Part shown: positions 1-64,000 of the stretch, in pieces | Numbering within the stretch: position 1 is the stretch's first letter | Layout of the letters: each line of letters begins with the position of its first letter | Assembly (NCBI GenBank): GCA_050010755.1 | Contig: JBEKKK010000001.1 | Coordinates: forward strand, 1,312,001 to 1,376,000 | Length of the DNA: 64,000 nt | Direction: 5' to 3' | Source: Candidatus Bathyarchaeia archaeon | GTDB taxonomy: Archaea > Thermoproteota > Bathyarchaeia > Bathyarchaeales > Bathycorpusculaceae | Made by a program: the position numbers and the translations under genes | The notes under the pieces: model-generated | What the model saw: only the letters and a program-made list of their open reading frames with translations | Told to the model about the DNA's origin: nothing | The model's database searches: none

Positions 1-142
1 AAACAATAGGAGATAAAAAGAAACCCCGCGCGTGTTCGACTTTAGTGATTCTAGACATAGTGTTTATAAGAAGCGATGCGAACTGTGGACGAAGCGTGTA
101 AGAAGCAATTTTTGCACAGCGACATAGAAGGAGTTGAGAGAG

Positions 143-292
143 TTGACGTATGAGAGAAAAGAGATGCACAAGGCAGTTTGCGCTGAATGCGGAAAGGAAT
201 GCGAAGTACCATTCAAGCCCGATGGCAGCAGACCCGTATACTGCCGAGAGTGTTACGCGAAAAGAGCACCGCCACGAAGAAATCGATTTTAG
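143..292 (+). CDS. Small CxxC-x17-CxxC zinc-ribbon protein (not in ORF track)
   Basis: Manual translation (MTYERKE)MHKAVCAECGKECEVPFKPDGSRPVYCRECYAKR...; GGAG upstream; alternative ATG at 164. Confidence 0.85.
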   Translation: MTYERKEMHKAVCAECGKECEVPFKPDGSRPVYCRECYAKRAPPRRNRF

Positions 293-535
293 ATTAAGCC
301 AAGTGCTCTAATCTGAGATTGGTTTTCCAGTTTCTTTATTCTTTTTTAGCGCGCGCCGATGTTGATGGGAAAGATGGTGCGGACTGATTTTCTGTAATAT
401 AATATGAGGAAGAGCAGAGGAGCAACACCGCTATTTCTTAGTCTCATTTTGGAACTAAAAGTCTTGATGGCACAATAGATCATGGCCAAATGGTGGCTCG
501 AGCCTCACAAACATTGCGCGCTAGCGCGGTAGTAG

Positions 536-667
536 GAATTTGAAGAAGACGACAAATATTGCACTGCTACAGTTGGCTACATTGAAGATGCTGGAAAACT
601 GCTAGAAGCGGGATTTGAATACGTTTGCGACCATGGAAGTATTCTGCTATTCAGAAAAAGGAAGTGA
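536..667 (+). pseudogene. Startless C-terminal fragment resembling archaeal tyrosine integrase tails
   Basis: EFEEDDKYCTATVGYIEDAGKLLEAGFEYVCDHGSILLFRKRK*, preceded by in-frame TAG; the GFEYV...FRKRK tail is recalled from TACK integrases. Confidence 0.6.
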
Positions 668-795
668 AATAAAGCCTTACCCCAAACGCACGCTCTGGGT
701 TCTGGTCCATCGTCGGGTTATTAGTCTTCGTGGTGCCGGTGGGTGATGATTTGATTTCTTGCGGTATTGTTTCTTGAGGTTCTGTGGAGTCTGCG

Positions 796-1467
796 TCAGA
801 TGGTTTTCTCTGAAATTTCGTCTGATGGTTTCAGATAGGAAGATGGTTTGGAGCCATATTGGCAAAGGCTGGATAGTCTTCGCTGTAGCTCTTGGATACG
901 TTCTTTCATAGTCATGACAGGCATTTTGACTCCGAGTGCCTCCCAAGTGTGGGAAGCGTCACCTAGATTTCCATTGACAAGTTTGGTCAAACAACTGATA
1001 GCGGCTTCCTCATTTCCTGTTAGAGATATTGCTCTGATATCGGCAGCTATTTCTTGCTCTTTAGCGATGGCAGGCAAAGGGAGAGGGATGTTGAATAGAT
1101 AGAAAAACGTTTTTGCCCCATTTAGAATGGCGTGAGTATCGCTTTTGCAGTTTCTTATGAGTGCATCGATGAATCCATCACTGGCACGAGGTACAACATG
1201 ATTAAGATAGATGTGGGAAGTTTCATGTGCCAATATGAACTTTTGTTCATCGTAGGTTAGAGTTTTGTTCAAATAATCCTTGTTTACGGACACGTTTCCG
1301 AAGGCTACGTTGACTTTCTTATTCACGACAGGAATCGTGTCGTTAATATATAGTCCAATAGCCTTTGCTATGTCGTCCCGACAATTAGTGACAATAATAA
1401 CTCGTAGGTCAACATTCAAAGACTCTAAAAACTGATTGACTTCAATTTGCATTTCTTGTATCTGCAT
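796..1467 (-). CDS. M48-like zinc metallopeptidase
   Basis: HExxH (AHETSH) plus downstream QEIAAD motif. Confidence 0.75.
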   Translation of the reverse strand: MQIQEMQIEVNQFLESLNVDLRVIIVTNCRDDIAKAIGLYINDTIPVVNKKVNVAFGNVSVNKDYLNKTLTYDEQKFILAHETSHIYLNHVVPRASDGFIDALIRNCKSDTHAILNGAKTFFYLFNIPLPLPAIAKEQEIAADIRAISLTGNEEAAISCLTKLVNGNLGDASHTWEALGVKMPVMTMKERIQELQRRLSSLCQYGSKPSSYLKPSDEISEKTI

Positions 1468-1977
1468 TGAGACCTCTGGTAGTTACATTGTAAACTTGAT
1501 AAACCTTCTGATGGATCAGCTTCTAGCTCATTATCGCCCGCGCTTGACTTCACCAAAAACCTTGGATTCAAGGAAGACAATGTCACAAGACTAGGTCTAA
1601 AACTAAAATGGTAGCGCGCGCTTCTCTTTTCGGCATTAGCTAGAAGCGCGCCCATTAATCGCCTATAGCAGCATAAAGAGGGTTCGTCCTTGGGTAGCGA
1701 GCTTTAACTCAACGGTTTCTCATAGGACTTAGCTGGTGAAAGTCGAAATGATCATGGCGTCTATGATGACATCACGTCAGTATGAAGGGATTTAAGTTTG
1801 GTCCTTTTTTCCCAGGATGATTTGACATTAAGTTGATTCTGAGGCGCCACAACACTATCTTCCAAAGTAGGCTTACAATGAGCTTGTAGAGCAACTGAAA
1901 GAAGAGAAAAAACTCGGCGAAGGAATAAAGAGAAATTTGGAGAGTATTGGATGTAGCGTCTGAGGAAGAGAGCGCGC

Positions 1978-2328
1978 GTGTTTAACTTTGCGTCAGATAG
2001 CTTTTGCTCTCAACTTTCGTCTGATGGAAGCACAAAACTCTTATCATACCAACAGCTTCACGGGGGGGGTTGCTGGAAGCGATTAATCACGGATAACGAA
2101 TCTTTCTTGTGCCCAAAATGCAATAAAAAGACGTTTTCTGTTGGAAACGCAGATTCTATATGGCAAGAAGGAATATCGAATCCAGAATTGATAGATTTGA
2201 TAAAGAACCTAATGGCTGAGGGAAAAATGAAGGAATATCGCTTCTGGCGATGCAAACATTGCAACATCTACTATCAGACTGATCTGAATGTGAAATTTCT
2301 GAAGCGATTTCCGTTACGAGAACGGTAG
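1978..2328 (+). CDS. Hypothetical Zn-ribbon protein; start uncertain
   Basis: CPKC and CKHC pairs. Confidence 0.45.
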   Translation: MFNFASDSFCSQLSSDGSTKLLSYQQLHGGGCWKRLITDNESFLCPKCNKKTFSVGNADSIWQEGISNPELIDLIKNLMAEGKMKEYRFWRCKHCNIYYQTDLNVKFLKRFPLRER

Positions 2329-2545
2329 TGCGCGCTCTCGTAGAAATGTTTGGTGCGCTTGCTTTGGGGGTAATGTTTTGTCGCGCGCACTTATGCTTTT
2401 GTTTTTGACTAATTAATCGCACTTTTGGGCACATACGTTTATATGTCATGTTGAGTGTGTTAGGTACAAGAAAAGTTTGCCGTTGGCTCGTAACAGTTTT
2501 TATGTGTACTGGAAATGGCTTGCTTTTTTTATCAGGCACGAGAAT

Positions 2546-2845
2546 ATGAATAGGATGACAAAGATGCTTATTGGAAACCGTAACAAGTTGCAGATAATGG
2601 CAGAGATTCTAGGGAAGTTGCGGGAACCAACCAGTAAAACGAATATTATGTTTCATTGTAACATGAACTCCATGCAGTCAGGTCAATATCTAAACCTGAT
2701 GGGATCAAGTGATCTTGTTCGAAAGGATGATCTGGCTGGAAAAGTCACTTATAAGAGAACAGAAACTGGCAGAAAGTTTCTGGAAGCATATAACAGGATG
2801 ATCCTTCTAATTGATCCAAGCATTTCTGCACCCTTTCTAGCCTGA
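2546..2845 (+). CDS. Archaeal winged-helix transcriptional regulator
   Basis: RNKLQIMAEIL...KTNIMFHCNMN...YKRTETGRKFL pattern. Confidence 0.8.
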   Translation: MNRMTKMLIGNRNKLQIMAEILGKLREPTSKTNIMFHCNMNSMQSGQYLNLMGSSDLVRKDDLAGKVTYKRTETGRKFLEAYNRMILLIDPSISAPFLA

Positions 2846-2879
2846 CGATAGAAAAGGAATTGTCCAGATAGAGGTGATA

Positions 2880-3053
2880 TTGTTGCTGAGTATGAAGGAC
2901 GTTAGGAAGTGCAGAAACTCATTAGAACTGAACAATTTCATAGAAAAATACATTGCAGAGAGGAACTCGCCAAACGAGAGTTTCAACAGCACATATTGGA
3001 CTCTGTTCGAAGAGTGGAAAAAAACACTTAAGGATAAACCTTTACGAGCGTAA
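2880..3053 (+). CDS. Small hypothetical protein (57 aa)
   Basis: Open frame after GAGGTGA Shine-Dalgarno; co-oriented with the wHTH gene. Confidence 0.45.
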   Translation: MLLSMKDVRKCRNSLELNNFIEKYIAERNSPNESFNSTYWTLFEEWKKTLKDKPLRA

Positions 3054-3090
3054 AGATAGATCGATTACGCCCGATTACGTTTGACGAGAG

Positions 3091-3145
3091 TGTGAGGTTA
3101 AATGGGATGGTGGAGCATTAACCTTATTAACGATACTGTAAATGC
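3091..3145 (+). repeat. 55-bp imperfect direct repeat, copy 1
   Basis: 49/55 identical to 4740-4794. Confidence 0.9.
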
Positions 3146-3326
3146 GTTTAAAATTGAGCGTGCTTATTGCAAGAGCCACAAGCATTAATTTACTCGAAAC
3201 CCACGAGAGAGTTTTTGCGGATCAAAAATAGTTAATGCAGGGCCAAAAAGAAGCGCTGTGCAGGTTCGTTTGAGCACGACAAAATTAATAAGTGAAGACC
3301 ATTCTCTCCAGAATAGTGGTTCTTGA

Positions 3327-4157
3327 ATGGATCCGGTGACGTTGGGAATAATACTTTTCGTTCTTTTTATCGTGCTGATAATTCTTCTGAGCGGCATTAG
3401 AGTCGTGAAAGAGTGGGAAAGGGCTCCGCTACTCACTTTAGGCAGATACAGGGGACTCAAAGGTCCAGGAATAATTTACGTGCCACCAATCATAAGCCGC
3501 GTGCCTTTTGTAATATCAATGAGGCTGCAGGTGGTCTCATTCAAGACTGAGCAGACTCTCACCAAGGACAACGTGCCCGTGGTTGTGGACGCCGTGATGT
3601 ACTTCCAGCCCGTTGACTTGCAGAAAGTGGTGCTGGGCGCGGAAAGTTTCAGAGATGCCACCAACTTTGCCGCACAGACGACGCTGAGAGAGGTTATCGG
3701 GCAGGCAAGCTTCGATGAAGTGCTTACTGAAAGAGAAAAAGTCGGCTCAATCGCTCGAGGAATAATCGATTCGAAGACAGAGGCTTGGGGAATAAAGGTG
3801 ACGTCGGTTGAAATCAGGGACGTCGCCATTCCTCAAGTGCTCCAAGATGCGATGTCCAGACAAGCACAGGCCGAACGTGAGAGAAGAGCGAGAGTCACAT
3901 TGGCGACAGCGGAATTTGAAGCGGCACAGAAAATGATTGAAGCCGCAAACCTCTACGAAAAAAGCCACGAAGCCTTAAGACTGAGGTGGATGAACATCCT
4001 CTACGAAATTGGACAGCAATCCAAAACAAACACGATTATGCTAGTTCCATCGTCGATGCCAGAAGCAGGATGGCCACCAACCGGCATGTATGGCTTCAAA
4101 GAAATCGCCAAAGACACAAGCAAGAAAGATACTAAGACGGAGAATCAGAAAACCTAG
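3327..4157 (+). CDS. SPFH/band 7 (stomatin-like) membrane protein
   Basis: N-terminal TM; LTKDNVPVVVDAV, AQTTLREVIG, WGIKVTSVEIRDV, RQAQAERERRA. Confidence 0.95.
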   Translation: MDPVTLGIILFVLFIVLIILLSGIRVVKEWERAPLLTLGRYRGLKGPGIIYVPPIISRVPFVISMRLQVVSFKTEQTLTKDNVPVVVDAVMYFQPVDLQKVVLGAESFRDATNFAAQTTLREVIGQASFDEVLTEREKVGSIARGIIDSKTEAWGIKVTSVEIRDVAIPQVLQDAMSRQAQAERERRARVTLATAEFEAAQKMIEAANLYEKSHEALRLRWMNILYEIGQQSKTNTIMLVPSSMPEAGWPPTGMYGFKEIAKDTSKKDTKTENQKT

Positions 4158-4169
4158 CAGGTGCTAATA

Positions 4170-4370
4170 TTAGGGCCGTCTTTGTATGAGTATCCTGTCT
4201 ATTTTTCCTTCTGCTAGTTGTTCCTGCATCTCTTTGACGAAGCTGTAGAATTCGTCTGGAAACATGGCGGCTTCTGTGTTCATGTCGAACGTTTTTGTCT
4301 GGGCCACCGTGTTGGCGTAAAGGCCGTTCTTAATTCCTTCCACACTAACCCGTACCATACCATCATCCAT
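4170..4370 (-). CDS. Small hypothetical protein
   Basis: 66-aa ORF filling the gap; plausible composition. Confidence 0.45.
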   Translation of the reverse strand: MDDGMVRVSVEGIKNGLYANTVAQTKTFDMNTEAAMFPDEFYSFVKEMQEQLAEGKIDRILIQRRP

Positions 4371-4425
4371 GGAAATAAGAAAGGGAGATAGGTTATATGC
4401 ATATCTAACAAGTCAAGGCGTGCTA

Positions 4426-4623
4426 CTATCCTATTATTGATTGTACTCTGCCGACTTTCCCGTCTATCAGTCGTACCTTGATTCCGTGGGGGTGAGTTGA
4501 GCTGTTGGTGAGGATATTCTTGACGACGCCCTCGGTTAATTTGCCGTTGCGTTGGTCCTGCTTCAGGACGATTCTTACGCGGATACCAGGATTGATTTGG
4601 CTCCTCTGCTGATTTGGTTGCAT
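4426..4623 (-). CDS. YwbE/DUF2196 family protein
   Basis: IVLKQDQRNGKLTEGVVKNILTNSSTHPHGIKVRL. Confidence 0.9.
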   Translation of the reverse strand: MQPNQQRSQINPGIRVRIVLKQDQRNGKLTEGVVKNILTNSSTHPHGIKVRLIDGKVGRVQSIIG

Positions 4624-4739
4624 TTCCGATAATAGGTTCTTCGGGGCTTATAGCGTATTCGCACCGCTTATCCAAAACGATGAATCGGTGCCGAGGGCAA
4701 GCACGCGCTTTCCTTTTCTTCTACGACGTCGTCAGAAGT

Positions 4740-4794
4740 TGTGAGGTTAAATGGGACAGTGGAACATTAAACTTATTAACGATACCGTGAATGC
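4740..4794 (+). repeat. 55-bp imperfect direct repeat, copy 2 (contains probable TATA box of the 4809 gene)
   Basis: 49/55 identical to 3091-3145. Confidence 0.9.
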
Positions 4795-4808
4795 ATTACG
4801 CTTAAAGG

Positions 4809-5177
4809 GTGAATCAAAAGGTGTCGATTGCATCAAAGCTGAAGATTGAAAACACGGGCATGTTTCTGACAACCCTTTTCTACGCGATTGTCGGAATAAT
4901 CTTCTTCGTCCTGCTGCCCATAGCCGGTTTCACCCCATACCTAGCCATGATCGGCATATTCAGCCTACTGACCGCCTACGGAGTCTTCAGAAGGAGAACT
5001 TGGGCCATCTGGTTCGTGATAATTCTATTTTTTGGTGCAACCACATTCTCAGCCGTGATGATATACAACATCCTACAAATAGACACTCTCCTCGGCCTAA
5101 GCTCGATAGGCTATCTGATTCTAACATGGGTTTTCACACTGTACGCGGTGTTGAAAAGAAAAGCATTCGAAACCTAG
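4809..5177 (+). CDS. 4-TM hypothetical membrane protein
   Basis: Four hydrophobic segments. Confidence 0.75.
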   Translation: MNQKVSIASKLKIENTGMFLTTLFYAIVGIIFFVLLPIAGFTPYLAMIGIFSLLTAYGVFRRRTWAIWFVIILFFGATTFSAVMIYNILQIDTLLGLSSIGYLILTWVFTLYAVLKRKAFET

Positions 5178-5235
5178 ATTGAACTGGTTGCCGAAGATCC
5201 TCAGAGTGATTTCCTCCAGGCAGCCTGCTGACTGT

Positions 5236-6483
5236 CTAGCAGATTGTTTGATTCTTGAATAGCTTCACTGTGACTGGTTCGCCGGCATCAATGAACTGGA
5301 CGTTCTCAACAATTTCAATGAACCCGTCAGCCCATGCGAGCGTTGTTATTGCACCAGAAAGTGATGTGGGCAAGGGCTCAGCGACGAGTCCTCTTGGTTT
5401 TTTTGTTTTCAGCTTGACCATGATGAAGGTTCTGCGGCCTTTTGCCGGGAACATTCTCATCGATGCGATGGCTTTCACTTCCTGCGGCTTCTCGTTCGTT
5501 CTGCCGCTCATTGCCTGAATCAGCGGACGCGCGAATAGCAGAAAAGTCAGCAGGGCTGAGGTTGGATGGCCAGGGAGCGAGAAAACTGGTTTGCCAGCAA
5601 TAGAAGCCACGGTAGTGGGTTTACCAGGTTTGAGTGCAATCCCATTGATGATTAGGCCTGGCTTTCCAAGAGCATTAACCGTCTTGGGCATTATGTCCTT
5701 TGGACCCACGGAGACCCCTCCAGATGTCACGACCATGTCTGAGCAAGCGAGTGCTCGAACCAGCGCCCCACGGAGTTCATCCGCCTTGTCGGGAAAGACC
5801 CCCAGGTAAACAGGGTTTCCTCCGCTTTCAAGCACCGCCGCGCAGAGGGAGTAGGCGTTTATGTCGTAAATCTTCCCAGGGGGTAGCTCACTGCCCGGTT
5901 CGGCTATCTCCGGTCCAGTTGAAAGAATAGCGATTCTAGGAAGTCGGAAGACCTTGGTCTTCGCCCTCCCCAAGGCTGCCAAGACACCGATTTCCCTTGA
6001 GCCTAACAGTTGACCCTTCCGGAGGATCGTTTCACGTTTCTTGATGTCGGAGCCAGCTTTCATGATGTTCTCGTTCTTTGTCGCGGACTCGAAAACCGTG
6101 ACTTGGTCGCCCTCACGAGTTGTGTGTTCCATCATGACGACTGCGTCCGCGCCTTCGGGTATTGGTGCCCCAGTCACGATTTCAGCGGCTTTGCCCTTTG
6201 TGACCGTGGTTTCAGGAAGCTCTCCGATGTTCACTGTTCCAGAAATGTGCAGCACGACTGGTCTGTTCTCTTCTGCGTCAAACGTATCTTCTGCTTTGAC
6301 GGCGTATCCGTCAACTGTGGATCTATTGAAGGGAGGAATGTCCATGTTGGCAGTTATGTTTTCGGCGAGAACCCGATTAGTGGACTCTAGGAGAGAAATC
6401 TCTTCGACACCTAAAGGTTTAGTCTTAAACTGGCTTTCGATGACCTTTTTCGCCTCATCAAAAGTCAAAAGTTTCCTGAACAT
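5236..6483 (-). CDS. moeA: Molybdopterin molybdenumtransferase MoeA
   Basis: PPFNRSTVDGYAV, TGAPIPEGADAVVM, SGGVSVG, KPGKPT, LPGHP. Confidence 0.95.
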   Translation of the reverse strand: MFRKLLTFDEAKKVIESQFKTKPLGVEEISLLESTNRVLAENITANMDIPPFNRSTVDGYAVKAEDTFDAEENRPVVLHISGTVNIGELPETTVTKGKAAEIVTGAPIPEGADAVVMMEHTTREGDQVTVFESATKNENIMKAGSDIKKRETILRKGQLLGSREIGVLAALGRAKTKVFRLPRIAILSTGPEIAEPGSELPPGKIYDINAYSLCAAVLESGGNPVYLGVFPDKADELRGALVRALACSDMVVTSGGVSVGPKDIMPKTVNALGKPGLIINGIALKPGKPTTVASIAGKPVFSLPGHPTSALLTFLLFARPLIQAMSGRTNEKPQEVKAIASMRMFPAKGRRTFIMVKLKTKKPRGLVAEPLPTSLSGAITTLAWADGFIEIVENVQFIDAGEPVTVKLFKNQTIC

Positions 6484-6488
6484 TTTCC

Positions 6489-7724
6489 TCAGCCTTCCAC
6501 GTTGTCGAACAATTGGACATGGACTTGCTCTTTTTCCTCTAGGCCTTCTCGGTTTTCAGGAACGACGACAAAGCCGTTAGCCTTTGTCATCGTCGAAATC
6601 ATGCCCGAGCCGCGAGCGCTGATAGGCTCCGCCATTAACTCGTCATCACGTGGGAAAACGCGGACGCGAACGAAATTTCTTCTCCCAAGGGCTGTGGCAA
6701 TTCCTCTAGTCATTTTGGCCTTAACCGTGAGCCTGGGTTCAGCTCGTTTCAACCCCATCATTCTGGAAATCAAGGGTCTTGCGAACACTTCAAAGCCTAT
6801 CATCGCAGCAACTGGGTTGCCTGGAAGAATCAAAATCGGCTTTCCTTTGGCTACTGCAAGAGCCGTGGGCATAGCCGGTCGCATTGCCACGCCGTGAACA
6901 ATCACGCCTGGCTTTGCAACTTTGTTGACGGCGTCTGGTACGAAGTCTGATCCTCCGACGCTTGTCCCGCCGGAAGTTATTATTGCATCCGCCTTTTCGA
7001 GTCCGATTCTCAGCCTTTCAGAAATCTCATGAACATTGTCCTTTACTATGCCCATGTCTAAGGGCTCTGCGCCCAAGTCTCTGCAAAGAGCGGAGAGTAC
7101 GAGTTTGTTTGTTTCGAAAATCTGGCTTCCTTCAAGTCTGTTCCCTAACTCTACAAGTTCGTTTCCAGTGGCCAGAACGGCGATTCTTGGCTTGTCGTAC
7201 ACTTTGACCTTGCTGATTCCCAAAGCAGCTATTAGCCCCAGATGCTGCGGCTTCAGGCGAGTCCCGACCATTGTTGCAACATCTCCTTTTCGGACGTCCT
7301 CGCCCTTTTTGGAAACATTTTCGCCCGGTGTCACTTGACTCCAAACATCGACTCTGTCTCTTGCCAACTTGGTGTCTTCAAGCATCACCACCGCGTCTGC
7401 ACCCTCAGGAATCGGGTTTCCAGTCCAGACCTGCTTTGCTCCTCCAACGTCTATTCGATTTTTGTCAGTGAGGTGGAACACTTTGGGTTTGAATTGTGAC
7501 GCTCCCGCTGTTTTTTCGGCGCTAACGGCATATCCGTCGACTGCTGACCTGTTGAATCTAGGCACGTCCATTTCTGCGACGACGTTCTCGGCTAGAACAC
7601 GATTCAAAGCGGAATCCAGAGGAACAGAAACTGTTCTCGGTTGCTTGAACACGACAGCCGCAAGAAACTTCTGCAAAGCCTCATCGACTGGCGTCAGTTT
7701 CTGGAAACCTTTGAGTCGCACCAA
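6489..7724 (-). CDS. moeA: Molybdopterin molybdenumtransferase MoeA (second paralogue)
   Basis: PRFNRSAVDGYAV, TGNEL, SGGTSVG, LPGNP. Confidence 0.95.
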   Translation of the reverse strand: MVRLKGFQKLTPVDEALQKFLAAVVFKQPRTVSVPLDSALNRVLAENVVAEMDVPRFNRSAVDGYAVSAEKTAGASQFKPKVFHLTDKNRIDVGGAKQVWTGNPIPEGADAVVMLEDTKLARDRVDVWSQVTPGENVSKKGEDVRKGDVATMVGTRLKPQHLGLIAALGISKVKVYDKPRIAVLATGNELVELGNRLEGSQIFETNKLVLSALCRDLGAEPLDMGIVKDNVHEISERLRIGLEKADAIITSGGTSVGGSDFVPDAVNKVAKPGVIVHGVAMRPAMPTALAVAKGKPILILPGNPVAAMIGFEVFARPLISRMMGLKRAEPRLTVKAKMTRGIATALGRRNFVRVRVFPRDDELMAEPISARGSGMISTMTKANGFVVVPENREGLEEKEQVHVQLFDNVEG

Positions 7725-7795
7725 AACATGTACCCCAAGACAGCACTGGAGGATTTGATAGAAAAACGTATCGCAACAGGCTCGTTAATCCGGCT

Positions 7796-8656
7796 TCAGC
7801 TCCACTCCTTCTGAAGTATGTCGCGCATTCGCAGGGCGTCTATGTCTAGGATTGGGCTTTCACTTATTATAACGGGTTTCAACCTGAATTCAGATATGAC
7901 CTTTGCCAGCATCTCAAATTCTGGCCCATAACGCGTTTCTTCCAACGTGTGATGACGTTTTTCGCCGTTTTTTGTGAATTCGATTTTCGTAAAGTGGCAG
8001 TGCATATTCTCAACTGCCTCTGTTCCAAGCCTGGTTTCCACTTTTTCCACAACGCGTCGAAAATCATCAACGGTTCGGAACTTGCCTTGGTCTCTTGCGT
8101 GCAAGTGTGACCAATCAATAACCAACTGTGTTTGGTCAAGCGTTTCGCACAATCCCATAATTTCATCTAAACTTCCAAGTTGGAAAAGCCGTCCCATGGT
8201 TTCGGGACCGATCTTGACGTCGCGGATTCCAAGCGACTGGAGGGTTTCAATGGTCTCTCGCAAGGCTCTTAGGCATTTGCTGAAAGCTTGATCGACTGAG
8301 TTTTCGCCGTAGAATCCTGGATGAAAAACGACAACATAGGCGTTCATCCATTCGGCCGCCACAGAGCATGCGATGAGTCGCTGTTTGCTGGCTTCAACAA
8401 TTCGGCTGCTTCCACAAAAGTTTATGAAATATGAACCGTGCAGGCTGAGCCACACATCGTTTTCTTTTGCCGCAAAGCCAAGCTTCTCGGCGTCCTCTTT
8501 CTTTATCTGCGGTTTCTTCCCCCACCGCACCGCCTCATATTCAAAGGCATCAAGACCCTCTTCCTGCAAAAGTTTCGGAACATCTGCCAAAGCCGCCTTC
8601 ATAAATCTGAATGACGGAGGAACCCCAGCAGGACCGAACCGGGGGTGGTCAGCCAT
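7796..8656 (-). CDS. nfo: Endonuclease IV (AP endonuclease 2, TIM barrel)
   Basis: FGPAG, HGSYFIN, HPG, ETMG, DWSHLHAR, HCHF..IE, ISESP. Confidence 0.9.
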   Translation of the reverse strand: MADHPRFGPAGVPPSFRFMKAALADVPKLLQEEGLDAFEYEAVRWGKKPQIKKEDAEKLGFAAKENDVWLSLHGSYFINFCGSSRIVEASKQRLIACSVAAEWMNAYVVVFHPGFYGENSVDQAFSKCLRALRETIETLQSLGIRDVKIGPETMGRLFQLGSLDEIMGLCETLDQTQLVIDWSHLHARDQGKFRTVDDFRRVVEKVETRLGTEAVENMHCHFTKIEFTKNGEKRHHTLEETRYGPEFEMLAKVISEFRLKPVIISESPILDIDALRMRDILQKEWS

Positions 8657-8677
8657 TCGAAACCCCCTTTTTCTCTT

Positions 8678-9478
8678 CTACTTCTTCCTGTATCGATAGC
8701 TTCTGCGCGAATACTGCCCGTACAAAAGAACCAGAAAAACTGAAATCCAAGCCGCAAGGTTCTGGAAGGCCAGGTATTTACCTGCGGAATCAAGGTTCGC
8801 CAAAGGCCCAATCAAACTGCCGAAGGCCGTTCCAACGGCTCTAACGCCAGGAGACAGGGCTACCAGGCCATTGTGTATTCCTGTAGCGATCCAGCCGATG
8901 GGCGACACGGCGTGGGCGAAGCCGCTCAAAGAATTGGCAACTGACACCACGAAGTGGTAAAGCGGAGAGTGGCTTTGGTACGAGCTTGTGATTGCCTGAT
9001 AGATAGCTCCAGGAAAGGTCAATTGAGAGACTATAAGCACCAGAACCGCAAAAGCCAAGAGAACGATCAAGGCACTCTTGATGGTCGCTCTTGCAGAGTA
9101 GATTCTTTGCCTTATGGAGGGAAAACCCTTGTCCTTTGGAGGAGTTGGCTCAGTCTTTTGAACTGGACTCTTGGCTGGTCGACTTTTTTGGGTCGGTGGT
9201 TGCTTAATCTCCGTTCTTCCTATCGGCAGTGTCTGCCTAACTGAAAGCTTCTTCGTCAGGTAGATCCAAGCGAACGAAAGCGTGATGATAACGGCAATTG
9301 GAACCAATTCAAACAGGATGCTGACCCTAATCGTCGCTGGCCAGCTCGTTGTCAATTGACCTACGTCTTTAACGCCTAAATCCATTGCATACAAAACCAC
9401 GAGAACCTCGGCTATCACCGCCACAGCTAAGAATATTATTATTGAAAGTGAGCCCTTCAACGATTTCCAATGGATCAC
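8678..9478 (-). CDS. Hypothetical membrane protein; probable start GTG 9478
   Basis: Several TM segments and a basic/proline-rich loop. Confidence 0.7.
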   Translation of the reverse strand: MIHWKSLKGSLSIIIFLAVAVIAEVLVVLYAMDLGVKDVGQLTTSWPATIRVSILFELVPIAVIITLSFAWIYLTKKLSVRQTLPIGRTEIKQPPTQKSRPAKSPVQKTEPTPPKDKGFPSIRQRIYSARATIKSALIVLLAFAVLVLIVSQLTFPGAIYQAITSSYQSHSPLYHFVVSVANSLSGFAHAVSPIGWIATGIHNGLVALSPGVRAVGTAFGSLIGPLANLDSAGKYLAFQNLAAWISVFLVLLYGQYSRRSYRYRKK

Positions 9479-9865
9479 AGCATGCCCCGTGGGAGGTTGA
9501 GACGTCAAACATTTCACCGTGAGTTTTTTGCCGCTACTAAGTTGAATATTTGCTGAAAATATTAAGGTTCTCATTAAAAAGGGTAACGTTGAGGACTCCG
9601 TGCGATCCTGATTCTTTTCACAGGAATCAAAAGAAGCCATGAAGCCAACTGGGACAATTTTGATGGGAAAGCTAGAGAGAATCTAGAGAAGGAATGCAGA
9701 AAATGCAGGGCCAGAATTAACTTGGTTCTCTGGAAATGTTTAAACGGTTTAAAGAGGAAGTGTTAAGAGATCTTGTAACGATTAGAACTATGTTGGTTTC
9801 GGAGTGAAATAGAAACGACGGCCAAAGCAGAGAGGCAAGAACTCTACAGGGATCGGAACACTCAA

Positions 9866-10795
9866 GTGCTCTTGAGCAAACTCTTAGCTGGCGAACCTAG
9901 CGAAATCGAGCCCAGGTTCGACTCCAAACGAGGATATCGATACGAAATCGTTGAAACAATCGTGGGAGACGCTTCAAAGGCTGAAGCATTCTTAGAAAGA
10001 CTCTATGAAGCGGGAATACTGGCAAGAGAGCTTCATGACGAAGTCATTTTTTGCTCCAAATGTAATTCGGCTGGAATTTCAACGCGCTATTGCTGCCCGT
10101 ACTGCAAATCATTCAATATCAAAAAAAGTTCCTTGATTGAACACATCAAATGCGGATACATGGACGTAGAGGAAGACTTTCACAAAGGTGACAAGCTTAT
10201 CTGCCAGAAATGCCACGACGAACTGAAAAAACTCGACGTTGATTACAAGCGGGCGGGAACATGGTGCACCTGTAAGGAATGCGGCAAGAGCTTCGACATC
10301 CCCTTGGTCAAATTGTTCTGCAGAGACTGCCACAACGAATTCACATTTGAGGACGCAACAATCAAAGAGGTTTACAGATACTCTCTCAAAGAGGAGGCGA
10401 GAAGAGAAGCCGCTGAGGGTTGCGTTTTGATTCCGCCGATAAGCGAGTTCCTTGCAGAAAACGGCTTTGAAGTTAGAAGCCCCGCCTTTCTGAAGGGGAA
10501 GTCAGGAGCAAATCACGCGTTCGACATAGTTGCGTCGAGAAAAGAAAACGCTCAGAGCGTAACAGTGATTGATTTGGCCACGTCGACCGACAACGTGGTG
10601 TCAGAGCAGCCTGTAATTGCACTGTTCGCAAAGATATTTGACGTATCGCCCCACGCGGCCTATCTTATCGCAATTCCCAAGCTAAATGACGATGCAAAGA
10701 AAATGGCCGAATTGTACAATATTCACGCCATTGAGGGCAAGAATCAAAAAGAAGCAATGGATAGCTTAAAGGAAAAAATCACACAAGCAAAGTGA
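9866..10795 (+). CDS. TackOD1-like multi-Zn-finger protein with C-terminal restriction-endonuclease-like fold
   Basis: CSKC, CPYC, HIKC, CQKC, CKEC, CRDC; GKSGANHAFDI. Confidence 0.7.
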   Translation: MLLSKLLAGEPSEIEPRFDSKRGYRYEIVETIVGDASKAEAFLERLYEAGILARELHDEVIFCSKCNSAGISTRYCCPYCKSFNIKKSSLIEHIKCGYMDVEEDFHKGDKLICQKCHDELKKLDVDYKRAGTWCTCKECGKSFDIPLVKLFCRDCHNEFTFEDATIKEVYRYSLKEEARREAAEGCVLIPPISEFLAENGFEVRSPAFLKGKSGANHAFDIVASRKENAQSVTVIDLATSTDNVVSEQPVIALFAKIFDVSPHAAYLIAIPKLNDDAKKMAELYNIHAIEGKNQKEAMDSLKEKITQAK

Positions 10796-10914
10796 AGTCG
10801 TATGGATCAGGCGCAAGTCGAACGGCTTCAACCTTGATAATTCCTAACAAGAGTAAAGGAACAGAGAATTCTCGCTAAGTGAGTAAACCAACGCAGCATC
10901 GCAGTTCACAGTTT

Positions 10915-11793
10915 TCAGGATACGAAGATGATAGCGGCGATTATTAGGAAAGCTCCTGCGCCGGTAATCAATGTTAAGGTCTCGTTCAAGAAGATTGAGG
11001 AGATTGCCAATGCGACTAGCACTTCTGCCAGAAGAATGATGGTGGAGTTCACTGCGGAGATGTATTTCAGACCTTCAGACCAGAGGTAGTATGGAATGAC
11101 CCAGCAGAATATGGCGGTGTAGGATATGGCAAGCCACGCGTCAGGCGGCAAGTTGGAAGGGGAGCTGGTCGAAAAGAGGAGGCAGGGTATTAGGGGAAGC
11201 AGGGTTACGAAAATCACCCACGTTGTTGGCTGAATTATGTCTTTTACACCGGAGACCAGTCTTTTGTTGTAAACCGTAAAGAAGGCCCAAACGACTCCGG
11301 ACAGGAGAACAAGCAAATCGCCGACGATAGCTCCTTGGCCCAGCATTTGGAAATCGAGGTTCGTCGTTATCAAGAAAACCCCGGCGATTCCTAATATTAT
11401 TCCGAGCGCTCTCCTGTTTCCTAGACGTTCTTTCAGTATTAGCCAGCTCAGGATCGCAACCCATATCGCGCTCAGATTAACGAGCAACGAAGATTTTGAG
11501 GCCGAGGTAGAGTTCATTCCAACGTACTGGAACAGATAAGCAACTCCGTTAGCGATGCCCAAGAACCACACTATTCTGTTCTTCGCGAATTCGAAGCCGA
11601 AATTTCTCCTCATCAATAGTAAAAACAGCATTACGATTGAAGCTATGAGAAACCTCAAGAAAACGAACATGTAAGCGTCCACGTACCGTAGCCCGATTTT
11701 TATCGCTGGAAAAGAGGTGCCCCACAAAACGCTGGCGATGCCCGTAAGGATGATCGCCTTTATCTTCTTGTCACGGCCGCCTGAATCCTGCAA
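10915..11793 (-). CDS. DMT/EamA family transporter
   Basis: LWGTSFPAIKIGL, about 10 TM, GDLLVLLS. Confidence 0.9.
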   Translation of the reverse strand: MQDSGGRDKKIKAIILTGIASVLWGTSFPAIKIGLRYVDAYMFVFLRFLIASIVMLFLLLMRRNFGFEFAKNRIVWFLGIANGVAYLFQYVGMNSTSASKSSLLVNLSAIWVAILSWLILKERLGNRRALGIILGIAGVFLITTNLDFQMLGQGAIVGDLLVLLSGVVWAFFTVYNKRLVSGVKDIIQPTTWVIFVTLLPLIPCLLFSTSSPSNLPPDAWLAISYTAIFCWVIPYYLWSEGLKYISAVNSTIILLAEVLVALAISSIFLNETLTLITGAGAFLIIAAIIFVS

Positions 11794-11931
11794 GTATTAT
11801 TCCTTTCTTCCATCATGCGCACTGGTTCAAATAAATCTACTGAAGCAAAGAAAAACAAACGCAATAAGCTGGCGATAGGTCGGGCGCTTAAATATGACTT
11901 GGACGTTAAGACATGACGGTGGAAATTCAAA

Positions 11932-12213
11932 ATGGTCGGACCTACATTTTCTCTATCTGAAAAGTGGACCCAGTTTCTAAAACATCTGGCGGACGAGCAC
12001 GAAATTGATCTCAACGTCGCAATAGATGAACTGTTCGAATGGGCGTTATCAGATGATGAAGACAGAGAACAGTTCAGAGATTGGCTGGATGAAGCCTATC
12101 CGCCACCCGGGGAAGCTGAAGAGCAAGCAAAGGCTACCGGAGAAGAAGCCGCCGAGGAAGAAGAGGAAAACGAAGAAGAATCTGAAGAAGAATCCCACGA
12201 ACACCGAGACTAG
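11932..12213 (+). CDS. Highly acidic hypothetical protein
   Basis: Glu-rich tail; fills intergenic space. Confidence 0.65.
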   Translation: MVGPTFSLSEKWTQFLKHLADEHEIDLNVAIDELFEWALSDDEDREQFRDWLDEAYPPPGEAEEQAKATGEEAAEEEEENEEESEEESHEHRD

Positions 12214-12273
12214 TCTTAAAAGCTGCGTTCAAAGCTTAAAAGCTTCGCTTCTCAAACATAGCCGGAGAATTGC

Positions 12274-12774
12274 ATGAAGATTTTGGTCGTATATGACACG
12301 GGTTCTATCTCGCGAGGGGCTGGAGCTGCATCAGGAAACACGGCAAAAGTTGCCGGGACGATAAGTGAAGTTCTCAAAGAAAAGGGGTTTGACGTTGACT
12401 GTGTTTATGTCAAGGATGTTGACCCAGCAAGTGCGAGGAATTATGATTGTCTATTAGCCGGGTCGCCCACGCAGTGGCACAGGGCAACTGGGCCTATCAT
12501 GCAATTTCTTGGCAGATTGGCCAAAGCCGAGTTCACAGGAAAACTTGCCGCGGCATTTGACACGCAATTGCAGATTCCATTGAGCGGAAACGCGGGAAGA
12601 GGGATAGAGAAGAAGCTCCGAAAACTTGGTTTCAAGATAGTTGCGCCACCGTTGGTCACCTACGTCCAAGGCAAGAAGAACGTCGAAGGCAAGAATGAAA
12701 TCCAACTGAAAGAGGGAGAACTGGAGAAAGCTAAGAGCTGGGCAGAAGAAGTTGCCAAGGTTCTTCCCAAATAG
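12274..12774 (+). CDS. Flavodoxin-like protein
   Basis: KILVVYDT..GNTAKVA, GSPT, AAAFDT. Confidence 0.85.
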   Translation: MKILVVYDTGSISRGAGAASGNTAKVAGTISEVLKEKGFDVDCVYVKDVDPASARNYDCLLAGSPTQWHRATGPIMQFLGRLAKAEFTGKLAAAFDTQLQIPLSGNAGRGIEKKLRKLGFKIVAPPLVTYVQGKKNVEGKNEIQLKEGELEKAKSWAEEVAKVLPK

Positions 12775-13241
12775 AGCTTTAGGTTTGTCTCGCAAATAGC
12801 GTGCGCATATCCAAGATCTGAAGAGCTCAAACTTGCTTATCAGAAAGTGGTTTTCACGTAGCGCGCGCAATTCCTGGTGCCCCTCATCGGAATGCTGCTG
12901 TTCCTTTATTACGCACGGGCATGTTAAGACTGGCCTCCAAAACTCTGCACTTCTTCGACAAATGCAAGCGCGCTAAAGAGCTGGACTAAAAAACTTGGAA
13001 ATTACGACAAGAGGGCCACCGCCACTAACCGATATCTCCATGTTGAATGGGCGATAAGGAATCTTTTCGGCGAGCGTTCTCTCTGGGAACTTCTCGTCGA
13101 GGGAAGGGCAGACAGAGATGGAGTGTGTCTCGCGCGCACATGATGAACTAGCTCGACAAATCAAAACAGCAGGTTTGAAATTCGGTGCCGGGCAGTGTTG
13201 CGAAAAAAGCTTATTTTAGCAAAAGAGGGCGTAGTTGGGTT

Positions 13242-13420
13242 TGGTGGGGCCGGCCGGATTTGAACCGACGACCTACGGGTTTCTTCTCGGTATAACTGCT
13301 CCCGAATTTCTTCATTCCCTTTCGGGTCGGATTGTAATTGGGTAAACACATGGGCTACCTTGCGGTTTCTCATGGGTTGATTCTGGAGCCCGTCGTCATA
13401 CCTGCCTAGACTACGACCCC
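13242..13420 (-). tRNA. trnW: tRNA-Trp(CCA) with ~102-nt intron at 37/38 (about 13281-13382); CCA end encoded
   Basis: GGGGTCG/CGGCCCC acceptor stem, ACGGG-CTCCAG...A-CCCGT anticodon arm, GTTCAAATC T-loop. Confidence 0.95.
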
Positions 13421-13554
13421 CGAGAATTTCTTAAGAGGCTTTGGATATATGCGTTGTTCCTTCGACGGCCAGATTGCGTGGAAATATAACTTCGGATATG
13501 GGGTTTATACGAGGGAAGCGATAAGCTTATGAGTAGAAGATTGGCGTGTATGTT

Positions 13555-13680
13555 GGGGTTTGCCGGTCATAGGGCGTGGGTCCCACCTGATCCCATACCG
13601 AACTCAGAAGTTAAACCACGTTCCGTTTCCGGTTATAGTGTGGTCTTCGGCCATGTGAACCCGGGAAAGCTGGTAGCCCC
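13555..13680 (+). rRNA. rrf: 5S rRNA (stand-alone)
   Basis: CACCTGATCCCATACCGAACTCAGAAGTTAA signature; terminal GGGG/CCCC helix. Confidence 0.95.
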
Positions 13681-13764
13681 ACCTAATCAATCCTGCTGAT
13701 TTGGAGGAGAATTAGCTAAGGCTTATAACTAAGTGCTGATAGTGTTTTTGCAAAAGGTGAGTCC

Positions 13765-14907
13765 GTGAGTATAAACGTCGCTTTGATGGGCGTTCAGGTC
13801 AAGGTTGCACAGTTGTTCAATACGTCGGATTGGACGTGGGTTCTGAACATTGCGTTCTATGGGGTTTTCGTGGCTTTCATATTTTATGGTCAAAAGATCC
13901 AGATGTACGTGATGCTCAACGAAGTCGGTGGGTCGCTGTTCAGGCTGAAGTACATCAAGGAAGAAGGGCGAAAAATCGCTGTCGAAACTGTGAAGGAGAT
14001 TGGGAAGCCCCAGGCGGATCCTACCGACAAGATTGACAGATTCTTGGAGTACTTCACGATTGGGCCGCAGAGCCTTGACCCTGCGGGTGTTGTTTGGAAG
14101 CTCGAGCACATACTTGACGTGAGGGACACGCGTTTGAAGGATGAGGTGAAGCTGATGGCGCCAGCGTCGGATGAGACCCAAGTGAACAATCTAGAAAACA
14201 CGCTTGAGGCCGCCAGTGCACTCAACTTTATCTACAAAATTGTTCGTCACTATTACCTGCTTGGCAAGAAGACGAAGAACCTCTACGTGATATTGCAGAT
14301 ACAGATGATTCTGCCGCTCGTCATGCGGGAAGCAGAAGCTTATGCAAGCGCTCTAAAGGCGTTTGCGTACGGTCAACCCATCGGCGACGGGGCAGGCGCC
14401 CTCGTTGCCGCAAAACTCATGCACGGTTACGAAACGAGAAAAGTGGAGAAAGACTGCGTTGTCGCCTCCGTTCCCTTTGAAGGACGTACTGCGTTTGTTA
14501 TAAAGGCAGAAGGGCCGGGGGGAAACGTGGGAAAACCTGGAGACGCGATCAAGACGGTGATTGAAGAGAATGAAGGAAAAATCGCCATGGTGATCATGAT
14601 TGACGCGGCGCTCAAGCTTGAGGGAGAGGAGTTGGGAGAGGTGGCTGAAGGAGTGGGCGCAGCTATCGGTGGACCGGGCGTCGACCAGTACAAGATTGAA
14701 GACTCGCTGGTGAAGTATCACATTCCGATTAACGCTGTGATAATAAAAGAGGATGTCGGCGATGCGGTGTCGCCTCTCCGTAAGGAAGAGTTTGACGCGA
14801 CTGACAAAGCACTCGAAAGGGTGAAGCAGGTCGTGATGGAAAAGACGAAGGAAGGAGACAAAGTGATAATCGCCGGAATCGGAAACACCATCGGCATCGG
14901 ACAATAG
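13765..14907 (+). CDS. DUF1512 family protein
   Basis: PIGDGAG, KAEGPGGNVG, IDAALKLEGE, GIGNTIGIGQ. Confidence 0.85.
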   Translation: MSINVALMGVQVKVAQLFNTSDWTWVLNIAFYGVFVAFIFYGQKIQMYVMLNEVGGSLFRLKYIKEEGRKIAVETVKEIGKPQADPTDKIDRFLEYFTIGPQSLDPAGVVWKLEHILDVRDTRLKDEVKLMAPASDETQVNNLENTLEAASALNFIYKIVRHYYLLGKKTKNLYVILQIQMILPLVMREAEAYASALKAFAYGQPIGDGAGALVAAKLMHGYETRKVEKDCVVASVPFEGRTAFVIKAEGPGGNVGKPGDAIKTVIEENEGKIAMVIMIDAALKLEGEELGEVAEGVGAAIGGPGVDQYKIEDSLVKYHIPINAVIIKEDVGDAVSPLRKEEFDATDKALERVKQVVMEKTKEGDKVIIAGIGNTIGIGQ

Positions 14908-14919
14908 GAGGCAAGCGGA

Positions 14920-15351
14920 ATGAGCGGAAACCAGAATCAAACAACGAACAGGGTCTCTTCATTTGTGCTCATTGTCGTTTTCCTAACCCTAGCACTGTCG
15001 CTTGTGGCACTGATTTTCGGGGCAACCGTTCTTGCAGGATACGTCAACATCGGAAGCGACCTGACAAGCGCCTACATTCTGCTGGCCCTCGGCATCCTAG
15101 GAATAGCCATATCTGGATACGTGGTTGTCGAGGCGAGAAGAAGACTGATGAAACTGAAGGTCGCTGTTTCTCCAGTCATGACCACTCTCGAGTGCAAAAA
15201 ATGCGGTGTCAAGAACACCAGAGAATTCAAACGAGGCGACTATATTTTCAAGGAAACCGAAGACCCCTGCCAGAAATGCAACGACAAAATGCTGATAACG
15301 GCAATTTACAAGGAAGTCAAAGACAAGGAAAAGGAACATTTACAGTTCTAG
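14920..15351 (+). CDS. Membrane protein with C-terminal Zn ribbon
   Basis: 2 TM + CKKC...REFKRGDYIF...CQKC. Confidence 0.8.
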   Translation: MSGNQNQTTNRVSSFVLIVVFLTLALSLVALIFGATVLAGYVNIGSDLTSAYILLALGILGIAISGYVVVEARRRLMKLKVAVSPVMTTLECKKCGVKNTREFKRGDYIFKETEDPCQKCNDKMLITAIYKEVKDKEKEHLQF

Positions 15352-16256
15352 GTCAACACGTGACAACCATCCTCAACTATCATGACCGTGTGCTCCGCCT
15401 GAGCGACCGTTCTTCGACTTGCTTCGATGAATATAGGGTAGCGCATGAGAGCCTTCGAAGCCAAAAGCTCATCGAAAGCCTGTTTGTGCTGTTCTTTGGG
15501 CACTGCGCCCTGCAACCAGCGCTCGGCGAAGGGCAGAGTCCTGAAGTTTTCTTCAATGAATTTCAGAAGCCGTTTAGCATAGGGATCTCTTGGCGACCTC
15601 GACTTGACGAACCTGAAAATTGTAGACTCGCTCCCGTCTTCAACTCTTCCCGCTGCATCGGGCATCGTCACGAACGGCTCAATAGCGTAGACTCCGCCGA
15701 GTTTGAGTTTCGTGAAAGACAATTGGGACACATTCGGTATTGAAGTCCCAGTGTGCAGCACGTACCGGCCAACCTGGTGCCCAGTGAGGTTTGATATGGG
15801 TTTGAAGCCGCGGGATTTTATCGTCTTCTCGATCAACGCGCCGAGTGTTGAGGCAGAAATTCCCGGCCTAATGATATCCGTAGCAGCTTTCACTGCGCGC
15901 TCAGCGGTTGCCACGAGATCTTCATACTCACGGTTTAAACAAACTGTCACCGCCGTGTCGGTCACATAACCGTCCACGTGTGCGCCAATGTCCACCTTGA
16001 CAACCGAGTTCTCGGGGATCCGCTTCTTGTCGCCTGGTGGAGAAGTGTAGTGTGCCGCCACCTCGTTGATTGAAACGTTGCATGGAAAAGCCGGCTTTGC
16101 ACCCTTTTTCTTAATCAGCTCCTCTGCCTTCTCGCAGATGTCGATTATCATCATGCCTTCTCGGACGTAGCCCTTGATCTCCTCCCGTGCCTCCCGAAGA
16201 ATCCTTCCGGACAGCTTAAACTTCTCGACGGCATCCTTGTCAAATTCACCCATCAA
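15348..16256 (-). CDS. map: Type II methionine aminopeptidase
   Basis: AFPCNVSINEVAAHYT, KVDIGAHVDGYVTDTA, NLTGH, AIEPF, AQAEHT. Confidence 0.97.
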   Translation of the reverse strand: MMGEFDKDAVEKFKLSGRILREAREEIKGYVREGMMIIDICEKAEELIKKKGAKPAFPCNVSINEVAAHYTSPPGDKKRIPENSVVKVDIGAHVDGYVTDTAVTVCLNREYEDLVATAERAVKAATDIIRPGISASTLGALIEKTIKSRGFKPISNLTGHQVGRYVLHTGTSIPNVSQLSFTKLKLGGVYAIEPFVTMPDAAGRVEDGSESTIFRFVKSRSPRDPYAKRLLKFIEENFRTLPFAERWLQGAVPKEQHKQAFDELLASKALMRYPIFIEASRRTVAQAEHTVMIVEDGCHVLT

Positions 16257-16379
16257 ATTCCCAACCTTTCAAGACAGAGCAAAGACTGAACTTTCACAGC
16301 ATCCCTTTTTTTACACGCAGCTGACTTAAATGTTTAATCGGCGACTATTTGAACGCACCGAACTGGCCCCGTCCTCCAC

Positions 16380-16943
16380 CTAACCCTTGGATTCGACGAC
16401 TTTTGGCTCAAGAGTCGCATATTTGTCTCCTCCAAGATGAAAAATCATTTGCGCTTTTCCCAAGTCATACGAGTCTCCGAAGGCCCCTTTGTCAACTTGG
16501 GCGTTGACTATTTCTCCTAGGAATATCGTGTGATCTCCTGCAGTGAATTGGCTGTGAAGTTTACATTCAAGATGACCCACGCACTCTCGTATCAGCGGAG
16601 CCTTGACTTTCTTTGCCGGAAGCGCTGTCAAGCCTGTTTCTTTGAATTTGTCATGGTTTCTGCCGCTGGTCGTTCCGCAGAGTACGGTCTTGCCGAGCAG
16701 GTCCATCGTAGGTATGTTAACAACAAACTCTTTCGATTCCTCGATGAGGCCATGTGAGTGTCTCCGAGGTGAGACGCTTATGGCCACGAGGGGCGGGCTT
16801 GCCGAGGCGGGCATCGCCCACGCCAGGGTTATTATGTTGGATTTTCCGTTTTTTCCTACGCTCGTGACGAGCACCGTGTGCATTGGATGAAGAAGCCTGT
16901 AGCTTGAACTGATGTTGACTTCCACCTTTTCTTTCTCGAGCAT
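16380..16943 (-). CDS. Flavin reductase (flavoredoxin-like) family protein; start at MLEKEK
   Basis: NIITLAW, EFVVNIP, SGRNHDKF, GDHTIFLGE. Confidence 0.9.
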   Translation of the reverse strand: MLEKEKVEVNISSSYRLLHPMHTVLVTSVGKNGKSNIITLAWAMPASASPPLVAISVSPRRHSHGLIEESKEFVVNIPTMDLLGKTVLCGTTSGRNHDKFKETGLTALPAKKVKAPLIRECVGHLECKLHSQFTAGDHTIFLGEIVNAQVDKGAFGDSYDLGKAQMIFHLGGDKYATLEPKVVESKG

Positions 16944-16957
16944 GTGCCAAACGCACC

Positions 16958-18088
16958 TCAACGTTTCACGTGATACTTCTCTACTTTGTCTCTTGCTTTT
17001 TCCCTTTTCTTCTGGTGTTCGGCGAGAAAACGGTTGATCCGTTCGGTCAGATCTTTTTTGCACTCGCCGCACATTATTCCGCCGGTTCTGCACAGTCTCT
17101 CTCTTTCGCTGAGTTTTTTGTCGTCTTCCTCGAAGAGGTAGAGGAAGTACTGGTACACGGAGCAAACGTCTGGGTTCGCGCCTTCCTTCCTCTGTTCCGC
17201 AACGGTTGCCTTTCCGCCCGTGAAGGCTTTCCAGACCTTTCTCTTCACGACATCGGGCGAGTCGACGGTGAATATTGCCGTGTCTGGCTCGGACGCGCTC
17301 ATTTTTCCTCCTATTCCCAGTCCCGGCAGGAAGCGATTATGAATTTGCGCGGGTTTGTAGTAGCCGAGTTTTGATGCGATGTCTCGGGTGATTCTCCAGT
17401 AAGGATCTTGATCGATGGCGGCCGGGATGAGTGCGGGAACGTTTTCTCCAGTCAGTTTCTTGTGTATGAAGCAGGGAACCGCTTGTACGGCGGGCCAGAA
17501 CACCCAGCCGAGGTTCATGCTCTCTTGAAACCCGAAAGTGGCTTTGGCCGTTGAGTAGGTTATCCGTTTGGCCACTTCCAATGCGATGTCGTAGAGCAGG
17601 TCGATGTCTTGAACGTCGTAGATTATGAACGTCTTCTCCGGTTCAAAACCCAGCGCTACCAAGTCTAGGGCGTTGTCGTAGCCCAATTGGGTGGTTTCGG
17701 CGAGTTTGCGTTCGTCGTCCACAACAAACTTCTCGTCGTCGGTCATTTGAAAATAGAGCCTGGTGTCAAACGCATCCTGCAGGTGTTTCGTGAAGATCCA
17801 CGGGACGAGATGTCCTATGTGAACAGGACCTGATGGGCCTCGCCCAGTGTACAACACGAATTTTGTTCCCTTGTCGTACAAGTCCAAAACCGTGTCCAAG
17901 TCGCGGTGAGAAAAGAACAGTTTTCTTCGCAGCTGGAGATGAATTTCACCCGTGTAATGTGCCAACCTCTTCAGCAGTTCGTCGGTCAGCGGTTGGGTTC
18001 CAAACTCACGTATCAAACGGTCATAGTCAACCTCACCCCGAACTTCCCACGGGGTGACGACCATTTCATTTTTCTTCTCACCCGTCAA
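16958..18088 (-). CDS. trpS: Tryptophanyl-tRNA synthetase
   Basis: VTPWEV, TGRGPSGPVHIGH, IDQDPY, KMSAS. Confidence 0.97.
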   Translation of the reverse strand: MTGEKKNEMVVTPWEVRGEVDYDRLIREFGTQPLTDELLKRLAHYTGEIHLQLRRKLFFSHRDLDTVLDLYDKGTKFVLYTGRGPSGPVHIGHLVPWIFTKHLQDAFDTRLYFQMTDDEKFVVDDERKLAETTQLGYDNALDLVALGFEPEKTFIIYDVQDIDLLYDIALEVAKRITYSTAKATFGFQESMNLGWVFWPAVQAVPCFIHKKLTGENVPALIPAAIDQDPYWRITRDIASKLGYYKPAQIHNRFLPGLGIGGKMSASEPDTAIFTVDSPDVVKRKVWKAFTGGKATVAEQRKEGANPDVCSVYQYFLYLFEEDDKKLSERERLCRTGGIMCGECKKDLTERINRFLAEHQKKREKARDKVEKYHVKR

Positions 18089-18273
18089 ATTTCACGCCTA
18101 CCACGGTTCCCTATACATTTCAAAGAAAAGTATTAAGTCTTGTGCGACATGCGCTCATGCCTTTCAAATGAGGCACGGTGTGAATTGTACGCGTTCCAGA
18201 GTCAGGCTTTTATTAAAATATGAGCATTTACATTACAAAATCCAATCTATCTGGCTCAAAGGTGCGGAACAGC

Positions 18274-19785
18274 ATGGTTGACTTGAGAGAACACGAACGT
18301 CGGACGCTTTCAGCGTTGAGCAACTTCATTGGGGAGGCGAACGTTGAGCAACTCATTCAGAATAGCGGACTGTCGGATGCGGCTGTGATGCGTGCCGCCT
18401 TGGCACTGCAGGAAAAAGGACTTATAACGATTCATGAATGCAGAGAGACGTTGCTGAAGCTCAGCGCAGAGGGAAAGCTTCACGCTAATAAGGGCCTGCC
18501 GGAACGGCGTCTCATGAACGCTTTAGAGAACCTCGGCGGGAAAGCTGCTCGCAAGGATGCCTTTGAAAAGGCAGGTTTGGAAAAGCAATTCATGCCAATC
18601 GCGCTGGGGTGGGCTCAGAAGAAAAAATGGACGATGCTCGACTCGAAAGCTGACGTGTTGCAGGCTATCGTTAAACCGGCAGTGGGTGACGATGAGAGGC
18701 TGCTCAAGGTTCTTGCTGAAAAGGAAAACGTGACGGCGGAAGAGTTAGATGCTAAGCTTCAAGGTGCTGTGCAGGTTCTTAAAGGAAGGAAGCTTCTCGA
18801 CGTCGAGGGAAAGATACGGCGCGTTTTTGAATTGACGGCAGCCGGAAAGCAAGGCTTGAGGGAAAGAAAGAGTGAGGCTCCTGAAGTGACACAGTTGACG
18901 CAGGAGCTTATCGTCGGCGGCAAATGGAAGAGTGTGAAGCTTCAAAGATACAACGTGGAGGCATCGGTGGCTGAGACATGGCCCGGCAAGAAGCATCCCT
19001 ACACACAATTCTTGGAAGAAGTGAGAGAAAAGCTTGTTACCCTGGGATTCAGAGAAATGATCGGCACGGCAGTTGAAACGTCCTTCTTTAACTTCGACGC
19101 CCTCTACACGCCCCAGGACCATCCGGCCCGAGAAGCATCAGGCATTTACTTCGTCAAATCGCCAAAAGAAGGAAGCATAGACGTTCCCGCGAAAATCCTT
19201 GACAACGTGAGAAAGACTCATGAAAACGGCTGGAAAACAGGCTCCACAGGCTGGAAATACAAGTACTCGGAGAAAGAAGCCAAACGACTCATTCTGCGAG
19301 GACACGGAACATGCCTCAGTGCTAGAACGTTGCTGAGCAAAGACCTGCAGGTTCCGGGTAGATACTTCTCGTTTGCGCGATGCTACAGACCGGAAATAGT
19401 TGACAAGCTGCACCTGACAGAGTTCAATCAGGTTGAAGGCATAATCATTGAAAAGGATTTGACGTTGCGAGATCTGCTGGGTGTGCTGGGAAAATTTGCC
19501 ACCGAAATCGCGGGGGCAGACAAGGTTAGGTTCAGGCCGGACTACTTTCCCTTCACGGAACCGAGCGTTGAACTTGCCGCGTACAAGAAAGGTGTCGGAT
19601 GGATAGAGTTCGGCGGCTCAGGAATTTTCAGACCCGAAGTTACAATGCCCATGGGCATCAAGGAGCCAGTTATCGCTTGGGGTTTAGGCATCGACCGATT
19701 GTTCATGATGAGGGCCAAGGTCGAGGAGATACGATACATTTTCAGCCAAGACCTAGACTGGGTCAGAAGGAAGGCGGTGGTCTAG
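18274..19785 (+). CDS. pheS: Phenylalanyl-tRNA synthetase alpha subunit
   Basis: GKKHPY, NFDALYTPQDHPARE, YFPFTEPS, AWGLGIDR. Confidence 0.97.
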   Translation: MVDLREHERRTLSALSNFIGEANVEQLIQNSGLSDAAVMRAALALQEKGLITIHECRETLLKLSAEGKLHANKGLPERRLMNALENLGGKAARKDAFEKAGLEKQFMPIALGWAQKKKWTMLDSKADVLQAIVKPAVGDDERLLKVLAEKENVTAEELDAKLQGAVQVLKGRKLLDVEGKIRRVFELTAAGKQGLRERKSEAPEVTQLTQELIVGGKWKSVKLQRYNVEASVAETWPGKKHPYTQFLEEVREKLVTLGFREMIGTAVETSFFNFDALYTPQDHPAREASGIYFVKSPKEGSIDVPAKILDNVRKTHENGWKTGSTGWKYKYSEKEAKRLILRGHGTCLSARTLLSKDLQVPGRYFSFARCYRPEIVDKLHLTEFNQVEGIIIEKDLTLRDLLGVLGKFATEIAGADKVRFRPDYFPFTEPSVELAAYKKGVGWIEFGGSGIFRPEVTMPMGIKEPVIAWGLGIDRLFMMRAKVEEIRYIFSQDLDWVRRKAVV

Positions 19786-21483
19786 ATGCCGACGATAGAC
19801 ATAGACTATGCCGAGTTCGAAAGGCTGCTCGGAAAAATGCTGCACAAAGACTTGGATGAGATCAACGATGCGCTTGCATTTGTCAAGGGAGAGGCGAACC
19901 TGTTCGATGAGAAAGAAGGAACTATGAGCGTTGAGATAAAGGATACAAATCGTCCGGACATCTGGAACATCGAGGGCCTAGTCAGAGCTCTGCGAGGGTT
20001 TCTGGGCATCGAAGAGGGTTTGAAGCGATATTCAGTTGGCAAGCAGTCAGCCGAGGTTCACGTTGATCAGGGACTGGAAAACATACGTCCCTACATCGGC
20101 TGCTCCATAGTCAAGAATCTGAAACTGAATGACACCATAATCCGCGGCTTCATGCACATGCAGGACAAGCTCGATCAGACTTACGGAAGGAACAGGCGGC
20201 GAACTTCAATCGGGCTTTACAACTTGGATTTAATTAAACTGCCGTTGCAGTATACGGTCGCAAAGCCGAATGAAATCAGCTTCGCGCCGCTGGGCTTCAC
20301 GGAAAAGATGAGCCTGAAAGAAATGCTTGCGCATCATCCGAAAGGCCTAGAGTACGGCCACATCGTCAGCAAACACGAGGTCTACCCCCTCCTCTTGGAC
20401 GCGGAGAACAAGCCTCTCTCCTTCCCTCCGATAATCAACTCTAACGACCTTGGAAGAATCACCGAAGATACAAAAAACGTTCTCGTCGAAGTTACAGGAA
20501 CAATGGAAGAGACAACGCTCAACACTCTGAAAATCGTCACCCTCTCCTTGATAGACCGTGGCGGCAAAGCTTACGCAGCCAAAATCCACTATCCGCACAG
20601 AAACTTGGACGTTCTGACACCAAGCTTCGAAACCGGCCAAATGGACTTGAACGTTGATTACGCCAACACTGTCTTGGGCTTGAAGCTGAAGGCCAAGCAG
20701 ATTGCACAGATGCTGCGCAAGGCAGGCCACGGCGCTGAAGAAACTGAGGGGAATAGTGTGCACGTGGAGATTCCGTGTTACAGAGTCGACGTGATGCATC
20801 CTGTAGATCTCGTCGAAGACGTTGCCATAGCCTACGATTACAACAACATCAAGCCGCTGTGGCGCGAAATGCCCACGACCGGAGGGGTGAGGCCTGAACA
20901 GAGATTGATTGGCGTGGCGAGAGAGTTGATGATTGGACTGGGGTTTCAGGAAGTCCTCACGTTCACACTTACGAACCCTGACACCCTCTTCAAGAAAATG
21001 AACCTCAAGAAAGAGAAGATAATTGAAATCTCCAACCCCAAAGTCAACACATTGACATGCCTGAGAAGCTGGTTGCTGCCCAACCTCATCGAATTTGTGA
21101 GCAACAACCTGCACGTTGAATGCCCGCAGAAAATATTCGAACTCGGCAAAGTCACCCTCCTCGATGAGAAGAGAGAAACTAGAAGCAGGGACGAAGACAG
21201 AGTTGCCGCAATCATCTACGACGCAAACGCCAGCTTCACAGAAGCCAAATCAACAGTCGAAGCTTTCATGGCGAACCTAGGGCTCAAATGGCAAATAAAA
21301 GAAACGGAACATCCCAGCTTCATAAGCGGCAGAGCAGGCGAGATAATCGTCGAAGGAACGGAAGTTGGAGTCTTGGGCGAAATCAACCCGAAAGTCCTCG
21401 AAGCATGGAAACTGGAAAACCCCACGGCAGCCTTCGAACTGGACGTTGAAAAGATAATCAAAATCAAACAAAAAAACAAGTGA
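19786..21483 (+). CDS. pheT: Phenylalanyl-tRNA synthetase beta subunit
   Basis: NRPD, SFPPIINS, PCYRVDVMHPVDLVEDVAIAY. Confidence 0.97.
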   Translation: MPTIDIDYAEFERLLGKMLHKDLDEINDALAFVKGEANLFDEKEGTMSVEIKDTNRPDIWNIEGLVRALRGFLGIEEGLKRYSVGKQSAEVHVDQGLENIRPYIGCSIVKNLKLNDTIIRGFMHMQDKLDQTYGRNRRRTSIGLYNLDLIKLPLQYTVAKPNEISFAPLGFTEKMSLKEMLAHHPKGLEYGHIVSKHEVYPLLLDAENKPLSFPPIINSNDLGRITEDTKNVLVEVTGTMEETTLNTLKIVTLSLIDRGGKAYAAKIHYPHRNLDVLTPSFETGQMDLNVDYANTVLGLKLKAKQIAQMLRKAGHGAEETEGNSVHVEIPCYRVDVMHPVDLVEDVAIAYDYNNIKPLWREMPTTGGVRPEQRLIGVARELMIGLGFQEVLTFTLTNPDTLFKKMNLKKEKIIEISNPKVNTLTCLRSWLLPNLIEFVSNNLHVECPQKIFELGKVTLLDEKRETRSRDEDRVAAIIYDANASFTEAKSTVEAFMANLGLKWQIKETEHPSFISGRAGEIIVEGTEVGVLGEINPKVLEAWKLENPTAAFELDVEKIIKIKQKNK

Positions 21484-21609
21484 AATCGCCGCAGCCAATC
21501 GAACATATTCCGTATGGGCTATGACATCATCGAAACGGCTACTCATCTATGAGTTTTGCAGGGCTCGACATTCAACATGTTTGGACAAGTGGAGTGGGAG
21601 ACAGCAACC

Positions 21610-21839
21610 CTTAACTTTTCAGCCGCTCCTTCTCTTCTGGCGATGACAGGAATTTGAGCCCTAGATAATCCCGCTGGCATATCCACGCAGACGGACTCAA
21701 CGGAAGAAGCAAGCTTCGCTTGCCGGTTCTTGTGATGGCGAGTTTACCCAAACGTGGGACACGGCGGGCGCGGGCCTAAAAAGCCTACGACGGAGAGAGC
21801 TTAACCTAGAGGAGCGTACCGCCCCACAGTGAAGTTAAG
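21610..21839 (+). ncRNA. Candidate structured ncRNA (nested long hairpin with kink-turn-like motif)
   Basis: About 7 nested helices read by eye; G-U pairs favour the + strand; no ORF. Confidence 0.5.
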
Positions 21840-21937
21840 TGTTTGGTTACGTAGGGAACAAGATGGCCCGCGAAAACAACTCTTAAGTTTGTCATGTGTA
21901 TACAGATAGGTAAAACCCGAAGCAGGCAGAGCAAAAT

Positions 21938-23026
21938 TTGGACTTAGAAACGAAAATCGAGCTTGTGTGCAGACCGCCGACGGAAGAAGTCATAACTCCT
22001 GAAGACTTGCGGAAACTCTTGGAGGTTGAGGAGCATCCGATAGCCTACAACGGCTGGGAACCGTCCGGTCTGGTTCACCTTGGAACAGGCGTCGTCTGCG
22101 CCTACAAGATGAAAGACTTCCTAGATGCTGGAATACGGTACAAGGCCTATCTTTCAACGTGGCATGCTTGGCTAAACAACAAGATGGGCGGCGACCTAAA
22201 ACTCATAAGAAAAGCCGCGGATCTCTTCAGACACTCATGGATAGCCCTGGGCGTTCCAGAAGACAAGGTCGAATTCATCTACTCGGACGAGCTTTACGAC
22301 GATTTGAAATACTGGGAAAAAACGGTGATGGTGTCGAAAAACCTCTCAATAGCGAGGGTGACACGCACGCTCGAGGTTGCAGGAAGACAGGAGTCTGAGG
22401 CCAAACACGTTTCGGACTACCTGTACACGCCCATGCAAGTAGCCGACATATTCCACATGGAAGTAAAAATTTGTCAACTAGGCATGGATCAACGCAAAGC
22501 AAACGTCGTGGCCAGAGAACTTGGCGAAAGGCTCGGGTTCTGGAAACCCGTGTGCGTGCACCACAGCTACCTCCAAGGCCTAGCGAAGCCGCCCATTTGG
22601 CCTATTCCGAAAGAGAAAGAAAGGGAAATACTCTCATCGATAAAAATGTCGAAGAGCAAGCCTGAAACCTGCATATTCATATACGACTCGCCCGAAGAAA
22701 TCAAACAGAAAATTTCACACGCCTTCTGCCCAGAAAAAACCGTGGAGTACAATCCAATCTTGGAGATATGCAAGTTCATAATATTCAGAGAAAACAAGGC
22801 CTTCACCATACAAAGACCGCCCAAATTTGGAGGGCCAATAGCTTTCGAAAACCTCAAGGAGCTCCAAAATGCGTACGCGGAAGGTAAACTTCATCCGCAG
22901 GACCTCAAGAACGCTGTGGCAGAAGAGCTCGCACGGATGCTTGAACCCGTGAGAAGATACTTCGAAAACAACAAAGAAGCAAGAGAATGCCTCAACGCGG
23001 TTAGCAACTCCAAAGTGACAAGGTGA
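21938..23026 (+). CDS. tyrS: Tyrosyl-tRNA synthetase
   Basis: AYNGWEPSGLVHLG, YTPMQVADI, GMDQRK, KMSKS, LHPQDLK. Confidence 0.97.
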   Translation: MDLETKIELVCRPPTEEVITPEDLRKLLEVEEHPIAYNGWEPSGLVHLGTGVVCAYKMKDFLDAGIRYKAYLSTWHAWLNNKMGGDLKLIRKAADLFRHSWIALGVPEDKVEFIYSDELYDDLKYWEKTVMVSKNLSIARVTRTLEVAGRQESEAKHVSDYLYTPMQVADIFHMEVKICQLGMDQRKANVVARELGERLGFWKPVCVHHSYLQGLAKPPIWPIPKEKEREILSSIKMSKSKPETCIFIYDSPEEIKQKISHAFCPEKTVEYNPILEICKFIIFRENKAFTIQRPPKFGGPIAFENLKELQNAYAEGKLHPQDLKNAVAEELARMLEPVRRYFENNKEARECLNAVSNSKVTR

Positions 23027-23448
23027 AAACCTCGTCGACACACCTTAGAGAAAGACAAGAAAACATCCAGCAAACGCTGCAATGTCTAGTTGATGAATCA
23101 GCAAGGGGAACGCCGATAGTTGTTGAAGGCAAGAAAGACCTGGAAACCCTGCGAACGCTGGGCGTTCAGGGACTGATAGTGACCGCCAAGACAGGCGGAA
23201 AATCCCGTTTAGATCTCCTAACAGAAATAGAGAAAATCGGTTACCGAGAAGTCATTCTGCTGTTGGATTTTGACAGGCGAGGGAAAGAATGGACGGCGAT
23301 CCTGAGACAAAACCTGGAAAAGGCAAGGATAAAAGTCAACGTCACATATAGGAAAGCACTCTTGAGGTCAGCAGGCAAGGAACTGAAGGACATCGAAGGC
23401 CTGGCAGCCTACTTGCAGACCTTGAGCAAAAAACTCGGCGAAAGATGA
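23023..23448 (+). CDS. Small TOPRIM domain protein
   Basis: IVVEGKKD, LLDFDRRG. Confidence 0.9.
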   Translation: MKTSSTHLRERQENIQQTLQCLVDESARGTPIVVEGKKDLETLRTLGVQGLIVTAKTGGKSRLDLLTEIEKIGYREVILLLDFDRRGKEWTAILRQNLEKARIKVNVTYRKALLRSAGKELKDIEGLAAYLQTLSKKLGER

Positions 23449-23715
23449 ACCTAGTCCCGTTTCCGCTCACGTGGGAAATTCTCTTTACGCTCAGTCCGGG
23501 GGGATGCACGTCCTCAAGGCTTCGAACCCTGTCAATCTGCCGCGAAAAAGCTTGGTAAAATCTGGATGGGGATAAAAAGCTTAAAGAGGATGATCAATAA
23601 TTCATAAACGTAATATATAGCAGATATTAAGACACAATCTCGTGGTTCGAGGGAGCAATCCTCGGGTCGCGCGATTAACGCTGATCATTAACAAATCATT
23701 CGGAGGTGCCCCAGC

Positions 23716-24876
23716 ATGGGTCCATCCCAGACGTTTACCATAAAGTATGTTGTAAGTGCGAAGTTCGATATTGAAGGAGTAGTTGAAAAACCAGATGTGA
23801 TAGGAGCAGTTTTCGGTCAGACGGAAGGCCTTTTCGGACCCGAGCTTGACCTGCGAGAACTGCAAAAATCCGGCAGAATCGGTAGAATAGAAATCGATTT
23901 ACACTCAAAAAACGACAAGACGACTGGCACGATAACGATTCCGACAAGCCTGGACAGGGTTTCCACGGCATTGATTGCTGCGAGCATAGAGAGCATAAAC
24001 AGGGTCGGCCCGTGCGCTTCAAAGGTGACTCTTGAAAAGGTCGAAGATGTCAGGGAGGCCAGAAGAAAGGTAATAATTGACAGGGCCAAGGACATCCTTC
24101 ACAAGTGGACGATTGAATCGATGCCTTCCGTGGACGAGGTGTTCAAAGAAGTTTCTGAGACGCTTAAGACGGGGAAAGTTGGAAAATACGGTTCAGAAGA
24201 GCTGCCGATTGGACCTGAACTTGAAACGGCAAAAGAAATAATCGTTGTTGAAGGAAGAGCGGACATAATTAACCTCATGCGCTGCGGCCTGATGAACACT
24301 GTGGCTCTGGAGGGCGCGAAGGTTCCGGAGGCGGTGAAGACGCTGTGCAAGGAGAGGGAAGCAACGGCCCTTCTCGACGGAGACAGAGGCGGAGACTTAA
24401 TCTTCAAAGAACTCTTGCAGGTGACCGACATAAAGTACATTGCAAGAGCACCGAGAGGAAAAGAAGTTGAGGAGCTGAACTGCAAGGAAATATTCGAAGC
24501 TCTCGACGCCAAAATTGCCATTCAAGAGCCAGTGAAGCCGGAACCGCCAAAGCTGGTCAGACGGGAAAAGGTGAAAGTGGAAGTTCCGAAGGAAATCGTT
24601 GAGACGATGAACTCGCTGGAAGGAACTTTGGAGGCCGTGCTGTTGAACGAGAAATCGGAGCAGACGGAGCGAATGCCGGTCAGCCAGCTTGCCGAAAAGC
24701 TTCAACAGGTCGAAGGAGTGGACACGATAGTTTTCGACGGCATAATAACCCAGAGAATAGTTGACGTGGCAAGCGAGAAAAACATAAAAAGAATCATAGC
24801 TTCACGCGTGTCTGACGCTGTTAAGCCTTCATTAACCGTTCAACTTCTAACGTTTGGAGAAGTCGCTGAGGGCTAA
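23716..24876 (+). CDS. dnaG: Archaeal DnaG (exosome-associated/primase)
   Basis: DVIGAVFGQTEGL, ELQKSGRIGRI, VVEGRAD, DGDRGG. Confidence 0.97.
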   Translation: MGPSQTFTIKYVVSAKFDIEGVVEKPDVIGAVFGQTEGLFGPELDLRELQKSGRIGRIEIDLHSKNDKTTGTITIPTSLDRVSTALIAASIESINRVGPCASKVTLEKVEDVREARRKVIIDRAKDILHKWTIESMPSVDEVFKEVSETLKTGKVGKYGSEELPIGPELETAKEIIVVEGRADIINLMRCGLMNTVALEGAKVPEAVKTLCKEREATALLDGDRGGDLIFKELLQVTDIKYIARAPRGKEVEELNCKEIFEALDAKIAIQEPVKPEPPKLVRREKVKVEVPKEIVETMNSLEGTLEAVLLNEKSEQTERMPVSQLAEKLQQVEGVDTIVFDGIITQRIVDVASEKNIKRIIASRVSDAVKPSLTVQLLTFGEVAEG

Positions 24877-27257
24877 CCGCCGAAGAAGTCGGTTAGCTTT
24901 CTAGTTTCTTTTCCGCTGGTCTTCGACTTCAAGAGTTGTTCTTCAGTCACGTCGAAAGACTCGAGAATTCTCGCCGCTGCGGGCACAACCTGTTTGGAAA
25001 CGTAGTATTCCATGTCAACATCGTCGATGGATGCAAGGTTGTAGGGCTTAACCCTCTCGTACAGGCGGCCCTTGCCGCCGATCACCACGTAGCCTATCTT
25101 ATCGCCTACTCCTAGTTCCCAGCCCTTTGCCCTAAGCATCTTTGCGGCTTCAACGTGAGAAGCTCTGACCTCGTACTCTTCGGCAGGCTTGGTCAAAGTT
25201 TTCCAGATGACGAGATCGCGGTATGGCACACGCTTCTGCTGAAGCTCGTAGATGAACTGCTGCACAAAATCCACAGCCTTCTTGGGCGAATCATCCTTCA
25301 AAACGATTTCCAAGACTTTCTCCTGAACGGTTTTGGCTATGCCCGCCCAGTCTCCCCTGACAACCTCCATGCCCACTATGTCCAGTTTGCCATCTGGCAG
25401 AAGCCCGGCATAGCGTTTCTTGGCTTCCGTGAAGAATATTCTCGTGTAGATTTTGTCTGGCTTTATCTCCAGTCCCAGTTTTTTCCCAACGTCCCTTGTG
25501 AGTTTTTCGATTCGGGTAGGATCGTTCTCGATGAATATGCTGTCCGTGTCGCCGTACACCACTTTCAAGTCGTCCTTCTCGGCCATTTGAATCGCCGTGA
25601 GTATCGTGTGTCTTCCCCAGGCAGCCGCCGCCTCGGCCACCGGCTTCATGTACCACCGCGCACCCGTCCATCCAGCGTAACCGTAAGAGGCGTTGGCAAT
25701 CACTTTCACGGCTTTCTGCCTGGCGTCCAAGACGCGGTGCTCGACGCTGTCCGGCTTAAGCTTCTTCATTTCCGTTCGAACTTCGTCGCGGACGCGGATG
25801 AGATAGGAAAGCACCTCCTTGTAGAAGCCAGGAGGCTCTTTGCGAAACTTGTGATCCACCTCGGGGGCTGTGTACACTCCGCCCGGCGGTTCCGGCTCCT
25901 TGGGCGGCACGTATGTGTCCGGAGACAGGTTGTAGGCGATCATGATGTTCGGGTACATGGACTTGAAGTCTAAGACGGCGATGTTTTCGTGCAGTCCAGG
26001 CTTGGGTTTGAGGACGAGGCCGCCTGCGTACGGCCTGTAGGGTTGCTCAACCCTTCTGGGAATGAGTTCGCCGAGCTTGTGAGTATGTTTTATGAGAAAC
26101 CACTCGACTCGGAAGCCCGCCGCTGCTGTGCCGACGTGATCCAGGGGAAGGCTCACGAGGCTGGAGAGCTGCATGGCGAAATCCAAGATTGCCTCAGTTA
26201 TCTCCATGATGCAGCGAGTGTTGTCCATGGAAAACTGTTTCAGGCTCTCGCGCTTAGCTTCGACGTTCCAGTAATCTGCAAAGTCAATGTCTTCCACCAC
26301 AGTGCGGTCTTCAATCTTCATTATGCCCAAGTAGTCGGCGAGGTTAGCGAGAGTTTTGACTTTGACCTCGGGAAACTCATCCGCGTAATCGGCCAGATCC
26401 AGGTTTATTCTGCCGTTGAGTGACACGTGGCCGTAGACGCTTCTGTGCGGTTCTGTTTTGGCCCGGTCTATGCGCAGACGCAAACCCAGTTTTTTGCACC
26501 TCGCGTTGAGGTATTGCCAGTCCTGTCCGTTTATGCCATAGCCTACGATGACGTCGGGGTCGATGCTTTGCACATAATTGATGAACATCTCCAGGACAGG
26601 TTTGTCGTTCCTGTCTTCGCCTGCCAAGAACTGTTTCTGTTCGTGAAGGTTCGAACCGGTTGAAATCATGATCACGGGGTTTCTATCGGGTTTAGGGGAA
26701 CCCTCCTCGCTGTAGCATATTGTTGAAAAACCCAGAACTCGCAACTGCGGAGCCTCCATTTTCTCGATGACATTTGGGAACGATTTTGCCAGGTAGACCT
26801 TTTCCACTTGGACGCGCAGCTTGTTTTCTTCCTCCGAGGCTTCTATTTCGTGCCACCCGCACGGGACAACGTTGTTGTCGATGAGATACCGCATGGCAAC
26901 GCGAATGTCGTCTTCGAAGCAATCTTTGACGCCTTCGAGCTCTCGAAGTTGCCTTGCACATGTTGTCAGTTCCTCTCCGGTTTTGCAGGAGACCTTCACG
27001 GCCTTAACCGGCTTCCCGAAAAACCTGCGCTCAACAGCCTCGGGGTTGGCGGCCAGAACGCAAGGGCTCACGGTTATGCTTTCGACAACCTTCGCGGGGT
27101 CAGCATCATCCGCAACCACTGCGTAAAAGTAGGGTACGAAGCTCCTGTCGATGATGAGCACCCTCTTGCCGTCGTTGGTTATGCCCCACAGCCAGATTTC
27201 TGAGGATTCGTCTTTGGCTTCGTAGTTGATGTCCAATAGCCAAAAAGTTACCTTCAT
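24873..27257 (-). CDS. polB: Family B DNA polymerase (PolB3-like) with degenerate 3'-5' exonuclease motifs
   Basis: DFKSMYP, KVIANASYGY, YGDTDS, KKRYA, PIP-like KLTDFF. Confidence 0.95.
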   Translation of the reverse strand: MKVTFWLLDINYEAKDESSEIWLWGITNDGKRVLIIDRSFVPYFYAVVADDADPAKVVESITVSPCVLAANPEAVERRFFGKPVKAVKVSCKTGEELTTCARQLRELEGVKDCFEDDIRVAMRYLIDNNVVPCGWHEIEASEEENKLRVQVEKVYLAKSFPNVIEKMEAPQLRVLGFSTICYSEEGSPKPDRNPVIMISTGSNLHEQKQFLAGEDRNDKPVLEMFINYVQSIDPDVIVGYGINGQDWQYLNARCKKLGLRLRIDRAKTEPHRSVYGHVSLNGRINLDLADYADEFPEVKVKTLANLADYLGIMKIEDRTVVEDIDFADYWNVEAKRESLKQFSMDNTRCIMEITEAILDFAMQLSSLVSLPLDHVGTAAAGFRVEWFLIKHTHKLGELIPRRVEQPYRPYAGGLVLKPKPGLHENIAVLDFKSMYPNIMIAYNLSPDTYVPPKEPEPPGGVYTAPEVDHKFRKEPPGFYKEVLSYLIRVRDEVRTEMKKLKPDSVEHRVLDARQKAVKVIANASYGYAGWTGARWYMKPVAEAAAAWGRHTILTAIQMAEKDDLKVVYGDTDSIFIENDPTRIEKLTRDVGKKLGLEIKPDKIYTRIFFTEAKKRYAGLLPDGKLDIVGMEVVRGDWAGIAKTVQEKVLEIVLKDDSPKKAVDFVQQFIYELQQKRVPYRDLVIWKTLTKPAEEYEVRASHVEAAKMLRAKGWELGVGDKIGYVVIGGKGRLYERVKPYNLASIDDVDMEYYVSKQVVPAAARILESFDVTEEQLLKSKTSGKETRKLTDFFGG

Positions 27258-27558
27258 GATGAGGTCCCCGTTTCAAATAATCGATACTGAACGGAAACAG
27301 CTTTTAAGGCTTGGCGTGCGCTTCAAAATAAAGATCAAGGCTGCAAGGGCGCCCAGACAGCAGAACCCTGCAGCCCTCGGGCCGTTCACTTCAGTGAGGT
27401 GCAATTGGCCCTACGGATGAGGCAAGCAGCATAGTGGATAAAAAGCTTGTCTAAAAGCTGAACAACACAACAACACAAGCATACGCGCGCAAAAAGCCCT
27501 CAAGTGAGCAACAAAATCGTTTCCTACCTGTCAGGATGTGCTTCGTCGGTTTTCTGCG

Positions 27559-29694
27559 TTACTGGTGTTTTTTCAGTAGGTCTACAACGTCGGGGAAGTC
27601 TATGCCCAGTGCTTTTGCTTTTTGTATGGTTGGGACTCCGTTTTTGTTCCATCCGCGTCTTGCGTAGACTGTGTCCTTCAGTTTTTCGTACTCTGCCTCG
27701 CGGTATTTTCGCAGTGCTGCCATTTTCTCTTCTGTGGACTTGCCTTGTGGGTCGTAGCCGATTTTTTCTTTCAGTTGTTTGTCGTAGCGTTCGGCTCGGC
27801 TTTCGTACTCTTCTTTTGTTACGGGTCCGACTGAGCGGTAGGGCAGTGCGTCGTGTTCTCGTGTGCCGAAGCCCATTCTGAGGTTGAAGATGCGTTGGAG
27901 GTTGTACACTTTTTCGCTCATGAAGATTATGTCTTCTGGCGTGATCTTCTTGCCGGTGACGGCTGAATAGAATCGTGCGTAGTTGTCTACGTGGGCCATG
28001 ACTTTGGCGGGTTCTTTTGTGTTCTTGTTGTCGACTGGGACGACGTCGTTCCATGGGAGTTTGCACAGTCCGTTGAGGCCGAACCACGTGCGGAACATGG
28101 GGAACCAGTGTAGGTTTTCGGCCTTCTGTTCAAAGGTGGGCATGAGGTTGTGAACCATGTCTAGGAATATCAGCCACGCCTCGTCGTGTTGTGGGCCTTT
28201 CAGGGCAAGTCCGTAGCCGCCCTGCTGGGCGAGCGACTCTTTCGTGACGTATTCCGAGAACTCTAGCCCCTTTGCTTCCATGCCGATGTCCTGCAGCACT
28301 CGTGGGTCGGCGCCGTATTCGTCTGCGAAGAGTTTCTTCATCTGTCTGATGCCTTTGCCGACTATTGTGCCGAAGCCCTCGCCCCTTGCCATTTGGTGCA
28401 CGAGTTCCAAGGATGCCTCTTTGTTTCCAAAATTCAGCTCCAGGCCGCCGGTCGCTCTCTTGTCTATCAAGCCCATCTCGTAGCATTCCATGGCGAAAGC
28501 CGTTGCCGTGCCGACTGAAATGGTGTCGAGGCCGTACACGTCGCAGTAGAAGTTCATCTCGATGACGTGGTCAGGGTCGTATATTCCGCAGTTGCTGCCC
28601 ACTCCGGCGATTGTTTCGTATTCTGGGCCGCTTACGAAGACTTTTTGTCCCTTGTAGGGCCCCGTCTTGGGCTCGAAGTCTTTGACGCCGTGAGAGCAGG
28701 CCAGTGCACAGCCCATCCAGCAGCCGTCGAAGCCCTTGTGGAATTTTTTCCTGTAGACTTCCTTGCCCAACTCTGCAGCCCTCGAGTCAGTGCCAAACCT
28801 GAAATTGTTCACGGGAAGAAGGTCAAAATCGTTCATTATCGTTACAAGATGTGTAGTTCCGATAGTTGCCATCTCGTTCTGTTTCGCATCGAGGCTTCGA
28901 ATCTCTTGTCCGTGAGCCGTGCCCACCTGCTTGACCATCTCGGCATCTGCTGGCCCGTTGGTCTCCACTGATATCCCGCCTGAGTACTTTACCGCGAGGG
29001 CTTTCACCCTCTTGTCTCGGAACACGGTGCCGATTCCGCCTCTTCCCGCTTGCTTAAACCTGTGAATCTTCCGTCCTGCGTCAAACCATGAGAAGTTCAG
29101 GCAGCCGAAAAACGTGTGTTCAGCTCCAGGCCCTGACGACACTACTGAGATGCATTGTCCGCTGTCCGGCGCGTACTTCTTGGCCAAAAAGTCTGTGATG
29201 AGATGAGCCTCCGAAGGCATTGAAGACGCATCTTCAACTCGGACGAGGCCCTGATCACCGTCAATGAGTATGACCACTTCAGACTTGGCCTTTCCCTGAA
29301 TCTCGATGGCGTCCCAACCTGCAAACTTCAGGTACGGGCCAAAGTAGCCGCCTACGTTTGAGTCTACCACGCTGCCAGTTAGGGGGGAGATTGAAACTGC
29401 GATGCTCTTTCCGCTACCGGGATATACTGGGGTTCCGCCCAGCGGACCGCAGGCGATGCACACCTCGTTCTCGGGATCGTCCCATTTAACTATGCGATCT
29501 TTCGGCAATGCGTTCCACAGGAGCCAAAGGTCGAAGCCTCGGCCGCCCGTGAAGGTTTCTCTCATCTCCTTGCTCACGGGTTTGCCGGCTATGCGCATGT
29601 TAGAAAGATCTATGTACAAGGTTCTGTTGTTGTAGCCTCTCTCAACCTTGCCTAGTTCGTATTTGAATTCGGCAATCGTCAAGTTGACATCCAC
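27559..29694 (-). CDS. aor: Aldehyde:ferredoxin oxidoreductase family (W/Mo-pterin)
   Basis: SPLTG..DSNVGG, AGRGGIG, CWMGCALAC, GPEYET, GLDTIS. Confidence 0.92.
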   Translation of the reverse strand: MDVNLTIAEFKYELGKVERGYNNRTLYIDLSNMRIAGKPVSKEMRETFTGGRGFDLWLLWNALPKDRIVKWDDPENEVCIACGPLGGTPVYPGSGKSIAVSISPLTGSVVDSNVGGYFGPYLKFAGWDAIEIQGKAKSEVVILIDGDQGLVRVEDASSMPSEAHLITDFLAKKYAPDSGQCISVVSSGPGAEHTFFGCLNFSWFDAGRKIHRFKQAGRGGIGTVFRDKRVKALAVKYSGGISVETNGPADAEMVKQVGTAHGQEIRSLDAKQNEMATIGTTHLVTIMNDFDLLPVNNFRFGTDSRAAELGKEVYRKKFHKGFDGCWMGCALACSHGVKDFEPKTGPYKGQKVFVSGPEYETIAGVGSNCGIYDPDHVIEMNFYCDVYGLDTISVGTATAFAMECYEMGLIDKRATGGLELNFGNKEASLELVHQMARGEGFGTIVGKGIRQMKKLFADEYGADPRVLQDIGMEAKGLEFSEYVTKESLAQQGGYGLALKGPQHDEAWLIFLDMVHNLMPTFEQKAENLHWFPMFRTWFGLNGLCKLPWNDVVPVDNKNTKEPAKVMAHVDNYARFYSAVTGKKITPEDIIFMSEKVYNLQRIFNLRMGFGTREHDALPYRSVGPVTKEEYESRAERYDKQLKEKIGYDPQGKSTEEKMAALRKYREAEYEKLKDTVYARRGWNKNGVPTIQKAKALGIDFPDVVDLLKKHQ

Positions 29695-29869
29695 TCCATG
29701 TTAGAACCAGATGCTACTCAGGGCGCACTGATAGGTTTTTCGACAGCTTCGATGAAAACCGAAACATGATAAGCAAGCGATGAACGCTTGAATGCCGAGC
29801 GGTTTGCTGGGAACACGTTTGTCTTGCGGTTAAGAATCTATGGCTTTAATATCAGAGGCGGATTATTGA

Positions 29870-30985
29870 GTGTCAACCGCCAAGCATCGGGGGCAAAATG
29901 CTTTGAAGATTCTTGAGATTAACACGAAGAAGGGTTTTGTTAAGGTTGCGCCCGAGACGATTGATGACTTTTGGCACCTGTACAACGTTATTTACAGGAA
30001 CGACAGGGTCTACGCTGGTACGACGAGAGAGATTAAGCTGGATGAGAAGTACGGTAGACCAAAGCGGGGGGAAAGAATCCCAGTTTTCCTCGGTGTCACC
30101 GTGGAGGACGTGGGTTGGGACCAGTTTTTGGGCAGGCTTAGAGTACACGGGGTAATCTGCGAAGCGCCGGAAACTGTGCCGACTGGTGCCCATCACACGC
30201 TGAACATCACGTTGAACACGCCCATTACAATTGTCAAGAAATCTTGGGCGAGGCATGAGATTGAGAGGTTGAAGAGGGCCAGCAGAACCTCAGAGCAACC
30301 GATAATCGTGGTTTCCATAGACGATGAAGGCTACCTCATAGCGACGACCGCCCAGTACGGAATCGAGGAGAGAGTTGATGAGAGAATAAAACTTCCCGGA
30401 AAACACGAAGCAGAGAGAAGAAGCGAAGCCACGAACGCGTATTTCAAACAAGTATTGAACAGTTTACGTCAAGTGTGGACGCCCATTCACAGTCCGATAG
30501 CAGTTATAGGGGTGGGTTTCGTCAAGAACGATTTTGCAAAGTATGTGAAGACCGAAGCGCCCGACGTTGCGGCTTCAGTGGCGGACGTGAAGAGCGTTAA
30601 CAACGGGGGCATGGCTGGAATTCATGAAGCGCTCCGTTCTGGAGTGTTGTTGAAAACCGTGGGAAATCTGCGCGTGGCCGAAGAAACGATGCTGGTCGAG
30701 GAAGTTTTGAAGCGGCTTGGAAAAGGAGAGGCAACAGTGACCTACGGTTTTGAAGAAGTCAAGCGTGCAGCGGAGCTCGGCGCCGTTGAGAAAATCCTGT
30801 TAACGGACAAGATGCTCCGCGAATCCGACGACGATAAACGGTTGCTGATAGAAGAAGTTATGGAAGCGGCTGAGAAGAAGGGCGGAGCAATAACCGTTGT
30901 AAGCACGGGGCACGAGGCAGGCACCCAGCTCAGCGGGCTCGGCGGCATAGCTGCACTCCTGCGTTTTCCATTGCATCTGGAGTGA
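29870..30985 (+). CDS. pelA: Pelota/Dom34 ribosome rescue factor
   Basis: PETIDDFWHL, RLRVHG, HHTL, GLGGIAALLRF. Confidence 0.95.
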   Translation: MSTAKHRGQNALKILEINTKKGFVKVAPETIDDFWHLYNVIYRNDRVYAGTTREIKLDEKYGRPKRGERIPVFLGVTVEDVGWDQFLGRLRVHGVICEAPETVPTGAHHTLNITLNTPITIVKKSWARHEIERLKRASRTSEQPIIVVSIDDEGYLIATTAQYGIEERVDERIKLPGKHEAERRSEATNAYFKQVLNSLRQVWTPIHSPIAVIGVGFVKNDFAKYVKTEAPDVAASVADVKSVNNGGMAGIHEALRSGVLLKTVGNLRVAEETMLVEEVLKRLGKGEATVTYGFEEVKRAAELGAVEKILLTDKMLRESDDDKRLLIEEVMEAAEKKGGAITVVSTGHEAGTQLSGLGGIAALLRFPLHLE

Positions 30986-31083
30986 GGCTGACGCTCACAG
31001 GCGCGTGCAAAGCACACTCTGAAAGAAAGGAATTCTACGAAAGCGGCTCTGAAGTTTCGGCTTTTTCAATGAGGAATGAATCC

Positions 31084-31638
31084 TCAATCTACGTCGCCTT
31101 TAATCTTCCTCACATTCGCCTTTTCTAGTGCTATTATTATGGGCATTGTTATTACAAGTGCCAGTGTTCCGCCAATAAGCGTCCATACCCCCCAAAAAGT
31201 CAGCCCATACAGCAGTCCTCCTCCCATGAAGAATATTATGATCAGTACGCCCGCAAGGTAGGAAGATACCATCGTTGCAATTGCTGTGATTGCCAAGCTG
31301 CTTTTTGTAATCCGGATTTTGTGATGGTTTGAAAGCATCAGCAGGTCAAAGACGACTGCTGAGCCTAAAAAGCAGAGTATCAGGTAAGGCGCTCCTAGGA
31401 GTATGGCAAATATCGTGCCTATTATGGCGGCCATCGTGCTGGTGCCGAACGTTCCAGTCACCCATGCCACGAGGAGCAGTGTGAAGAAAATTCCAAAGGC
31501 ATGCAGCACTGGGAGCCCGGTAAGGCTGAAACTGAGCGGGCCCAAAATCAAATTCACTGCAATCCAGAGTGCACAGAACATGCCTGTCAACGCTACATCT
31601 AAGCTTGTGAAGTAATACTTGTTTCCAGTTCTGTTCAT
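31084..31638 (-). CDS. Membrane protein, ECF S-component-like
   Basis: 5-6 TM, about 180 aa, divergent from nikR. Confidence 0.55.
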   Translation of the reverse strand: MNRTGNKYYFTSLDVALTGMFCALWIAVNLILGPLSFSLTGLPVLHAFGIFFTLLLVAWVTGTFGTSTMAAIIGTIFAILLGAPYLILCFLGSAVVFDLLMLSNHHKIRITKSSLAITAIATMVSSYLAGVLIIIFFMGGGLLYGLTFWGVWTLIGGTLALVITMPIIIALEKANVRKIKGDVD

Positions 31639-31641
31639 TCA

Positions 31642-31669
31642 GTAACACTTTTATGCGCAATAGTGACAC
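31642..31669. promoter_or_regulatory. Candidate NikR operator GTAACA-N16-TGACAC
   Basis: Imperfect palindrome with the 6-16-6 geometry of NikR sites, between divergent genes. Confidence 0.35.
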
Positions 31670-31720
31670 GTTAGTACATAAAAACTTTGGGCTCTCCCCG
31701 CGGAAGATGGTTGTGAGAGA

Positions 31721-32128
31721 ATGGCGAAAATCAAGCGTGCAGGCGTAACATTCCCTCCAGACCTGCTGAAAGATTTTGACGAAACCGTCAAAATGATGGG
31801 TTACAAGAATCGATCTAAGGCTGTTCAGGACGCAGTCAGAATGTTCGTAGCAGAGAGGAAGTCGCTTCAAAACGAAATCAAGGATCAAGCCGGGCTTATG
31901 ATGATGCTGTACGATCATGAAGCGAGGGGACTTGAAAATGCATTAACGCATGTGCAACACCATTTTGCAAACGTCATCTGCTCTTCAATGCACATTCACC
32001 TGAATGAAACAGACTGCCTGGAAGCAATAGCCGTAAAGGGCAAAGCTGCCGAAATTGGAGAACTGCGAAATCAGTTGGCTACAAAGAAAGGAGTCAAACT
32101 GTTCAAAGTGATGGTTTTCTCCGTCTGA
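31721..32128 (+). CDS. nikR: Nickel-responsive regulator NikR
   Basis: RHH N-terminus (GYKNRSKAVQDA), YDHE, QHH, HIHL...CLE. Confidence 0.92.
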   Translation: MAKIKRAGVTFPPDLLKDFDETVKMMGYKNRSKAVQDAVRMFVAERKSLQNEIKDQAGLMMMLYDHEARGLENALTHVQHHFANVICSSMHIHLNETDCLEAIAVKGKAAEIGELRNQLATKKGVKLFKVMVFSV

Positions 32129-32200
32129 CACGTTTAGCGGGCGCGGACAAGATTTATCAAAACCGGATTGAACAGAATTGTTCATTCGGAGAGGATTAAG

Positions 32201-32806
32201 ATGAGAGAAACCAAAGTTCTAGCTTCTGGTGAACTGTGCTTTGTTGGAAGGGCTGAAGACGCTTTTGAAAGGGCTTTGAAGGAGCAGATTAAGCTTCACG
32301 AAGGTGTGACCATAATGGACTTGCTGAAGTTTCTGTATCAATCGACTTTAGGGCCTTTTCATCTTTTTGATATGATGGACGAAACTCAGTTGAAGGAATG
32401 GATTAGAAAGAATCTTGAAGATGCGAGGCCTTCTGATGGGCCGCTCATGGAGAACCTGTATGGCAAAAAATGGGTCAGACTCAATTTCGGACCCTACAAA
32501 AAGAGATTTGGAAATGATTATCAAAGAATCTATGAGTTGTTTGGGGAAGCCAAGGGGATGAAGCACGGTCAGCTAAGAGAATACCAGGATCTCTTGAAGA
32601 AATTGTTCGGTGCGTTGGCAAGTGGAAAGATAAGGCCGAAGACGGATGAGCCGAATATTGTCCGCCCTTTTCAATCTTTTCTTAAAGAATATGAAGAGAA
32701 GAATTATCCGCCAATTCATCATTCGAAGAAGTACGTGCTGAAAAACGCCTCCGAATATCTTGTGGTACCTTGCTTGAGCATAGACAAGCTGGGCTGGCTT
32801 GTTTAG
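32201..32806 (+). CDS. Conserved hypothetical protein
   Basis: DLLKFLYQSTLGPFHL...YPPIHHS, a recurrent uncharacterised family. Confidence 0.7.
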   Translation: MRETKVLASGELCFVGRAEDAFERALKEQIKLHEGVTIMDLLKFLYQSTLGPFHLFDMMDETQLKEWIRKNLEDARPSDGPLMENLYGKKWVRLNFGPYKKRFGNDYQRIYELFGEAKGMKHGQLREYQDLLKKLFGALASGKIRPKTDEPNIVRPFQSFLKEYEEKNYPPIHHSKKYVLKNASEYLVVPCLSIDKLGWLV

Positions 32807-32931
32807 GGACGCATGCGGCCAATTTATAGACTAATGTGAAAAATTCGAGGATCATCGAGTCAATATGACTCTTATAGAAAGACATAAAGAAGGGGCGAAC
32901 TGGAGATAATTCGCCTCGTGCTAGGAGAAAC

Positions 32932-33363
32932 GTGTTGAAGCAAACGCAAGAAGACGCCACGATATCTGATGACTTGCTCAAACGTGCAGTTGAGTTTCAT
33001 GGGCACTTGGGTCCTTTTCTGGTCCTTGGTTTGAAGGCGGGGTTACTGGCGAATTCGCTGCTTGGGAAGGACTGTTTCGAGACTACGGCTGTCGTGGCAA
33101 CTGATCCTAATCCTCCGCACTCTTGTCTCGTTGACGGTGTCCAATTCGTTACTGGTTGCACGATGGGAAAAGGCAACATCAAAATTAAGAGAAGCAAGAG
33201 TATCTATGTGCTTTTTTTGAAGGGAGGCAGGAAACTCAAGCTCAAATTGATAAGGAACGTCTTGGGCACTATTCGAAACGCTTCTTCGCAAAAGGATTCC
33301 GAGAAGGTGGCACTTGAGCTTTTGAAAAAGCCGGCGCATGAACTATTTGTAATAGAGGAGTGA
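32932..33363 (+). CDS. FmdE family protein
   Basis: FHGHLGPFLVLG, SCLVDGVQFVTGCTMGKGN. Confidence 0.9.
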   Translation: MLKQTQEDATISDDLLKRAVEFHGHLGPFLVLGLKAGLLANSLLGKDCFETTAVVATDPNPPHSCLVDGVQFVTGCTMGKGNIKIKRSKSIYVLFLKGGRKLKLKLIRNVLGTIRNASSQKDSEKVALELLKKPAHELFVIEE

Positions 33364-33584
33364 TTGAAAACCAAGTGGCCCTCCTTGGTATTGCGCGCGG
33401 CTCAGCGCACGACTAACGGAATGATTTGCTTCTTGCATCACGACTTACAGCGTATCCCGCAGGGCGCGCGCGCTGAAATAATCGTTTTATAATTGCTGTG
33501 CTGTTGTTGAGTACCGTGAAACTGGTTTGGTTGTTTAAAAGGTGTTATATAAAGCCTTAGCATATTCTTGAGTACAGGTTTGAG

Positions 33585-34169
33585 ATGAATGAAATGAGCA
33601 AGAGAAAACCGACTATAAAGATTCAGAACATTGTTGCTTCGGCAGCGCTCAATCAGAGGATCAGCCTGAAGAAGATTGTTGAAAAGTTTCCGCACGCTGA
33701 GTACAGTCCAAAAGTGTTTCCGGGGCTAGTTTTCCGGTTGAAGAAGCCTAAGACGGCCACGTTGATTTTTGAAACGGGTAAGATGGTTTGCACGGGGGCG
33801 AAGTCGGAGAAGGAAGCGATTCAAGCTGTGAACAAGGTGACTAAGGAGCTGAAAACCCATGGAATACCAATCGACAATAAACCGGCTATCACCATTCAGA
33901 ACATTGTTGCTTCGGCGGAGCTGAACGGGGAAATAGACTTGGAGAACGTTGTTTACAAGCTGAAGAGAGTGATGTATGAACCTGAACAGTTTCCGGGAGC
34001 CGTTTACAGAATGGACGTACCGAAGGTCGTGTTTCTCATATTCTCGGCTGGAAAACTGGTGTGCGTGGGCGCCAAGAAAGAAGGAGACGTCTATGAAGCG
34101 GTCGGCAAGCTCCAGGCATTATTAGAAGAACAAGAACTCATTTTCTACCCAGAAGAGAAACCTGCCTAG
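33585..34169 (+). CDS. tbp: TATA-box binding protein
   Basis: Two repeats IQNIVASA...YxPxxFPG...LIFxxGKxVCxGAK. Confidence 0.97.
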   Translation: MNEMSKRKPTIKIQNIVASAALNQRISLKKIVEKFPHAEYSPKVFPGLVFRLKKPKTATLIFETGKMVCTGAKSEKEAIQAVNKVTKELKTHGIPIDNKPAITIQNIVASAELNGEIDLENVVYKLKRVMYEPEQFPGAVYRMDVPKVVFLIFSAGKLVCVGAKKEGDVYEAVGKLQALLEEQELIFYPEEKPA

Positions 34170-34334
34170 AACCAAAACAATCCATCCTGCAAATTCGAGT
34201 TCTATTGGTTTTGAAGGCTCAATTAGCCTTCTGTTTCAACGTTCAAGTCTTTTGTATGGTTCGAGGGTTTTGAACAAAATGTACTTTAGTTTTGTTGTGC
34301 CTTAGTGGTTTCACATGGGCACGTCAGGATATGA

Positions 34335-35285
34335 GTGGCTTTGACCGGTAACAGTGCCGTTTGCAGCGTGTGTAGCCGGAGGAAGGCATTTTTCTTCAGG
34401 TCCTACTCTGGGATGAGTCTCTGCAAGAGGTGCTTCACCGAGTCTATTGAGGAAAAGACGAGGGCAACGATTGCGAAGTATCAGATGTTCAGGTTCGATG
34501 ATACTATAGCAGTGGCCGTTTCAGGCGGAAAAGACAGCGTTAGCCTGCTGCAGGTCTTGGCGAAGATAGAGCTGAGACATCCCAAGGCTCGGCTCGTCGC
34601 CATAACGGTTGACGAGGGGATCAAGGGATACCGAGACGAGGCTTTGAAGATAGCCGCGGAAAACTGTGAGAAGCTGGATGTGGAGCATTATGTGGTCTCT
34701 TTCAAAGAACTTTTCGGCTACACCTTCGATCAGATGGTGAAACGTCTGAAGGGCAAGGACGGCGCGAAGCTTACGCCTTGCGCGTACTGCGGTGTCCTGC
34801 GGAGAAAAGCCTTGAACACCGCCGCGAGGAAACTCGGCGCGGACAAGCTTGCGACTGCCCACACTCTGGATGATGAGGTGCAGACGATGCTTCTGAACAT
34901 TCTCCATGGAGACGTTTTGCGGATAGCAAAGGAAAAACCTGTTACGGATGAGGTGCATCCGAAGTTTGTGCCTAGAATAAAGCCTTTCTGCGAGATTCCT
35001 GAGAGAGAAACTGCGCTGTACGCGTACGTCAAGGGAATAAGATTCCAGAGCACGCCCTGTCCCTACGCTTCAGAGGCTTTGAGAAACGATGCACGAGCGA
35101 TGCTTAACAGGATGGAGGAGAAGCATCCTGGGATAAAATTCACGATTTTCAAGTCGATAGAGAAGATCAGGCCGGCGATAGAGGAAACCGCGAAGAAGGA
35201 AGGGCTCCGTGAATGTATCGAATGCGGAGAACCGACGACAGAAAAAATCTGTAGAACGTGCCAGCTGCGGAAACTTTTGAAGTGA
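34335..35285 (+). CDS. tRNA 2-thiolation protein (NcsA/TtuA/Ctu1, TIGR00269-like)
   Basis: PP-loop SGGKDS, CAYCGVLRR, CPY, terminal Zn fingers. Confidence 0.9.
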   Translation: MALTGNSAVCSVCSRRKAFFFRSYSGMSLCKRCFTESIEEKTRATIAKYQMFRFDDTIAVAVSGGKDSVSLLQVLAKIELRHPKARLVAITVDEGIKGYRDEALKIAAENCEKLDVEHYVVSFKELFGYTFDQMVKRLKGKDGAKLTPCAYCGVLRRKALNTAARKLGADKLATAHTLDDEVQTMLLNILHGDVLRIAKEKPVTDEVHPKFVPRIKPFCEIPERETALYAYVKGIRFQSTPCPYASEALRNDARAMLNRMEEKHPGIKFTIFKSIEKIRPAIEETAKKEGLRECIECGEPTTEKICRTCQLRKLLK

Positions 35286-35303
35286 TTCGAACCCTTGGCT
35301 GAA

Positions 35304-35522
35304 TTACGACGTGTTGAGGCCTCTCTCTTTTGTTGCGGCTTCGGTTTTGAGTTTGCGCAGCATGACCGAGGCTTCGTTGGCGGTGCTGGCTGAAGCCAGT
35401 GTCAATGCCTTTTGAAGTAGGATTGTCAAGCCACAGTGTGGACATGCCCTTGTCTTTTGGTCAGCTTTGGCGAGTAGAAGGCCTCCGCATCTGCTGCAAA
35501 CAACTACTAGCGTTGTAGCCAT
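35304..35522 (-). CDS. DUF1922-like Zn-ribbon protein
   Basis: CSRCG...KTRACPHCG. Confidence 0.7.
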   Translation of the reverse strand: MATTLVVVCSRCGGLLLAKADQKTRACPHCGLTILLQKALTLASASTANEASVMLRKLKTEAATKERGLNTS

Positions 35523-35590
35523 CGATGTCACTGATCGAAAGCCTTTTCCACGTTCGACTAGATAACGCTTAGTACTGAGAGGAAAGGGGC

Positions 35591-35959
35591 ATGAGCGACG
35601 AGCAAGAGGCCAAATCGAAATCGGCGTCGAGTCTGGTGCAGGCGGCGGTGCATTATTTCAAGAAGGACGGTTACAAGGTTGAAACGGACGCCACGACGTT
35701 TGAGGGTTTCAGCGGGGTCTCGAAAGTTTTTGATTTGATTGTTCAGAAGGGACGGGTTGAGCAGGGCGTCTGGGTTAGAGATTGGAACAGGACCATAGGG
35801 GTCAACGTGATTATAAACATTGACAAGGCCTCTGAGGATGTGGGGCTGGCCAGTCCCATCATTGTGGGGGAAAAATTCAGCGATCACGCAAAGTCTTATG
35901 CTAACCGAAGGAAGATCACGTTGCTCACGAAAAGGCAGATAACTCAGAGCCTTCGGTGA
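35591..35959 (+). CDS. Restriction-endonuclease-fold (Mrr-like) small protein
   Basis: GFSGVSKVFDL...FSDHAKSYA. Confidence 0.65.
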   Translation: MSDEQEAKSKSASSLVQAAVHYFKKDGYKVETDATTFEGFSGVSKVFDLIVQKGRVEQGVWVRDWNRTIGVNVIINIDKASEDVGLASPIIVGEKFSDHAKSYANRRKITLLTKRQITQSLR

Positions 35960-35965
35960 ACAGGG

Positions 35966-36556
35966 CTAGATTCTTAGGAACTCGTCGAGCCGACCTTCTT
36001 TTTCCAGTTTGCCTAGCCAATCAACAACGCCTATGCGGCACTTGTTGGGATCGGAGATCACTTCTAGTATCGCTCCGACGATGTCTTCTCCGCTCTTTCC
36101 TGTGAGGTCTAATTCGCATGTTTTTCCGTTTCCCACCGCCTTTATGGCATCCACGAGACACACGTCTAAGATTTCAGAGGCCAGGTTCTCCGTCATCTTG
36201 GGTTCAGAAAAGCCGCGCCGTCTCATAAACTCCCGCAACTCGAGAGGATCGCGCCTGAGCACGAACACGAGCGTGACAAGATTCTTTGGGACTACGTTGA
36301 CGGCGTAGTGCCCATCGACCACGACGTTTTCCTTGTCTGTTTTTTTGATTAGCTCGCGAATTCTTCTTGTCATCTTCGATTGGTTCACTATGACGGTGTC
36401 TCTTCTCTCATCTCTTCCCGAGGTCAGATGTTCTCGCAGAGCCAGGTCCGTCAGGTTGATGTACAAGGCATCAAGCTTGGCTTCAAGCAGACGTGCCGCC
36501 GAAGTCTTTCCAACACACGGCGTTCCGGTTATCAGGATAACGCGTTTAGACATCAT
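35966..36556 (-). CDS. Adenylate kinase, AK6/Fap7 type
   Basis: ITGTPCVGKT, DGH, ENLASEILD. Confidence 0.9.
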   Translation of the reverse strand: MMSKRVILITGTPCVGKTSAARLLEAKLDALYINLTDLALREHLTSGRDERRDTVIVNQSKMTRRIRELIKKTDKENVVVDGHYAVNVVPKNLVTLVFVLRRDPLELREFMRRRGFSEPKMTENLASEILDVCLVDAIKAVGNGKTCELDLTGKSGEDIVGAILEVISDPNKCRIGVVDWLGKLEKEGRLDEFLRI

Positions 36557-36644
36557 CGAGCAAACCTCAACTCGCTCTATTGAAGCGTTGGGCAAAAAAG
36601 GGTTTCCAAAATTCTTATTGCACACCTGTGTGCACTTCTATCTT

Positions 36645-36964
36645 GGGCTGGCGAGTTGGTGTGTGGCTTTCGAGCCTAACATCTGAAAGGCTTGAGGAAA
36701 CTCCGCCCACGCGTAGAATTGCAACGCTCGAAAGGGCGTAAGGCGAGAGCCTTGGCTACGGAGCAGAAACGAAACGTCCGCTCGGCAAATGCCGATGACA
36801 CATGCTAAGTTGTCGAGAATGCCAAGCGTGAAACGGTGAAACGGCCGTCCTGCAAGTGGAAAGGGCAAACAGACGCTGATGAAGCATCTACCCGAAGCGC
36901 GGGTAGCCCGATTAGCCGAATGCCACAAAAAACAAAAGGCGGGTTACGGCCAACACGCCAGCCC
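36645..36964 (+). ncRNA. rnpB: RNase P RNA
   Basis: GAGGAAACTCCGCCC (P4 5'), TGAAACGGC, ACAAAAGGCGGGTTA (P4 3'), P1 GGGCTGGCG/CGCCAGCCC. Confidence 0.95.
36940..36963 (+). repeat. attL core CGGGTTACGGCCAACACGCCAGCC
   Basis: Identical to 45492-45515; part of rnpB. Confidence 0.92.
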
Positions 36965-36976
36965 AAAATAAACCCC

Positions 36977-38134
36977 TTGGACGTCATAAACAACAAAAGT
37001 TCCGTCATAAACAACAAAACCACCACCACAAACAGCCAAAATTCCGTCGTGAACAACATTACTTCCCCAGCCATAGAATATTGGCTCAACGAATTAGCCA
37101 CAAAAAGCGAAACAACCAAGGAACTCTACCTGAAAAACTTCAAGAAATTTCTAGAATTTACAAACAAAACAGCCGACGAACTACTAGAACAACGCCAAGA
37201 AAACCAAACCAGCACAAACCCAAAAATCCAACGACTAATCGAGAGTCAACTCATCAAGTTCATAGCCACCAAAAGGAACGAAGGATTGTCACCAGCAACA
37301 CTTCAAACATACTTCGCCTCAGTCCGCTCATTCTTTGAAATCCATTACTACCCGCTACGAATGAGGCGCGGAGACTACCCAAGTGGCGAAAGTTTAGGAG
37401 TCAAAGCAGCAAACAAAGAGAACATACTCAAAGCGATAGAAAACAAAGCTAACCGCAACAAAACCACCATAAAAGCCGCCATCCTATTCCTAAAAGACTC
37501 AGGCCTAAGAATCAGTGACGCACGACTATTCAACTATGGCGATGTGAAAGAACAACTAGAACGCGGAGACGAATTCATTGAACTAGCACGAATAACACAA
37601 AAACAAAAAACCATAGCGAAGCCATTCATAGGCCCCGAAGCAATCCACGCACTCAAAACCTACCTACAAGAAAGAGAGCACGGTTCTAGACGAGTCCCAC
37701 CCGAAAAACTAACAGACAAAAGTCCATTGTTCCGCACATGGGAATCAACCAAAATCCAACGAATCCCTCGCAACTCCTTCTCTTCACTCGTACGCCAAAC
37801 ATTCCTAAGAATCAACGCACAACACACCACCGCACACAGCCTGAGAAAATACCTCCAAACAAACTTGGAAGCCGCAGGCGTCAACACAAACTGGATAGAC
37901 CAAATCCTAGGTCACAAACTCATCAACAGCCGAGACGCATACAGCAAACCAACCGACGAACAACTGCGAGAAGCGTACACAAAAGCATACAAGTTCATAC
38001 AAGTCTATCCAGAGTTAGACACACCGAAACCACAAGCAAACACAACACAACTCGAGACTAACAAACCAACAATACCAACGCTACAAGAATTCCAATTCAC
38101 CGTAACAATAGAAGGAAAAGAATACAAATCATAG
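36977..38134 (+). CDS. Tyrosine recombinase/integrase (start TTG 36977 or GTG 37049)
   Basis: GLRISD (R), HSLRK (HxxR), LGH, DAY (Y); SAM-like N-terminus. Confidence 0.93.
   Translation: MDVINNKSSVINNKTTTTNSQNSVVNNITSPAIEYWLNELATKSETTKELYLKNFKKFLEFTNKTADELLEQRQENQTSTNPKIQRLIESQLIKFIATKRNEGLSPATLQTYFASVRSFFEIHYYPLRMRRGDYPSGESLGVKAANKENILKAIENKANRNKTTIKAAILFLKDSGLRISDARLFNYGDVKEQLERGDEFIELARITQKQKTIAKPFIGPEAIHALKTYLQEREHGSRRVPPEKLTDKSPLFRTWESTKIQRIPRNSFSSLVRQTFLRINAQHTTAHSLRKYLQTNLEAAGVNTNWIDQILGHKLINSRDAYSKPTDEQLREAYTKAYKFIQVYPELDTPKPQANTTQLETNKPTIPTLQEFQFTVTIEGKEYKS
36982..37058 (+). repeat. 21-bp-period repeats CGTCATAAACAACAAAA
   Basis: Exact at 36982 and 37003; degenerate at 37024 and 37045. 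Confidence 0.8.
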
Positions 38135-38148
38135 ACTAAAAGGGAGCG

Positions 38149-38583
38149 CTAAGACAATGGCTTGATTGAGAGCGCGACGTAGAAAGGATTCAAAGGGTTA
38201 GCGGAAGTCGTGTATATGGTTGTGACATTAAATTGTATTCCACCGTAAATAGAAGACTCTGAACCTACGTTATAAGATGCATTAAGATAAACTGGAAAAT
38301 TGAAAACGTTCTGGTTCTCAGGAAAAGCTGAATCATTAACGTATGAACTTGTTTCAACAGAAATCCAATTCGACTGGCCATACTGCCAATCGAAAGCATA
38401 GACTGTTCTTACGTTCTCTCTTTTATCAGTGTAAGAAGCAGGAACTCCAGAATAGACATTTAATTCAGTGTATCCTAGATTGGATTTTGAGAAGGGATGA
38501 GTAATTATTACACCAAGCAGGAATGCCACACATGCAATAACTATCACCCAAGCTATTATTCTGTTTCTATCCATCTTCCCCAA
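38149..38583 (-). CDS. Membrane-anchored hypothetical protein
   Basis: N-terminal TM, N/S/Y-rich ectodomain. Confidence 0.7.
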   Translation of the reverse strand: MGKMDRNRIIAWVIVIACVAFLLGVIITHPFSKSNLGYTELNVYSGVPASYTDKRENVRTVYAFDWQYGQSNWISVETSSYVNDSAFPENQNVFNFPVYLNASYNVGSESSIYGGIQFNVTTIYTTSANPLNPFYVALSIKPLS

Positions 38584-38731
38584 TTCATCAAGCTATGTCC
38601 TTTAAAATAAACCTTTCACCATCATTCAACAAGTACGGGCGTGAAGATAACTTCTTTTTGGCGCGCGCTAAATCATAGCTCAGACACAATAAATCGCTAA
38701 ACATATATTCCTATAATTAGACGTTTTAACC

Positions 38732-39544
38732 ATGACTGATAACGCTGCTGAGGCAATATTAGACGATATGGAGAAGCAAGGTTTCCCACTTGAGATACGA
38801 GTAACCGAGATGTTAAAAGCCCATGGTTGGAGTGTCTACAATCAAGAACCCTACTTTGACAGAAATACAAACAAACAGAGAACAATAGACATCGAAGGCA
38901 TAAGAAGCATTGACTTACCTAAAGGAGAATGGGTATTTCAGGTACGGCTCATTATAGAATGCAAAAAATGCAGTAAACCATGGGTATTTTATGTTTCTGA
39001 TATAAGTAGAGATGAAATAAGAAACGAGCTTCCCTTTTACACCAAAATTTACTCTGACAGCTCAAACCAATTAGATTTTCCTAAAAACCAAATCCAGACC
39101 GATGACTACGTCCCTCAAATCTTGTTCAAAAAAGAGCTTGAGCAACTTATTTTTGAAAAATTAGCGCGTATTGCATATGAACCCTTTACAGATGGCAAAG
39201 GAAACAGCATTCGTAGAGCACGAACACAAGTCTGCAACGCAATCATAGACCTTAAGCGAGATCTAGCTCAAAGTATGGGAGTGGAAATTCCACATTATAT
39301 GCTGTTTAAACCTATAATCATTCTTGACGGTCAATTATACACATATCAAGAAGAGAACCTCATTAAGAAAAAGGGACTCTACTATTACGTAAGATTTTAT
39401 GATGAAACATTCATCATCGAAGTGGTGACTATAGGTTTTCTCAACGAATACCTCACAAAAATTGAGAACAATATCAATAACTTTCTGAGAACACAAGAAG
39501 CGCGCACACTACAAGCGATAGAAACAAAAAAGGCAGCCAACTAG
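38732..39544 (+). CDS. PD-(D/E)XK-like nuclease-fold protein
   Basis: GFPLE...RTIDI...LIIECK. Confidence 0.65.
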   Translation: MTDNAAEAILDDMEKQGFPLEIRVTEMLKAHGWSVYNQEPYFDRNTNKQRTIDIEGIRSIDLPKGEWVFQVRLIIECKKCSKPWVFYVSDISRDEIRNELPFYTKIYSDSSNQLDFPKNQIQTDDYVPQILFKKELEQLIFEKLARIAYEPFTDGKGNSIRRARTQVCNAIIDLKRDLAQSMGVEIPHYMLFKPIIILDGQLYTYQEENLIKKKGLYYYVRFYDETFIIEVVTIGFLNEYLTKIENNINNFLRTQEARTLQAIETKKAAN

Positions 39545-39755
39545 AAAAGAAACAAAGCAACCAGCAGACCTGCTCAACTAACTTGCGAAAATGCTCACGG
39601 CCAAAGCATAAAACAACACTATCAACGCTCTAGCGCGGCTTTTGGCTCGCACTCGCTTCGCATCGTGCTCGCATCACCCACATTACGCGCGCCTAAGGAG
39701 CTCGTAGAAACGATTAAATAGGAAACAATTTAAGGTGAAATGGAGTGATAAAACC

Positions 39756-40796
39756 ATGAGCGGAGCGGAAGAGTCTAGAAAACAGAGACCCTTTCCAAGG
39801 AATACAGTCGAAGATGCCCTAAGAATTGCGAAAACAATTCTAGACCTTAACAATGGCAAACCCATGAAACGAATTTTTATTGCAGATCACTTGAAAATAA
39901 GACCCGATAGCACCAATTTCAAGTATTTGATTAGTGCCTCTTTTAGGTACGGTCTTACGCAAGGGAATGAGAAATCTGAATTCATCAGCCTGACACCCTT
40001 AGGCGAATCGATAGTGAGAGCAAAGGATGCAGAAAAGACGGCATTTCTCCAAGAGGCTGTTCAAAAGATACCTGTATTCCACAATTTCTATGAAAGGTAT
40101 CGAGATGCTAAACTGCCTACGGATGAGTATGCAAAGAAACTTCTAAAAGACGAGTTTCAGGTTCCCTCAGAGCATTTGGATGAATGCCTAAACATATTAA
40201 TCACGAATGGAAGATTCGCAGGACTAATAAGAGAAGTAGCAGGAGCCACTCGTGTTGTTTTTGAGACGGCTACTTCAGCTACTCCTGTAGTCCCGCAAGA
40301 GTCAGAAGCCCAAGGAGAAGAAGGAGCGGGAGAGGAAAAGGAAGAGAAAGCCGAGCTACTCAAGGAGCAAATCAAGAAGCCACGGGTATTCATTTCTCAC
40401 AGCAAAAACAAGAAAATAGTCGACCAGATAAAACAGATTTTGGATTTTGGACAGTTTGAATATGTAGTTGCAGAGGAAACAGAAACTACAGCGATTCCTA
40501 TTCCTGACAAAATCTTTGGATTGATGAGAGACTGTGATTGCGCAATAATAAATGTAAGCGCAGATGAGCAAGAGAAACGAGCCGATGAAACCTATGGAAT
40601 AAATCCCAACGTTCTCGTGGAAATTGGCGCCGCTTTCCTCAAGTATAACAAGAAAGTGATTTTACTCGTGGACAAGAGAATAAACTTGCCTTCGAATTTG
40701 CAAGGGCTATACCGAAGCGAGTATGAAGGCGATGAACTCACCTTTACCACGGCAATGAAATTACAAAAAGCACTCACGGATTTTAGGAAACTGTGA
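39756..40796 (+). CDS. wHTH-like N-terminus + TIR-like nucleotide-binding domain
   Basis: RVFISHS...NPNVLVEIG...LPSNLQG. Confidence 0.8.
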   Translation: MSGAEESRKQRPFPRNTVEDALRIAKTILDLNNGKPMKRIFIADHLKIRPDSTNFKYLISASFRYGLTQGNEKSEFISLTPLGESIVRAKDAEKTAFLQEAVQKIPVFHNFYERYRDAKLPTDEYAKKLLKDEFQVPSEHLDECLNILITNGRFAGLIREVAGATRVVFETATSATPVVPQESEAQGEEGAGEEKEEKAELLKEQIKKPRVFISHSKNKKIVDQIKQILDFGQFEYVVAEETETTAIPIPDKIFGLMRDCDCAIINVSADEQEKRADETYGINPNVLVEIGAAFLKYNKKVILLVDKRINLPSNLQGLYRSEYEGDELTFTTAMKLQKALTDFRKL

Positions 40797-41354
40797 TTGA
40801 AGGTTGAAAGAATGTGGCATGAATATCCGATTCCGACAGATTTTGAGAACCAGAAAAGAATCATTAGGGCGTTGAGGGAATGGATAAAGCAACTTGAAGC
40901 TGACAACTTGATCTCTGGATTCGCGTTTAATCATTATTCCTCAAATCCTGAAGTGCCTGATGAACTTCGAGTCAGATTTCAATACTCTAATGAAAATAAC
41001 CGCGAGGGCGTAGAAAATCAATTAGAAACCGAAGTTAAAGAGATGCTACCGAATTATGTGATGCAAGAGAGGGAATGGGGCTCAGACACAACCGATAGGC
41101 ATATTCTCCAAGCCTACGAACTCGGAAGTAGATGGTCTTTTCTAGCTTGGGAACTAATCGAAAAGGGACGTTTTCCAGCGGAGTATTTCACGCGCCCAGA
41201 GTTCCAGTTCCATTTTAACCACGGAGTAATGAACTCTCTCGGTATTCCGAAAATCCCTGACGAACTAAACATTCACATAAACAACATAATGGATGCTACC
41301 AATTCGCGAACAAAAGAATCTCTAATAAGATGGTTGCAGGAACATCTTGCCTGA
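40797..41354 (+). CDS. Hypothetical protein resembling lantibiotic dehydratase C-terminal/thiopeptide-type domain
   Basis: LISGFAFNHY...ELRVRF...HGVMNSLGI; abuts TIR stop codon. Confidence 0.5.
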   Translation: MKVERMWHEYPIPTDFENQKRIIRALREWIKQLEADNLISGFAFNHYSSNPEVPDELRVRFQYSNENNREGVENQLETEVKEMLPNYVMQEREWGSDTTDRHILQAYELGSRWSFLAWELIEKGRFPAEYFTRPEFQFHFNHGVMNSLGIPKIPDELNIHINNIMDATNSRTKESLIRWLQEHLA

Positions 41355-41522
41355 ACTCGACAATCCTTGGAATCCAATCCTTCCTTTCTCCCCACGCACC
41401 ATCTCCTTTTGCTGAAAAACTAATTATGGATTACTAGCGCGCGCCACCCAACAAACGAAAAACATTAAGCATACTCTCGCCAAAGAGGAATTAACAATAA
41501 CGACATCTGGTAGGTTACCAAA

Positions 41523-42254
41523 ATGACAATTGAGAATTGTGCATATTGCAGGGGAACAGGTAAAGATCCCAACACAGGCCTTATTAGCAAATTTAGGCCC
41601 TGTCCAGTTTGTAATGGGCACGGTGAGCGTACCATTGAGGTTCCCATAGACCAACTGAAGCACTGTCCTTATTGCAGTGGAACAGGTAAAGATCCCAACA
41701 CAGGCCTTATTAGCAATTATGAGCCCTGTCCAACTTGCGGAGGTTGGGGTCGAATTGCGAGATCTACATGCGATTCTTCTAAAAAGAAGGAAGAACCAAG
41801 TCCAGATTTGGGCAAGAGCAAACTTCAATTCTCAAATAGGATATTCATCGTTCATGGAAGAGACAGATTGCCAGCACTTGAACTCAAAGTGCTTGTTGAG
41901 GACAAGTACCCGATAGAAGCTATCCTTTTAGAAGAAAAGGCTCATCAAGGCAAGACTCTTGTTGAGAAATTGGAGAAATACTCTGATGTGAATTATGCGT
42001 TCATAATCATCACTCCAGATGACGTCGGATCATTGAAAGGCGAGCCTCTCAAAGAAAGGGGGCGCCAAAATGTTATTTTTGAATGGGGAGTTTTTCTAGG
42101 CAAAATAGGAAGGAGTAACACGTGCCTTCTAATCAAAGGAGATGGGGAAATTCCTTCAGATTTGCACGGAGTCGGATTCTACAGATTCAATGAGAGCGTA
42201 AAAGAGTGTTTTCTAGACATAGATAATGAACTCAAAGGAGCCAAAATAGTCTAG
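41523..42254 (+). CDS. DnaJ-type CxxCxGxG Zn finger + TIR-like (CAP12/Pycsar-type) domain
   Basis: 4x CxxCxGxG; IFIVHGRD, TPDD, RQNVIFEWG, IPSDLHG. Confidence 0.88.
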   Translation: MTIENCAYCRGTGKDPNTGLISKFRPCPVCNGHGERTIEVPIDQLKHCPYCSGTGKDPNTGLISNYEPCPTCGGWGRIARSTCDSSKKKEEPSPDLGKSKLQFSNRIFIVHGRDRLPALELKVLVEDKYPIEAILLEEKAHQGKTLVEKLEKYSDVNYAFIIITPDDVGSLKGEPLKERGRQNVIFEWGVFLGKIGRSNTCLLIKGDGEIPSDLHGVGFYRFNESVKECFLDIDNELKGAKIV

Positions 42255-42477
42255 CGCGCGCTCAAGTCACTTCGCTCCTTTCGCCGAAACTAAACCGTGC
42301 ACTATCCAAGAAATAGACGGAATCAGACTATGCAGAAAACGCAAATGAACTCAAACCTCCTCTTTCTCTAATTACCAAAACAGAGCGTCAGTTAGTCTCG
42401 TTGCCATCTGGTGGCAATCAGAAGGTTTTAAGAACTAGTTCCAAGGATGCTATAAGTGAGTTCTAGGAGACAATAGC

Positions 42478-42882
42478 ATGGAAAAAGAACTGCTCTTCGA
42501 AGCCAAAGAGAACGCCACCTCATTTAACATCAAGGAATTCAGCCCAGAAGGCGCGAAGATCGACATCACCCTTACGGGAAAAATCAACGGAAAGGTGAAA
42601 GGGACAATCATAACCACACACACTGTCCTCATGAAGCCTGACGGCACATCGAAAATCGATCACAGATCAGTCATCTTCAGCAACGGCGAGCCAATCTTCG
42701 TAATGGGAACTGGCATGGGGAAAATCGTGAACCCCGCTCCTGTGCGGGACGTTGAGGAAGACCTGACATTCCAGACACCATCTCAAAAACTGGCATATCT
42801 CAATACGACTAAGGGCTGGTCAAAGGGTCCCTTCAACCCCGAAACGGGCGAATACAACTTCAAGGTCTACGCCGTCAAGTAA
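42478..42882 (+). CDS. Hypothetical beta-rich protein
   Basis: AGGAG SD; clean 134-aa ORF. Confidence 0.7.
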   Translation: MEKELLFEAKENATSFNIKEFSPEGAKIDITLTGKINGKVKGTIITTHTVLMKPDGTSKIDHRSVIFSNGEPIFVMGTGMGKIVNPAPVRDVEEDLTFQTPSQKLAYLNTTKGWSKGPFNPETGEYNFKVYAVK

Positions 42883-43143
42883 CGCGCAACACAACTTTTC
42901 AAAAAACGCAAATAACCCTCCTTTTTCTATGACCAACAGAACCAACACACTTCATCGCGCGCGCTAATAGCATTTTAAACAAGAATCAATTTGGCTCGTG
43001 AGCCTTCGGCTCACTCGCCCGTTCCAGACGATACGCCAAAAATGCCGATACGCTCAAAAACTGCTTGCACAAGTCTAAGCGAGGCGCGCGCTAGTTACCC
43101 TAATGTTTATCCTTTTGACAGATCATTAGTAGAAGTGAATAAT

Positions 43144-43692
43144 ATGGAAAAGAAAGCTGTACTTATAACAACCTTGTGCGCTATGATTGTAGTTGTCATC
43201 TTTTTCCAGTTCATCCTGTTCAACACTTCGCTACCAAAAGACTACACGACATATTACAGCGAGTTCAACAAGACTCCCACGCTTGCATACAACTACTCCT
43301 TGTCTCCTCCAGTTTCCGTATACCAAGCGTTGTTGATAGCTCTAAATAGCCGATACTGGAACCGAGAATCCCTCGAAAATTTCAGCGTCTACATCGAGCT
43401 TGACTACTGGGCATACTTTACGAACCTTTCCCCTCCGAACGGAGTGTTGGAATTGGGTGGCGCAACTTACAGGTCGACTGGCAAACCCATAAGCGGAACG
43501 GCTATAATAAATACGGTGACACAACCGCCCGCGGATTGGTTACCTCAACAAATCGACAACATCACTTACCGATACGTCTGGACAATCAACGTCCAATATG
43601 TGATCCATCCCAATGATAAGATTCCTATTGTGCCTAGCTTGCCTTTTCAGTTTCAAGTTGACGCCGCAACCGCAGAATTAATTGAGCCATAA
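43144..43692 (+). CDS. Membrane-anchored exported protein (PepSY-like tail)
   Basis: N-terminal TM after ATG 43144; C-terminal YVWTI...VDAATAELI. Confidence 0.65.
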   Translation: MEKKAVLITTLCAMIVVVIFFQFILFNTSLPKDYTTYYSEFNKTPTLAYNYSLSPPVSVYQALLIALNSRYWNRESLENFSVYIELDYWAYFTNLSPPNGVLELGGATYRSTGKPISGTAIINTVTQPPADWLPQQIDNITYRYVWTINVQYVIHPNDKIPIVPSLPFQFQVDAATAELIEP

Positions 43693-43960
43693 ACACGTTA
43701 AGCGTGCACGAAACGAAAAATCAAGAAAACGCCCAAGTCCTCGGCGACATAAGCCTTTCCCCTTCGCTCCGCTCAGGGTGCGCCTCCTTCGCAACTTTTT
43801 ACTGATGCAAAATATCCCACAAGGTCGCGCGCGCTACAAAAAAAGGCGAAATGCCAATCGAACGCCAAAGGAACAGCAACAATAACGCCACAAACAACCC
43901 GCTATACTCTCGCTAACAGGAACGAATTAACTAACACACGCTACAACAACAGAACACACA

Positions 43961-44034
43961 ACAGAACAAACAACGACAGAACAAACAACGACAGAACAAA
44001 CAACGACAGAACAAACAACGACAGAACAAACAAC
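43961..44034 (+). repeat. Tandem repeat (ACAGAACAAACAACG) x ~5
   Basis: Four perfect 15-mers plus a 14-nt fifth copy; non-coding. Confidence 0.95.
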
Positions 44035-44233
44035 AAACAACAGTAAACAACAGAACGCTATAAACACCCGCCGTTTTAACGCTCAGTAAAGTAACGCGGA
44101 AATCCAACAGAGCAACAAGCCGCCCGCACAGCGCGCGCTACTGACAGCTCAAGCAAGCCATCAACATCAACAAACCAAGCAAAGCTAGAAGCATTAGATG
44201 CTTCGCAAACTAATTTAGGAACAACCATGCGCG

Positions 44234-45031
44234 CTATTTCTTCGAATTGTGTATTAGATAATTGACAACAAAACCAAGTGCCATGAATGTAAACCCAACA
44301 GCATCTACCAATATACCTATCGTTTGGTAAGGATATACTCGGCGCGGAATCGATAAAACATCGGCGTGACTATATTGCATCTCGAAATAGGATGCCGCAA
44401 CCAAGCCAATCGCCAAAAGAAATATCCCCAAAATCAACAATACGTTGCTTCTCGCTAGCGCCCGCGCGCTGGTTGCCTCATTAACTAAGAAGGCACACAG
44501 AAACATTGCTATTGCAGGGTAAACAAGGTAGTAGCCTAGTTGATATCCTGCGAAAAATATATTGCCCGCCTGTATGAGGGCGCTCACGCACGTCATCAGA
44601 ACGACAACTAGTAGGCTAAGAAGAACTGGTGCAAGCAGTAATGTTTTTCTTTTGAATTTGATTGAAACCAAGCCTAGGACTAACGTGAGAAGTTGAGCTA
44701 TAAACATCATTGGTATAAACACCGACGCTGAATCAAAAGTAGATTCAACGTAATTGCTCGCCCAGTAATTATAGAACCATACCGTCTGCGCTAGCGTGCG
44801 CGAGCCAGAACTATAGAAAAAGAATTGGGTGGCCCTAGTCATGTACGACGAGTAATAGTTTGACCAGTTTTGACCAGACACAAAGCCATCAGACACCTGG
44901 ACACCATACCATTGAAGATAGAAGAACGGCAAAATGAAAGAAAATAGAAAAAGGAGGCATCCCACAACTGTGAATGTCTTTCTAAGGGTACCGCCAGTCC
45001 AATGTCCAACTGTTTTCTCAAGATAACTCAA
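44234..45031 (-). CDS. Multi-pass hypothetical membrane protein
   Basis: About 6 TM segments. Confidence 0.7.
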   Translation of the reverse strand: MSYLEKTVGHWTGGTLRKTFTVVGCLLFLFSFILPFFYLQWYGVQVSDGFVSGQNWSNYYSSYMTRATQFFFYSSGSRTLAQTVWFYNYWASNYVESTFDSASVFIPMMFIAQLLTLVLGLVSIKFKRKTLLLAPVLLSLLVVVLMTCVSALIQAGNIFFAGYQLGYYLVYPAIAMFLCAFLVNEATSARALARSNVLLILGIFLLAIGLVAASYFEMQYSHADVLSIPRRVYPYQTIGILVDAVGFTFMALGFVVNYLIHNSKK

Positions 45032-45283
45032 GTTAATCTAAAAGAAATATTACTAGAGCACCTTAAAAGGGCTATTGTTAAGAACAGCATTGCCAAAATC
45101 ATGTCATGCGCGCGCTCTTCGCATTCTTTTATCTTCTTTTCACTTATCCCCAAACCCACCAGATGGAATGATTGGGCGTATATTCATAAGCCGTTACAAG
45201 CGCACGCTCCCCGCAGTCCTAAAAAGTTGCTCAGTCGGGAAAGGCATATTGTCGCCTCGTCAAAGACGAATTAGGAATGTGGG

Positions 45284-45526
45284 TTGAATTACATGACAAA
45301 CCAAACAAACGAAACCCAAAAAAGAACATGTAAAGAAATAGAACACGGGAGACTGAGGACAGAAATAGAAATTCCCAAACTCCCAGAAAGGGCAAAAACT
45401 ATGAATGAAGAAACCAAACCCGAAACCAAGGATCAACCACAAACCAAAAACCAACAAGAAACACCAAAACCAGAATTACTTGTACTAAAGACGGGTTACG
45501 GCCAACACGCCAGCCTTTTTCGCTAA
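45284..45526 (+). CDS. Small hypothetical ORF running through attR
   Basis: A/C-rich codon style like the integrase. Confidence 0.35.
   Translation: MNYMTNQTNETQKRTCKEIEHGRLRTEIEIPKLPERAKTMNEETKPETKDQPQTKNQQETPKPELLVLKTGYGQHASLFR
45492..45515 (+). repeat. attR core (duplicated rnpB 3' end) followed by TTTTT
   Basis: Identical to 36940-36963. Confidence 0.92.
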
Positions 45527-45761
45527 CCCGCCTCATTTTTACTTCCTCTTCGCGCGCGCTAATCTTCCCATTCTTCGATAATATTTACCAAACGGTTTCA
45601 CCTTGGACTATGTTGGCGCAGGAGTTTAAGGGAATTCTGGCACTGATAAAGCACAGTGTGCTTTAGAAGGCTGTACAAATATTGCAAGTTCGACCGCGCG
45701 CGTTTCAGAAATACTATTATCTGGGTTTGATCTGTCCTTTTCCAACTGGGAGATATGTGCT

Positions 45762-46034
45762 ATGAATATTGGGGTTTGGGAAGTTGGGGTACGCGTTGGC
45801 TTGGTGTTGGCCACCGGCTTGTTGTTTGCAGTCATGTTTTCGGCTTATCGCCGCGCAAAAGGCCGCAAAATGCTGTTGATCACTACAGGCTTTGGAGTGT
45901 TCTTTGTAGATGGATTGATCTCACTGCCTGAGCTAGTCAACGAAACGTATGCGATGGCCATGACTGAAGAAATGCATATGCTCATTCAGATAATAGGCCT
46001 TGTATTCATTTTGATTGGTATCTTGCAGGAATAG
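45762..46034 (+). CDS. Small 3-TM membrane protein
   Basis: SAYRR...LLITTGFGVF; upstream of HTH gene. Confidence 0.7.
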   Translation: MNIGVWEVGVRVGLVLATGLLFAVMFSAYRRAKGRKMLLITTGFGVFFVDGLISLPELVNETYAMAMTEEMHMLIQIIGLVFILIGILQE

Positions 46035-46040
46035 TCCGAC

Positions 46041-46598
46041 ATGTTCAAGAACGAGATTCTGGAGAACGAAAGAAGACGCAAGATATACGCACTGATAGAG
46101 GCCAATCCAAGCGTTCATCTTAGGGAACTGCAGAGGATGATGAATATGCCTCTGGCCACGTTGGAGTATCATCTGGATTACATGTTGCGTAAGAAAGTAC
46201 TTTTCGCCGAATCGGATGCGTATCACAAGCGATATTACACGAAGCCTGTTGACGCGGCTGACAAGAAGGTACTTTGTTCACTTAGACAGACCAGAATGCG
46301 GGAAATCATCCTCATAGTCCTCGCAAACACCAAACCCAAATACCAGTTTCTATCAGACTGCATGAAAATTCCTCACTCAACTCTCTCATTTTACCTCAAA
46401 CACCTGATCGACGACAATATACTGGCGAAAGAAAGAATCGGCTACGACACATTTTACACCGTACGGGACGAAGATCGAATCGTGAGGTTGTTGGTAGCCT
46501 ACAAGTCAAGTTTTCTGGACAAGATCGTGGACAGAACTCTGAAAACATGGATAGAAACGCGATTCCGCAGTGAACCTGAAAACGCTCAGGCGACCTAG
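46041..46598 (+). CDS. Double winged-HTH (ArsR-like) regulator
   Basis: RRKIY..I..NP.VHLREL...TLEYHL; STLSFYLKHL. Confidence 0.85.
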   Translation: MFKNEILENERRRKIYALIEANPSVHLRELQRMMNMPLATLEYHLDYMLRKKVLFAESDAYHKRYYTKPVDAADKKVLCSLRQTRMREIILIVLANTKPKYQFLSDCMKIPHSTLSFYLKHLIDDNILAKERIGYDTFYTVRDEDRIVRLLVAYKSSFLDKIVDRTLKTWIETRFRSEPENAQAT

Positions 46599-46700
46599 CC
46601 CAGCATTTGTACTAGTCCCATCCAACATTCGTCCGACTCTTCTTATAAAGGCGCGCGCTTGTGTGGTGACAATTAAGGAAACGTATTTAGAGAATAGGGG

Positions 46701-47807
46701 GTGAAAAAGGTGGAAAGAAAAATCTTGGCAATTTTGAGCATTGCAGTTGCAATCTTCGCGGTATTTGCAGTGGCGAGTGTAGCAAGTGCAGGACTTAAAA
46801 ATGTTGGAGCCATCTACACCATCGATAATGCCGCAGCAGGAAACAACGTCCTATACTACAGCAGAGCAGCAGACGGATCAATCACATATGTTAGTTCTTT
46901 CTCGACTAATGGGTTGGGAACAGGAACGAAACTTGCAAGCCAAGGCGCAGTGGTCCTTACAGAAGATGGGCGCTTCTTGCTTGTAGTTGACGCTGGAAGC
47001 AACGAAATCTCAGTTTTCAAGGTGCAAAGCAACGGATTGACTTACTCGAGTAAGGCGGGTTCCAATGGGACTATGCCGATAAGCTTAACCGTCTACGAGA
47101 ACTGGGTGTATGTGCTGGATGCTGGCGGATCTGGAAACATAGCAGGATTCACGCTGAGCAAATCTGGCGTATTGACCTACATACCCGGCTCGAATCAGCC
47201 TCTAAGCGGTGCATCTACACCTTCGCCTGAGCAGATAGGGTTCAGCCCTGACGGAAACGTGTTAGTCGTAACAGAAAAAGGCACTAACACCATCGATACG
47301 TACATGGTCGGCACTAATGGAGTAGCCAGCGCCCCGACAACTCATGCCTCCAATGCTTTTGGACCATACGGATTTGCCTTCACTGATGATGACAAACTGG
47401 TTCTTAGCGAAGCAGCAAACAATACATTGTCTTCATACATCATTTCTGACCAAGGTGACTTGAGAACTATCAGCGGTGCTATGCCAACTTTTGGCAATGC
47501 ACCCTGCTGGGTCACAATAAATGATAAGGGCAGCTTTGCCTACACGACCAACGCGCATGGGGGAACTATATCGACGTTCTCAATCTCGTGGAATGGGGGC
47601 ATAACCTTGCTAAGTTCTGTAGCTGCGACAATCAATGTTCCGGCACTTGACATGGCTTTCAGCCATCATAGTCAGTTCCTTTACGTGCTCAATGGCAACA
47701 GCCCTGCAGGCATCACAGGATTCAAAGTGTACCCAGATGGAAGTTTGTCGCAGGTAACATCAGTGAGCGGAATCGCTGGATCTGCTGCAGGATTGGCGGC
47801 ATCTTAA
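46701..47807 (+). CDS. Exported lactonase-family beta-propeller protein
   Basis: Signal peptide; repeated blades DGRFLLVVDAGSNEISVF, FSPDG, APCW. Confidence 0.85.
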   Translation: MKKVERKILAILSIAVAIFAVFAVASVASAGLKNVGAIYTIDNAAAGNNVLYYSRAADGSITYVSSFSTNGLGTGTKLASQGAVVLTEDGRFLLVVDAGSNEISVFKVQSNGLTYSSKAGSNGTMPISLTVYENWVYVLDAGGSGNIAGFTLSKSGVLTYIPGSNQPLSGASTPSPEQIGFSPDGNVLVVTEKGTNTIDTYMVGTNGVASAPTTHASNAFGPYGFAFTDDDKLVLSEAANNTLSSYIISDQGDLRTISGAMPTFGNAPCWVTINDKGSFAYTTNAHGGTISTFSISWNGGITLLSSVAATINVPALDMAFSHHSQFLYVLNGNSPAGITGFKVYPDGSLSQVTSVSGIAGSAAGLAAS

Positions 47808-48119
47808 GAGCTGCAAAAACAAAAAATCTAACTCTCTCCTCTTTTTTAGCATATGGGAAAGATGTAAGACATAGTGCGTCAATGTTTTGTTGATATAGCT
47901 GTTCATTATTCTCTCAAGCTTCTGGATTCTGACGCGCTCTCGAGTGTTGCTAAAGGAGATGCAGAACGTTTTCTTTGAAAGCTTCAAGCGTTGGAGTTGT
48001 TGGTGCACATTGGAAGATTATGTAAGAGATTCCAGTTTCGTCTTTCTCGAGGCGCGCGCGTTTTGCATACGTTGACTCACCAGAAAGCTTATGCATCAAT
48101 CCCGTGATTTTGATACTAA

Positions 48120-48599
48120 GTGATTTGTTTGGCGAAAGAAGAACTGAAACCACTTGAAGTTGTGCCATATGTCGAGCTGAATAAATATCTAGGTAAATGG
48201 TATGAGATTGCACATCTTCCCTTTAGGTTTGAAAATGGTTGTACTGACATAACAGCGACTTACAGCTTATCTAAAGATGGCAACGTTTCCGTACTCAATG
48301 AATGCCTGAGAGATGGCAAGCTGAAACAGGCAAATGGGAAGGCAAAAGTGGTTGACAAAAATTCTGGAGCAAAACTTAAGGTAACATTCTTCTGGCCGTT
48401 CTCTGCTGATTATTGGATTATAGATCTAGGAAATGACTACGACTACGCCGTTGTAGGGACACCAAACCGCAAGTATCTATGGATATTGAGCAGAACCCCC
48501 CAAATGGATGACAACCTATTTTCCCAATTAGTTGAATCTGTAAAGTCAAAAGGTTTCGATATTAACAAACTGATCAAAACCAGCCATAAAGGAAACTGA
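48120..48599 (+). CDS. Bacterial-type lipocalin (Blc-like)
   Basis: KYLGKWYEIA, KLKVTFFWPF..DYW, YLWILSRTP. Confidence 0.92.
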   Translation: MICLAKEELKPLEVVPYVELNKYLGKWYEIAHLPFRFENGCTDITATYSLSKDGNVSVLNECLRDGKLKQANGKAKVVDKNSGAKLKVTFFWPFSADYWIIDLGNDYDYAVVGTPNRKYLWILSRTPQMDDNLFSQLVESVKSKGFDINKLIKTSHKGN

Positions 48600-48633
48600 T
48601 TTCATAATCGTAGCGCGCGCTTAAAGTAATTCT

Positions 48634-49089
48634 TTACTCGCTCTGCCTGCGATGAAGCGAGGTCAAGATGAGCATAAGCCCCGTGCAGCAACACAGGAAA
48701 CCTTTCAAGATCCAAGTTGAATAAAACAGGTTGTCCAAGGCAGCGAATTTAGCCACTTCTGGAATAATAAACCTAGTTGCGTCCTCGCTCCGATAAGCTA
48801 GGGCAAGAAAGATAGTAAACAATCCGTATAGGATGACAATGAAAGAGAGACGGAAAATCACGTTTGCTTCTTTATCTGTTCCTTCTCGCTTTAGATAGCC
48901 ATTGAGATAAAAACCTATTCCAATTGCTAAGAGCGCCATCATTGATACGTTCCAAGCTATACCGGGTTGAGGGGACTGAAGATACAGATCGAGTTGCCAA
49001 CCCGCCAACGGCAAAACCACTGTTACAGCACAGAGGGAAAAGACAGGCGTTAGCAGAATCAGATTTGAACCGGCAAGAAACTGTCGCAA
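48634..49089 (-). CDS. Hypothetical membrane protein
   Basis: 4 TM. Confidence 0.6.
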   Translation of the reverse strand: MRQFLAGSNLILLTPVFSLCAVTVVLPLAGWQLDLYLQSPQPGIAWNVSMMALLAIGIGFYLNGYLKREGTDKEANVIFRLSFIVILYGLFTIFLALAYRSEDATRFIIPEVAKFAALDNLFYSTWILKGFLCCCTGLMLILTSLHRRQSE

Positions 49090-49267
49090 CTCTTTGCCCC
49101 ATCAATCTTCTGCCGCCTGCCGCTTTAAAGGTTTGTCGCGCGCGCTAAAATCGAAAAAACCGAAATAAATAACGCGCCCATCAGTGCGCGCTAGGCAAGT
49201 TTTCAGAGATAGAGCGCAGCGTTCAAGACGTTAGAAAGGACATTCAAGAACTGAAGAAAACAATCTC

Positions 49268-49786
49268 TTAAGTATGCGCAGTTTGATTTGTGTCATTTTT
49301 CTTACACTCCTTGCAACGCATAGGTTTTATGGGTTTGAAAGGAACTTCAAATAGCTTTCCACAATTACTGCACACAGTGTGATACATTGTCTTAGGAGCT
49401 GTTGAAAAATAGGTTTTGACTCTTTCTGTCGAGAAGTATGCGAAGGAGAAGAAGGGGTACAGGACAAGGTACGCTATTATCGGAATGAAGATGGTAGACG
49501 GGCCGACCCAGTAGACTAGCCAGATGTCGAAGAGGATGAGCAGAACCCAAGAGGCCATCGACAGAAAATAGCCTGCGCGCATTCCTAGAAATATGAGAAC
49601 AGTATCCGCAATGAACAATGTGCCGAACGCGGCGGTCAGCCCTATGAGCGTAAGCACTGGCGTTGAGGGTTCTCCTACCTGTGCCCATACAGAAAGAAAG
49701 AAAATTGCGATTAACCATGCTCCAATAGCGGTTAACACGGTGAACAGGCACACCAGAGTGACCCCAACTGGCTGGACTCTCTCCAC
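49268..49786 (-). CDS. Membrane protein with C-terminal CxxC Zn ribbon
   Basis: 4 TM ending VKTYF, then CSNCGKLFEVPFKP...CKEC. Confidence 0.7.
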   Translation of the reverse strand: MERVQPVGVTLVCLFTVLTAIGAWLIAIFFLSVWAQVGEPSTPVLTLIGLTAAFGTLFIADTVLIFLGMRAGYFLSMASWVLLILFDIWLVYWVGPSTIFIPIIAYLVLYPFFSFAYFSTERVKTYFSTAPKTMYHTVCSNCGKLFEVPFKPIKPMRCKECKKNDTNQTAHT

Positions 49787-50210
49787 AGCGTCACCAAAAG
49801 TTACATTTGTTTCCGAAGATAAAAACTTTAAGCGACAGCCAGAAAAAAAGTTTTTCAGAACAAGGCTGGACGGAGACTGTGTTTTGCGAATGAAGCTGCC
49901 AGCAGGCTCTGTTCAGACTCGAAACTCACTCATAACAACATGTAAACTCACTGTACAGTTGCCCATCTGCAGGACGATTTCAGGATTAACCCGTTTAACG
50001 ATGCGGGAGAACGCAGTAACCGCTTCGGTCCAGCCCGCGCTCACAACTGCCAAAACTCTCCAGACTCATCAACAAGCGCACAGGAGCCGAGAAGATGATT
50101 GCCGTCAACACAGCAGACCACGTTAAACACGCCTTGCCACTTCACATCCCATTTTCGAAAAAATTCATTCAACACGCCAATTATTTAACTCACCCGCGCG
50201 CACTGCGATT

Positions 50211-50786
50211 CTACGTTGGCAGAGGGGGAAAAGGTTGGGGTGGTATTATTGCCTCAACGGGCTTTGGCACGCGCTCTCTAGTTAGTGCGGCAAACATCAT
50301 AATCGCGGCAACCAAGGCCAGCCAAAAACCGAAAGATAGGTACGACGAGTAATCCATGGATATTCCAAGGTAGCCGTATGAACCACTGGAGAACAAACCT
50401 GCTCCTGTTGGGATCCCCGTAACCAAAGACCCATTTGAAATCTGGCTTTGCAATCCCGCAGCGAATATAATAATCGAAAACAAAGCAAGTATCCCGCCAA
50501 GTGAAAGCACAATCCTTCTTCCATTAGCAATGACACTACCTGCCAAACCCAGCAAGCCGCCTAACACCACAAATGCCAAGGCAATCGAACAATACCAAGG
50601 AAGATTCGTTGAAGCGGATAATGATATACCTGTTATGGTCACTCTCGTTTGGTATAGGTACAGAGCAACCTGATCAGAGAGGTTCATTCCCATGCCTGAA
50701 CTCGAAATGCCCATAGCCCACCACGGTAACACCAAGCTAATGAAAGCCAATATGCCTCCGATAAAACCTGAATAGTTAATTCTCAA
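50211..50786 (-). CDS. Hypothetical membrane protein
   Basis: SLVLPWW...LSFGFWLALVAA. Confidence 0.75.
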   Translation of the reverse strand: MRINYSGFIGGILAFISLVLPWWAMGISSSGMGMNLSDQVALYLYQTRVTITGISLSASTNLPWYCSIALAFVVLGGLLGLAGSVIANGRRIVLSLGGILALFSIIIFAAGLQSQISNGSLVTGIPTGAGLFSSGSYGYLGISMDYSSYLSFGFWLALVAAIMMFAALTRERVPKPVEAIIPPQPFPPLPT

Positions 50787-50881
50787 ATTGCGCCCCCCAC
50801 TCTACAATGTCGCGCGCGCTGTCCTCGATTTTAATCGAATTCATTTTCATATAAAACTTTCTAAGGCGCGCGCTACGAAGC

Positions 50882-51349
50882 TCAACTGGCGCTCTTAATC
50901 GGTCTCTTCACGGCAACATAGAGTTGTAGAACAGACGCTATCGAGGTGATAATTGCGCCAGTTAGAGTGACGTAAGCACCGTAGAGAATCGAGTATATAT
51001 TAAAAGGCCATTCGAGTCCCAGCCTTGGCTCGATTATGCGCAGGCTTGGAAGCGCAATCCAAGCAGCTGTGATAGAAAGAGTGGCCAAGCTTCCACATAA
51101 AACTAGTAATCCTGTGTACCATCTAGGTCTTAGGATGAAAACTGCTGAAAGAAATAGTGTCAAGATACAAGTCAGCAGGATATAGGCTGCCATTTTAATG
51201 TATGGGATACCTGGCCTGGAAACAGGAACATAGTTATACAATAGAATCGTTCCTACATATCCCCATGGCATATAGCAACCTGCTAGGCTGACAGAAACTC
51301 CAAAAAGAACTATAACCGTGATTAACATCCGACGCCTCAATTCAAACAA
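50882..51349 (-). CDS. Hypothetical membrane protein
   Basis: MPWG...YGAYVTL; 4 TM. Confidence 0.65.
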   Translation of the reverse strand: MFELRRRMLITVIVLFGVSVSLAGCYMPWGYVGTILLYNYVPVSRPGIPYIKMAAYILLTCILTLFLSAVFILRPRWYTGLLVLCGSLATLSITAAWIALPSLRIIEPRLGLEWPFNIYSILYGAYVTLTGAIITSIASVLQLYVAVKRPIKSAS

Positions 51350-51396
51350 TGGACATCAGTCCCATCTTGGAAACGAAGTCTGATGAGCATATAGCT

Positions 51397-51885
51397 TTAC
51401 CGCGCTGTCTTCATTCTTAAGCCAAAATATTCATGAATATTTCCTGACAAGAGAAACCATAGTGAACAGCCAATTGCGTAAGCATATGGCATTAAAACCG
51501 CAATTAGGCTTTCGATTTGCCAGTTTGCCAGATTTTGAAGGCCTGCATACTCGCCAGTACTGTAACTTTTCCAAACAGAAAATGTAAGTCGAGAAAACAA
51601 GAAACAAACGAAAGTCCAAAAGAGCATTGACGCGTACCAAACGTATTTCGACTTGCTGACTAGCATAGAAATAGAGAGGCAGAAAGCATAGAGCGACATC
51701 AGAATTGCGGGTAAAAGACTTAACAAGACATGTTCCGTGTAGATGGCACCCTCCCCAGAAGCGGCAAGTCCTTCTCCCCCGACAAAGGCGACCAAGAAAC
51801 TGATGAGAGTGAGAAGACCCATGGCAAATGAAGCAAACAACGTCAATATCGCGACTATCTTTACACTATTTGGTTTTTTACTCAA
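51397..51885 (-). CDS. Hypothetical 4-TM protein, paralogue of 56293-56763
   Basis: PNSVxIVAILTL, SKYxWYAS, PYxYAxGCS shared. Confidence 0.75.
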   Translation of the reverse strand: MSKKPNSVKIVAILTLFASFAMGLLTLISFLVAFVGGEGLAASGEGAIYTEHVLLSLLPAILMSLYAFCLSISMLVSKSKYVWYASMLFWTFVCFLFSRLTFSVWKSYSTGEYAGLQNLANWQIESLIAVLMPYAYAIGCSLWFLLSGNIHEYFGLRMKTAR

Positions 51886-51941
51886 CTTGCGTCACCAGCT
51901 CGCGACACTTTGGTTCATATAAACAGATTGAGCAGGAAGAA

Positions 51942-51985
51942 GTTAACTCCTGTGTTATTGACCATTAAGTCAATGATAATTGACC
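51942..51985. repeat. 44-bp TTGAC/GTCAA dyad element, copy 1
   Basis: Similar to 56823-56866 and 58903-58946. Confidence 0.8.
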
Positions 51986-52024
51986 AACACGCCAACCAAC
52001 ACGCCAAAGGCGCGCTATCTCTTT

Positions 52025-53020
52025 TCATATATGCATCAGGAATGTTAGTAATACGTAGGCAACGAAAAAGACCAGACCGAAAGTCAACCCATACCAGGGT
52101 ATCTTCTTTTTTGAGATGAAATAGAGCATAAGCGAAGAGACCACTGTCGTGGCAAGAACGCTAAGATAAGCGTGAACGTCTAGGACCCATGCTGTAAGAA
52201 AAAGTCCAATCGCAATATACAATGTTGAGTACAGGACTTTTTCGCCGACCAGCGATCCTATGCTTAAGGTGTCCTTGCCTCTGAAGCCCCAGATTAAAGC
52301 GCTCGCGGTCTCAGGAATCGCGGTCGCTGCTGGGATTACGATAATAGACAGCCCGATCAAGCTAGCTCCAAGCGAAATAGATATCTGGTTAACTATTGAA
52401 ACGAGTTGGCTAGCTCCAACGTAAAGCACGACAACTGAAACAGCTAATTGAACGAAGCTTCCGATCTCCCTGTTGGGAATTATTCTGCAGAAATAGGGAC
52501 TCTCAGCCTCCGAGGCAACCTCGAAAGTTCTATGCCTATACATCAGACCAACATAAACAAGGTATGCTGATAGGAACAACAGTCCAAATAAGATCCGCAC
52601 TTGAAATGAATGAAAAACCGATGGAACTAGCGCTATCGGCAAGAGAATCGTGACGAAAATGAACGGTATTGCCAGAGTTTGGCTAACTTCAAGGTAGCTG
52701 TGCTTCCTTCTTTTCAGAAAGAAACCGAATAAAGCGACTACTCCGACCAACCCGTAAGAAACACTCGACGCTATGAACGGCTCACCGAATATTGTTCCAA
52801 CCGCCACCGCCGCACCGCCGGCTCCCCTAAGACTGAAAATGGCTATGAGCAATACCACAAGCTCGGGAAGTGACGTGAAAAGCGGCGACAGAATAGCACC
52901 CACAAAAGAATGCCCTATGTTAAACCTGTAGCCAAGGAACTCGATCGAATTCACATACAGCAATGCGGATACGAAAACAACTATAATACTAATCAGCAGA
53001 AATACTACGAGCTCAAGCAT
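52025..53020 (-). CDS. Na+/Ca2+ exchanger (CaCA) family antiporter
   Basis: Alpha repeats TSLPE and TAIPE; about 10 TM. Confidence 0.88.
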   Translation of the reverse strand: MLELVVFLLISIIVVFVSALLYVNSIEFLGYRFNIGHSFVGAILSPLFTSLPELVVLLIAIFSLRGAGGAAVAVGTIFGEPFIASSVSYGLVGVVALFGFFLKRRKHSYLEVSQTLAIPFIFVTILLPIALVPSVFHSFQVRILFGLLFLSAYLVYVGLMYRHRTFEVASEAESPYFCRIIPNREIGSFVQLAVSVVVLYVGASQLVSIVNQISISLGASLIGLSIIVIPAATAIPETASALIWGFRGKDTLSIGSLVGEKVLYSTLYIAIGLFLTAWVLDVHAYLSVLATTVVSSLMLYFISKKKIPWYGLTFGLVFFVAYVLLTFLMHI

Positions 53021-53297
53021 TTTTATGCCATCAAAAAAACTATTGAGACCCGTGGATCTATTTATGTGATTACTTGTTTCAGCGCGTGCAGAAACAGTGG
53101 ATGCGTTTCCTAGCCGACCAAACTGAAGATGAGTTGACCCTTCACAGCATCAACTCCTAATTCCAGTCTCAGAACGTCCAAGTTCACTATTAGATATTAG
53201 GCGCGCGCGTGAATTATGAGAACGCGTGTTGCTGCGGCACTACAGTCACACAGGCTTAAATATCGTGCACATTATTCTTGTTATCAGGTGATTTGGT

Positions 53298-53597
53298 TTG
53301 TTGTTCATGGTTGTTGCTAGGCATAGTGCTGAGTCGTGCCCTGCAGGCACAGTTCGACCTGATAAAGGGTTCGCAGCAAAGGTGGAAGAGAGTATGAAGA
53401 AATCTGGAGTCAAGGAAATAGCAGGATACTCGGATGTACCAGGCCACGTACACTATTTTGTTCTCGAAACCGACAGTAATACAGCTCTCAATAATGCCGT
53501 TGAACCGCTAAGGCTTGTAGGAGACGTAACCATAACTCCGGTACTCAAGTGGTCAGACGTAGTTGTCTGGGCCAAGCAAATAGGGATTCAAAAGTAG
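53298..53597 (+). CDS. Small hypothetical (ferredoxin-like/GYD-like) protein
   Basis: HSAESCP, GHVHYFVLE, ITPV; AGGTGA SD. Confidence 0.65.
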   Translation: MLFMVVARHSAESCPAGTVRPDKGFAAKVEESMKKSGVKEIAGYSDVPGHVHYFVLETDSNTALNNAVEPLRLVGDVTITPVLKWSDVVVWAKQIGIQK

Positions 53598-53653
53598 CCC
53601 ACGCGTTAGAAACGAATATCAATCGTAAATCAGTCAAGGTTGGAGGTGAGCCT

Positions 53654-53827
53654 ATGAGTAAAGGTAAGATGAAGACGATGACTTGCCCCGAGTGTGGATG
53701 GACTGTGAAGTCGCCTTGGGGAGAGAACGATGTAATGGACCATATAATGCTTCATGCAAAGAATCATCATCCTGAGTTTTTGAAGCACAGCAAGGAAGAC
53801 ATGAAGAGGACGATAAAGGACGCATAG
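53654..53827 (+). CDS. DUF1059-like small Zn-binding protein
   Basis: CPECGW...HAKNHH; GGAGGTGA SD. Confidence 0.7.
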   Translation: MSKGKMKTMTCPECGWTVKSPWGENDVMDHIMLHAKNHHPEFLKHSKEDMKRTIKDA

Positions 53828-53877
53828 GCTAGTTACAGACACCTAGAGTTAATTGAACGTGAGAGGAGGTGAAATAA

Positions 53878-54270
53878 ATGGGAGAATATGAAGACACGAC
53901 AAGAGATATTGAGAAGACCTTCGGATTTGTTCCGGGCTTCATGAAAGGACTGCCACACGATGTTCTAATCCACGACTGGCCTCTAATGAAAAAATACACC
54001 CTCGGAGAAAGCAAGATACCCGCAAAGCAAAGGGAGCTCTTAGGCTTAGCGGTAGCAGCTAACATAAAATGCCCATACTGCCAGCTCTTCCACAAGAGCG
54101 TTGCCCAAATGTATGGAGCCACACCGGAAGAGTTCGCCGAGATTGCGTTCCTAGCCAGCTATACATCCAGGTGGAGCTCCATGATTCACGCCCAACACTA
54201 CCCCTATGAAACTTTTGAAAGAGAAACACGACAAATAGGCGAACACCTAAGCAAAGCTGCCAAAAAGTAA
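53878..54270 (+). CDS. Carboxymuconolactone decarboxylase/AhpD family protein
   Basis: RELLGLAVAANIKCPYCQLFH...GATPEE. Confidence 0.9.
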   Translation: MGEYEDTTRDIEKTFGFVPGFMKGLPHDVLIHDWPLMKKYTLGESKIPAKQRELLGLAVAANIKCPYCQLFHKSVAQMYGATPEEFAEIAFLASYTSRWSSMIHAQHYPYETFERETRQIGEHLSKAAKK

Positions 54271-54325
54271 AATGACAGAATCCGCGCACACTTTCCTTTT
54301 TTTCTTCCTCTCATTGCATCAAGCT

Positions 54326-54385
54326 ATCAATGTCGCGCTCGCATCACGCTCGCGCTCCAACCAATGAAAACACAAAAGCGCGCGC
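54326..54385 (+). repeat. 60-bp intergenic repeat, copy 1
   Basis: 56/60 identical to 56095-56154. Confidence 0.9.
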
Positions 54386-54840
54386 TTATTCTATAGGATT
54401 TTTCAAAGACGCGTGCTACTACACGCGACCTTGTTCCCAACGTCCATGCGCACGAAACCACGCTTCATGATGCGCAAAATCACCAAAAGTCTTCAAATGC
54501 GAAGCCAAATCTGCCTCAGTTGCAAACACACAGGGGCACCAACGACACTTAAAACACTTCTCAACTTCACTCATGTAAGCCACAGCGGATCTAACACATA
54601 AACACTGATAAATCTAATCCTCACTACTAGGGCGCGCACGCTAATAGCAACGTAAATAGACGCGCTATCTAGACGCAGTATCAGAATGCATTAAGCGCGC
54701 GCGATGAGCATCATTTCTACTTCATTGCTTCTTTCTTCTTTTTTCTTCTTTCATTCTATCTCTCTTTGTTTTGGTTACCATGGCGTCACGCCCCATTTAC
54801 CAGAATGGCAAGCGCCCTACAAAACGCTTATGTCTCCAGA

Positions 54841-55125
54841 ATGCATTTCTTGGTATCTAAAGTTGAAAGCGAGGAATGTGTTTTTAGTCCCAAAAAACGA
54901 GCTCCAAGAAACGCAAAAAACAAACGCGGCAGAGGCATAAATTACCCTATCAAGCTTGGGGAAGAATATGAAGTAGACATAGTAGATATGACTCCAAACG
55001 GGCAGGGCATCGCCAGAATCAAAGGTTTTCCAATCTTCATCAGCAACACAAAACCCAACGAACACCTAAAAATAAAAATAACAAATCTGACCAGCGGTGG
55101 CGCAGACGCCCAAATAATCCCATAA
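54841..55125 (+). CDS. Stand-alone TRAM domain RNA-binding protein; start uncertain
   Basis: PIKLGEEYEVDI...GQGIARIKGFPIFI. Confidence 0.8.
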   Translation: MHFLVSKVESEECVFSPKKRAPRNAKNKRGRGINYPIKLGEEYEVDIVDMTPNGQGIARIKGFPIFISNTKPNEHLKIKITNLTSGGADAQIIP

Positions 55126-55476
55126 CTTTCTATCGCGCGCGCTAAGCAATCGTTTATATAAAGTGCAGTCGCGTTATAACAACGACACAAAAACTAAGGA
55201 GAAAAGCAGAAAAATGCCGAGCACACAAAAGAAGAAAAAACCACTCCCCAAAAAATACACGAAAAACAAGAAATAACTAAGGAACCATGATGGAAGCAGA
55301 CGCACAAAATGCCAAGTCCTTAATCACCTTCCGCGCGCGCATGAGCAAGCCGAAGTCTTGAAGCCCCAAGAAAGAGCACGGCAAGACTCTTTTTCTCTTT
55401 TTACGCGCGCGAGACATCGCAACACAACGAAAATTAGAGTGCGGTTATTTAGACTCACTGTAGACAACAAGTAAGG

Positions 55477-56031
55477 GTGACTCAAATAATGGGAAACAAT
55501 GTGCGTTTCAAGTGTCTTCATTGTGGCCGATGCTGTAGAAACCTCTTAAGAGGATACAATGGAATCATCAGTGGACTAGTGCTGTTTCCTGATGAAACTG
55601 AACTTTTTCCGAAGGAGATTGTATTTCCAAGTATAGGCTTGGGATTTGACAGAATAGACCCTTTGAAACCCGAGTCCATTCTGACATATCAACTTGATTC
55701 AGAGGATTGTCCACATGTTTCAGAAAAGAACACCTGCAAAATCTACGATAAAAGACCCCTAATCTGTCGCGCATTTCCACTAATAACAATGAATGAAAAA
55801 GGATTCAACATTGCGGATTCGCAAAATTGCCTTTTTGTAGAAAAGGCAGAGCAAGAAAAAGGACCATTGGATTCGCTTCTCCCAATTACCCCAAAAAGGC
55901 TAAAGGCGCAATCAGAATGGGTGTTCGCAAGAATCATAAATACACGTTGGGAAGCAATCACTGCAAAACAGCACAAAGACCAAGCAGCCCTTAGAAAATT
56001 CAACCTAGCAACAAAAGAATGGGCACTCTAA
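55477..56031 (+). CDS. YkgJ-family cysteine-cluster protein
   Basis: FKCLHCGRCC, CPH, CKIYDKRPLICRAFP. Confidence 0.88.
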   Translation: MTQIMGNNVRFKCLHCGRCCRNLLRGYNGIISGLVLFPDETELFPKEIVFPSIGLGFDRIDPLKPESILTYQLDSEDCPHVSEKNTCKIYDKRPLICRAFPLITMNEKGFNIADSQNCLFVEKAEQEKGPLDSLLPITPKRLKAQSEWVFARIINTRWEAITAKQHKDQAALRKFNLATKEWAL

Positions 56032-56094
56032 ACACTCATCAACAAAGCGCGCGCGCTCTCTTCTTTCAAACCTCCAATCGAATTGATTCAACCC

Positions 56095-56154
56095 ATCAAT
56101 GTCGCGCTGGCATCACGCTCGCGCTCCAACCCATGAAAACACAAAGGCGAGCGC
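56095..56154 (+). repeat. 60-bp intergenic repeat, copy 2
   Basis: 56/60 identical to 54326-54385. Confidence 0.9.
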
Positions 56155-56292
56155 GTCACGCTAGACCGATAAGGAAACAATTTTGAAAGAGCTGTCGATT
56201 TGGTCGGCCGGAGGGGTTCCTTTGCAGAAGTAGAGACTCCTTAGCGGGGCGCGCTATCACTATTGTTTGTTTTTGTCCATCAAATCACGTCA

Positions 56293-56763
56293 CTAAACGT
56301 CAAAGTAATCTCTTACACCTCTCTTGAAAATAAAATAAATTGAGCATCCGACTGCATAGACATATGGCAATAAGATTAAAGTCAACTGTCCAATTCCCAT
56401 TTCTAAATCCTGCATATTGTCTGACGGAAAACTAGCCCACACATTTACCCAACCAGAATAAGCAAAGTTGGCAAGCAATATACAAACCAAAATCCAAAAC
56501 ACTATTGAAGCATACCAAATGTACTTTGACCTGATAAGAAACAAAACAATACCCAAAATCAAGGCATATTCCCAACATATTTGCAGAGGTAAAGCAATTA
56601 CTGGATATGGTGGTGTAGGATTCTCATAATCACCTTCTCCTCCACCTCCAACAAAACCAATAGAAGAAACGACAACAATAGCATCAAGGGAAGCTAAAAC
56701 AAAGAAAGCAATCAAAGTCAATATCGCAACTATTGTTACACTATTAGGCCGCCTTTTACTCAT
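56293..56763 (-). CDS. Hypothetical 4-TM protein, paralogue of 51397-51885
   Basis: Shared motifs and shared upstream DNA. Confidence 0.75.
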   Translation of the reverse strand: MSKRRPNSVTIVAILTLIAFFVLASLDAIVVVSSIGFVGGGGEGDYENPTPPYPVIALPLQICWEYALILGIVLFLIRSKYIWYASIVFWILVCILLANFAYSGWVNVWASFPSDNMQDLEMGIGQLTLILLPYVYAVGCSIYFIFKRGVRDYFDV

Positions 56764-56822
56764 TCATATCACCAACACACGCGACACCGCAACTCATACA
56801 AGCAAATGAACAGAATGACACC

Positions 56823-56866
56823 GTTAACTCCTGCGTCATTGACCACCTGGTCAACGATCATTGACA
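56823..56866. repeat. 44-bp TTGAC/GTCAA dyad element, copy 2
   Basis: See copy 1. Confidence 0.8.
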
Positions 56867-56890
56867 TGTTTGTGCCCTGCTTCGAGCGCG

Positions 56891-56989
56891 CTAGTTAAGC
56901 ACCTGCCCTTAGGGGATGTCAGCGGCGACGGTATAGTTAACATGAGAGACATCGCTCTCGTGGCCAGAAACTTGGGAAACCACGAATAA
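56891..56989 (+). pseudogene. Orphan dockerin-type repeat fragment
   Basis: LGDVSGDGIVNMRDIALVARNLG; no convincing start. Confidence 0.65.
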
Positions 56990-57154
56990 CACAACTCACC
57001 GCGCACTATTTGGGATTTGAGTTTTTCGATCAGCGCAAACATGGACTGGAAAGTTGAAGCGCCAAGGAGCTGTTAACCAAGGTCTATTCTATCTACGGAC
57101 ATGCGCTCTCGAGTAAATCCTGCCGCTCTAACCTCTGCCTGCGTCGCGGGTGAG

Positions 57155-57904
57155 TTATTTAGCGAGCACCGTGACAGTACTGTTGGACAAGATGGGTGTT
57201 GTCAGATTTAATCCTGGGTCAAGATAATACGTCCCTAGCAACAGGTCGTTACCCAGGGATAAACCGAGGGTTGATGAGCCTGAAGAGAGTGCCTTGAACG
57301 TTACTTGGCATAGAAATCCTGAGCCGTAAAACGTCGTTTGGTTTTGCCCTAACAGACTATCGCCGGCGAGCACGTATCCTTCATCATTTTGAATAGATTG
57401 TAACGGTCTCTGGGTAAATTCTGTGCTGTTGAAGTCTATAAGAGCCTGAGACACTGGGTATTTGTCTGAAAACACTTGCGGGTTTGGAACTGAAACATTG
57501 ACGCACTCTACAATTGTAGAGTTGAAAGTGAAATTGATCTGCCAAGCATACATGTTTGTGAGGTTCTCAGCGAAGACGGAAACGGAAAACATGTCACCGG
57601 CACTCACGTTGACTTCCTGAGGAAGCACCATAAAAATTGTTTCATTGTCAGGGTTGGGCATAACCATATCTGATGTCGATTGCGTAGTCGAAACTGAGCC
57701 AGTAGTCCCCGGTGATTGAGTCGCCCGCGCAGAGTTAATAATCTGTGTCGAATCAATCATCGGCACCGAGCTCATCGGCGGCGTCGTCTGAGTCGTTGGA
57801 ATCGAACCCGTCGCTGAAACAAACAAACCGATAAAGGTGACGCCCAGCAGAAGACAAACGCAAACGGTGAGAGAGACTATTCTGGAAAATGCACCACGGT
57901 TCAA
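57155..57904 (-). CDS. Exported cohesin-domain protein
   Basis: Signal/TM, S/T/P linker, FSVSV...AWQINFTFN...GSGFLCQVTFKA. Confidence 0.8.
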   Translation of the reverse strand: MNRGAFSRIVSLTVCVCLLLGVTFIGLFVSATGSIPTTQTTPPMSSVPMIDSTQIINSARATQSPGTTGSVSTTQSTSDMVMPNPDNETIFMVLPQEVNVSAGDMFSVSVFAENLTNMYAWQINFTFNSTIVECVNVSVPNPQVFSDKYPVSQALIDFNSTEFTQRPLQSIQNDEGYVLAGDSLLGQNQTTFYGSGFLCQVTFKALSSGSSTLGLSLGNDLLLGTYYLDPGLNLTTPILSNSTVTVLAK

Positions 57905-58125
57905 CGTAACCTAACACCACCTAAGCATATAGAGAGGTCCAACTTTTAACTCTGTCGCAAACTGAAACAGAAAGAAACGACTTTACAAGTTTCCTCAAAG
58001 AATCCACATCTCCAGAACTTCAAATGAAACAAACAACCGCGTACTGTGAAAGTTCTGTTACGAACGTTAACATGCCTGCTTACAGCAATAGTAAGACAAC
58101 TCCAAGAAAACTCTTCCCTTGCAAT

Positions 58126-58863
58126 TTAATCTCTTCCTCTGCAGGCTTCATATTTCGAATCACACAAGTGCCCTAACACATAGAAAAAGAAGTAGTTTCT
58201 CCACCACACCTTGTAGCTCTTCAACAATCCCCACTGTCCAAGTCTTCGACTGGACTCAAAAACGGGAGTCGACAACACTTTTGTCCGTCCGTAAGACGAT
58301 GCCTTCCGCAGCATGTCTGTTATCTCCAGCATTGGAAGTTTTTCGTTAAACCCCTTTATCCTCCAAAAAATGTCTTTCCTTACCGCAGTCATATCTCCTC
58401 TGTTATAAAACTTCAAAAGAAAACTCAGATAAGCGCATAACCTGACGTACAACCCATCTAACACATAGAACAAGACACTTGAGAGCGTCCTTCGTCGAGA
58501 CGAAGGTAAAACCCGCGAGATTACAGAAACCACGGAAGTATCTCTGAACTCTTTAGCGACATCAGTGAGCGAAGACTTCTGCAACGTCGTATCCGCATCC
58601 ATGAAAATCAAGATGCTGCCCTTTGCCAGACTCGCGCCGAAATTCCTCGCCCTAGAAACACCACGAGGAAGAAACGCGTACACGTTCTTGACGTATTTCC
58701 TTGCCTCTCCAACCGTGCCATCACTGCTACTATCTACTACGATAATTTCGGTGCTGACCCCGTATCTTCCAACCTCTTCACTAGCTTCTTTTACCTTCCT
58801 CAAAGTTTTTCCTATATATTTCCGTTCGTTCCTAGTGACCAAAATGACTGAAAGATCCGCCAT
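58126..58863 (-). CDS. Glycosyltransferase family 2
   Basis: RNE, IVVDSSSDGT, ARNFGA, FMDAD. Confidence 0.9.
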   Translation of the reverse strand: MADLSVILVTRNERKYIGKTLRKVKEASEEVGRYGVSTEIIVVDSSSDGTVGEARKYVKNVYAFLPRGVSRARNFGASLAKGSILIFMDADTTLQKSSLTDVAKEFRDTSVVSVISRVLPSSRRRTLSSVLFYVLDGLYVRLCAYLSFLLKFYNRGDMTAVRKDIFWRIKGFNEKLPMLEITDMLRKASSYGRTKVLSTPVFESSRRLGQWGLLKSYKVWWRNYFFFYVLGHLCDSKYEACRGRD

Positions 58864-58902
58864 TCAACCACATCCACAAACTGCATCAAGAAAGGAGCGA
58901 CA

Positions 58903-58946
58903 GTTAATTCCTGCCTTGTTGACCACGATGTCAACGATTGTTGACC
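58903..58946. repeat. 44-bp TTGAC/GTCAA dyad element, copy 3
   Basis: See copy 1. Confidence 0.75.
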
Positions 58947-59062
58947 TCCAGCCTGTTCTTCGTAACTGTTGTTGTCAACCAATGTTGACTACTGGTTCGG
59001 TGGCGGTTGATAACGGCAAGGATTAATTACGAGTTGCTTAGAGAAAGGTTTCAGGACTCGCA

Positions 59063-60187
59063 ATGGTAGATGCTGCGGAACTCTTTGAAGCTATTTCGCA
59101 TCCTGAGCGAATAAGAATTCTCAAAATCCTTGAGAAGCAACCCACTAGCTTTGCTTCCCTGAAGAGACAGTTGGGCATTGACAGCAGCGGGAACGTCGAC
59201 TTCCACCTCAAGAAACTCGCAGAACTCGTCGCAGTCAGGGAGGATGGGTTGTACGGGTTGACAGCCGCAGGGAAAGAGGCTCTCCTGTCCATAGACGCAG
59301 TAGAAGCATGGGCGGAAATGGAGAGACGGAAAACCAAGATGTTCAGAAAAATGCCCAACGAAGCGTTCGCCCTTGGGTTGCTAGAAATCTGCAGCTCGAC
59401 AGCTTTAATCTTCTGGTTCTTGCTACCCCAAATTCAATTGCCTTTTATCATGGACAGCCTATGGGGATACATCTTTTTTGGGGCCCTGGTACTCCTAGGC
59501 TTCCGTTCAGGCATTGGCGCATTCTTCCATTTGAGCTGGAGCTGGACTATGACTCTGGCCAAATCAGCTCTGATCATTTCAATGAGCCTCTTTCTACTCG
59601 ACTACATCTGGACACCAGGAGCAGTCACACAATCAGGCCTCGTGGCGCTCTCGTATCTGGCCTTCGTTGCTGCGGAAATAGCTGCTGTAATTCTGGCATT
59701 GAGACCTTTACTAAAGGATTACCTTGGAATAATAAGCCGGGCCAAACTGCCCCGCCGTGACCTCATCGGCAGCCTACTATGCATCTCCGGGGGGATGCTG
59801 CTAATTCTTCTGGAAAATGCAGTTCGCTTTCACGTTCTTCCGAACACGTTAAACCTACTAATGCTACCCGACCATGTTGGCACAGTTTTCGCCTCTATGG
59901 CCGATACATCCATTCTATGCGGCCTACTCATGATTGCCGGAGGCGTTCTAATTCCGCTAAGAAGCAGCATCCTGGGAGCCGTAATCAGCATCATCTTCGG
60001 GCTTTTCCCCACTCCGCTTTCTATCATTCCCTGGCTTCCAAAGCAAACAACCCACCACGCTTTCGAGCTCATATACGGAATAAACCAATCATTGCCGTAT
60101 GCCTTAATCGCCGCAATAGTCTACGCTCTGCCAATAGTTGGAGGGCTACTTGCTCTGTACAGTGCGTGGCGAAAAATCCGAACATAA
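59063..60187 (+). CDS. ArsR-type wHTH fused to a multi-pass membrane domain
   Basis: FEAISHPERIRIL...FHLKKL...YGLTAAG, then about 8 TM. Confidence 0.85.
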   Translation: MVDAAELFEAISHPERIRILKILEKQPTSFASLKRQLGIDSSGNVDFHLKKLAELVAVREDGLYGLTAAGKEALLSIDAVEAWAEMERRKTKMFRKMPNEAFALGLLEICSSTALIFWFLLPQIQLPFIMDSLWGYIFFGALVLLGFRSGIGAFFHLSWSWTMTLAKSALIISMSLFLLDYIWTPGAVTQSGLVALSYLAFVAAEIAAVILALRPLLKDYLGIISRAKLPRRDLIGSLLCISGGMLLILLENAVRFHVLPNTLNLLMLPDHVGTVFASMADTSILCGLLMIAGGVLIPLRSSILGAVISIIFGLFPTPLSIIPWLPKQTTHHAFELIYGINQSLPYALIAAIVYALPIVGGLLALYSAWRKIRT

Positions 60188-60299
60188 ACTAACCATACTG
60201 CATGCACTAAGAAATGTCTTGCATAAACCTGGGCGACCAGCGCGCGCTAACAAACCATTATATTTGTTGAACCGTAACTGTAGTAATGAGGTTTACTGA

Positions 60300-60413
60300 A
60301 TGGGAATAATTCAAAAGAAATGTTCAGTTTGCGGAAAAGCCTTTACGACATTAGATGCCAAAACCAAGTATTGCAGTGCCCAATGCGCCAAAAAAGCAAA
60401 TAAGAAAAAGTAG
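60300..60413 (+). CDS. 37-aa basic Zn-finger microprotein
   Basis: MGIIQKKCSVCGKAFTTLDAKTKYCSAQCAKKANKKK; GAGGT upstream. Confidence 0.6.
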   Translation: MGIIQKKCSVCGKAFTTLDAKTKYCSAQCAKKANKKK

Positions 60414-60559
60414 CCCGCATGCCTGCTATTCATAGCTTCGCGCGCGGGAACTTAAGGTAAAGCTTAATCTTGCACACATGGTTAATGATAATCTCCAAAC
60501 CTAAATGCCAAAAAAGATGTACTTGAGAAGACGCTAAAGGAAACCACAGGAAGTTAGAT

Positions 60560-60841
60560 ATGTCCAAGAAGAGGCAATCTAGAGCCGCAGATAACGCCGC
60601 TGAAGTAAAGGAATTCCTTGAAGTAACCCAATTTTCATCAGTTTTTACTAATATGAATTGTGTCGCCTCCAGACAGAGACACTACTACTGCGAACACTGC
60701 AAAGCCTATGTCTCAAATATTGACGCTGATGAGAAATTTGAATTAGTTGCCTCATTCATAACACGAACTATCACGGAAGTTGTTACTGCCAAACACAAAA
60801 AGTGTGGACAATTATTAACAGAAAAATTCTGGGAAGGATGA
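60560..60841 (+). CDS. Hypothetical Zn-binding protein
   Basis: CEHC...HKKC. Confidence 0.5.
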   Translation: MSKKRQSRAADNAAEVKEFLEVTQFSSVFTNMNCVASRQRHYYCEHCKAYVSNIDADEKFELVASFITRTITEVVTAKHKKCGQLLTEKFWEG

Positions 60842-61324
60842 ACTAAACGCGCTATCACAACACAATTCTAGCGAAATTGATGGTTTCCTCAGCAATGAAA
60901 CTATCCTTTATTGAAATGGCTTGATCAAGCTACGACACTCGCAATTCGCTTTATCGGGCACCTTCGCGTTAGGTTGGCTGGGTTGAGCGTGCGTGTGCCG
61001 TTGACTTTTTTCGTTTCTCAGTCCAGACAATGCTCCAACCTACAAACCATTCCAATATTTTGAATGCCCGCACGTACAAATTGCCCAGCGGTTTCCTCAA
61101 TTGGCTTGCCCAAACATTGCTAGTGACTAAATGTTCTCTTACGCCTTTTTGTTAAGTCCAGTTCAGTAAATAGTCAAATGTTTTTCGCATAATCACAGGG
61201 GGGGTTGTTTTGTTTTGCTTCTGTTTTTCTTGCATTCCTGGGATGCGTGCAAGAGAGCGCTCTCCCTTTCACTGCGCGTGTGTGGAAATCGATATGAGCC
61301 CAAATTTACGTTATCCACGGCTGT

Positions 61325-62026
61325 TCATACGGTTTCAGAAAGTATCCTCTTTAGAATCGTCAATCCATGTCTCAGCTTTAGCTTTTTCTCGCCCAATCTT
61401 TTTCTATATCGGATTGGAACTTCAACGATGTCGTAACCCTTCTTCTCGACGTAATGGTTCAGCTCGGCTTCAACATCGAAGCCTTTTGATCTCGGCTTCC
61501 AATCTTTCATGATATCCCACCTCACAAGGCGCAGACCAGTTAGCGGATCTTCCAGGTGGACCCCGTTCAACAGGTTGTGAGCGAAGGCCAACAATCTGTT
61601 TCCAACATAAAACATGTTATGCATTGATTCGAAATCGAGACTTCCAGCGAACCTGTTCCCACAGACCATGCCCGTCTGCGGATTCTCCTCAAGTATTCTA
61701 ACCATCTTGAGCAAATGTTCCGCTGGGTAAGTATAGTCCGCGTCGATGAACACCACATATCTAGCATCAATTAGCTGCGCATGAGCTATTGCGGTTGCGA
61801 TCGCATCGCCTTTACCTGAACCTTTCTGTGTTAAAACTACAGCTCCCATGCTCTCGGCGATCTTCGTCGTACAATCCGTACTCCGTCCATCGACAACCAA
61901 GCAAAAGGGCTTATCCAAACAAGTCTTGATCTCGGCAAGCGTCGGGCCCACTCCTCTCTCTTCGTTCAGAGCGGCGACTATCACCAATATTGACGGTAAA
62001 CCACGTGTTTTCTGAATCATGAACAA
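61325..62026 (-). CDS. GT2 glycosyltransferase (dolichol-P-sugar synthase-like)
   Basis: ALNEE, VVDGRSTD, GKG, DADYTYP, GFDVEAE, YRKRLGEKK. Confidence 0.92.
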   Translation of the reverse strand: MFMIQKTRGLPSILVIVAALNEERGVGPTLAEIKTCLDKPFCLVVDGRSTDCTTKIAESMGAVVLTQKGSGKGDAIATAIAHAQLIDARYVVFIDADYTYPAEHLLKMVRILEENPQTGMVCGNRFAGSLDFESMHNMFYVGNRLLAFAHNLLNGVHLEDPLTGLRLVRWDIMKDWKPRSKGFDVEAELNHYVEKKGYDIVEVPIRYRKRLGEKKLKLRHGLTILKRILSETV

Positions 62027-62280
62027 GACATCTCAGGCGCGCGAGGTGCCTCATCATCATCGCGCTTTGCTGTGTTCTTATTGAAGCTACCGCAGCGCTT
62101 GCCCTTAGATTCTAGATCAGGGCACTGCGATCTTCAATCATTCTCCGCTATTTGCTCTCCATCCCTTCTGATTTAAAGCAGCAAGAACCATCAGGTTAGA
62201 ACCTGCTCGTTCTTAACACTTTAAATAGGCATGAGGGCAGCAAAGATTTTTGCACGTTCCGATGTTAGTGCCGACGCCTG

Positions 62281-62592
62281 CTAGAATCGTGATATCAACG
62301 ATCCAGCCTCTTTCTTGCGGCGGATCTTTCCCATGTTCACGAAGTTTGCCAGAAAATCCCTCCCCTGATCTGTCGTCGTGTAAACAATCCTCATCTCGTT
62401 CACGTTTCCTCCCCCGTACACGACGCTCAGGGAGATGTACCGCATGCCGAGAAGCATGCTCACATACTTGCTCAGCCGCGTGAAATTCAAATTCGCTCTG
62501 TAGACGACGCTAGTCTTCGCTGCCCCGTCCAGACAAGTTTCTAGGATATCGCAGATGATTTCGACCTGACTTCTTCGATGGGCAACCAACAT
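62281..62592 (-). CDS. Archaeal winged-helix regulator
   Basis: RRSQVEIICDIL...KTSVVYRANLNF. Confidence 0.85.
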   Translation of the reverse strand: MLVAHRRSQVEIICDILETCLDGAAKTSVVYRANLNFTRLSKYVSMLLGMRYISLSVVYGGGNVNEMRIVYTTTDQGRDFLANFVNMGKIRRKKEAGSLISRF

Positions 62593-62706
62593 TAACACCA
62601 TTAAATCTGCCAAAAGTACATTAAACAAGAAGTGAAGCAAGAGCTATTAACAGTTTCGAAATGTTTAAATAAAAAAGAAACAGGCCCCCAGCAACGCAAT
62701 TGATTG

Positions 62707-63390
62707 CTAGATCCATTTGATGATGGGTTCATTCTTCTTCGGCCGCATCGCGCGAGCCTCAGGGACGTCCTTTGGATAGCCGAGCACGATGGGTCCGTAT
62801 ACTCGTTCACTATCCTTCAACTCGAGGGCTTGCACGACACCCGCATCGCCTGTGACCATTGAACCGAACCCCACATAGCAGCTTCCAAGACCAAGAGAGC
62901 AAGCGGCAAGCATGATGTTCTCGCAGGCTAACGCACAACTTAGAGCGTGTTCAGCCGGGCCAATCACAAAGAGAATGACAGGTGCAGAATAGTAAACCAT
63001 GTCTTTAGGTTCGTCCATTACCCCGCGGAGCCTCGTCACCTTCTCGTAATAGTCGGGGTGAGTCTCTTTGATTTCTTCATACATTCCATTCCATATAGGG
63101 AGCGTGGCCCGAACCAGTTTCTGTATAAACTCCGGGTCCTCGACAACGACAAACCGCCAAGGCTGAAAAAGAGCCTCCACACTTCCTTTTTCCTCCCTTC
63201 CCTGCGACGGCGCCAGATTGCCAGCCTCGATTATCGCATTAATGATACCCCTCGGAACTGGCTTTGGCATATAGGCCCTAACAGACTGCCTGTTCTTTAT
63301 GACTTCAATTACCGGATTCGTCACTACCTTATTGAGGTCTTCTGGCTCCAACTTTCTGTTCTTTCTTTCATCATCAACCATGTTTCTCAT
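62707..63390 (-). CDS. Nitroreductase family protein
   Basis: RQSVRAY, APS, QPWRFVVV, ENIMLAACSLGLGSC. Confidence 0.92.
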   Translation of the reverse strand: MRNMVDDERKNRKLEPEDLNKVVTNPVIEVIKNRQSVRAYMPKPVPRGIINAIIEAGNLAPSQGREEKGSVEALFQPWRFVVVEDPEFIQKLVRATLPIWNGMYEEIKETHPDYYEKVTRLRGVMDEPKDMVYYSAPVILFVIGPAEHALSCALACENIMLAACSLGLGSCYVGFGSMVTGDAGVVQALELKDSERVYGPIVLGYPKDVPEARAMRPKKNEPIIKWI

Positions 63391-64000
63391 CTCCCAAATC
63401 TCTTCACAGCAGATTCAGATGAACTCTGTTCGAAACAGCCCACGTCGAACCCGAATCCGCACTGATCAGTTCGGTCAACCGACGACGAGTGGCTACCTTC
63501 TTTATTCTGGGAGAACTTGAACTTTGCCTCTGCCACAGAGACAGACATAATATTCTTCTCTTGAGCGACTTGCAAGTATCCAAACTTCACTCATTTCCAC
63601 CTTAAACCACTAGAGCAGTGGTCACGAGAGTTAAGGTGTTCTGTGCAATAGTGACCAGTCTAGCAGTCGGCCTGTCGACCAGCTCGTAGGTAGGGACGCG
63701 TCCGCAAGTCTACATTATTTCACTTTAACCTTGGTCTCTCCCCCCTTCAAGAATGCCGCATTGACAAACAACTTATACGGCTCAAAACTCGCCTTTCTCA
63801 TCGTGGCGCATCATGCTTTCAACCCGCCTAACCCTGAAGAAACATTCGCCATCGACGCTTGAGGATACACTGTGCTCAAGGGTTCGGCTCAGAATACTGA
63901 AGCTGCTCATCAGCTCTCAGAAACTTACCCCAGCCCAGATCGCGGCCAAAGTAGGAGTTAACTATGTTGTGGTGCGCGCGCATCTCGAAGCTCTCGAAAA

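Follow-up and report, generated by a model that had tools for sequence, protein, structure and literature searches.

An intergenic octamer palindrome at the homology boundaries of small gene modules in a peat archaeon

Why does one eight-letter palindrome, GCGCGCGC, stand between genes throughout the genome of a peat archaeon (G000), and what happens to the DNA on either side of it? The question is raised by the window, the whole stretch of 64,000 nucleotides analysed here, for which a preliminary description had proposed a mark of gene junctions in accessory zones, possibly linked to a tyrosine recombinase encoded nearby. The location of the motif at the ends of swapped-in blocks suggests a mechanism by which small gene modules are inserted and shuffled.

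Form and distribution of the palindrome

The window contains 29 overlapping matches to GCGCGCGC, corresponding to 27 distinct loci, with those at 33464/33466 and 56047/56049 being 10-mers; about 27 copies had been counted previously, and every one of them is present at its position. In dinucleotide-preserving shuffles the mean count was 0.96, the maximum was 6 and none of 100 shuffles reached 29. The reported skew was also recovered, with 23 loci beyond 38 kb and two within 5–37 kb, the other two lying within 1–5 kb. The short form GCGCGCTA occurs 23 times in the window on both strands (1.49 expected), including all seven of the short copies already noted, and two TAG stop codons overlap the motif as described, those of ORF 41523-42254 (+) and ORF 44234-45031 (-). 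The short copies and the sites without special context are as follows.

349..356, 1614..1621: GCGCGCGC sites, direct match
38661..38668, 41437..41444, 42957..42964, 43084..43091: GCGCGCGC sites, direct match
45108..45115, 45552..45559, 46651..46658, 48052..48059: GCGCGCGC sites, direct match
48613..48620, 49138..49145, 53201..53208, 54378..54385: GCGCGCGC sites, direct match
54695..54702, 55135..55142, 60240..60247, 63974..63981: GCGCGCGC sites, direct match
56047..56056: GCGCGCGCGC site, direct match
42254..42261: GCGCGCGC site, its first G being the end of the TAG stop of ORF 41523-42254 (+)
516, 12968, 44229, 49186, 52010, 56249, 56886: short GCGCGCTA copies

Across the 2.19-Mb genome, in an assembly that is 93% complete, GCGCGCGC is the most over-represented 8-mer, ranking first both by z-score and by ratio (9.3-fold relative to an order-1 model). 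The 233 sites are 82% intergenic: intergenic DNA holds 208 occurrences against 4.0 expected (51-fold), whereas coding DNA holds 38 against 22.8 (1.7-fold), which is near expectation. The gene calls used here are home-made, and the sites are statistically non-independent. The 10-mer AGCGCGCGCT was found 57 times in spacers (0.32 expected), and the consensus is (T)AGCGCGCGCT(A); among symmetric flanks AGCGCGCGCT occurs 69 times and each of the others one to three times, and base composition shows no clear preference more than 2 nt to either side of the octamer. The flanks are unique at 183 of the 233 sites, and a MITE identity was rejected because the flanks of the motif are otherwise unique. 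Of 921 copies with one mismatch, 561 are intergenic, transitions being the most frequent kind of variant.

The copies might in principle stem from chance, from slippage of a simple sequence, (GC)n being a dinucleotide repeat, or from faulty assembly; this explanation has a negligible probability and is refuted by three observations. No shuffle reached the observed count. The length is sharply fixed at eight, 10-mers numbering only 20, and so is the phase (253 GCGCGCGC versus 109 CGCGCGCG). Independent metagenome contigs span the sites: contigs from a different peat metagenome (X2) that are identical to the window span most of them and X6 contigs span many, and over 47714-53286 the window matches a 493-kb contig of a further assembly at 100% identity.

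The motif occurs at about equal frequency in tandem (99 of 1011), divergent (38 of 351) and convergent (49 of 329) spacers, and the orientation of the TA flank shows no relation to gene direction at these sites. Sites lie nearer to stop codons than to starts, about one third of the 99 tandem-spacer sites being within 30 nt of the stop of the upstream gene, and a listing of the near-stop sites gave the same placement by stops. The view of the motif as a mark of accessory zones holds as regards density, as 36 of the 74 spacers of two islands carry it (49%) compared with 118 of 1617 elsewhere (7.3%), but not as regards exclusivity: it is found genome-wide, is abundant in all five genomes of the genus and shows patchy enrichment across the class, in 21 of 301 genomes. 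Gene orientation is mixed within the window island. None of the 27 window sites falls inside conserved blocks of at least 300 bp, which cover 33.6 of the 64 kb, and both sites in the core lie in the two indel gaps seen between blocks colinear with G002:C6. A DNA uptake sequence, which would be expected to spread its over-represented word across core DNA alongside matching uptake machinery, fits poorly, as the motif is densest in accessory islands and absent from the conserved blocks of the window.

Homology boundaries, insertions and turnover

Homology between genomes ends at the edges of the motif. In a matched test, 125 of 186 intergenic sites had homology outside, 48 being junction-only and 4 spanned, whereas among 552 control positions, matched for type of gene end and for distance from it, homology was present at 362, 28 being junction-only and 152 spanned (odds ratio 65). 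In a wider set, junctions and spanned cases numbered 126 and 25 for the motif and 49 and 164 for random spacer positions. The ends of homology blocks pile up at the outer and inner edges of the motif, with almost none beyond, and GCGCGC stands at the matching point in the partner in only 70 of 299 junction blocks. At 13 sites the two flanks have different partners, and in none of the 13 are these adjacent in the partner genome. The block ends at the motif edges and the non-adjacent partners support the conclusion that the motif marks junctions between unrelated gene modules, as the earlier claim that it brackets such modules had anticipated. The window sites and the module that illustrate this are given below.

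12861..12868: GCGCGCGC site where the colinear core has an indel gap, 12215-13392 being unaligned with G002
33464..33473: GCGCGCGCGC site close to where a 2.5-kb insertion specific to G000 (30993-33541) ends on the right
43827..43834: GCGCGCGC site conserved within a module also found in G003:C14
55333..55340: GCGCGCGC site at which homology to G004:C3 begins exactly, in both genomes
50196..50873 (-): one-gene module, membrane-protein gene 50211-50786 (-) with its upstream region
50812..50819: GCGCGCGC inside this module, degenerate (GCCCGCGC) in G003
50866..50873: GCGCGCGC at the right boundary of this module

The module at 50196-50873 includes about 80 nt preceding its start codon and is 89% identical to G003:C14, compared with 78% for the neighbouring core; on either side, and in the two genomes alike, its homology breaks off at GCGCGC(GC).

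A 1,069-bp insertion provides an empty and a filled state of the same locus; a second, probable case at 4701..4708 is listed with it.

44131..44138: GCGCGCGC, left flank copy of the 1,069-bp insertion
44139..45199: inserted DNA holding ORF 44234-45031 (-) as well as two internal copies, at 44229 and 45108
44229..44236: short copy GCGCGCTA, overlapping the TAG stop of ORF 44234-45031 (-)
45200..45207: GCGCACGC, right flank copy with one mismatch
4701..4708: degenerate copy GCACGCGC at an 'empty' site, where G002:C2 has an insert of about 1.25 kb between GCGCGCGC and GCGCGC

The motif forms an 8-bp direct repeat around the insert, which is absent from a sister species (G003:C14) and from a peat metagenome contig (X9, depth 172, joining 44135 to 45205), with one GCGCGCGC at each empty site. 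Metagenome contigs diverge right behind the short copy at 44229..44236. The 1,069-bp insertion was the one clean empty-versus-filled event with motif duplication in two systematic scans of the available pairs, and the comparison of 4701-4708 with G002:C2 probably represents a second insertion event. Among 69 indels between G000 and G002, the latter compared over 1.57 of its ~2.33 Mb, 59 lacked GCGCGC at both junctions to a distance of about 25 bp, and many of the 69 are repeats inside genes. At C1:320805 of G000 the motif replaces a 991-bp G002 segment whose junctions carry no motif.

The presence of the motif is not conserved at orthologous spacers. In 384 orthologous spacer pairs of G000 and G002 it was found in both members twice, in G000 only 12 times and in G002 only 25 times, so that it is common to 2 of 39 motif-bearing pairs; in 17 of the 25 G002-only cases the spacer of G002 exceeds its counterpart by more than 700 bp. 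A few sites are conserved together with their flanks, namely C1:259375 and the window site at 43827 compared with G003.

The local integrase and possible mechanisms

Three sister species share the core synteny up to the 3' end of a structural RNA gene.

36651..36958 (+): archaeal RNase P RNA gene
36932..36963 (+): attL-like copy of the 3' end of this RNA
36977..38134 (+): tyrosine recombinase with a Phage_integrase domain, start codon uncertain, ORF as listed from 36836
45484..45518 (+): attR-like repeat of the same 3' end, closing the integrase element on its far side

A direct repeat at 45484-45518 matches about 27 nt from the 3' end of the RNase P RNA, and the segment 36964-45518 is an ordinary integrative element consisting of an integrase and this repeat. 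It resembles tRNA-type integrative elements in having an integrase and a repeat of a structural-RNA 3' end. Such an element explains the position of the island but not the motif, which punctuates both the inside of the element and the rest of the genome. Motif-dense islands occur at the same locus in G002, G003 and G004 with no ortholog of the integrase there, and G000 has three Phage_integrase matches in all, one of them degenerate. The suggested link between the motif and the local integrase was therefore abandoned, as the att site of this integrase, the only one at the locus, is the RNase P RNA 3' end and the sister islands have no ortholog.

With a probability of roughly 0.55, GCGCGCGC is the joint of a lineage-specific, cassette-like insertion, excision and reshuffling of small self-contained gene modules. 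A module would comprise a promoter, one to three genes and a short 3' tail, and would enter at an existing copy of the motif or bring copies at its own ends; the motif would then stand on both sides of the module, with one copy at the empty site. Recombination between two copies would remove or exchange the intervening DNA, and solo copies would stay in the spacers and then decay by point mutation. Modules may lie in either orientation because the site is palindromic. We infer that breakage and joining occur inside the motif and are performed by a dedicated protein recognising the 10–12-bp palindrome, perhaps an unrecognised recombinase, or a restriction-like nuclease combined with a joining step. 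Alternatively, microhomology might drive joining at the one sequence that all spacers have in common. The joint model has several results against it: the single clean insertion, the 59 of 69 indels with no nearby GCGCGC, the motif-less junctions of the 991-bp segment, the low share of junction blocks (70 of 299) with GCGCGC in the partner, and the fact that no enzyme came to light. More tentatively, and with the odds rather against it, a candidate enzyme recognising TAGCGCGCGCTA may cut and rejoin the DNA there, in an integrase-independent, genome-wide cut-and-paste capture of gene modules that would have passed horizontally between at least six families of the class. If so, whatever DNA lies between two copies of the motif would constitute a mobile cassette. 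Checks of C5 methylase, Y1 transposase, serine recombinase, Cas1 and Ku showed that none of them tracks the motif.

An unlikely explanation is that the palindrome is a protein-binding site placed where expression units end, acting as an insulator, as a site where silencing is nucleated or as a signal for 3' ends. It would travel with its unit, and homology would stop there for no other reason than that the unit has no functional element beyond it, recombination itself consisting of ordinary illegitimate events. The proximity to stop codons, the strong preference for the symmetric AGCGCGCGCT, as expected of a dimeric binder, and the few sites conserved with their flanks are consistent with this, whereas the sharing of the motif by only 2 of 39 orthologous pairs, the excess of decayed copies over perfect ones, the equal frequency in the three spacer types with no orientation rule, the block ends on exact motif edges and the duplication around an insertion argue against it; a run of T5+ occurs within 40 nt upstream at only 9 of 96 sites. 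It is quite improbable that the octamer is made or kept by a methyltransferase with biased repair or by a restriction–modification system, as has been suggested for HIP1 of cyanobacteria, with its link to junctions being secondary. Such an origin would fit the most over-represented word of the genome, its patchy lineage distribution, like that of a mobile enzyme, the presence of N4/N6 methyltransferase genes and the links of HIP1 to methylases and site-specific recombination given in PMC4390886. However, C5 methyltransferase (PF00145) gave no match at the family cut-off in the five genus genomes, PF01555 methylases occur in 28 of 31 relatives irrespective of the motif, and repair bias would affect genes too, in which the excess is only 1.7-fold; PMC5861425 describes HIP1 as enriched and conserved both inside and outside coding sequence, and the motif here is neither.

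The 8-bp direct repeat around the 1,069-bp insert might also be an ordinary target-site duplication, left by a transposase or Cas1-type integrase that prefers GCGCGCGC and makes 8-bp staggered cuts. A MITE-like repeat of about 360 bp abuts the motif at several places and a stand-alone Cas1 (Cas1-solo) is present in G000, yet this origin is very improbable, since the inserted modules have no common ends or inverted repeats and no multi-copy transposase-like genes were found. In G000, Y1 transposase (PF01797), TnpB and serine-recombinase families gave no match and DDE_Tnp_1 only one. Cas1-mediated integration, CRISPR or casposon-like, was rejected because Cas1 does not follow the motif: the motif-rich G002 has only a fragment, and the motif-poor G008 and G012 have intact copies.

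Comparison with known systems

The Neisseria intergenic mosaic elements (dRS3) and REP/RAYT repeats are short intergenic repeats near gene 3' ends, 20–40 bp in length and often hairpin-forming, which flank mosaic blocks and act as recombination or integration points. The motif is similar in being a short intergenic repeat near gene 3' ends at the flanks of mosaic blocks, but it measures 8–12 bp, and eight bases cannot form a hairpin; REP/RAYT was rejected because no RAYT-type Y1 transposase was detected in G000. A MITE or insertion sequence with target-site duplication was rejected in view of the unique flanks and the transposase and recombinase searches described above.

The highly iterated palindrome HIP1 (GCGATCGC) of cyanobacteria is described in PMC5861425 and PMC4390886 as abundant, as conserved in position both within and outside coding DNA and as tied to GATC and CGATCG methylases, with links to site-specific recombination and excision reported in PMC4390886. 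The two motifs are alike in being G+C-rich octamer palindromes, by far the top over-represented word, lineage-specific, with variants gained and lost, and the 9.3-fold genome-wide excess found here agrees with this. They differ in that the present motif is 82% intergenic, near expectation in coding DNA (1.7-fold, compared with 51-fold in spacers) and not conserved in position (2 of 39 pairs), in the lack of a C5 methylase match in the genus and in the host, which is an archaeon.

Integron gene cassettes, also reported in Archaea, end in attC, a folded imperfect inverted repeat of 50–150 bp with conserved R and L boxes and a GTTRRRY core; an IntI-type tyrosine recombinase adjoins the cassette array (attI, Pc), and the cassettes are mostly promoterless and co-oriented. 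The motif described here is 8–12 bp with unique flanks and is scattered genome-wide with no IntI beside the array, and its modules lie in both orientations and bring upstream regions of their own, so that an integron identity was rejected on IntI, on attC and on promoterless, co-oriented cassettes. What the two systems have in common is the arrangement of unrelated small modules in arrays split by a short recurrent site, which stands on both sides of an inserted module.

Abundance and placement of the octamer

The octamer palindrome GCGCGCGC has 29 overlapping matches in the window, corresponding to 27 distinct loci, and every copy reported in the preliminary description, which had counted about 27, was found among them. 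In 100 dinucleotide-preserving shuffles of the window, the number of matches averaged 0.96 and peaked at 6, none reaching 29. Over both strands, the shorter form GCGCGCTA matches 23 times where 1.49 would be expected, and all seven short copies noted earlier are among these matches; the reported skew is likewise correct, with two loci at 1-5 kb, two at 5-37 kb and 23 beyond 38 kb.

Across the source genome, G000 (2.19 Mb in eight contigs, 47.7% G+C), of which the window covers C1:1312001-1376000, GCGCGCGC has 253 overlapping matches at 233 distinct sites and is the top over-represented 8-mer both by z-score and by ratio (9.3-fold under an order-1 model). With home-made, dicodon-based gene calls (82% coding), 190 sites are fully intergenic, seven partially intergenic and 36 coding. 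The proposed genome-wide comparison of intergenic and coding DNA gave 208 occurrences in spacers against 4.0 expected (51-fold) and 38 in genes against 22.8 expected (1.7-fold), and the 10-mer AGCGCGCGCT occurs 57 times in spacers against 0.32 expected. The flanks prefer T followed by A (T in 56% at +1, A in 42% at +2), and the symmetric AGCGCGCGCT is found 69 times, compared with one to three times for the other three symmetric flanks; together these suggest that the recognised unit looks like a palindrome of 10-12 bp, (T)AGCGCGCGCT(A), the duplex named for binding assays being TAGCGCGCGCTA. The sites form two clusters, at C1:920-1000 kb (35 sites) and at 1340-1380 kb, in the window (24 sites), and also occur genome-wide. 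The motif had been described as a mark of accessory zones, which holds for its density in these two islands (36 of 74 spacers) but not for its range, since 118 of the 1617 spacers elsewhere also carry it. This confirms the original observation and shows the phenomenon to be far wider than first noted.

Motif-bearing spacers are about equally frequent among tandem (99/1011), divergent (38/351) and convergent (49/329) gene pairs, and the side bearing TA is unrelated to gene direction (among 88 cases, a stop comes next on that side in 52 and a start in 36). The sites are closer to stops than to starts, about a third of the 99 in tandem spacers lying within 30 nt of the upstream stop. This placement argues against both a promoter element and a classical oligo-T terminator: a promoter or BRE-TATA reading was rejected for lack of any rule of orientation or distance, and a run of at least five T residues is present in the 40 nt upstream of only 9 of the 96 sites within 120 nt of a stop. 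A MITE or long repeat as the carrier of the motif is also ruled out, as 183 of the 233 sites have flanks without a similar counterpart in the rest of the genome. The placement fits a joint between units, each comprising an upstream region, one or more genes and a short tail.

Ends of homology and individual modules

An assembly artefact, which the preliminary description had named as an outcome that would speak against the motif, is excluded, as independent metagenome contigs run across the sites: those of X2, another peat metagenome, are identical to the window and cross most of them, and those of X6, a 2024 run, span many others. A 493-kb contig of a further assembly is 100% identical over 47714-53286.

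For the proposed alignment with relatives, the comparison covered 1.565 Mb of G002, a sister species whose core is about 83% identical, together with pieces of the sister species G003 and G004. It used 600 bp test windows centred on the motif sites of this DNA, of which 381 had homology elsewhere. A homology block ended within 3 bp of the motif edge in 126 of these 381, and ran through the motif in only 25; among 600 random spacer positions, 373 with homology, there were 49 block ends and 164 run-throughs. The block ends accumulate at the outer and inner edges of the octamer, with almost none beyond. When controls were matched for distance from the same kind of gene end and for spacer length, 48 motif sites had a junction only and four were spanned, compared with 28 and 152 controls (odds ratio 65, the sites being not fully independent), so that homology does break at the motif. 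None of the 13 sites with homologous partners on both flanks had these partners adjacent in the partner genome, and several island segments common to four species end within 1 bp of the core hexamer GCGCGC. In only 70 of 299 junction blocks, however, is GCGCGC found at the equivalent point of the partner, which weakens the joint reading.

None of the 27 window sites lies inside a G002-conserved block of at least 300 bp, though such blocks cover 33.6 of 64 kb. Both 'core' sites fall in the two indel gaps that were seen between blocks colinear with the G002 contig C6:

12215-13392: indel gap of the core
30993-33541: G000-specific indel gap of the core

A 5S rRNA gene (13559-13678) lies beside one of these gaps.

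Two individual cases illustrate the units in question. The first is a single module:

50196-50873, minus strand: one membrane-protein gene with about 80 nt upstream, with a homolog in the G003 contig C14

It is 89% identical to its homolog (78% in the adjacent core), and on each side the similarity extends as far as GCGCGC(GC) in both genomes, with unrelated DNA beyond. A metagenome scan with the 50211-50786 protein gave three loci (the same genome, a G003-type copy and a distant homolog), none of them a new context. In the second case, the empty site of G003:C14 reads cgcccgcaca GCGCGCGC tccccgcag, whereas the filled site of G000 has the same left flank, GCGCGCGC (44131-44138), 1,069 bp carrying the ORF 44234-45031, GCGCACGC (45200-45207) and the same right flank; the empty site thus has one octamer and the insert a copy on either side. 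The empty form is also found in a contig of the X9 peat metagenome (depth 172), in which 44135 is joined to 45205 with four ambiguous letters. The stretch of about 95 bp at 44139-44233, between GCGCGCGC and GCGCGCTA, is 82-90% identical in G002 (C1, C2 and C12) beside GCGCGC, and several metagenome contigs diverge directly behind it.

At 4701-4708, G000 has GCACGCGC; the corresponding place in G002:C2 is occupied by about 1.25 kb lying between GCGCGCGC and GCGCGC. Two systematic scans for more motif-duplicating insertions in empty and filled pairs yielded a single clean case, the other hits being tandem repeats within genes; divergence between the species is probably too great for the flanks of spacers to be aligned. 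Among 69 indels between G000 and G002, many of which are repeat-number changes within genes, there are 59 in which neither junction has GCGCGC within about 25 bp, and at C1:320805 GCGCGCGCGC in G000 replaces a 991-bp G002 segment with motif-free ends. These weak points, including the 70 of 299 junction blocks, fit a footprint-and-decay model of solo copies, a fit that is not a proof.

The copies turn over, to judge by 384 orthologous spacer pairs of G000 and G002, in which the motif is present in both in two, only in G000 in 12 and only in G002 in 25, the G002 spacer being more than 700 bp longer in 17 of the last. In spacers that can still be aligned, the motif stands opposite an unrelated stretch of 6-8 nt, that is, a block change and not point changes. 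There are 921 one-mismatch copies (561 intergenic), with transition variants the commonest. The pattern suggests copies that continually arise and decay, rather than fixed regulatory sites under purifying selection.

Repeats and a further module were also seen at motif sites or elsewhere. Just upstream of the window, G000:C1:1311219-1311702 is a module of about 490 bp with two tiny lysine-rich ORFs, which ends at a GCGCGCGC site in G000 and is 92-99% identical in four species with cores of only 78-85%. A MITE-like repeat of about 360 bp (49843-50204), with about ten further G000 matches listed at 71-90% identity, abuts GCGCGC at its right end, and metagenome contigs break at its left end; other copies abut GCGCGCGC (C1:1071523, C1:1414265). 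A repeat of about 70 bp (56919-56988) has about a dozen further matches across the G000 contigs.

The genes carried are functionally unrelated to one another. By Pfam, the window modules encode two CAP12/Pycsar-type TIR-domain proteins, an HTH protein, a lactonase-like propeller, a lipocalin, an Na/Ca exchanger, a CMD-family protein, a TRAM-domain protein and others. The TIR-domain genes (39735-40796 and 41523-42254, inside the integrase element), one of whose products has a DnaJ-type zinc-finger region, are probably defence genes. The second island carries a P-type ATPase, an OYE-type reductase, a PhzF-like protein and the following pair, which adjoins a DUF4365 protein of 611 aa:

G000:C1:958628-960352 (locus L122, 13628-15352): MvaI/BcnI-family endonuclease gene adjoining an N4/N6 methyltransferase gene

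Candidate enzymes and distribution among relatives

A link between the motif and the tyrosine recombinases had been tentatively proposed. The window contains

36651-36958: archaeal RNase P RNA (Rfam)
36977-38134, plus strand: tyrosine recombinase (integrase)

and its synteny with G002:C6, G004:C3 and G003:C14 ends at the 3' end of the RNase P RNA. About 27 nt of this 3' end are repeated at 45484-45518, followed by DNA like the native downstream flank of the relatives, which marks 36964-45518 as an ordinary integrative element with a tyrosine integrase and att sites in the RNase P gene. As the integrase has att sites of its own and lacks an ortholog at the islands of the three sister species, where the motif is just as dense, and as the motif also punctuates the interior of the element, the link is unsupported.

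Among other candidates, a stand-alone Cas1 was attractive because Cas1 inserts arbitrary DNA, duplicating its target:

G000:C1:658439-659464 (locus L126, 10436-11464), minus strand: stand-alone Cas1, 342 aa

It was rejected as it fails to track the motif, being only a fragment in the motif-rich G002 and intact in the motif-poor relatives G008 and G012. No other cas genes or CRISPR array lie within 20 kb, and PolB was not seen among the ORFs scanned; copies, some intact and some fragmentary, occur here and there in G003, G004, G008, G012 and G024, a distribution like that of a mobile (casposon-like) element. C5 methylase (PF00145) has no match above the family cut-off in the genus, with one weak match below it in G002, and N4/N6 methylases (PF01555), present in 28 of 31 relatives whatever the motif content, are too ubiquitous to be informative. 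The MvaI/BcnI-family pair of the second island is itself a module. Ku (PF02735) is present mostly in motif-poor families and was not found in G000, nor were Y1 transposase, serine recombinase, TnpB or multi-copy IS or transposase-like proteins; G000 has one DDE_Tnp_1 match and three Phage_integrase matches, the third of which (C1:1116884) is a degenerate ORF.

Copy numbers range from 168 to 646 in the five genomes of the genus; among 26 further genomes searched from its family and order, 23 hold 0-14, with G013 (30 copies) and G024 (53) as exceptions. G018, of another genus of the family, has 227 GCGCGCGC matches, but its runs are longer, (GC)5-6, and the CGCGCGCG control is just as frequent; this may be a variant of the same phenomenon. 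A class-wide search of 301 genomes with AGCGCGCGCT (motif-rich being at least 15 copies with at most five of the reversed control) found 21 motif-rich genomes in six families (f1, f26, f27, f29, f31 and f37): G000, G099, G207, G234, G065, G104, G113, G117, G121, G172, G184, G226, G232, G261, G107, G115, G119, G142, G164, G317 and G313. Most of the remaining genomes have 0-3 copies, and the pattern is mixed even within single genera. In two distant motif-rich genomes, G115 and G113, 14 of 21 and four of nine sites lie outside stop-to-stop ORFs of at least 100 codons, which cover about 90% of the DNA; the same phenomenon is probably present there.

Meaning and relation to known systems

Taken together, GCGCGCGC is most likely a recombination joint of small gene modules, a reading to which we assign a probability of roughly 0.55. 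Little is known of how accessory genes are acquired and rearranged in uncultured archaea such as these peat lineages. TIR-domain proteins, a restriction-modification pair, transporters and redox enzymes are among the cargo of the modules concerned. The responsible enzyme should be findable, since the patchy occurrence of the motif across 301 genomes makes phylogenetic profiling applicable and the motif is sufficiently sharp to mark module boundaries in metagenomic data.

A full-text literature search (archaea, Bathyarchaeia, integron/gene cassette, highly iterated palindrome) found no description of the motif. The nearest described thing is HIP1 of cyanobacteria, likewise an over-represented octamer palindrome, which has been linked to site-specific recombination and methylases (PMC4390886) and is enriched and conserved also within genes (PMC5861425); unlike HIP1, GCGCGCGC is neither enriched nor conserved within genes. 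Integron cassettes likewise place a module between recurrent sites, but the GCGCGCGC modules fail all the structural criteria of such cassettes that were tested. A minimal joint of 8-12 bp at the borders of self-contained modules would add a new route to genome plasticity, one lying between integrons and iterated palindromes.

Follow-up and report, generated by a model that had tools for sequence, protein, structure and literature searches.

Few known archaeal non-coding RNAs are both large and well structured once rRNA, tRNA, SRP RNA and RNase P RNA are set aside. The kink-turn (K-turn) consensus consists of a 3-nt bulge, a G-A facing a second G-A, and a flanking Watson-Crick C helix. In the eukaryotic H/ACA snoRNA snR30/U17, conserved internal-loop elements near the lower stem pair with pre-rRNA for processing and not for pseudouridylation. 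The guide RNAs of the archaeal box H/ACA type pair in two parts with rRNA or tRNA on either side of a target U and assemble with Cbf5, Nop10, Gar1 and L7Ae. They also follow explicit geometric rules. The descriptor in PMC2377435 asks for 7 bp or more in the lower helix H1 and for 5-11 nt on each strand of the internal loop, the pocket. The distance from the top of the pocket to the ACA is 14-16 nt; active Pyrococcus guides have 14 or 15 nt, while distances of 13 and 17 are inactive (PMC2377435). A K-turn or K-loop lies 5-6 bp above the pocket (PMC2377435, PMC7991803), and PMC7991803 also describes the K-turn. Further rules come from PMC11077068, in which the described H/ACA RNAs of Crenarchaeota are single hairpins. 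Here we compare with these systems an RNA encoded between pheT and tyrS in a Bathyarchaeia genome.

Conservation and genomic context

The window is the whole 64,000-nt stretch analysed (Candidatus Bathyarchaeia archaeon, GCA_050010755.1, contig JBEKKK010000001.1, positions 1,312,001 to 1,376,000), and all coordinates refer to it. The pheT-tyrS gap measures 454 nt (21484-21937), as the first-pass annotation of about 450 bp had it, and lies in a neighbourhood of trpS, pheS, pheT, tyrS, a gene for a small Toprim protein, dnaG and polB. That annotation had placed here, at 21610..21839, an unannotated structured non-coding RNA on the + strand with K-turn motifs of the type that L7Ae binds. The existence, strand and motif type of the RNA are borne out, and the element is longer than first drawn: mapping the homology profile to the window places the conserved block at 21601-21885 on the + strand (E = 7e-76). 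Iterated nhmmer searches of 80 related Bathyarchaeia loci detected the element in 48, as a single copy that precedes tyrS and always lies on the tyrS strand. Covariance models match arm 2 in 49 and arm 1 in 47 of 81 sources (the arms are described below), and the remaining 32 tyrS loci yield no match for either arm, even at E up to 10.

No Rfam 15 family was detected at the gathering score on the element's region of the window, a permissive scan of 21400-22000 returned two junk matches only (E >= 4.9), and Rfam found nothing on the element in nine relatives. The absence of SRP and RNase P signatures noted earlier agrees with these searches; the RNase P RNA (36651-36958) and 5S rRNA (13559-13678) of the window lie elsewhere than in the pheT-tyrS gap, and a tRNA/tmRNA search of the gap was negative. 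A full-text literature search, together with a search by term of two recent preprints on prokaryotic non-coding elements, found no such large structured RNA described for Bathyarchaeia. The gap holds a genuine non-coding RNA gene common to many related Bathyarchaeia.

The position of the element raises the possibility that it forms the 5' part of the tyrS transcript, controlling tyrS or the aromatic synthetase cluster, for example through binding of L7Ae or of tRNA; a cis-regulatory role in this cluster had also been proposed in the first pass. Each of the 48 copies precedes tyrS and shares its strand, and 13 of them have a block that ends 48-65 nt from the start codon (53 nt in the window). 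However, the linkage to tyrS is partly built in, because the 80 comparison loci were themselves retrieved via tyrS. A cis-leader should adjoin its gene and be co-transcribed with it in all members, whereas 9 of the 48 loci have a gap of 1140-4508 nt with other genes between the RNA and tyrS, and 32 of the 80 tyrS loci lack the RNA altogether. Many copies are followed by a T-rich stretch and a TATA-like TTTTAAG or TCTTAAG, sequence conservation ends about 50 nt short of the tyrS start codon, and neither an alternative terminator/anti-terminator pairing nor an overlap with a ribosome binding site was seen. The element also has its own promoter-like box, and a tRNA-His gene directly precedes it in 3 of 60 loci scanned, 21-58 nt upstream of the conserved block. 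A leader role is thus very unlikely. The RNA is most likely encoded by a separate small gene of about 245 nt on the + strand, with predicted ends at about 21639 and 21884.

Secondary structure and covariation

The RNA is arranged as two arms, each with a lower stem, a large conserved internal loop and a further stem, and each enclosed by a G+C-rich outer helix (P_A around arm 1, P_B around arm 2). Both arms show strong covariation in the relatives. Arm 1 has 90.7% of its alignment cells paired, compared with 35-46% when the partners are slid by 1-3 columns, and 23 of its 31 pairs are changed on both sides; such changes occupy 159 cells where shuffles give 50.5, and none of 500 shuffles is as high. 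The corresponding values for arm 2 are 86.8% against 33-45%, with 17 of 29 pairs changed on both sides (80 cells against 34.4 in shuffles). A MAFFT alignment made independently of the structure shows the same helices 82.1% paired, with 31 of 61 pairs changed on both sides. RNAalifold recovered four of these helices unaided, and every helix is reproduced in the window's own minimum free energy (MFE) fold of 21639-21882; as a single sequence, the refined span does not fold with significant stability (z = -1.02, 30 of 200 shuffles as good). Loop 1 and the 5' strand of loop 2 vary beside the lower stem and are conserved beside the upper stem, and the reverse holds for the 3' strand of loop 2.

Ahead of the two arms, 25 of 45 copies carry an optional 5' K-turn hairpin (21639..21660, + strand), composed of GGC, a GAU bulge, GA, a 9-nt loop, GA and GCC. 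The GAUGA...GA motif is constant in all 25 hairpin-bearing copies, its two parts being separated by 3-9 nt. The stem is mostly GGC/GCC, AGC/GCU or GGC/GCU and has only 2 bp in four loci. The hairpin is present in the window's MFE fold. GCGATGA, previously set opposite ACGA, instead closes this local hairpin with GA-GCC at 21656-21660.

P_A (21670..21676 with 21762-21768, + strand) has 97.1% of cells paired and six of seven pairs changed on both sides, one of them occurring as AU 18, GC 11, CG 9 and GU 6 times; it remains 87.7% paired on the unfitted MAFFT alignment. The arm 1 lower stem P1 (21682..21687 with 21753-21758) is 90.6% paired, with UA/CG and GC/AU exchanges. Five of its pairs are firm, and 24 of 45 distinct rows add a sixth, either U.G or C-G. 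It was also recovered independently by RNAalifold. The stem above the loop, P2 (21693..21698 with 21740-21745), has 6 bp, two of them basal G.U pairs, and is 96.3% paired (one pair CG 24, UA 11, UG 9). Internal loop 1 between P1 and P2 has strands of 5 and 7 nt. In its 5' strand (CAGAC, 21688..21692) a conserved GAC adjoins P2, NNGAC being found in 44 of 47 copies; its 3' strand (ACCCAAA, 21746..21752) forms invariant alignment columns, with ACCCAA in 45 of 47. An ACA (21759..21761) immediately 3' of P1 fills the linker from P1 to P_A in 47 of 47 copies, and the distance from the end of P2 to this ACA is 13 nt in 46 of 47, or 14 if the first paired base is included.

The upper part of arm 1 (21699..21739, + strand) consists of a K-turn and a capped C helix. 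A C-N-GA segment (CGGA, 21701-21704) lies opposite GUGAUGG (21732-21738), with a 3-nt bulge UGU at 21731-21733; the C stem pairs 21705-21708 with 21727-21730, and an apical hairpin spans 21709-21723. The N-G-A and R-U-G-A-N-R motifs are both found in 44 of 47 rows. The C stem covaries (AU 22 and GC 18 at one pair; GC 30, AU 5 and CG 2 at another), and the C-G pair adjoining the G.A pairs becomes U-A in L054. Judged at the level of its sequence, arm 1 carries a well-formed C/D-type K-turn, whose G.A pairs, going by the consensus, would be sheared. This second and better K-turn had been overlooked in the first pass. In four loci (L008, L044, L047 and L073), the 5' half or the apical part of arm 1 has been swapped while the 3'-half sequence is retained, a retention for which base pairing alone fails to account.

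The conserved stretch could also be read as coding for a micro-protein, a peptide containing GLPKHGTRWARA that would begin at an AUG or GUG within the K-turn. In 35 of 48 copies this frame holds an ORF with a start codon, and three of the four swapped loci (L073, L008 and L047) carry a longer ORF of 45-65 aa in which the frame is kept through a diverged N-terminal part. The in-frame start codon is, however, an incidental consequence of the RUGA motif, whose spacing the structure fixes, and the other 13 of 48 copies lack one. The stops vary, giving 15 to 189 codons, and the close relatives L078 and L076 differ by a frame shift. Variability is flat across codon positions (0.42, 0.49 and 0.53 bits), the substitutions that would be radical in a protein (W/R/G, H/R/Y) coincide exactly with compensated changes in P_A, P1 and P2, and there is no significant Pfam match and no NCBIfam match. 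A coding role is therefore hardly credible. Like a role as tyrS leader, a micro-ORF is an unlikely account of the element.

Arm 2 follows with no linker after P_A. Its outer helix P_B (21769..21776 with 21865-21872, + strand) is 83.9% paired; five of eight pairs are changed on both sides, in few cells, and the core was recovered by RNAalifold. The 7-bp lower stem (21783..21789 with 21850-21856) is 95.0% paired and shows CG/UA exchanges in 5 and in at least 10 cells; most copies have U-A as its outermost pair, where the window has G.G. The mid stem (21799..21805 with 21834-21840) is 89-96% paired, and its changes are compensated in L040 (CUUGAC/GUCAAG), L054 and L074; the basal pair is GU in 30 cases and something else in 16, and to judge from individual rows it exchanges G.U with A.C. 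Internal loop 2 has strands of 8-9 and 9 nt. The 5' strand (ACGGAGAGA, 21790..21798) is 8 or 9 nt long and keeps GAGAGA adjoining the mid stem in 41 of 49 copies, and the 3' strand (GUUUGGUUA, 21841..21849; consensus GUUAGGUUA) departs from the consensus by at most one base in 46 of 49. An ACA (21858..21860) lies one nt 3' of the lower stem in 49 of 49 copies; between it and the mid stem there are 17 nt in 40 of 49 (range 16-18). The apical part (21806..21833, + strand) includes a hairpin (21811-21816 with 21820-21825) that is 77.9% paired, with four of six pairs covarying, and loop pairs that differ by clade, such as UAGA/ACAAUGA in one and AAGC/GCUAUGC in another. Several K-turn registers tried by hand on the aligned sequences of arm 2 did not fit the consensus, and one clade has no GA dinucleotides there.

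Promoter and RNA ends

The first conserved element of the block is a BRE/TATA-like segment (ACAGCAACCCTTAACTT, 21601..21617, + strand), which we read as a DNA signal outside the RNA and which probably serves as its promoter. In 38 of 45 copies a YTTAWH box begins 29-33 nt ahead of the first helix of the RNA, be this the 5' K-turn hairpin or P_A, and similar CTTA-type boxes are found about 30 nt upstream of the 5' ends of the 5S and RNase P RNAs in the same window. Between this box and the predicted transcription start lies a spacer (21618..21638, + strand) of variable sequence and near-constant length. No conserved promoter was found upstream of 21601, where many loci have a tRNA gene or the pheT stop codon right next to the block, the stop codon at a distance of 6-26 nt; a scan for bacterial promoters and terminators is uninformative for archaeal DNA. 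At the other end, an A-rich tail with a weak T-rich end (AAAACAACTCTT, 21873..21884, + strand) would mark the approximate 3' end of the RNA. The T-run within 30 nt of P_B has at least 4 T in 24 of 49 copies and at least 3 T in 34 of 49. Across the structure, G.U pairs outnumber A.C pairs (248 against 170), which counts for an independent gene on the + strand.

The first-pass annotation had instead drawn a rod of 230 nt (21610-21839) with CTTAACTT/AAGTTAAG as its closing helix, in which GCGATGA and ACGA made up a kink-turn. All eight of its complementary segment pairs occur at the positions given, as does GCGATGA, and the inner part of the rod is conserved and covaries (CCCGCTG/CGGCGGG, CCACG/CGTGG, GACTC/GAGTT and the apical GCAAGC hairpin), whereas the four outer helices did not hold up. 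As a set, the outer helices exceed shuffles in percent paired (73.4% against 71.5%), and the closing helix is paired in 93.8% of cells, with one U-A pair replaced by C-G in eight sequences of one clade. However, AAGTTAAG fits GCTTAAC (21799-21805) in the arm 2 mid stem better: over six core pairs in 38 sequences, one cell is unpaired with this partner against eight with CTTAACTT, and in L040, L054 and L074 the internal partner is compensated and the 5' box is not. The three other outer helices are paired in 50% (CGCTCCT/AGGAGCG), 68% (TCTCTTC/GGAGAGA) and 74% (GCCC/GGGC) of cells, with 5' strands in an unconserved stretch of near-constant length. Since the 5' strands of the outer helices lie in the TATA-like box and the variable spacer, we read them as promoter, outside the RNA; the lack of a conserved promoter 5' of 21601 also counts against the rod. 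Nor does the proposed kink-turn agree with the alignment. The GCGATGA segment is missing in 20 of 45 copies, in which the same 5' box then lies 29-33 nt from P_A, and the GGC 5' of GAUGA cannot pair with the CGG 3' of ACGA, while it pairs perfectly with the local GCC. As a single-sequence fold (21600-21850, + strand), the rod is no better than chance, with an MFE of -72.3 kcal/mol where shuffles average -74.4 (z = +0.44, 122 of 200 shuffles as good), and the - strand of the region gives z = -0.17. The rod is a highly improbable structure for this RNA.

Relation to H/ACA and C/D RNAs

We tentatively favour, at a confidence a little short of even, the explanation that the RNA works in trans as an L7Ae-bound ribonucleoprotein (RNP) built on the plan of the multi-hairpin archaeal box H/ACA RNAs. 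An RNA of about 245 nt would be transcribed from its own TATA-like promoter and would fold into two arms arranged end to end on stacked P_A and P_B, with the 5' K-turn hairpin as an extra in about half of the species. L7Ae would bind the K-turn or K-turns, and a Cbf5-type protein with a PUA domain would dock on stem and ACA. The conserved internal loops would then pair with a conserved cellular RNA, most likely rRNA. Protein binding, action in trans and this kind of target are what we infer from the architecture.

An H/ACA hairpin is followed directly by an ANA, usually ACA, and this is the case for arm 1 (47 of 47 copies) and, one nt after the stem, for arm 2 (49 of 49). The spacing rules are missed in both arms. 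Four layers (A.C, A.G, C-G and R.U) separate the 6-bp P2 from the G.A pairs of arm 1, which places these about ten layers above the loop, and arm 2 has no conserved GA/GA motif, one clade showing AAGC/GCUAUGC. The distances from pocket to ACA are 13 and 17 nt in arms 1 and 2, against 14-16. Neither ACA has the free tail or hinge as its place; each lies within an internal loop that an additional helix closes, and the most invariant bases of the loop 2 3' strand (AGGUUA) adjoin the lower stem and not the top of the loop, where a guide must pair. As both spacing rules are missed, the RNA may aid the folding or processing of a target and not pseudouridine formation. A box C/D RNA, with box C near the 5' end, box D (CUGA) near the 3' end, internal D' and C' boxes and guides of 10-12 nt, is not indicated either: the 3' end is GCCCGCG followed by the A-rich tail, with no CUGA.

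An H/ACA-style scan for targets with E. coli rRNA, a stand-in for that of the host, gave only weak or G.U-rich matches and none that was convincing; 16S and 23S probes from E. coli had found no rRNA in the window or the 80 loci. Two candidates from the stand-in were set aside: 16S U1091 for loop 1 (6+3 bp with three unpaired bases), which was unconvincing, and 23S U1991 for the window's loop 2 (9+4 bp with four G.U pairs), which fails with the consensus loop. Candidates in the 5S rRNA and RNase P RNA of the window and in four tRNA-His genes showed only partial T-arm matches and were rejected. The pattern TTGGGTNNGTC occurs 13 times in the window against 11.8 expected. A guide for position 35 of tRNA-Tyr, of the kind described in Sulfolobales (PMC2651775), was also considered; no tRNA-Tyr gene was detected in the window or in the 60 loci scanned.

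The missed distances raise the possibility of a new K-turn RNP RNA that is functionally unrelated to H/ACA guides. Such an RNA would be a pseudo-symmetric scaffold, chaperone or regulator bound by L7Ae and another, perhaps dimeric, protein, with contacts through the conserved internal loops and the ACA-bearing loops. The structure and its conservation speak for it while both H/ACA spacing rules (PMC2377435, PMC7991803) fail. The two arms share one layout (outer helix, A-rich loop with ACA, stem, conserved loop, stem), loop sequences are retained even where their pairing partners in arm 1 are gone, and no Rfam family matches. There is also a precedent: Sulfolobus islandicus sR666, a K-turn hairpin without guide loops, binds L7Ae and Cbf5-Nop10 (PMC11077068). 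On the other hand, this reading names no concrete mechanism, the neighbouring genes trpS, pheS, pheT, tyrS, the small Toprim protein gene, dnaG and polB suggest no partner protein, and an invariant ACA right after a stem that closes a large loop, occurring twice, has the look of an H/ACA module. We hold it nearly as likely as the reading favoured above. We also consider, as a rather unlikely though still reasonable conjecture, that the RNA is the first of a new archaeal class of K-turn RNP RNAs, pseudo-symmetric and two-armed, that has borrowed the H/ACA module and, given the breach of both spacing rules, makes no pseudouridine, its invariant loops holding an RNA such as pre-rRNA for folding or cleavage, as an archaeal counterpart of snR30/U17.

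Discussion

Bathyarchaeia are an abundant uncultured lineage, and the RNA family described here brings to it a structure supported by covariation and a plausible partner, L7Ae. If the RNA is a relative of the H/ACA RNAs, the range of that machinery in TACK archaea widens to multi-hairpin RNAs with enclosed modules and shifted spacings, and the family would test how strict the distance rules of Cbf5 and L7Ae are. If it is not, it would represent a new RNP. In either case, the covariance models can be used to annotate the RNA in metagenome-assembled genomes, where the region is now blank.

Among known systems, snR30/U17, which is eukaryotic, lacks a K-turn and differs in size, offers a possible analogy at most, for arm 2. 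Archaeal C/D sRNAs share with arm 1 the R-U-G-A-N-R opposite C-N-G-A, the 3-nt bulge and the Watson-Crick C helix, and with the 5' hairpin the GAUGA...GA; arm 1 runs from a D-like box through a hairpin to a C-like box, as a C'/D' motif does. Unlike C/D sRNAs, the pheT-tyrS RNA has no box D near its 3' end, lacks guide spacers of 10-12 nt from box to box, is roughly four times as long, and has motif flanks in arm 1 that pair with each other (P2) where the sRNAs have free guides. S. islandicus sR666 and the atypical H/ACA RNAs are likewise TACK K-turn RNAs off the classic H/ACA plan, and they bind L7Ae and Cbf5-Nop10 (PMC11077068). By that description, sR666 is a single hairpin without large loops, and the atypical RNAs lack the lower stem and ACA, both of which are present here.

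The architecture looks most like that of the multi-hairpin archaeal H/ACA guide RNAs (for example Pyrococcus abyssi Pab35 and Pab40 and Haloferax volcanii sR-h45; PMC2377435, PMC7075261). The two have in common modules of lower stem, large loop and upper stem that are each followed by ACA, a K-turn in an upper hairpin with the C helix apical and L7Ae as the expected K-turn binder, conserved loops with covarying stems, and a small independent gene. In contrast to those guides, the pheT-tyrS RNA has its G.A pairs about 10 layers above the loop and not 5-6, its ACAs at 13 and 17 nt and not 14-16, no conserved K-turn in arm 2, modules and ACAs enclosed by P_A and P_B, and an added 5' K-turn hairpin in half of the species, and most resembles an unusual relative of them.

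Genomic context and conservation

The pheT-tyrS gap holds a real, conserved and structured RNA gene (conserved block 21601-21885, + strand). The window DNA is archaeal. It carries an archaeal RNase P RNA (Rfam, 36651-36958, 196.9 bits), whose P1 helix (GGGCTGGCG with CGCCAGCCC, 36645-36962) reaches a few bases past the Rfam match, and a lone 5S rRNA gene (Rfam, 13559-13678) with no 16S or 23S nearby. NCBIfam equivalog models, and also Pfam searches, identified trpS (16961-18088, - strand), pheS (18220-19782), pheT (19786-21480) and tyrS (21938-23023), together with a small Toprim protein and dnaG, also near the element. Within the gap (21484-21937), an ORF scan found no ORF above 47 codons and a tRNA search found no tRNA.

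Genome contigs matched with the TyrRS protein gave 255 stretches, 206 of them encoding a relative, and the best 80 were kept (loci with an L prefix). These tyrS loci show 72-92% identity, and 78 of the 80 are labelled Bathyarchaeia or Bathyarchaeota. L003 is labelled as a bacterium (Acidiferrales) and L054 as a Nanoarchaeia archaeon, yet both have the RNA as well as a tyrS of Bathyarchaeia type (82% and 76% identity), and therefore are probably mis-binned contigs. Three MAGs each contributed two different tyrS loci with 73-75% identity to the query (L016/L018, L020/L033 and L026/L027), which suggests mixed bins or paralogous copies of tyrS; the RNA is found in L018 and L027, not in L016 or L026, and is absent from both L020 and L033.

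BLASTN with the gap sequence matched 43 of the 80 loci, and three rounds of nhmmer over all 80 returned a single match per locus in 48, always on the tyrS strand. In the window, the 283-position profile aligns to 21601-21885 (E = 7e-76), 9 nt further at the 5' side and 46 nt further at the 3' side than the span of 21610-21839 drawn in the first-pass annotation. This block is an independent unit. Only 16 of 48 loci have pheT upstream of it (13 of them at 6-26 nt), tyrS begins anywhere between 48 and 4508 nt away, and in L021, L028 and L058 the block follows the end of a tRNA-His gene by 21-58 nt (60 loci scanned, 7 with tRNA-His). Such distances, and a promoter-like box of its own, make it unlikely that the block is a cis-acting leader of tyrS.

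The tRNA-His(GUG) genes are on the same strand, upstream of the RNA gene (L021 2159-2234, L028 4303-4376, L058 4551-4624), and one is also upstream in L022, L027, L046 and L054. In the two closest relatives (L001 3895-4659 and L029 3860-4660), an opposite-strand gene of 196 codons separates pheT from the RNA gene, at a site that spans only 117 nt in the window. The RNA-tyrS gaps of L005, L009 and L030 (310-430 nt) each have a short ORF of 40-48 codons, and these share the motif ...F.E.TPSK.AIEKHYREFGDEY...

Secondary structure

The comparative structure comprises a 5' K-turn hairpin (21639-21660) and two arms, all on the + strand. Arm 1 consists of P_A (21670-21676 with 21762-21768), P1 (21682-21687 with 21753-21758), loop 1 (strands CAGAC and ACCCAAA), P2 (21693-21698 with 21740-21745) and a K-turn region with a capped helix (21699-21739); its ACA is at 21759-21761. 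Arm 2 begins with P_B (21769-21776 with 21865-21872), whose first base is immediately 3' of P_A, and continues through a lower stem (21783-21789 with 21850-21856), loop 2 (strands ACGGAGAGA and GUUUGGUUA), a mid stem (21799-21805 with 21834-21840) and an apical hairpin (21811-21825), with its ACA at 21858-21860.

Alignment A1, which was not fitted to the structure, holds the window and 37 full-length matches, and leaves out 11 partial ones (L008, L014, L018, L024, L044, L045, L047, L051, L057, L072 and L073). In A1, 82.1% of cells (one base pair in one sequence) are paired, versus 33-44% when partner columns are slid, and 31 of 61 pairs show both-sided changes. Covariance models were built for each arm, R1 (arm 2) from alignment A2 and R2 (arm 1) from A5. 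R1 matches the window and 48 loci, with no match in the remaining 32 even at E up to 10; R2 matches the window and 46 loci (L073 missing, L047 and L008 weak, L051 truncated by the contig end). In the model-fitted alignments, which are biased toward the structure and supply the arm-wise pairing figures, 90.7% of arm 1 cells are paired (23 of 31 pairs changed on both sides, 159 cells) and 86.8% of arm 2 cells (17 of 29 pairs, 80 cells). Arm 1 has a covariation score of 0.372; shuffling gives 0.183 and sliding no more than 0.094. The MFE fold of window 21639-21882 recovers every helix, at an unremarkable energy (z = -1.02). The RNA strand is +, as the first-pass annotation had it; this is indicated by the side on which the promoter-like box lies, GA-based motifs, both ACA triplets and, by a modest margin, the G.U over A.C count in modelled pairs (248 vs 170 cells).

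The basal pair of the arm 2 mid stem (window 21799/21840, columns 36/83 of alignment A3) is G.U in 30 of 49 sequences and non-standard in 16; rows read by eye among the 16 (L040, L032) have A.C. Exchange of A.C for G.U is an isosteric wobble exchange, which suggests that the wobble shape itself is under selection. Between P1 and the 5' strand of P_A lies a linker that is a variable expansion site, as is typical of structured RNAs, with a small extra hairpin or 8-10 added bases in L050, L068, L041, L039, L034 and L074 and in the group L078/L076/L070/L059/L027/L021/L028.

The first-pass annotation had proposed a single 230-nt rod with a kink-turn, and its ends, outer helices and kink-turn partner are in need of correction. 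The complementary segments it listed are all present, but the outer helices are poorly supported comparatively: in A1, the share of paired cells is 50.2% for CGCTCCT/AGGAGCG, 68.0% for TCTCTTC/GGAGAGA and 73.6% for GCCC/GGGC, and CTTAACTT/AAGTTAAG is the only high one of the four (93.8%). As a single-sequence fold the rod is unremarkable (z = +0.44 on the + strand, -0.17 on the - strand). The homologous loci do contain a conserved, covarying RNA, but RNAalifold on A1 returned CCAUG/CAUGG, CGGG/CCCG, CCC.CG/CG.GGG and GCUUAAC/GUUAAG, and not the rod. It is conceivable that the outer helix CTTAACTT/AAGTTAAG is real rather than a chance pairing, as one of its pairs changes from U-A to C-G in eight A1 sequences of a single clade. 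However, AAGTTAAG fits an alternative internal partner, GCUUAAC (21799-21805, 96.2% paired in A1), better: over the six core pairs (228 cells for each pairing), 8 cells are unpaired with the 5' box and 1 with the internal strand, and L040 (GUCAAG with CUUGAC), L054 and L074 show compensation by the internal strand and none by the 5' box.

Promoter-like box and RNA ends

The conserved 5' box (ACAGnAACnTTTAAC) is better read as a putative promoter than as a strand of an RNA helix. It is followed by 21-25 nt of unconserved sequence and then by the first RNA helix, which varies by species: 25 copies open with the K-turn hairpin, at its GGC, and the rest with P_A itself. The box starts 29-33 nt ahead of this helix in 38 of 45 copies; among the other seven, L064 has a box ~30 nt upstream by eye and six have a different A/T-rich box in a similar place. 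CTTA-type boxes also occur ~30 nt upstream of both the 5S and the RNase P RNA 5' ends in the window. From this spacing and these boxes, we infer that the RNA would start near G21639. The predicted 3' end is harder to place: four or more consecutive T occur within 30 nt of P_B in only 24 of 49 copies, and the 3' tail in the window is AAAACAACTCTT.

K-turns

The C/D-type K-turn consensus was used as a yardstick for arm 1. Its 5' strand has the order C, N, G-A, C-stem (in the window, CGGA) and its 3' strand the order C-stem, 3-nt bulge, G-A, N, R (in the window, GUGAUGG); 44 of 47 rows show this arrangement. Covariation is seen in the C helix, and in L054 the C-G beside the G.A pairs becomes U-A. 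The two strands carry the C/D-type pattern outlined in PMC7991803. K-turn motifs had been anticipated, with GCGATGA facing ACGA; the motifs are there, but ACGA sits in loop 2, where it is unable to supply a C helix, and GCGATGA belongs to a second, local motif, the hairpin GGC-GAU-GA-loop-GA-GCC, in 25 of 45 copies.

Where this hairpin (21639-21660) is present, loop 2 mostly has a 9-nt 5' strand (21790-21798 in the window); where it is absent, the strand is 8 nt long. Common ancestry, or contact of the hairpin with loop 2, could account for this.

Coding potential and variant loci

In four loci (L008 4620-4875, L073 3930-4185, L047 1800-2065 and L044 600-885), A/C-rich or other sequence stands in place of the 5' half of arm 1 or of its apical K-turn part, whereas the 3' half (GACGGGUUUACCCAAGCAUGGGACACGGUGGG) and the whole of arm 2 are retained; remnants of the P_A 5' strand are still visible in L073. 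An ORF of 45-65 codons runs through the retained half in three of the four. A micro-ORF within the conserved stretch is a rival but unlikely reading, prompted by the fact that the AUGA/GUGA of the K-turn places a start codon in frame with the conserved GLPKHGTRWARA in 35 of 48 copies and the ORFs of L073, L008 and L047 use the same frame. However, 13 of 48 copies lack such an ORF, stop positions are highly variable, the frame shifts between sister sequences, and variability is flat across codon positions (0.42, 0.49 and 0.53). Amino-acid changes coincide exactly with compensated base-pair changes, and a protein-family search gave no significant match.

Known families and possible targets

In line with the novelty suggested at first pass, the Rfam search of the rod returned no family at gathering scores (best E = 4.9 with permissive filters), and Rfam 15 gave no family match for the element in the window and nine relatives. 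The literature on H/ACA and K-turn RNAs and on structured non-coding RNA of Bathyarchaeia yielded no such RNA in Bathyarchaeia, and 2026 preprints on prokaryotic non-coding elements, whose supplements could list the element, do not mention Bathyarchaeia, K-turns or L7Ae. There are no 16S or 23S rRNA genes in the window or the 80 loci, and no tRNA-Tyr genes in the window or the 60 loci scanned. The loops have no convincing complementarity to E. coli rRNA, a stand-in for the host's own, or to the window's 5S and RNase P RNA and four tRNA-His genes.

Comparison with box H/ACA guide RNAs

Archaeal box H/ACA RNAs have one to three modules, each with a K-turn or K-loop, according to PMC2377435, PMC11077068 and PMC7991803. 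The arms described here share this plan, as each is a stem, a big internal loop and a stem, with an ACA after the lower stem in every copy (47 of 47 in arm 1, 49 of 49 in arm 2), where the neighbouring bases vary. In loop 1 and the 5' strand of loop 2, invariant bases adjoin the upper stem and variable ones the lower stem.

The spacing differs. PMC2377435 and PMC7991803 place the K-turn 5-6 bp above the pocket, whereas the G.A pairs of arm 1 lie four layers past P2, which is 6 bp long, and a conserved K-turn is missing from arm 2. According to PMC2377435, 14-16 nt are expected from the pocket top to the ACA; the distance is 13 nt in arm 1 (46 of 47) and 17 nt in arm 2 (40 of 49), the values that Muller and co-workers report there as inactive in Pyrococcus. 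Moreover, the most invariant bases of the loop 2 3' strand adjoin the lower stem, and both ACAs are inside internal loops closed by P_A or P_B. For these reasons we do not class the RNA as an H/ACA guide, although its build resembles that of one. It is most likely part of a predicted L7Ae-bound RNP with H/ACA-like modules.

Follow-up and report, generated by a model that had tools for sequence, protein, structure and literature searches.

The window, the whole 64,000-nt stretch of Bathyarchaeia DNA that was analysed, contains an intact RNase P RNA gene (rnpB) whose last 24 bp recur exactly 8552 bp downstream, start to start. The region between the two copies opens with a tyrosine recombinase gene and has a G+C content of 0.37-0.47, against about 0.50-0.53 in the left flank. 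The features are, in window coordinates:

36648..36963, + strand: rnpB, the RNase P RNA gene (Rfam RF00373 match; P1 extension by sequence reading)
36940..36963, + strand: attL, left copy of the exact 24-bp repeat, the 3' end of rnpB
36982..37065, + strand: a 21-nt direct repeat, CGTCATAAACAACAAAAG-like, in three copies that lie between attL and the start of the integrase (repeat search)
37049..38134, + strand: type-A tyrosine recombinase (integrase), 361 aa (PF00589, phrog_1)
38149..38583, - strand: ORF of 144 aa with a hydrophobic N-terminus (ORF list)
38732..39544, + strand: ORF of 270 aa, unnamed family
39735..40796, + strand: TIR protein of 353 aa, N-terminal DUF7226-like region and C-terminal CAP12/Pycsar-type TIR domain
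40797..41354, + strand: ORF of 185 aa, unnamed
41523..42254, + strand: TIR protein of 243 aa, DnaJ-type CxxCxGxG zinc finger and CAP12-type TIR domain
42304..42357, + strand: type-B integrase remnant, the last 14 codons (42304-42345), stop and 3' flank
42478..42882, + strand: ORF of 134 aa with a paralogue elsewhere in the genome
42991..43692, + strand: ORF of 233 aa that includes a transmembrane segment and has two paralogues elsewhere in the genome
43735..44139, + strand: segment similar to the right part of an island in sister species G003, the first of those linked to rnpB there
44136..45204, no strand assigned: 1069-bp segment with a 265-aa membrane ORF (44234-45031, - strand)
45205..45491, + strand: right-end segment with ORF o80 (45284-45526) and the motif ATTACTTGTACTAAAGA just left of attR
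45492..45515, + strand: attR, right copy of the exact 24-bp repeat
45516..45560, + strand: native rnpB trailer, T5 at 45516-45520 and 45537-45541

The Rfam model RNaseP_arch is matched over its full length at 36651-36958 (196.9 bits against a cut-off of 84), and this is the single rnpB match in the genome. Since P1, by sequence reading, reaches 36963, the repeat coincides with the gene's 3' end. Two exact copies of the 24-mer exist in the window, both on the + strand, and no more in the whole 2.19-Mb genome; matches arose in 0 of 100 shuffles. Directly behind attR stands TTTTT (45516-45520), whereas on the + strand 3' of attL the first run of at least four T is at 38655. An earlier note on this DNA had claimed both the exact recurrence of the rnpB end and a terminator tract lying behind the right copy instead of behind the gene, and both claims hold. 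At attL, GGCGGGTT (36938-36945) and AACACGCC (36952-36959) form by eye a 7/8 inverted repeat around ACGGCC. This has the appearance of a core-type layout, and the likely core for recombination would be this imperfect inverted repeat with ACGGCC as its 6-bp overlap. The CGTCATAAACAACAAAAG-like motif is found three times in the window against 0.04 expected, and its copies are candidate arm-type or regulatory sites.

GTG 37049, 86 nt past the att copy, is the most likely start of the integrase ORF. PF00589 covers residues 123-303 (58.5 bits against a cut-off of 27.1, 9.3e-16) and the integrase profile phrog_1 matches at 4.6e-23. Alignments with type-A and type-B relatives show R154, H263-x-x-R266, H289 and Y298 to be invariant, as the earlier note's description of an intact integrase just inside the left copy would have it, and K185 and K191 are invariant among type-A integrases; catalytic roles are assigned to the residues from their positions and the family pattern. 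N-terminal SAM-like core-binding profiles stay below threshold (PF13495, 22.9 bits, cut-off 27; PF02899, 19.2 bits, cut-off 22.3). Identity with the archaeal chromosome-dimer resolvase XerA was considered and rejected, as NF040815 scores 73.5 bits against an equivalog cut-off of 220; the best PDB match, the P. abyssi XerA-like 4a8e, reaches an E of only 1.6e-4.

The 243-aa TIR protein matches PF10137 (3.5e-30), PF00684 (3.6e-9) and, strongly, PADLOC PDC-S35 (2.2e-48), which makes it a PDC-S35-like defence candidate; a 58%-identical relative lies within the rnpB array of G002. The 353-aa TIR protein matches PF10137 (7.2e-17), PF23871 (4e-7) and PDC-S35 (2.7e-9). Beside the TIR genes, Pfam and PADLOC detect neither a cyclase nor a sensor of the kind that typically accompanies CBASS or Pycsar effectors. 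With two CAP12-type TIR effectors the cargo looks like anti-virus defence, a function that we predict from domain content. Of the remaining ORFs of this part, the 144-aa ORF has no family above threshold in Pfam, PADLOC, PHROGs or NCBIfam, and the 185-aa ORF has a relative downstream of rnpB in G017 (66% over 89 aa). The 270-aa ORF has no match in Pfam, PADLOC or PHROGs; it reaches 0.97 with unnamed Atlas clusters and TM 0.40-0.45 against Mrr_cat/NERD clusters, a weak structural likeness to Mrr/NERD-type nucleases that can serve as a lead only. A provirus, plasmid or conjugative element was also considered and set aside: no capsid, packaging, replication or transfer genes are present among the island ORFs, and profiles for replication, virion or transfer functions were hit by 0 of 12 ORFs in Pfam, 0 of 10 in PHROGs and PADLOC and 0 of 7 in NCBIfam. 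The island would therefore need other means for its transfer. Thus the earlier note was right that no replication, virion or conjugation genes are recognisable; its description as a cryptic cargo island stands as regards the missing virus and plasmid hallmarks, and is refined in that the cargo appears defence-like.

The right part of the island points to a second element. The remnant at 42304..42357 translates to IQEIDGIRLCRKRK*, and its 54 nt share 88.9% identity with the 3' end of the integrase in G004 (E 2e-13); tblastn recovers 13 of the 14 residues, and the genome-level match has an E of 1.3e-10. Further right, 43735..44139 is 86.9% identical over 405 nt (blastn) to the G003 island, and 45205..45491, the segment with ORF o80, is 91-94% identical to its right end and has a tblastn match of 88% over 76 aa. 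Overall, the 1.8 kb at the right share 87-94% identity with the right end of an island in G003 whose integrase is of type B. The motif ATTACTTGTACTAAAGA recurs next to att copies of both A- and B-type elements and so does not assign the right end to type B. The 1069-bp segment is missing from G003 and from one contig of run X12, in which the joint 44135->45205 has 4 shared letters; at its left edge lies a multi-copy repeat of about 100 nt (44137-44236) with matches at contig ends. The island is thus probably a composite of a type-A module and a type-B element remnant, and we propose 42304..42357, a remnant of only 54 nt, as the putative fusion point of the two.

Is rnpB a landing site in other genomes? 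The earlier note had suggested looking for integrase homologues beside rnpB. Bathyarchaeia records hold 25 type-A loci at 40% identity or more, some of them in the same genomes as the other rnpB-linkage comparisons, and 16 of the 25 lie less than 100 nt behind a full rnpB, 5 behind a copy of the rnpB 3' end and 4 behind neither; for homologues at 30% identity or less, rnpB was absent in nine of nine. In L054, L055, L057, L068 and L072 a second copy of the rnpB end follows the first at 1.6-3.8 kb, and such loci hold small complete elements with this repeat at either end. A survey of the family to which this genome belongs covered 90 rnpB loci, 82 of them assessable with at least 1 kb of downstream sequence. 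A tyrosine recombinase ORF lies within 200 nt downstream of rnpB in 28 of the 82 (22 same-strand, 6 opposite-strand) and in none of the other 54, where PF00589 was found in 0 of 127 ORFs. By type the 28 recombinases comprise 4 A, 20 B and 4 C. Pairwise similarity between type A and types B/C is not significant (BLASTP E of 0.02 or more). Judged by these comparisons, at least two integrase lineages use rnpB, type A on the one hand and type B with its relative type C on the other. Tandem arrays are present as well, with at least four att copies in each of the sister species G002 and G003 and three in G023. Decay is also visible: 5 of 18 same-strand type-B integrases beside rnpB are fragmented, and in G017 only a 66-aa type-A remnant is left. 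Sister islands at rnpB carry HEPN_Swt1 with DUF5343, Mrr, Schlafen/AlbA_2, a methylase, a Cas4-like nuclease and AAA_15/21. Seen across these relatives, rnpB is a recurrent, family-wide integration hotspot and not a one-off.

The integrase-free relatives look like empty sites because in them rnpB joins an attR-like trailer directly. Against the trailers of unoccupied rnpB loci, all from other genera, the attR flank agrees at 18-30 of 41-50 positions (44-66%) and the attL flank at 8-15 of 48-50 positions (16-31%). No synteny was found between the genes right of attR and the rnpB neighbourhood of the relatives, which leaves about 45 nt of trailer as the basis of the empty-site argument. None of the genomes searched from this species or genus has an unoccupied site; the same-genus G002, G003 and G004 all have other islands at rnpB.

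Assembled contigs of other runs, in which rare variants are dropped, give a view of the population. The independent run X2 has identical contigs over 36934-41582, 41687-43990 and 44206-48000. A 5.6-kb X2 contig bridges the attR junction with 0 differences; at attL a contig begins 6 nt left of the repeat, and there is no bridge with at least 31 nt on both sides. Run X5 contains a near-identical strain at about 200x, with contigs on both flanks and on 42368-48000 but nothing on 37269-41938. Upstream of 42368 its variant has 1129 nt unlike the window, and an X5 contig of equal depth connects the att end (36963) with the right module, a weak link with a shorter side of 20 nt. Near-identical strains thus appear to differ in the left module. 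Neither an empty site (36963 joined to 45516) nor a circle junction is among the joints listed for the four runs.

Based on these observations, we consider it likely that 36964-45515 is an integrated mobile island at an rnpB att site, and that it is the collapsed array of two elements. The earlier note's proposal of an integrative element that uses rnpB as attachment site is supported by the repeats, the adjacent intact integrase, the displaced trailer and the lower G+C, and is further backed in relatives by the integrases behind rnpB, the small bounded elements and the empty-looking loci with an attR-like trailer. The incoming element would bring its own copy of the rnpB 3' end, which is why rnpB remains intact at attL, while the host's own 3'-end copy would be displaced to attR together with the native T-rich trailer. 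Repeated integration at rnpB would then produce tandem arrays. A type-A element, from 36964 to about 42300, would have contributed the integrase, the ORFs without a name and the two CAP12-type TIR proteins. Most likely an internal deletion fused it to what is left of an older type-B element, at about 42304-45515, and took with it the middle att and the type-B integrase except the last 14 codons.

How do other readings fare? It seems unlikely that the island is one intact element from a single type-A integration, its type-B tail and G003-like right end being mosaic pieces gained before integration. There are only two att copies, both perfect, type-A elements such as L057 and L072 have the attR-side motif too, and mosaicism is high among the elements of this population, which contain numerous joints and short shared segments. 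However, the other delimited type-A elements measure only 1.6-3.8 kb; an integrase 3' end with stop and flank in rnpB orientation is the expected leftover of a tandem-array deletion; and X5 seems, on weak evidence, to hold the right module without the left between the same flanks. We attach very little probability to an assembly or binning artefact, or to a segmental duplication of the rnpB end without an integrase: this is a metagenome assembly and contigs of relatives often break just after rnpB (19 of 101 loci within 450 nt), but the separate run X2 yields identical contigs across attR and inward from just left of attL, the same architecture is seen in dozens of independent assemblies and the integrase sits exactly at the junction.

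A doubtful but more serious alternative is that the island is a fixed, immobile relic of an ancient integration which the integrase no longer excises, its repeats being preserved only because they belong to rnpB or have had too little time to diverge. The contigs of the four runs show neither excision nor a circle junction among the joints listed, the probably composite island has mismatched arms, and the fragmented type-B integrases and the G017 remnant attest to decay in relatives. On the other hand, the integrase ORF is intact with all catalytic residues, attR is still identical at 24 of 24 positions outside the gene and free of rnpB constraint, and the left module appears to vary between near-identical strains. 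In addition, island content is wholly different between species of one genus, which implies turnover. We favour the reading of a mobile island, which may move even at present.

What are the implications of an island at rnpB? Integrative elements classically land in stable RNA genes, namely tRNA, tmRNA and, since 2025, ffs. The texts consulted contain no report of RNase P RNA as an integration target or of an att site in rnpB; mapping tools confined to tRNA and tmRNA genes cannot find rnpB elements. Bathyarchaeia are an abundant uncultured archaeal class with, to our knowledge, almost no known mobilome, and rnpB, if our reading is true, would be a simple landmark for mobile and defence islands among them. 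Two integrase lineages with a defined target of about 24 bp in a universal single-copy gene would also be candidate tools for archaeal genome engineering. Insertion would take place in the 3' strand (P4/P1) that forms the catalytic core of an essential ribozyme gene, with displacement of the terminator, which raises the questions of how RNase P RNA 3' ends form and whether the element exploits the rnpB promoter. The integrase gene lies on the same strand as rnpB, with 1.69 kb free of any run of at least four T, and the rnpB transcript is highly expressed. With the native T5 terminator moved 8.5 kb away by integration, transcription would be rewired: the integrase would be a 3' extension of the rnpB transcript, its expression coupled to an essential housekeeping promoter, and maturation of RNase P RNA would then need 3' processing. 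We offer only tentatively the wider view that at least two unrelated-looking recombinase lineages converged on rnpB, building arrays of defence-type islands, and that the rnpB promoter drives the integrase in this way.

In work of Williams from 2002, tyrosine integrases reportedly insert genomic islands and proviruses into the 3' part of tRNA and tmRNA genes. The island described here shares with them an attP whose RNA-gene 3' end restores the gene, flanking direct repeats, an integrase beside attL and tandem re-use of the site, and differs in its target, the RNase P RNA gene. Known defence islands at integration hotspots, with PDC-S35 or CAP12-type TIR effectors, resemble it in cargo, two CAP12/Pycsar-type TIR proteins; different are the uncultured archaeal host, the lack of a CBASS/Pycsar cyclase or sensor partner beside the TIR genes and the predicted status of the defence role. 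In the available part of a TIGER/Islander study, 33.8% of islands are in tRNA or tmRNA genes, Islander is restricted by design to these genes and rnpB is not mentioned (PMC12424338). SSV-type integrases, as far as the accessible text describes them, are likewise archaeal tyrosine recombinases of integrative elements with stable RNA gene targets, but in their self-partitioning ('suicidal') mode the integrase ORF itself contains attP, and integration splits it, leaving Int(N) at attR and Int(C) at attL (PMC7253208). A split of this type was rejected here: the ORF across attR (45284-45526) reads att in another frame than the integrase and in the circle would, by frame arithmetic, stop 3 codons after att. 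The type-A integrase, with its own GTG 86 nt past att and the attR ORF in a different frame, is therefore not split. Another comparison is with phage phiEf11 of Enterococcus faecalis, whose att site in ffs (4.5S/SRP RNA) was presented in 2025 as a novel att class; the known RNA targets named in the sections available are tRNA/tmRNA and csRNA, and RNase P RNA is absent from them (PMC12540744). From the same sections, both systems use a non-tRNA stable RNA gene as attB, have an identical core (27 nt in the phage) of similar size and have attP near the integrase gene; phiEf11 is a bacterial temperate phage, whereas our host is archaeal, our island has no virus genes, and rnpB is used by several integrase lineages and holds tandem arrays. 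Thaumarchaeota elements, in the excerpts at hand, target tRNA genes in 39 integrations (57%), intergenic sites in 15 and protein-gene 3' ends in 14, with no mention there of 'RNase P' or 'rnpB' (PMC6563490). What these excerpts do show in common with the rnpB island is an archaeal tyrosine recombinase, att repeats, a cryptic state without virus or plasmid hallmarks in some elements, and arrays formed by re-use of the site.

The 24-mer CGGGTTACGGCCAACACGCCAGCC that closes the gene for RNase P RNA (rnpB) is present in two exact copies in the window, 8552 bp apart from start to start, and the 2.19-Mb genome, made up of 8 contigs, holds no further exact copy; in shuffled sequence the matches numbered 0/100. 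An exact downstream repeat of the last 24 bp of rnpB, as claimed in the earlier note, is thus confirmed. The integrase of the island between the copies defines type A; types B and C are other tyrosine recombinase lineages found at rnpB. The main features are as follows.

36651-36958: full-length archaeal RNase P RNA (Rfam, 196.9 bits against a cut-off of 84)
36836-38134: open reading frame of the type-A integrase
36940-36963: attL, the 24-mer at the 3' end of rnpB
36964-45515: the island
42304-42357, + strand: 54 nt resembling the end of a type-B integrase gene
44136-45204: 1069-bp segment with a membrane ORF inside
45284-45526: ORF crossing attR
45492-45515: attR, the second copy of the 24-mer

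This rnpB is the single match in its own genome (RF00373 search), and no tRNA genes were found within the window. P1 pairing, read from the sequence, joins 36645-36653 (GGGCTGGCG) with 36956-36964 and so runs up to the end of the repeat, which therefore represents the 3' strands of P4 and P1, in agreement with the coverage previously proposed. The T tract has also been placed correctly: TTTTT follows attR at once, with a second T5 21 nt beyond, and on the + strand after attL the first run of at least four T lies at 38655, 1.69 kb off and past the integrase gene. The G+C content is 0.37-0.47 within the island versus about 0.50-0.53 on its left side.

The likeliest start of the integrase is GTG at 37049, giving a protein of 361 aa that is a tyrosine recombinase (PF00589, 58.5 bits against a cut-off of 27.1; phrog_1, 4.6e-23), with 4a8e as best PDB match (E 1.6e-4). 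Residues R154, H263-x-x-R266, H289 and Y298 are invariant across alignments, which upholds the claim of an integrase with intact R, HxxR, H and Y just inside the left copy. Identity with chromosomal XerA was ruled out (score 73.5, cut-off 220). The stretch from attL to the start codon contains three direct repeats of 21 nt, whose motif has 3 matches in the window, all of them there, with 0.04 expected. A split integrase of the SSV type was rejected for type A: the ORF across attR reads att in another frame and, by frame arithmetic, would in a circle end three codons past att. A type-B ORF extends in frame from within rnpB across att in the relatives' genomes G002, G004 (both of the same genus) and G021, and not in the second integrase of G003, also of this genus.

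Tyrosine recombinases usually act on two core-type sites around a 6-bp overlap. In the att sequence, GGCGGGTT (36938-36945) is an inverted repeat, at 7/8 positions, of AACACGCC (36952-36959) on the other side of ACGGCC; these would be the core-type sites and ACGGCC the predicted overlap. Natural variation among genomes is mostly located in this spacer. Integration in this orientation would leave rnpB followed immediately, on its own strand, by the integrase. With the T5 terminator displaced and the integrase gene devoid of T-runs, transcription from the rnpB promoter may plausibly continue into the integrase.

How widespread is this use of rnpB? A scan with an alignment of four type-A integrases against one genome per species returned 34 loci, and the loci related to type A belong to Bathyarchaeia/Bathyarchaeota assemblies. 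The adjacency to rnpB that the earlier note proposed to look for among homologues is common: of the 25 with identity of at least 40%, 16 have full-length rnpB less than 100 nt ahead of the integrase, 5 are preceded by a copy of the rnpB 3' end (two of these at contig starts) and 4 have neither. No rnpB was found at the homologues of at most 30% identity (0/9 loci), and in an order-level search several homologues of this degree adjoin tRNA genes. At five loci (L054, L055, L057, L068 and L072) a second rnpB-end copy 1.6-3.8 kb downstream of the first delimits small elements. On the contig of locus L053 (176-3161), two full rnpB copies in inverted orientation (176-473, + strand; 2861-3161, - strand) flank a type-A integrase near the contig end; a duplication, a misassembly or an inversion between two att sites might account for this arrangement.

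A survey of rnpB itself extends the picture to other recombinases. RF00373 gave 100 matches over the cut-off in 121 genomes of the same family; 89 of these, together with the G003 locus, make up the 90 loci examined, the other 11 being at contig ends, and 82 of the 90 were assessable, having at least 1 kb of sequence downstream of rnpB. No more than 200 nt from rnpB, 22/82 loci have a tyrosine recombinase ORF in the orientation of the gene and 6/82 have one on the opposite strand; at the other 54 there is none, and the ORFs of their first 1.5 kb contain no PF00589 (0/127). By BLASTP the 28 rnpB-linked recombinases comprise 4 of type A, 20 of type B and 4 of type C. Type B consists of two subclades about 32% identical to one another, and type C, whose proteins have about 411 aa and a zinc ribbon at the N-terminus, shares 41% identity with one of them. 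Type A matches B or C with E values of at least 0.02, and therefore at least two lineages devoid of detectable pairwise similarity are located at this place. The first T5 is found 907-949 nt downstream at 12/22 same-strand occupied loci, right after integrase ORFs that end at 933-970. Assembly breaks occur within 450 nt downstream of rnpB at 19/101 loci, which is what a variable or repeated region should produce. In the type-C arrangement (L124:72-1304, L131, L141, L145, L161) the recombinase of ~411 aa is convergent with rnpB, its stop codon about 26 nt past the gene and behind the native trailer.

Is there an empty site? Comparison of the 14.3-kb region against 40 relatives showed similarity only as far as the end of rnpB. 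Relatives do not keep the genes right of attR in synteny with rnpB, and the neighbourhood after rnpB differs in every genus (tblastx, regions of 8 relatives against the own genome). In G002 and G003 these genes lie on other contigs, so that no unoccupied same-genus site was found among the relatives compared. Unoccupied loci of other genera carry a conserved trailer after rnpB, with consensus CTATAAATAACACGCCAGGTTTTTACTTGCG. The 45 nt after attR agree with these trailers at 18-30 of 41-50 positions (best, 30/47 in G168 and 27/41 in G013) versus 8-15 of 48-50 for the attL flank, which argues that the DNA right of attR is the original rnpB trailer. Loci that look like the empty-site allele anticipated in the earlier note, joined at the repeat, occur in relatives, but in other genera only, which answers that note's refuting condition in part. 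T5 was rejected as a general marker of empty sites, since it occurs within 25 nt of the rnpB end in 16/54 unoccupied versus 5/22 same-strand-occupied loci; its value is confined to the trailer of this genome itself. At 45525-45532 the trailer contains AACCCGCC, which is GGCGGGTT, the opening of the att core, in exact reverse complement, and many relatives carry at that place AACACGCC(AG), a direct copy of the P1 3' strand; AACCCGCC could be an old att scar or part of the trailer structure. Farther right, the ORF 50211-50786 (- strand) encodes a protein about 80% identical to that of an integrase-adjoining ORF in the first G003 island (L017:16200-16781), a likeness which suggests that the DNA right of attR may include older island material.

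In the sister species the site has given rise to tandem arrays. In G002 and G003, rnpB is followed by a type-B integrase and then by three more rnpB-end copies of 23-24 nt, over about 19 kb (G002) and about 30 kb (G003), and the last copy again precedes an integrase gene, this one in fragments; in G023 the rnpB-end copies number three. The att copies within one genome carry that genome's own spacer variant: ACGACC in every copy of G003 and ACGGCC in 4/4 copies of G002. Among the latter, one copy varies one base past the spacer (GCCGAC versus GCCAAC) and another farther on (ACACGTC versus ACACGCC). Partial rnpB 3' copies, each with an integrase after it, also occur off the contig of the full rnpB, at L019:9819-10956 (G021:C1; copy of 220 nt) and L022:13986-15200 (G020:C1; about 60-80 nt), and may be detached array parts or secondary sites. 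The cargo of the sister islands, which includes another CAP12-type TIR protein, HEPN_Swt1 with DUF5343, Mrr, Schlafen/AlbA_2, an N6/N4 methylase, a Cas4-like nuclease, Holliday-resolvase-like nucleases and AAA_15/21, is an assortment of predicted defence type.

The island of the window bears traces of such an array. The + strand at 42304-42357 translates as IQEIDGIRLCRKRK followed by a stop, is identical at 13/14 residues to the C-terminus of the G004 type-B integrase and matches its gene at 88.9% over 54 nt, stop and 3' flank included (E 2e-13 in the related loci compared, 1.3e-10 when genomes were searched). The right end of the first G003 island, which has a type-B integrase, shares 87-94% identity with segments 43735-44139 and 45199-45515; the 1069-bp segment is missing from G003 and is precisely skipped in one contig of the public metagenome run X12, with 4 nt common at the joint. 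On the strength of this type-B tail and G003-like right end, we read the island as probably a collapsed array of type-A and type-B elements. A type-A element, 36964 to about 42300, would have been fused to the remainder of a type-B element by a deletion in which the att between them and the greater part of the type-B integrase were lost. The motif ATTACT..CTAAAG, directly left of attR, stands beside both A- and B-type att copies (about 10/15 copies), so it does not tell which type the right end belongs to; in frame of the ORF crossing attR it encodes a conserved ..LL.LK.GY.. peptide. Its fuller form, ATTACT(t/a)a(g)gCTAa(a/t)G at 45474-45491, recurs at att-proximal right ends in L016, L017, L027, L057 and L072.

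Smaller shared pieces were also noted. A multi-copy repeat of ~100 nt (44137-44236) borders the 1069-bp segment, matches contig ends in G021, G004, G020 and G002, occurs on 6-7 contigs per run and possibly marks where a small mobile insertion ends. A segment of ~80 nt (42980-43059) is 85-94% conserved in rnpB-linked islands of G002, G003 and G021, and many contig joints in the runs compared fall at 42995-43042, like a shared module boundary. Far from rnpB, 545-664 encodes ~40 residues that correspond to the C-terminus of a type-B integrase (up to 46% identity, E 4e-8) and are probably left over from another integrated element.

Public metagenomes were compared as assembled contigs only, and the runs containing the sequence are from peat and wetland. 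Run X2, of a study other than the likely source, has contigs identical to the window over 36934-41582, 41687-43990 and 44206-48000, the last of which therefore bridges attR; at attL the coverage starts 6 nt left of the repeat, with no bridge of at least 31 nt on both sides. Run X5 contains a near-identical strain at about 200x that covers 34000-36926 and 42368-48000, with 4 differences in 2780 nt of the left flank and no contigs over 37269-41938. One X5 contig of the same depth joins a 20-nt match ending at 36963 to the right module, and 1129 nt unlike the window stand ahead of 42368. This fits a strain with a type-B module and without the type-A module, i.e. the precursor that the collapsed-array reading predicts; the evidence is weak, the joint having no more than 20 nt on its shorter side. 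Among the joints listed from assembled contigs there was neither a 36963-to-45516 joint nor one of a whole-island circle. Runs X11 and X12, with small shares, gave scattered short pieces only. A metagenome scan with the 41-nt word 42431-42471 returned one contig, L166, 100% identical over 40589-46982; it shows no variant island arrangement and may come from the same source as the window.

What does the island carry? Scans of its ORFs (Pfam, PHROGs, NCBIfam) recognised no virion, replication or transfer genes, and the claimed absence of replication, virion and conjugation functions stands within these databases. Two proteins, of 353 and 243 aa, have a TIR domain of CAP12/Pycsar type, the latter matching the PADLOC candidate system PDC-S35 (2.2e-48). 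A 270-aa protein of an unnamed family has a weak Mrr/NERD nuclease likeness (TM 0.40-0.45), a lead only; a 144-aa ORF has a hydrophobic N-terminus, and ORFs of 185, 134, 233 and 265 aa have no family match. ORF 42991-43692 has two paralogues of 42-46% identity, at G000:C1:1184890-1185384 and 1128809-1129357 of its own genome, and ORF 42478-42882 has one, at 1192290-1192691.

No report of rnpB as an attachment site was found in the portions of the literature searched, although supplementary target tables, outside that scope, might list it; where rnpB appears in the passages matched, it is a phylogenetic or typing marker or just an annotated RNA. RNase P, rnpB and Bathyarchaeota do not occur in the accessible part of a 2021 review of archaeal tyrosine recombinases; the targets named in the part available of a paper on the Thaumarchaeota mobilome (PMC6563490) are tRNA, intergenic and protein-gene sites, and the TIGER/Islander text (PMC12424338), as far as accessible, does not mention rnpB. 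We rate the island as a familiar mechanism applied to a new target class at a lineage-wide hotspot. It works like the classic islands that sit in genes for tRNA and tmRNA and, to judge from the available part of its description, like phiEf11, a phage that targets ffs (PMC12540744).
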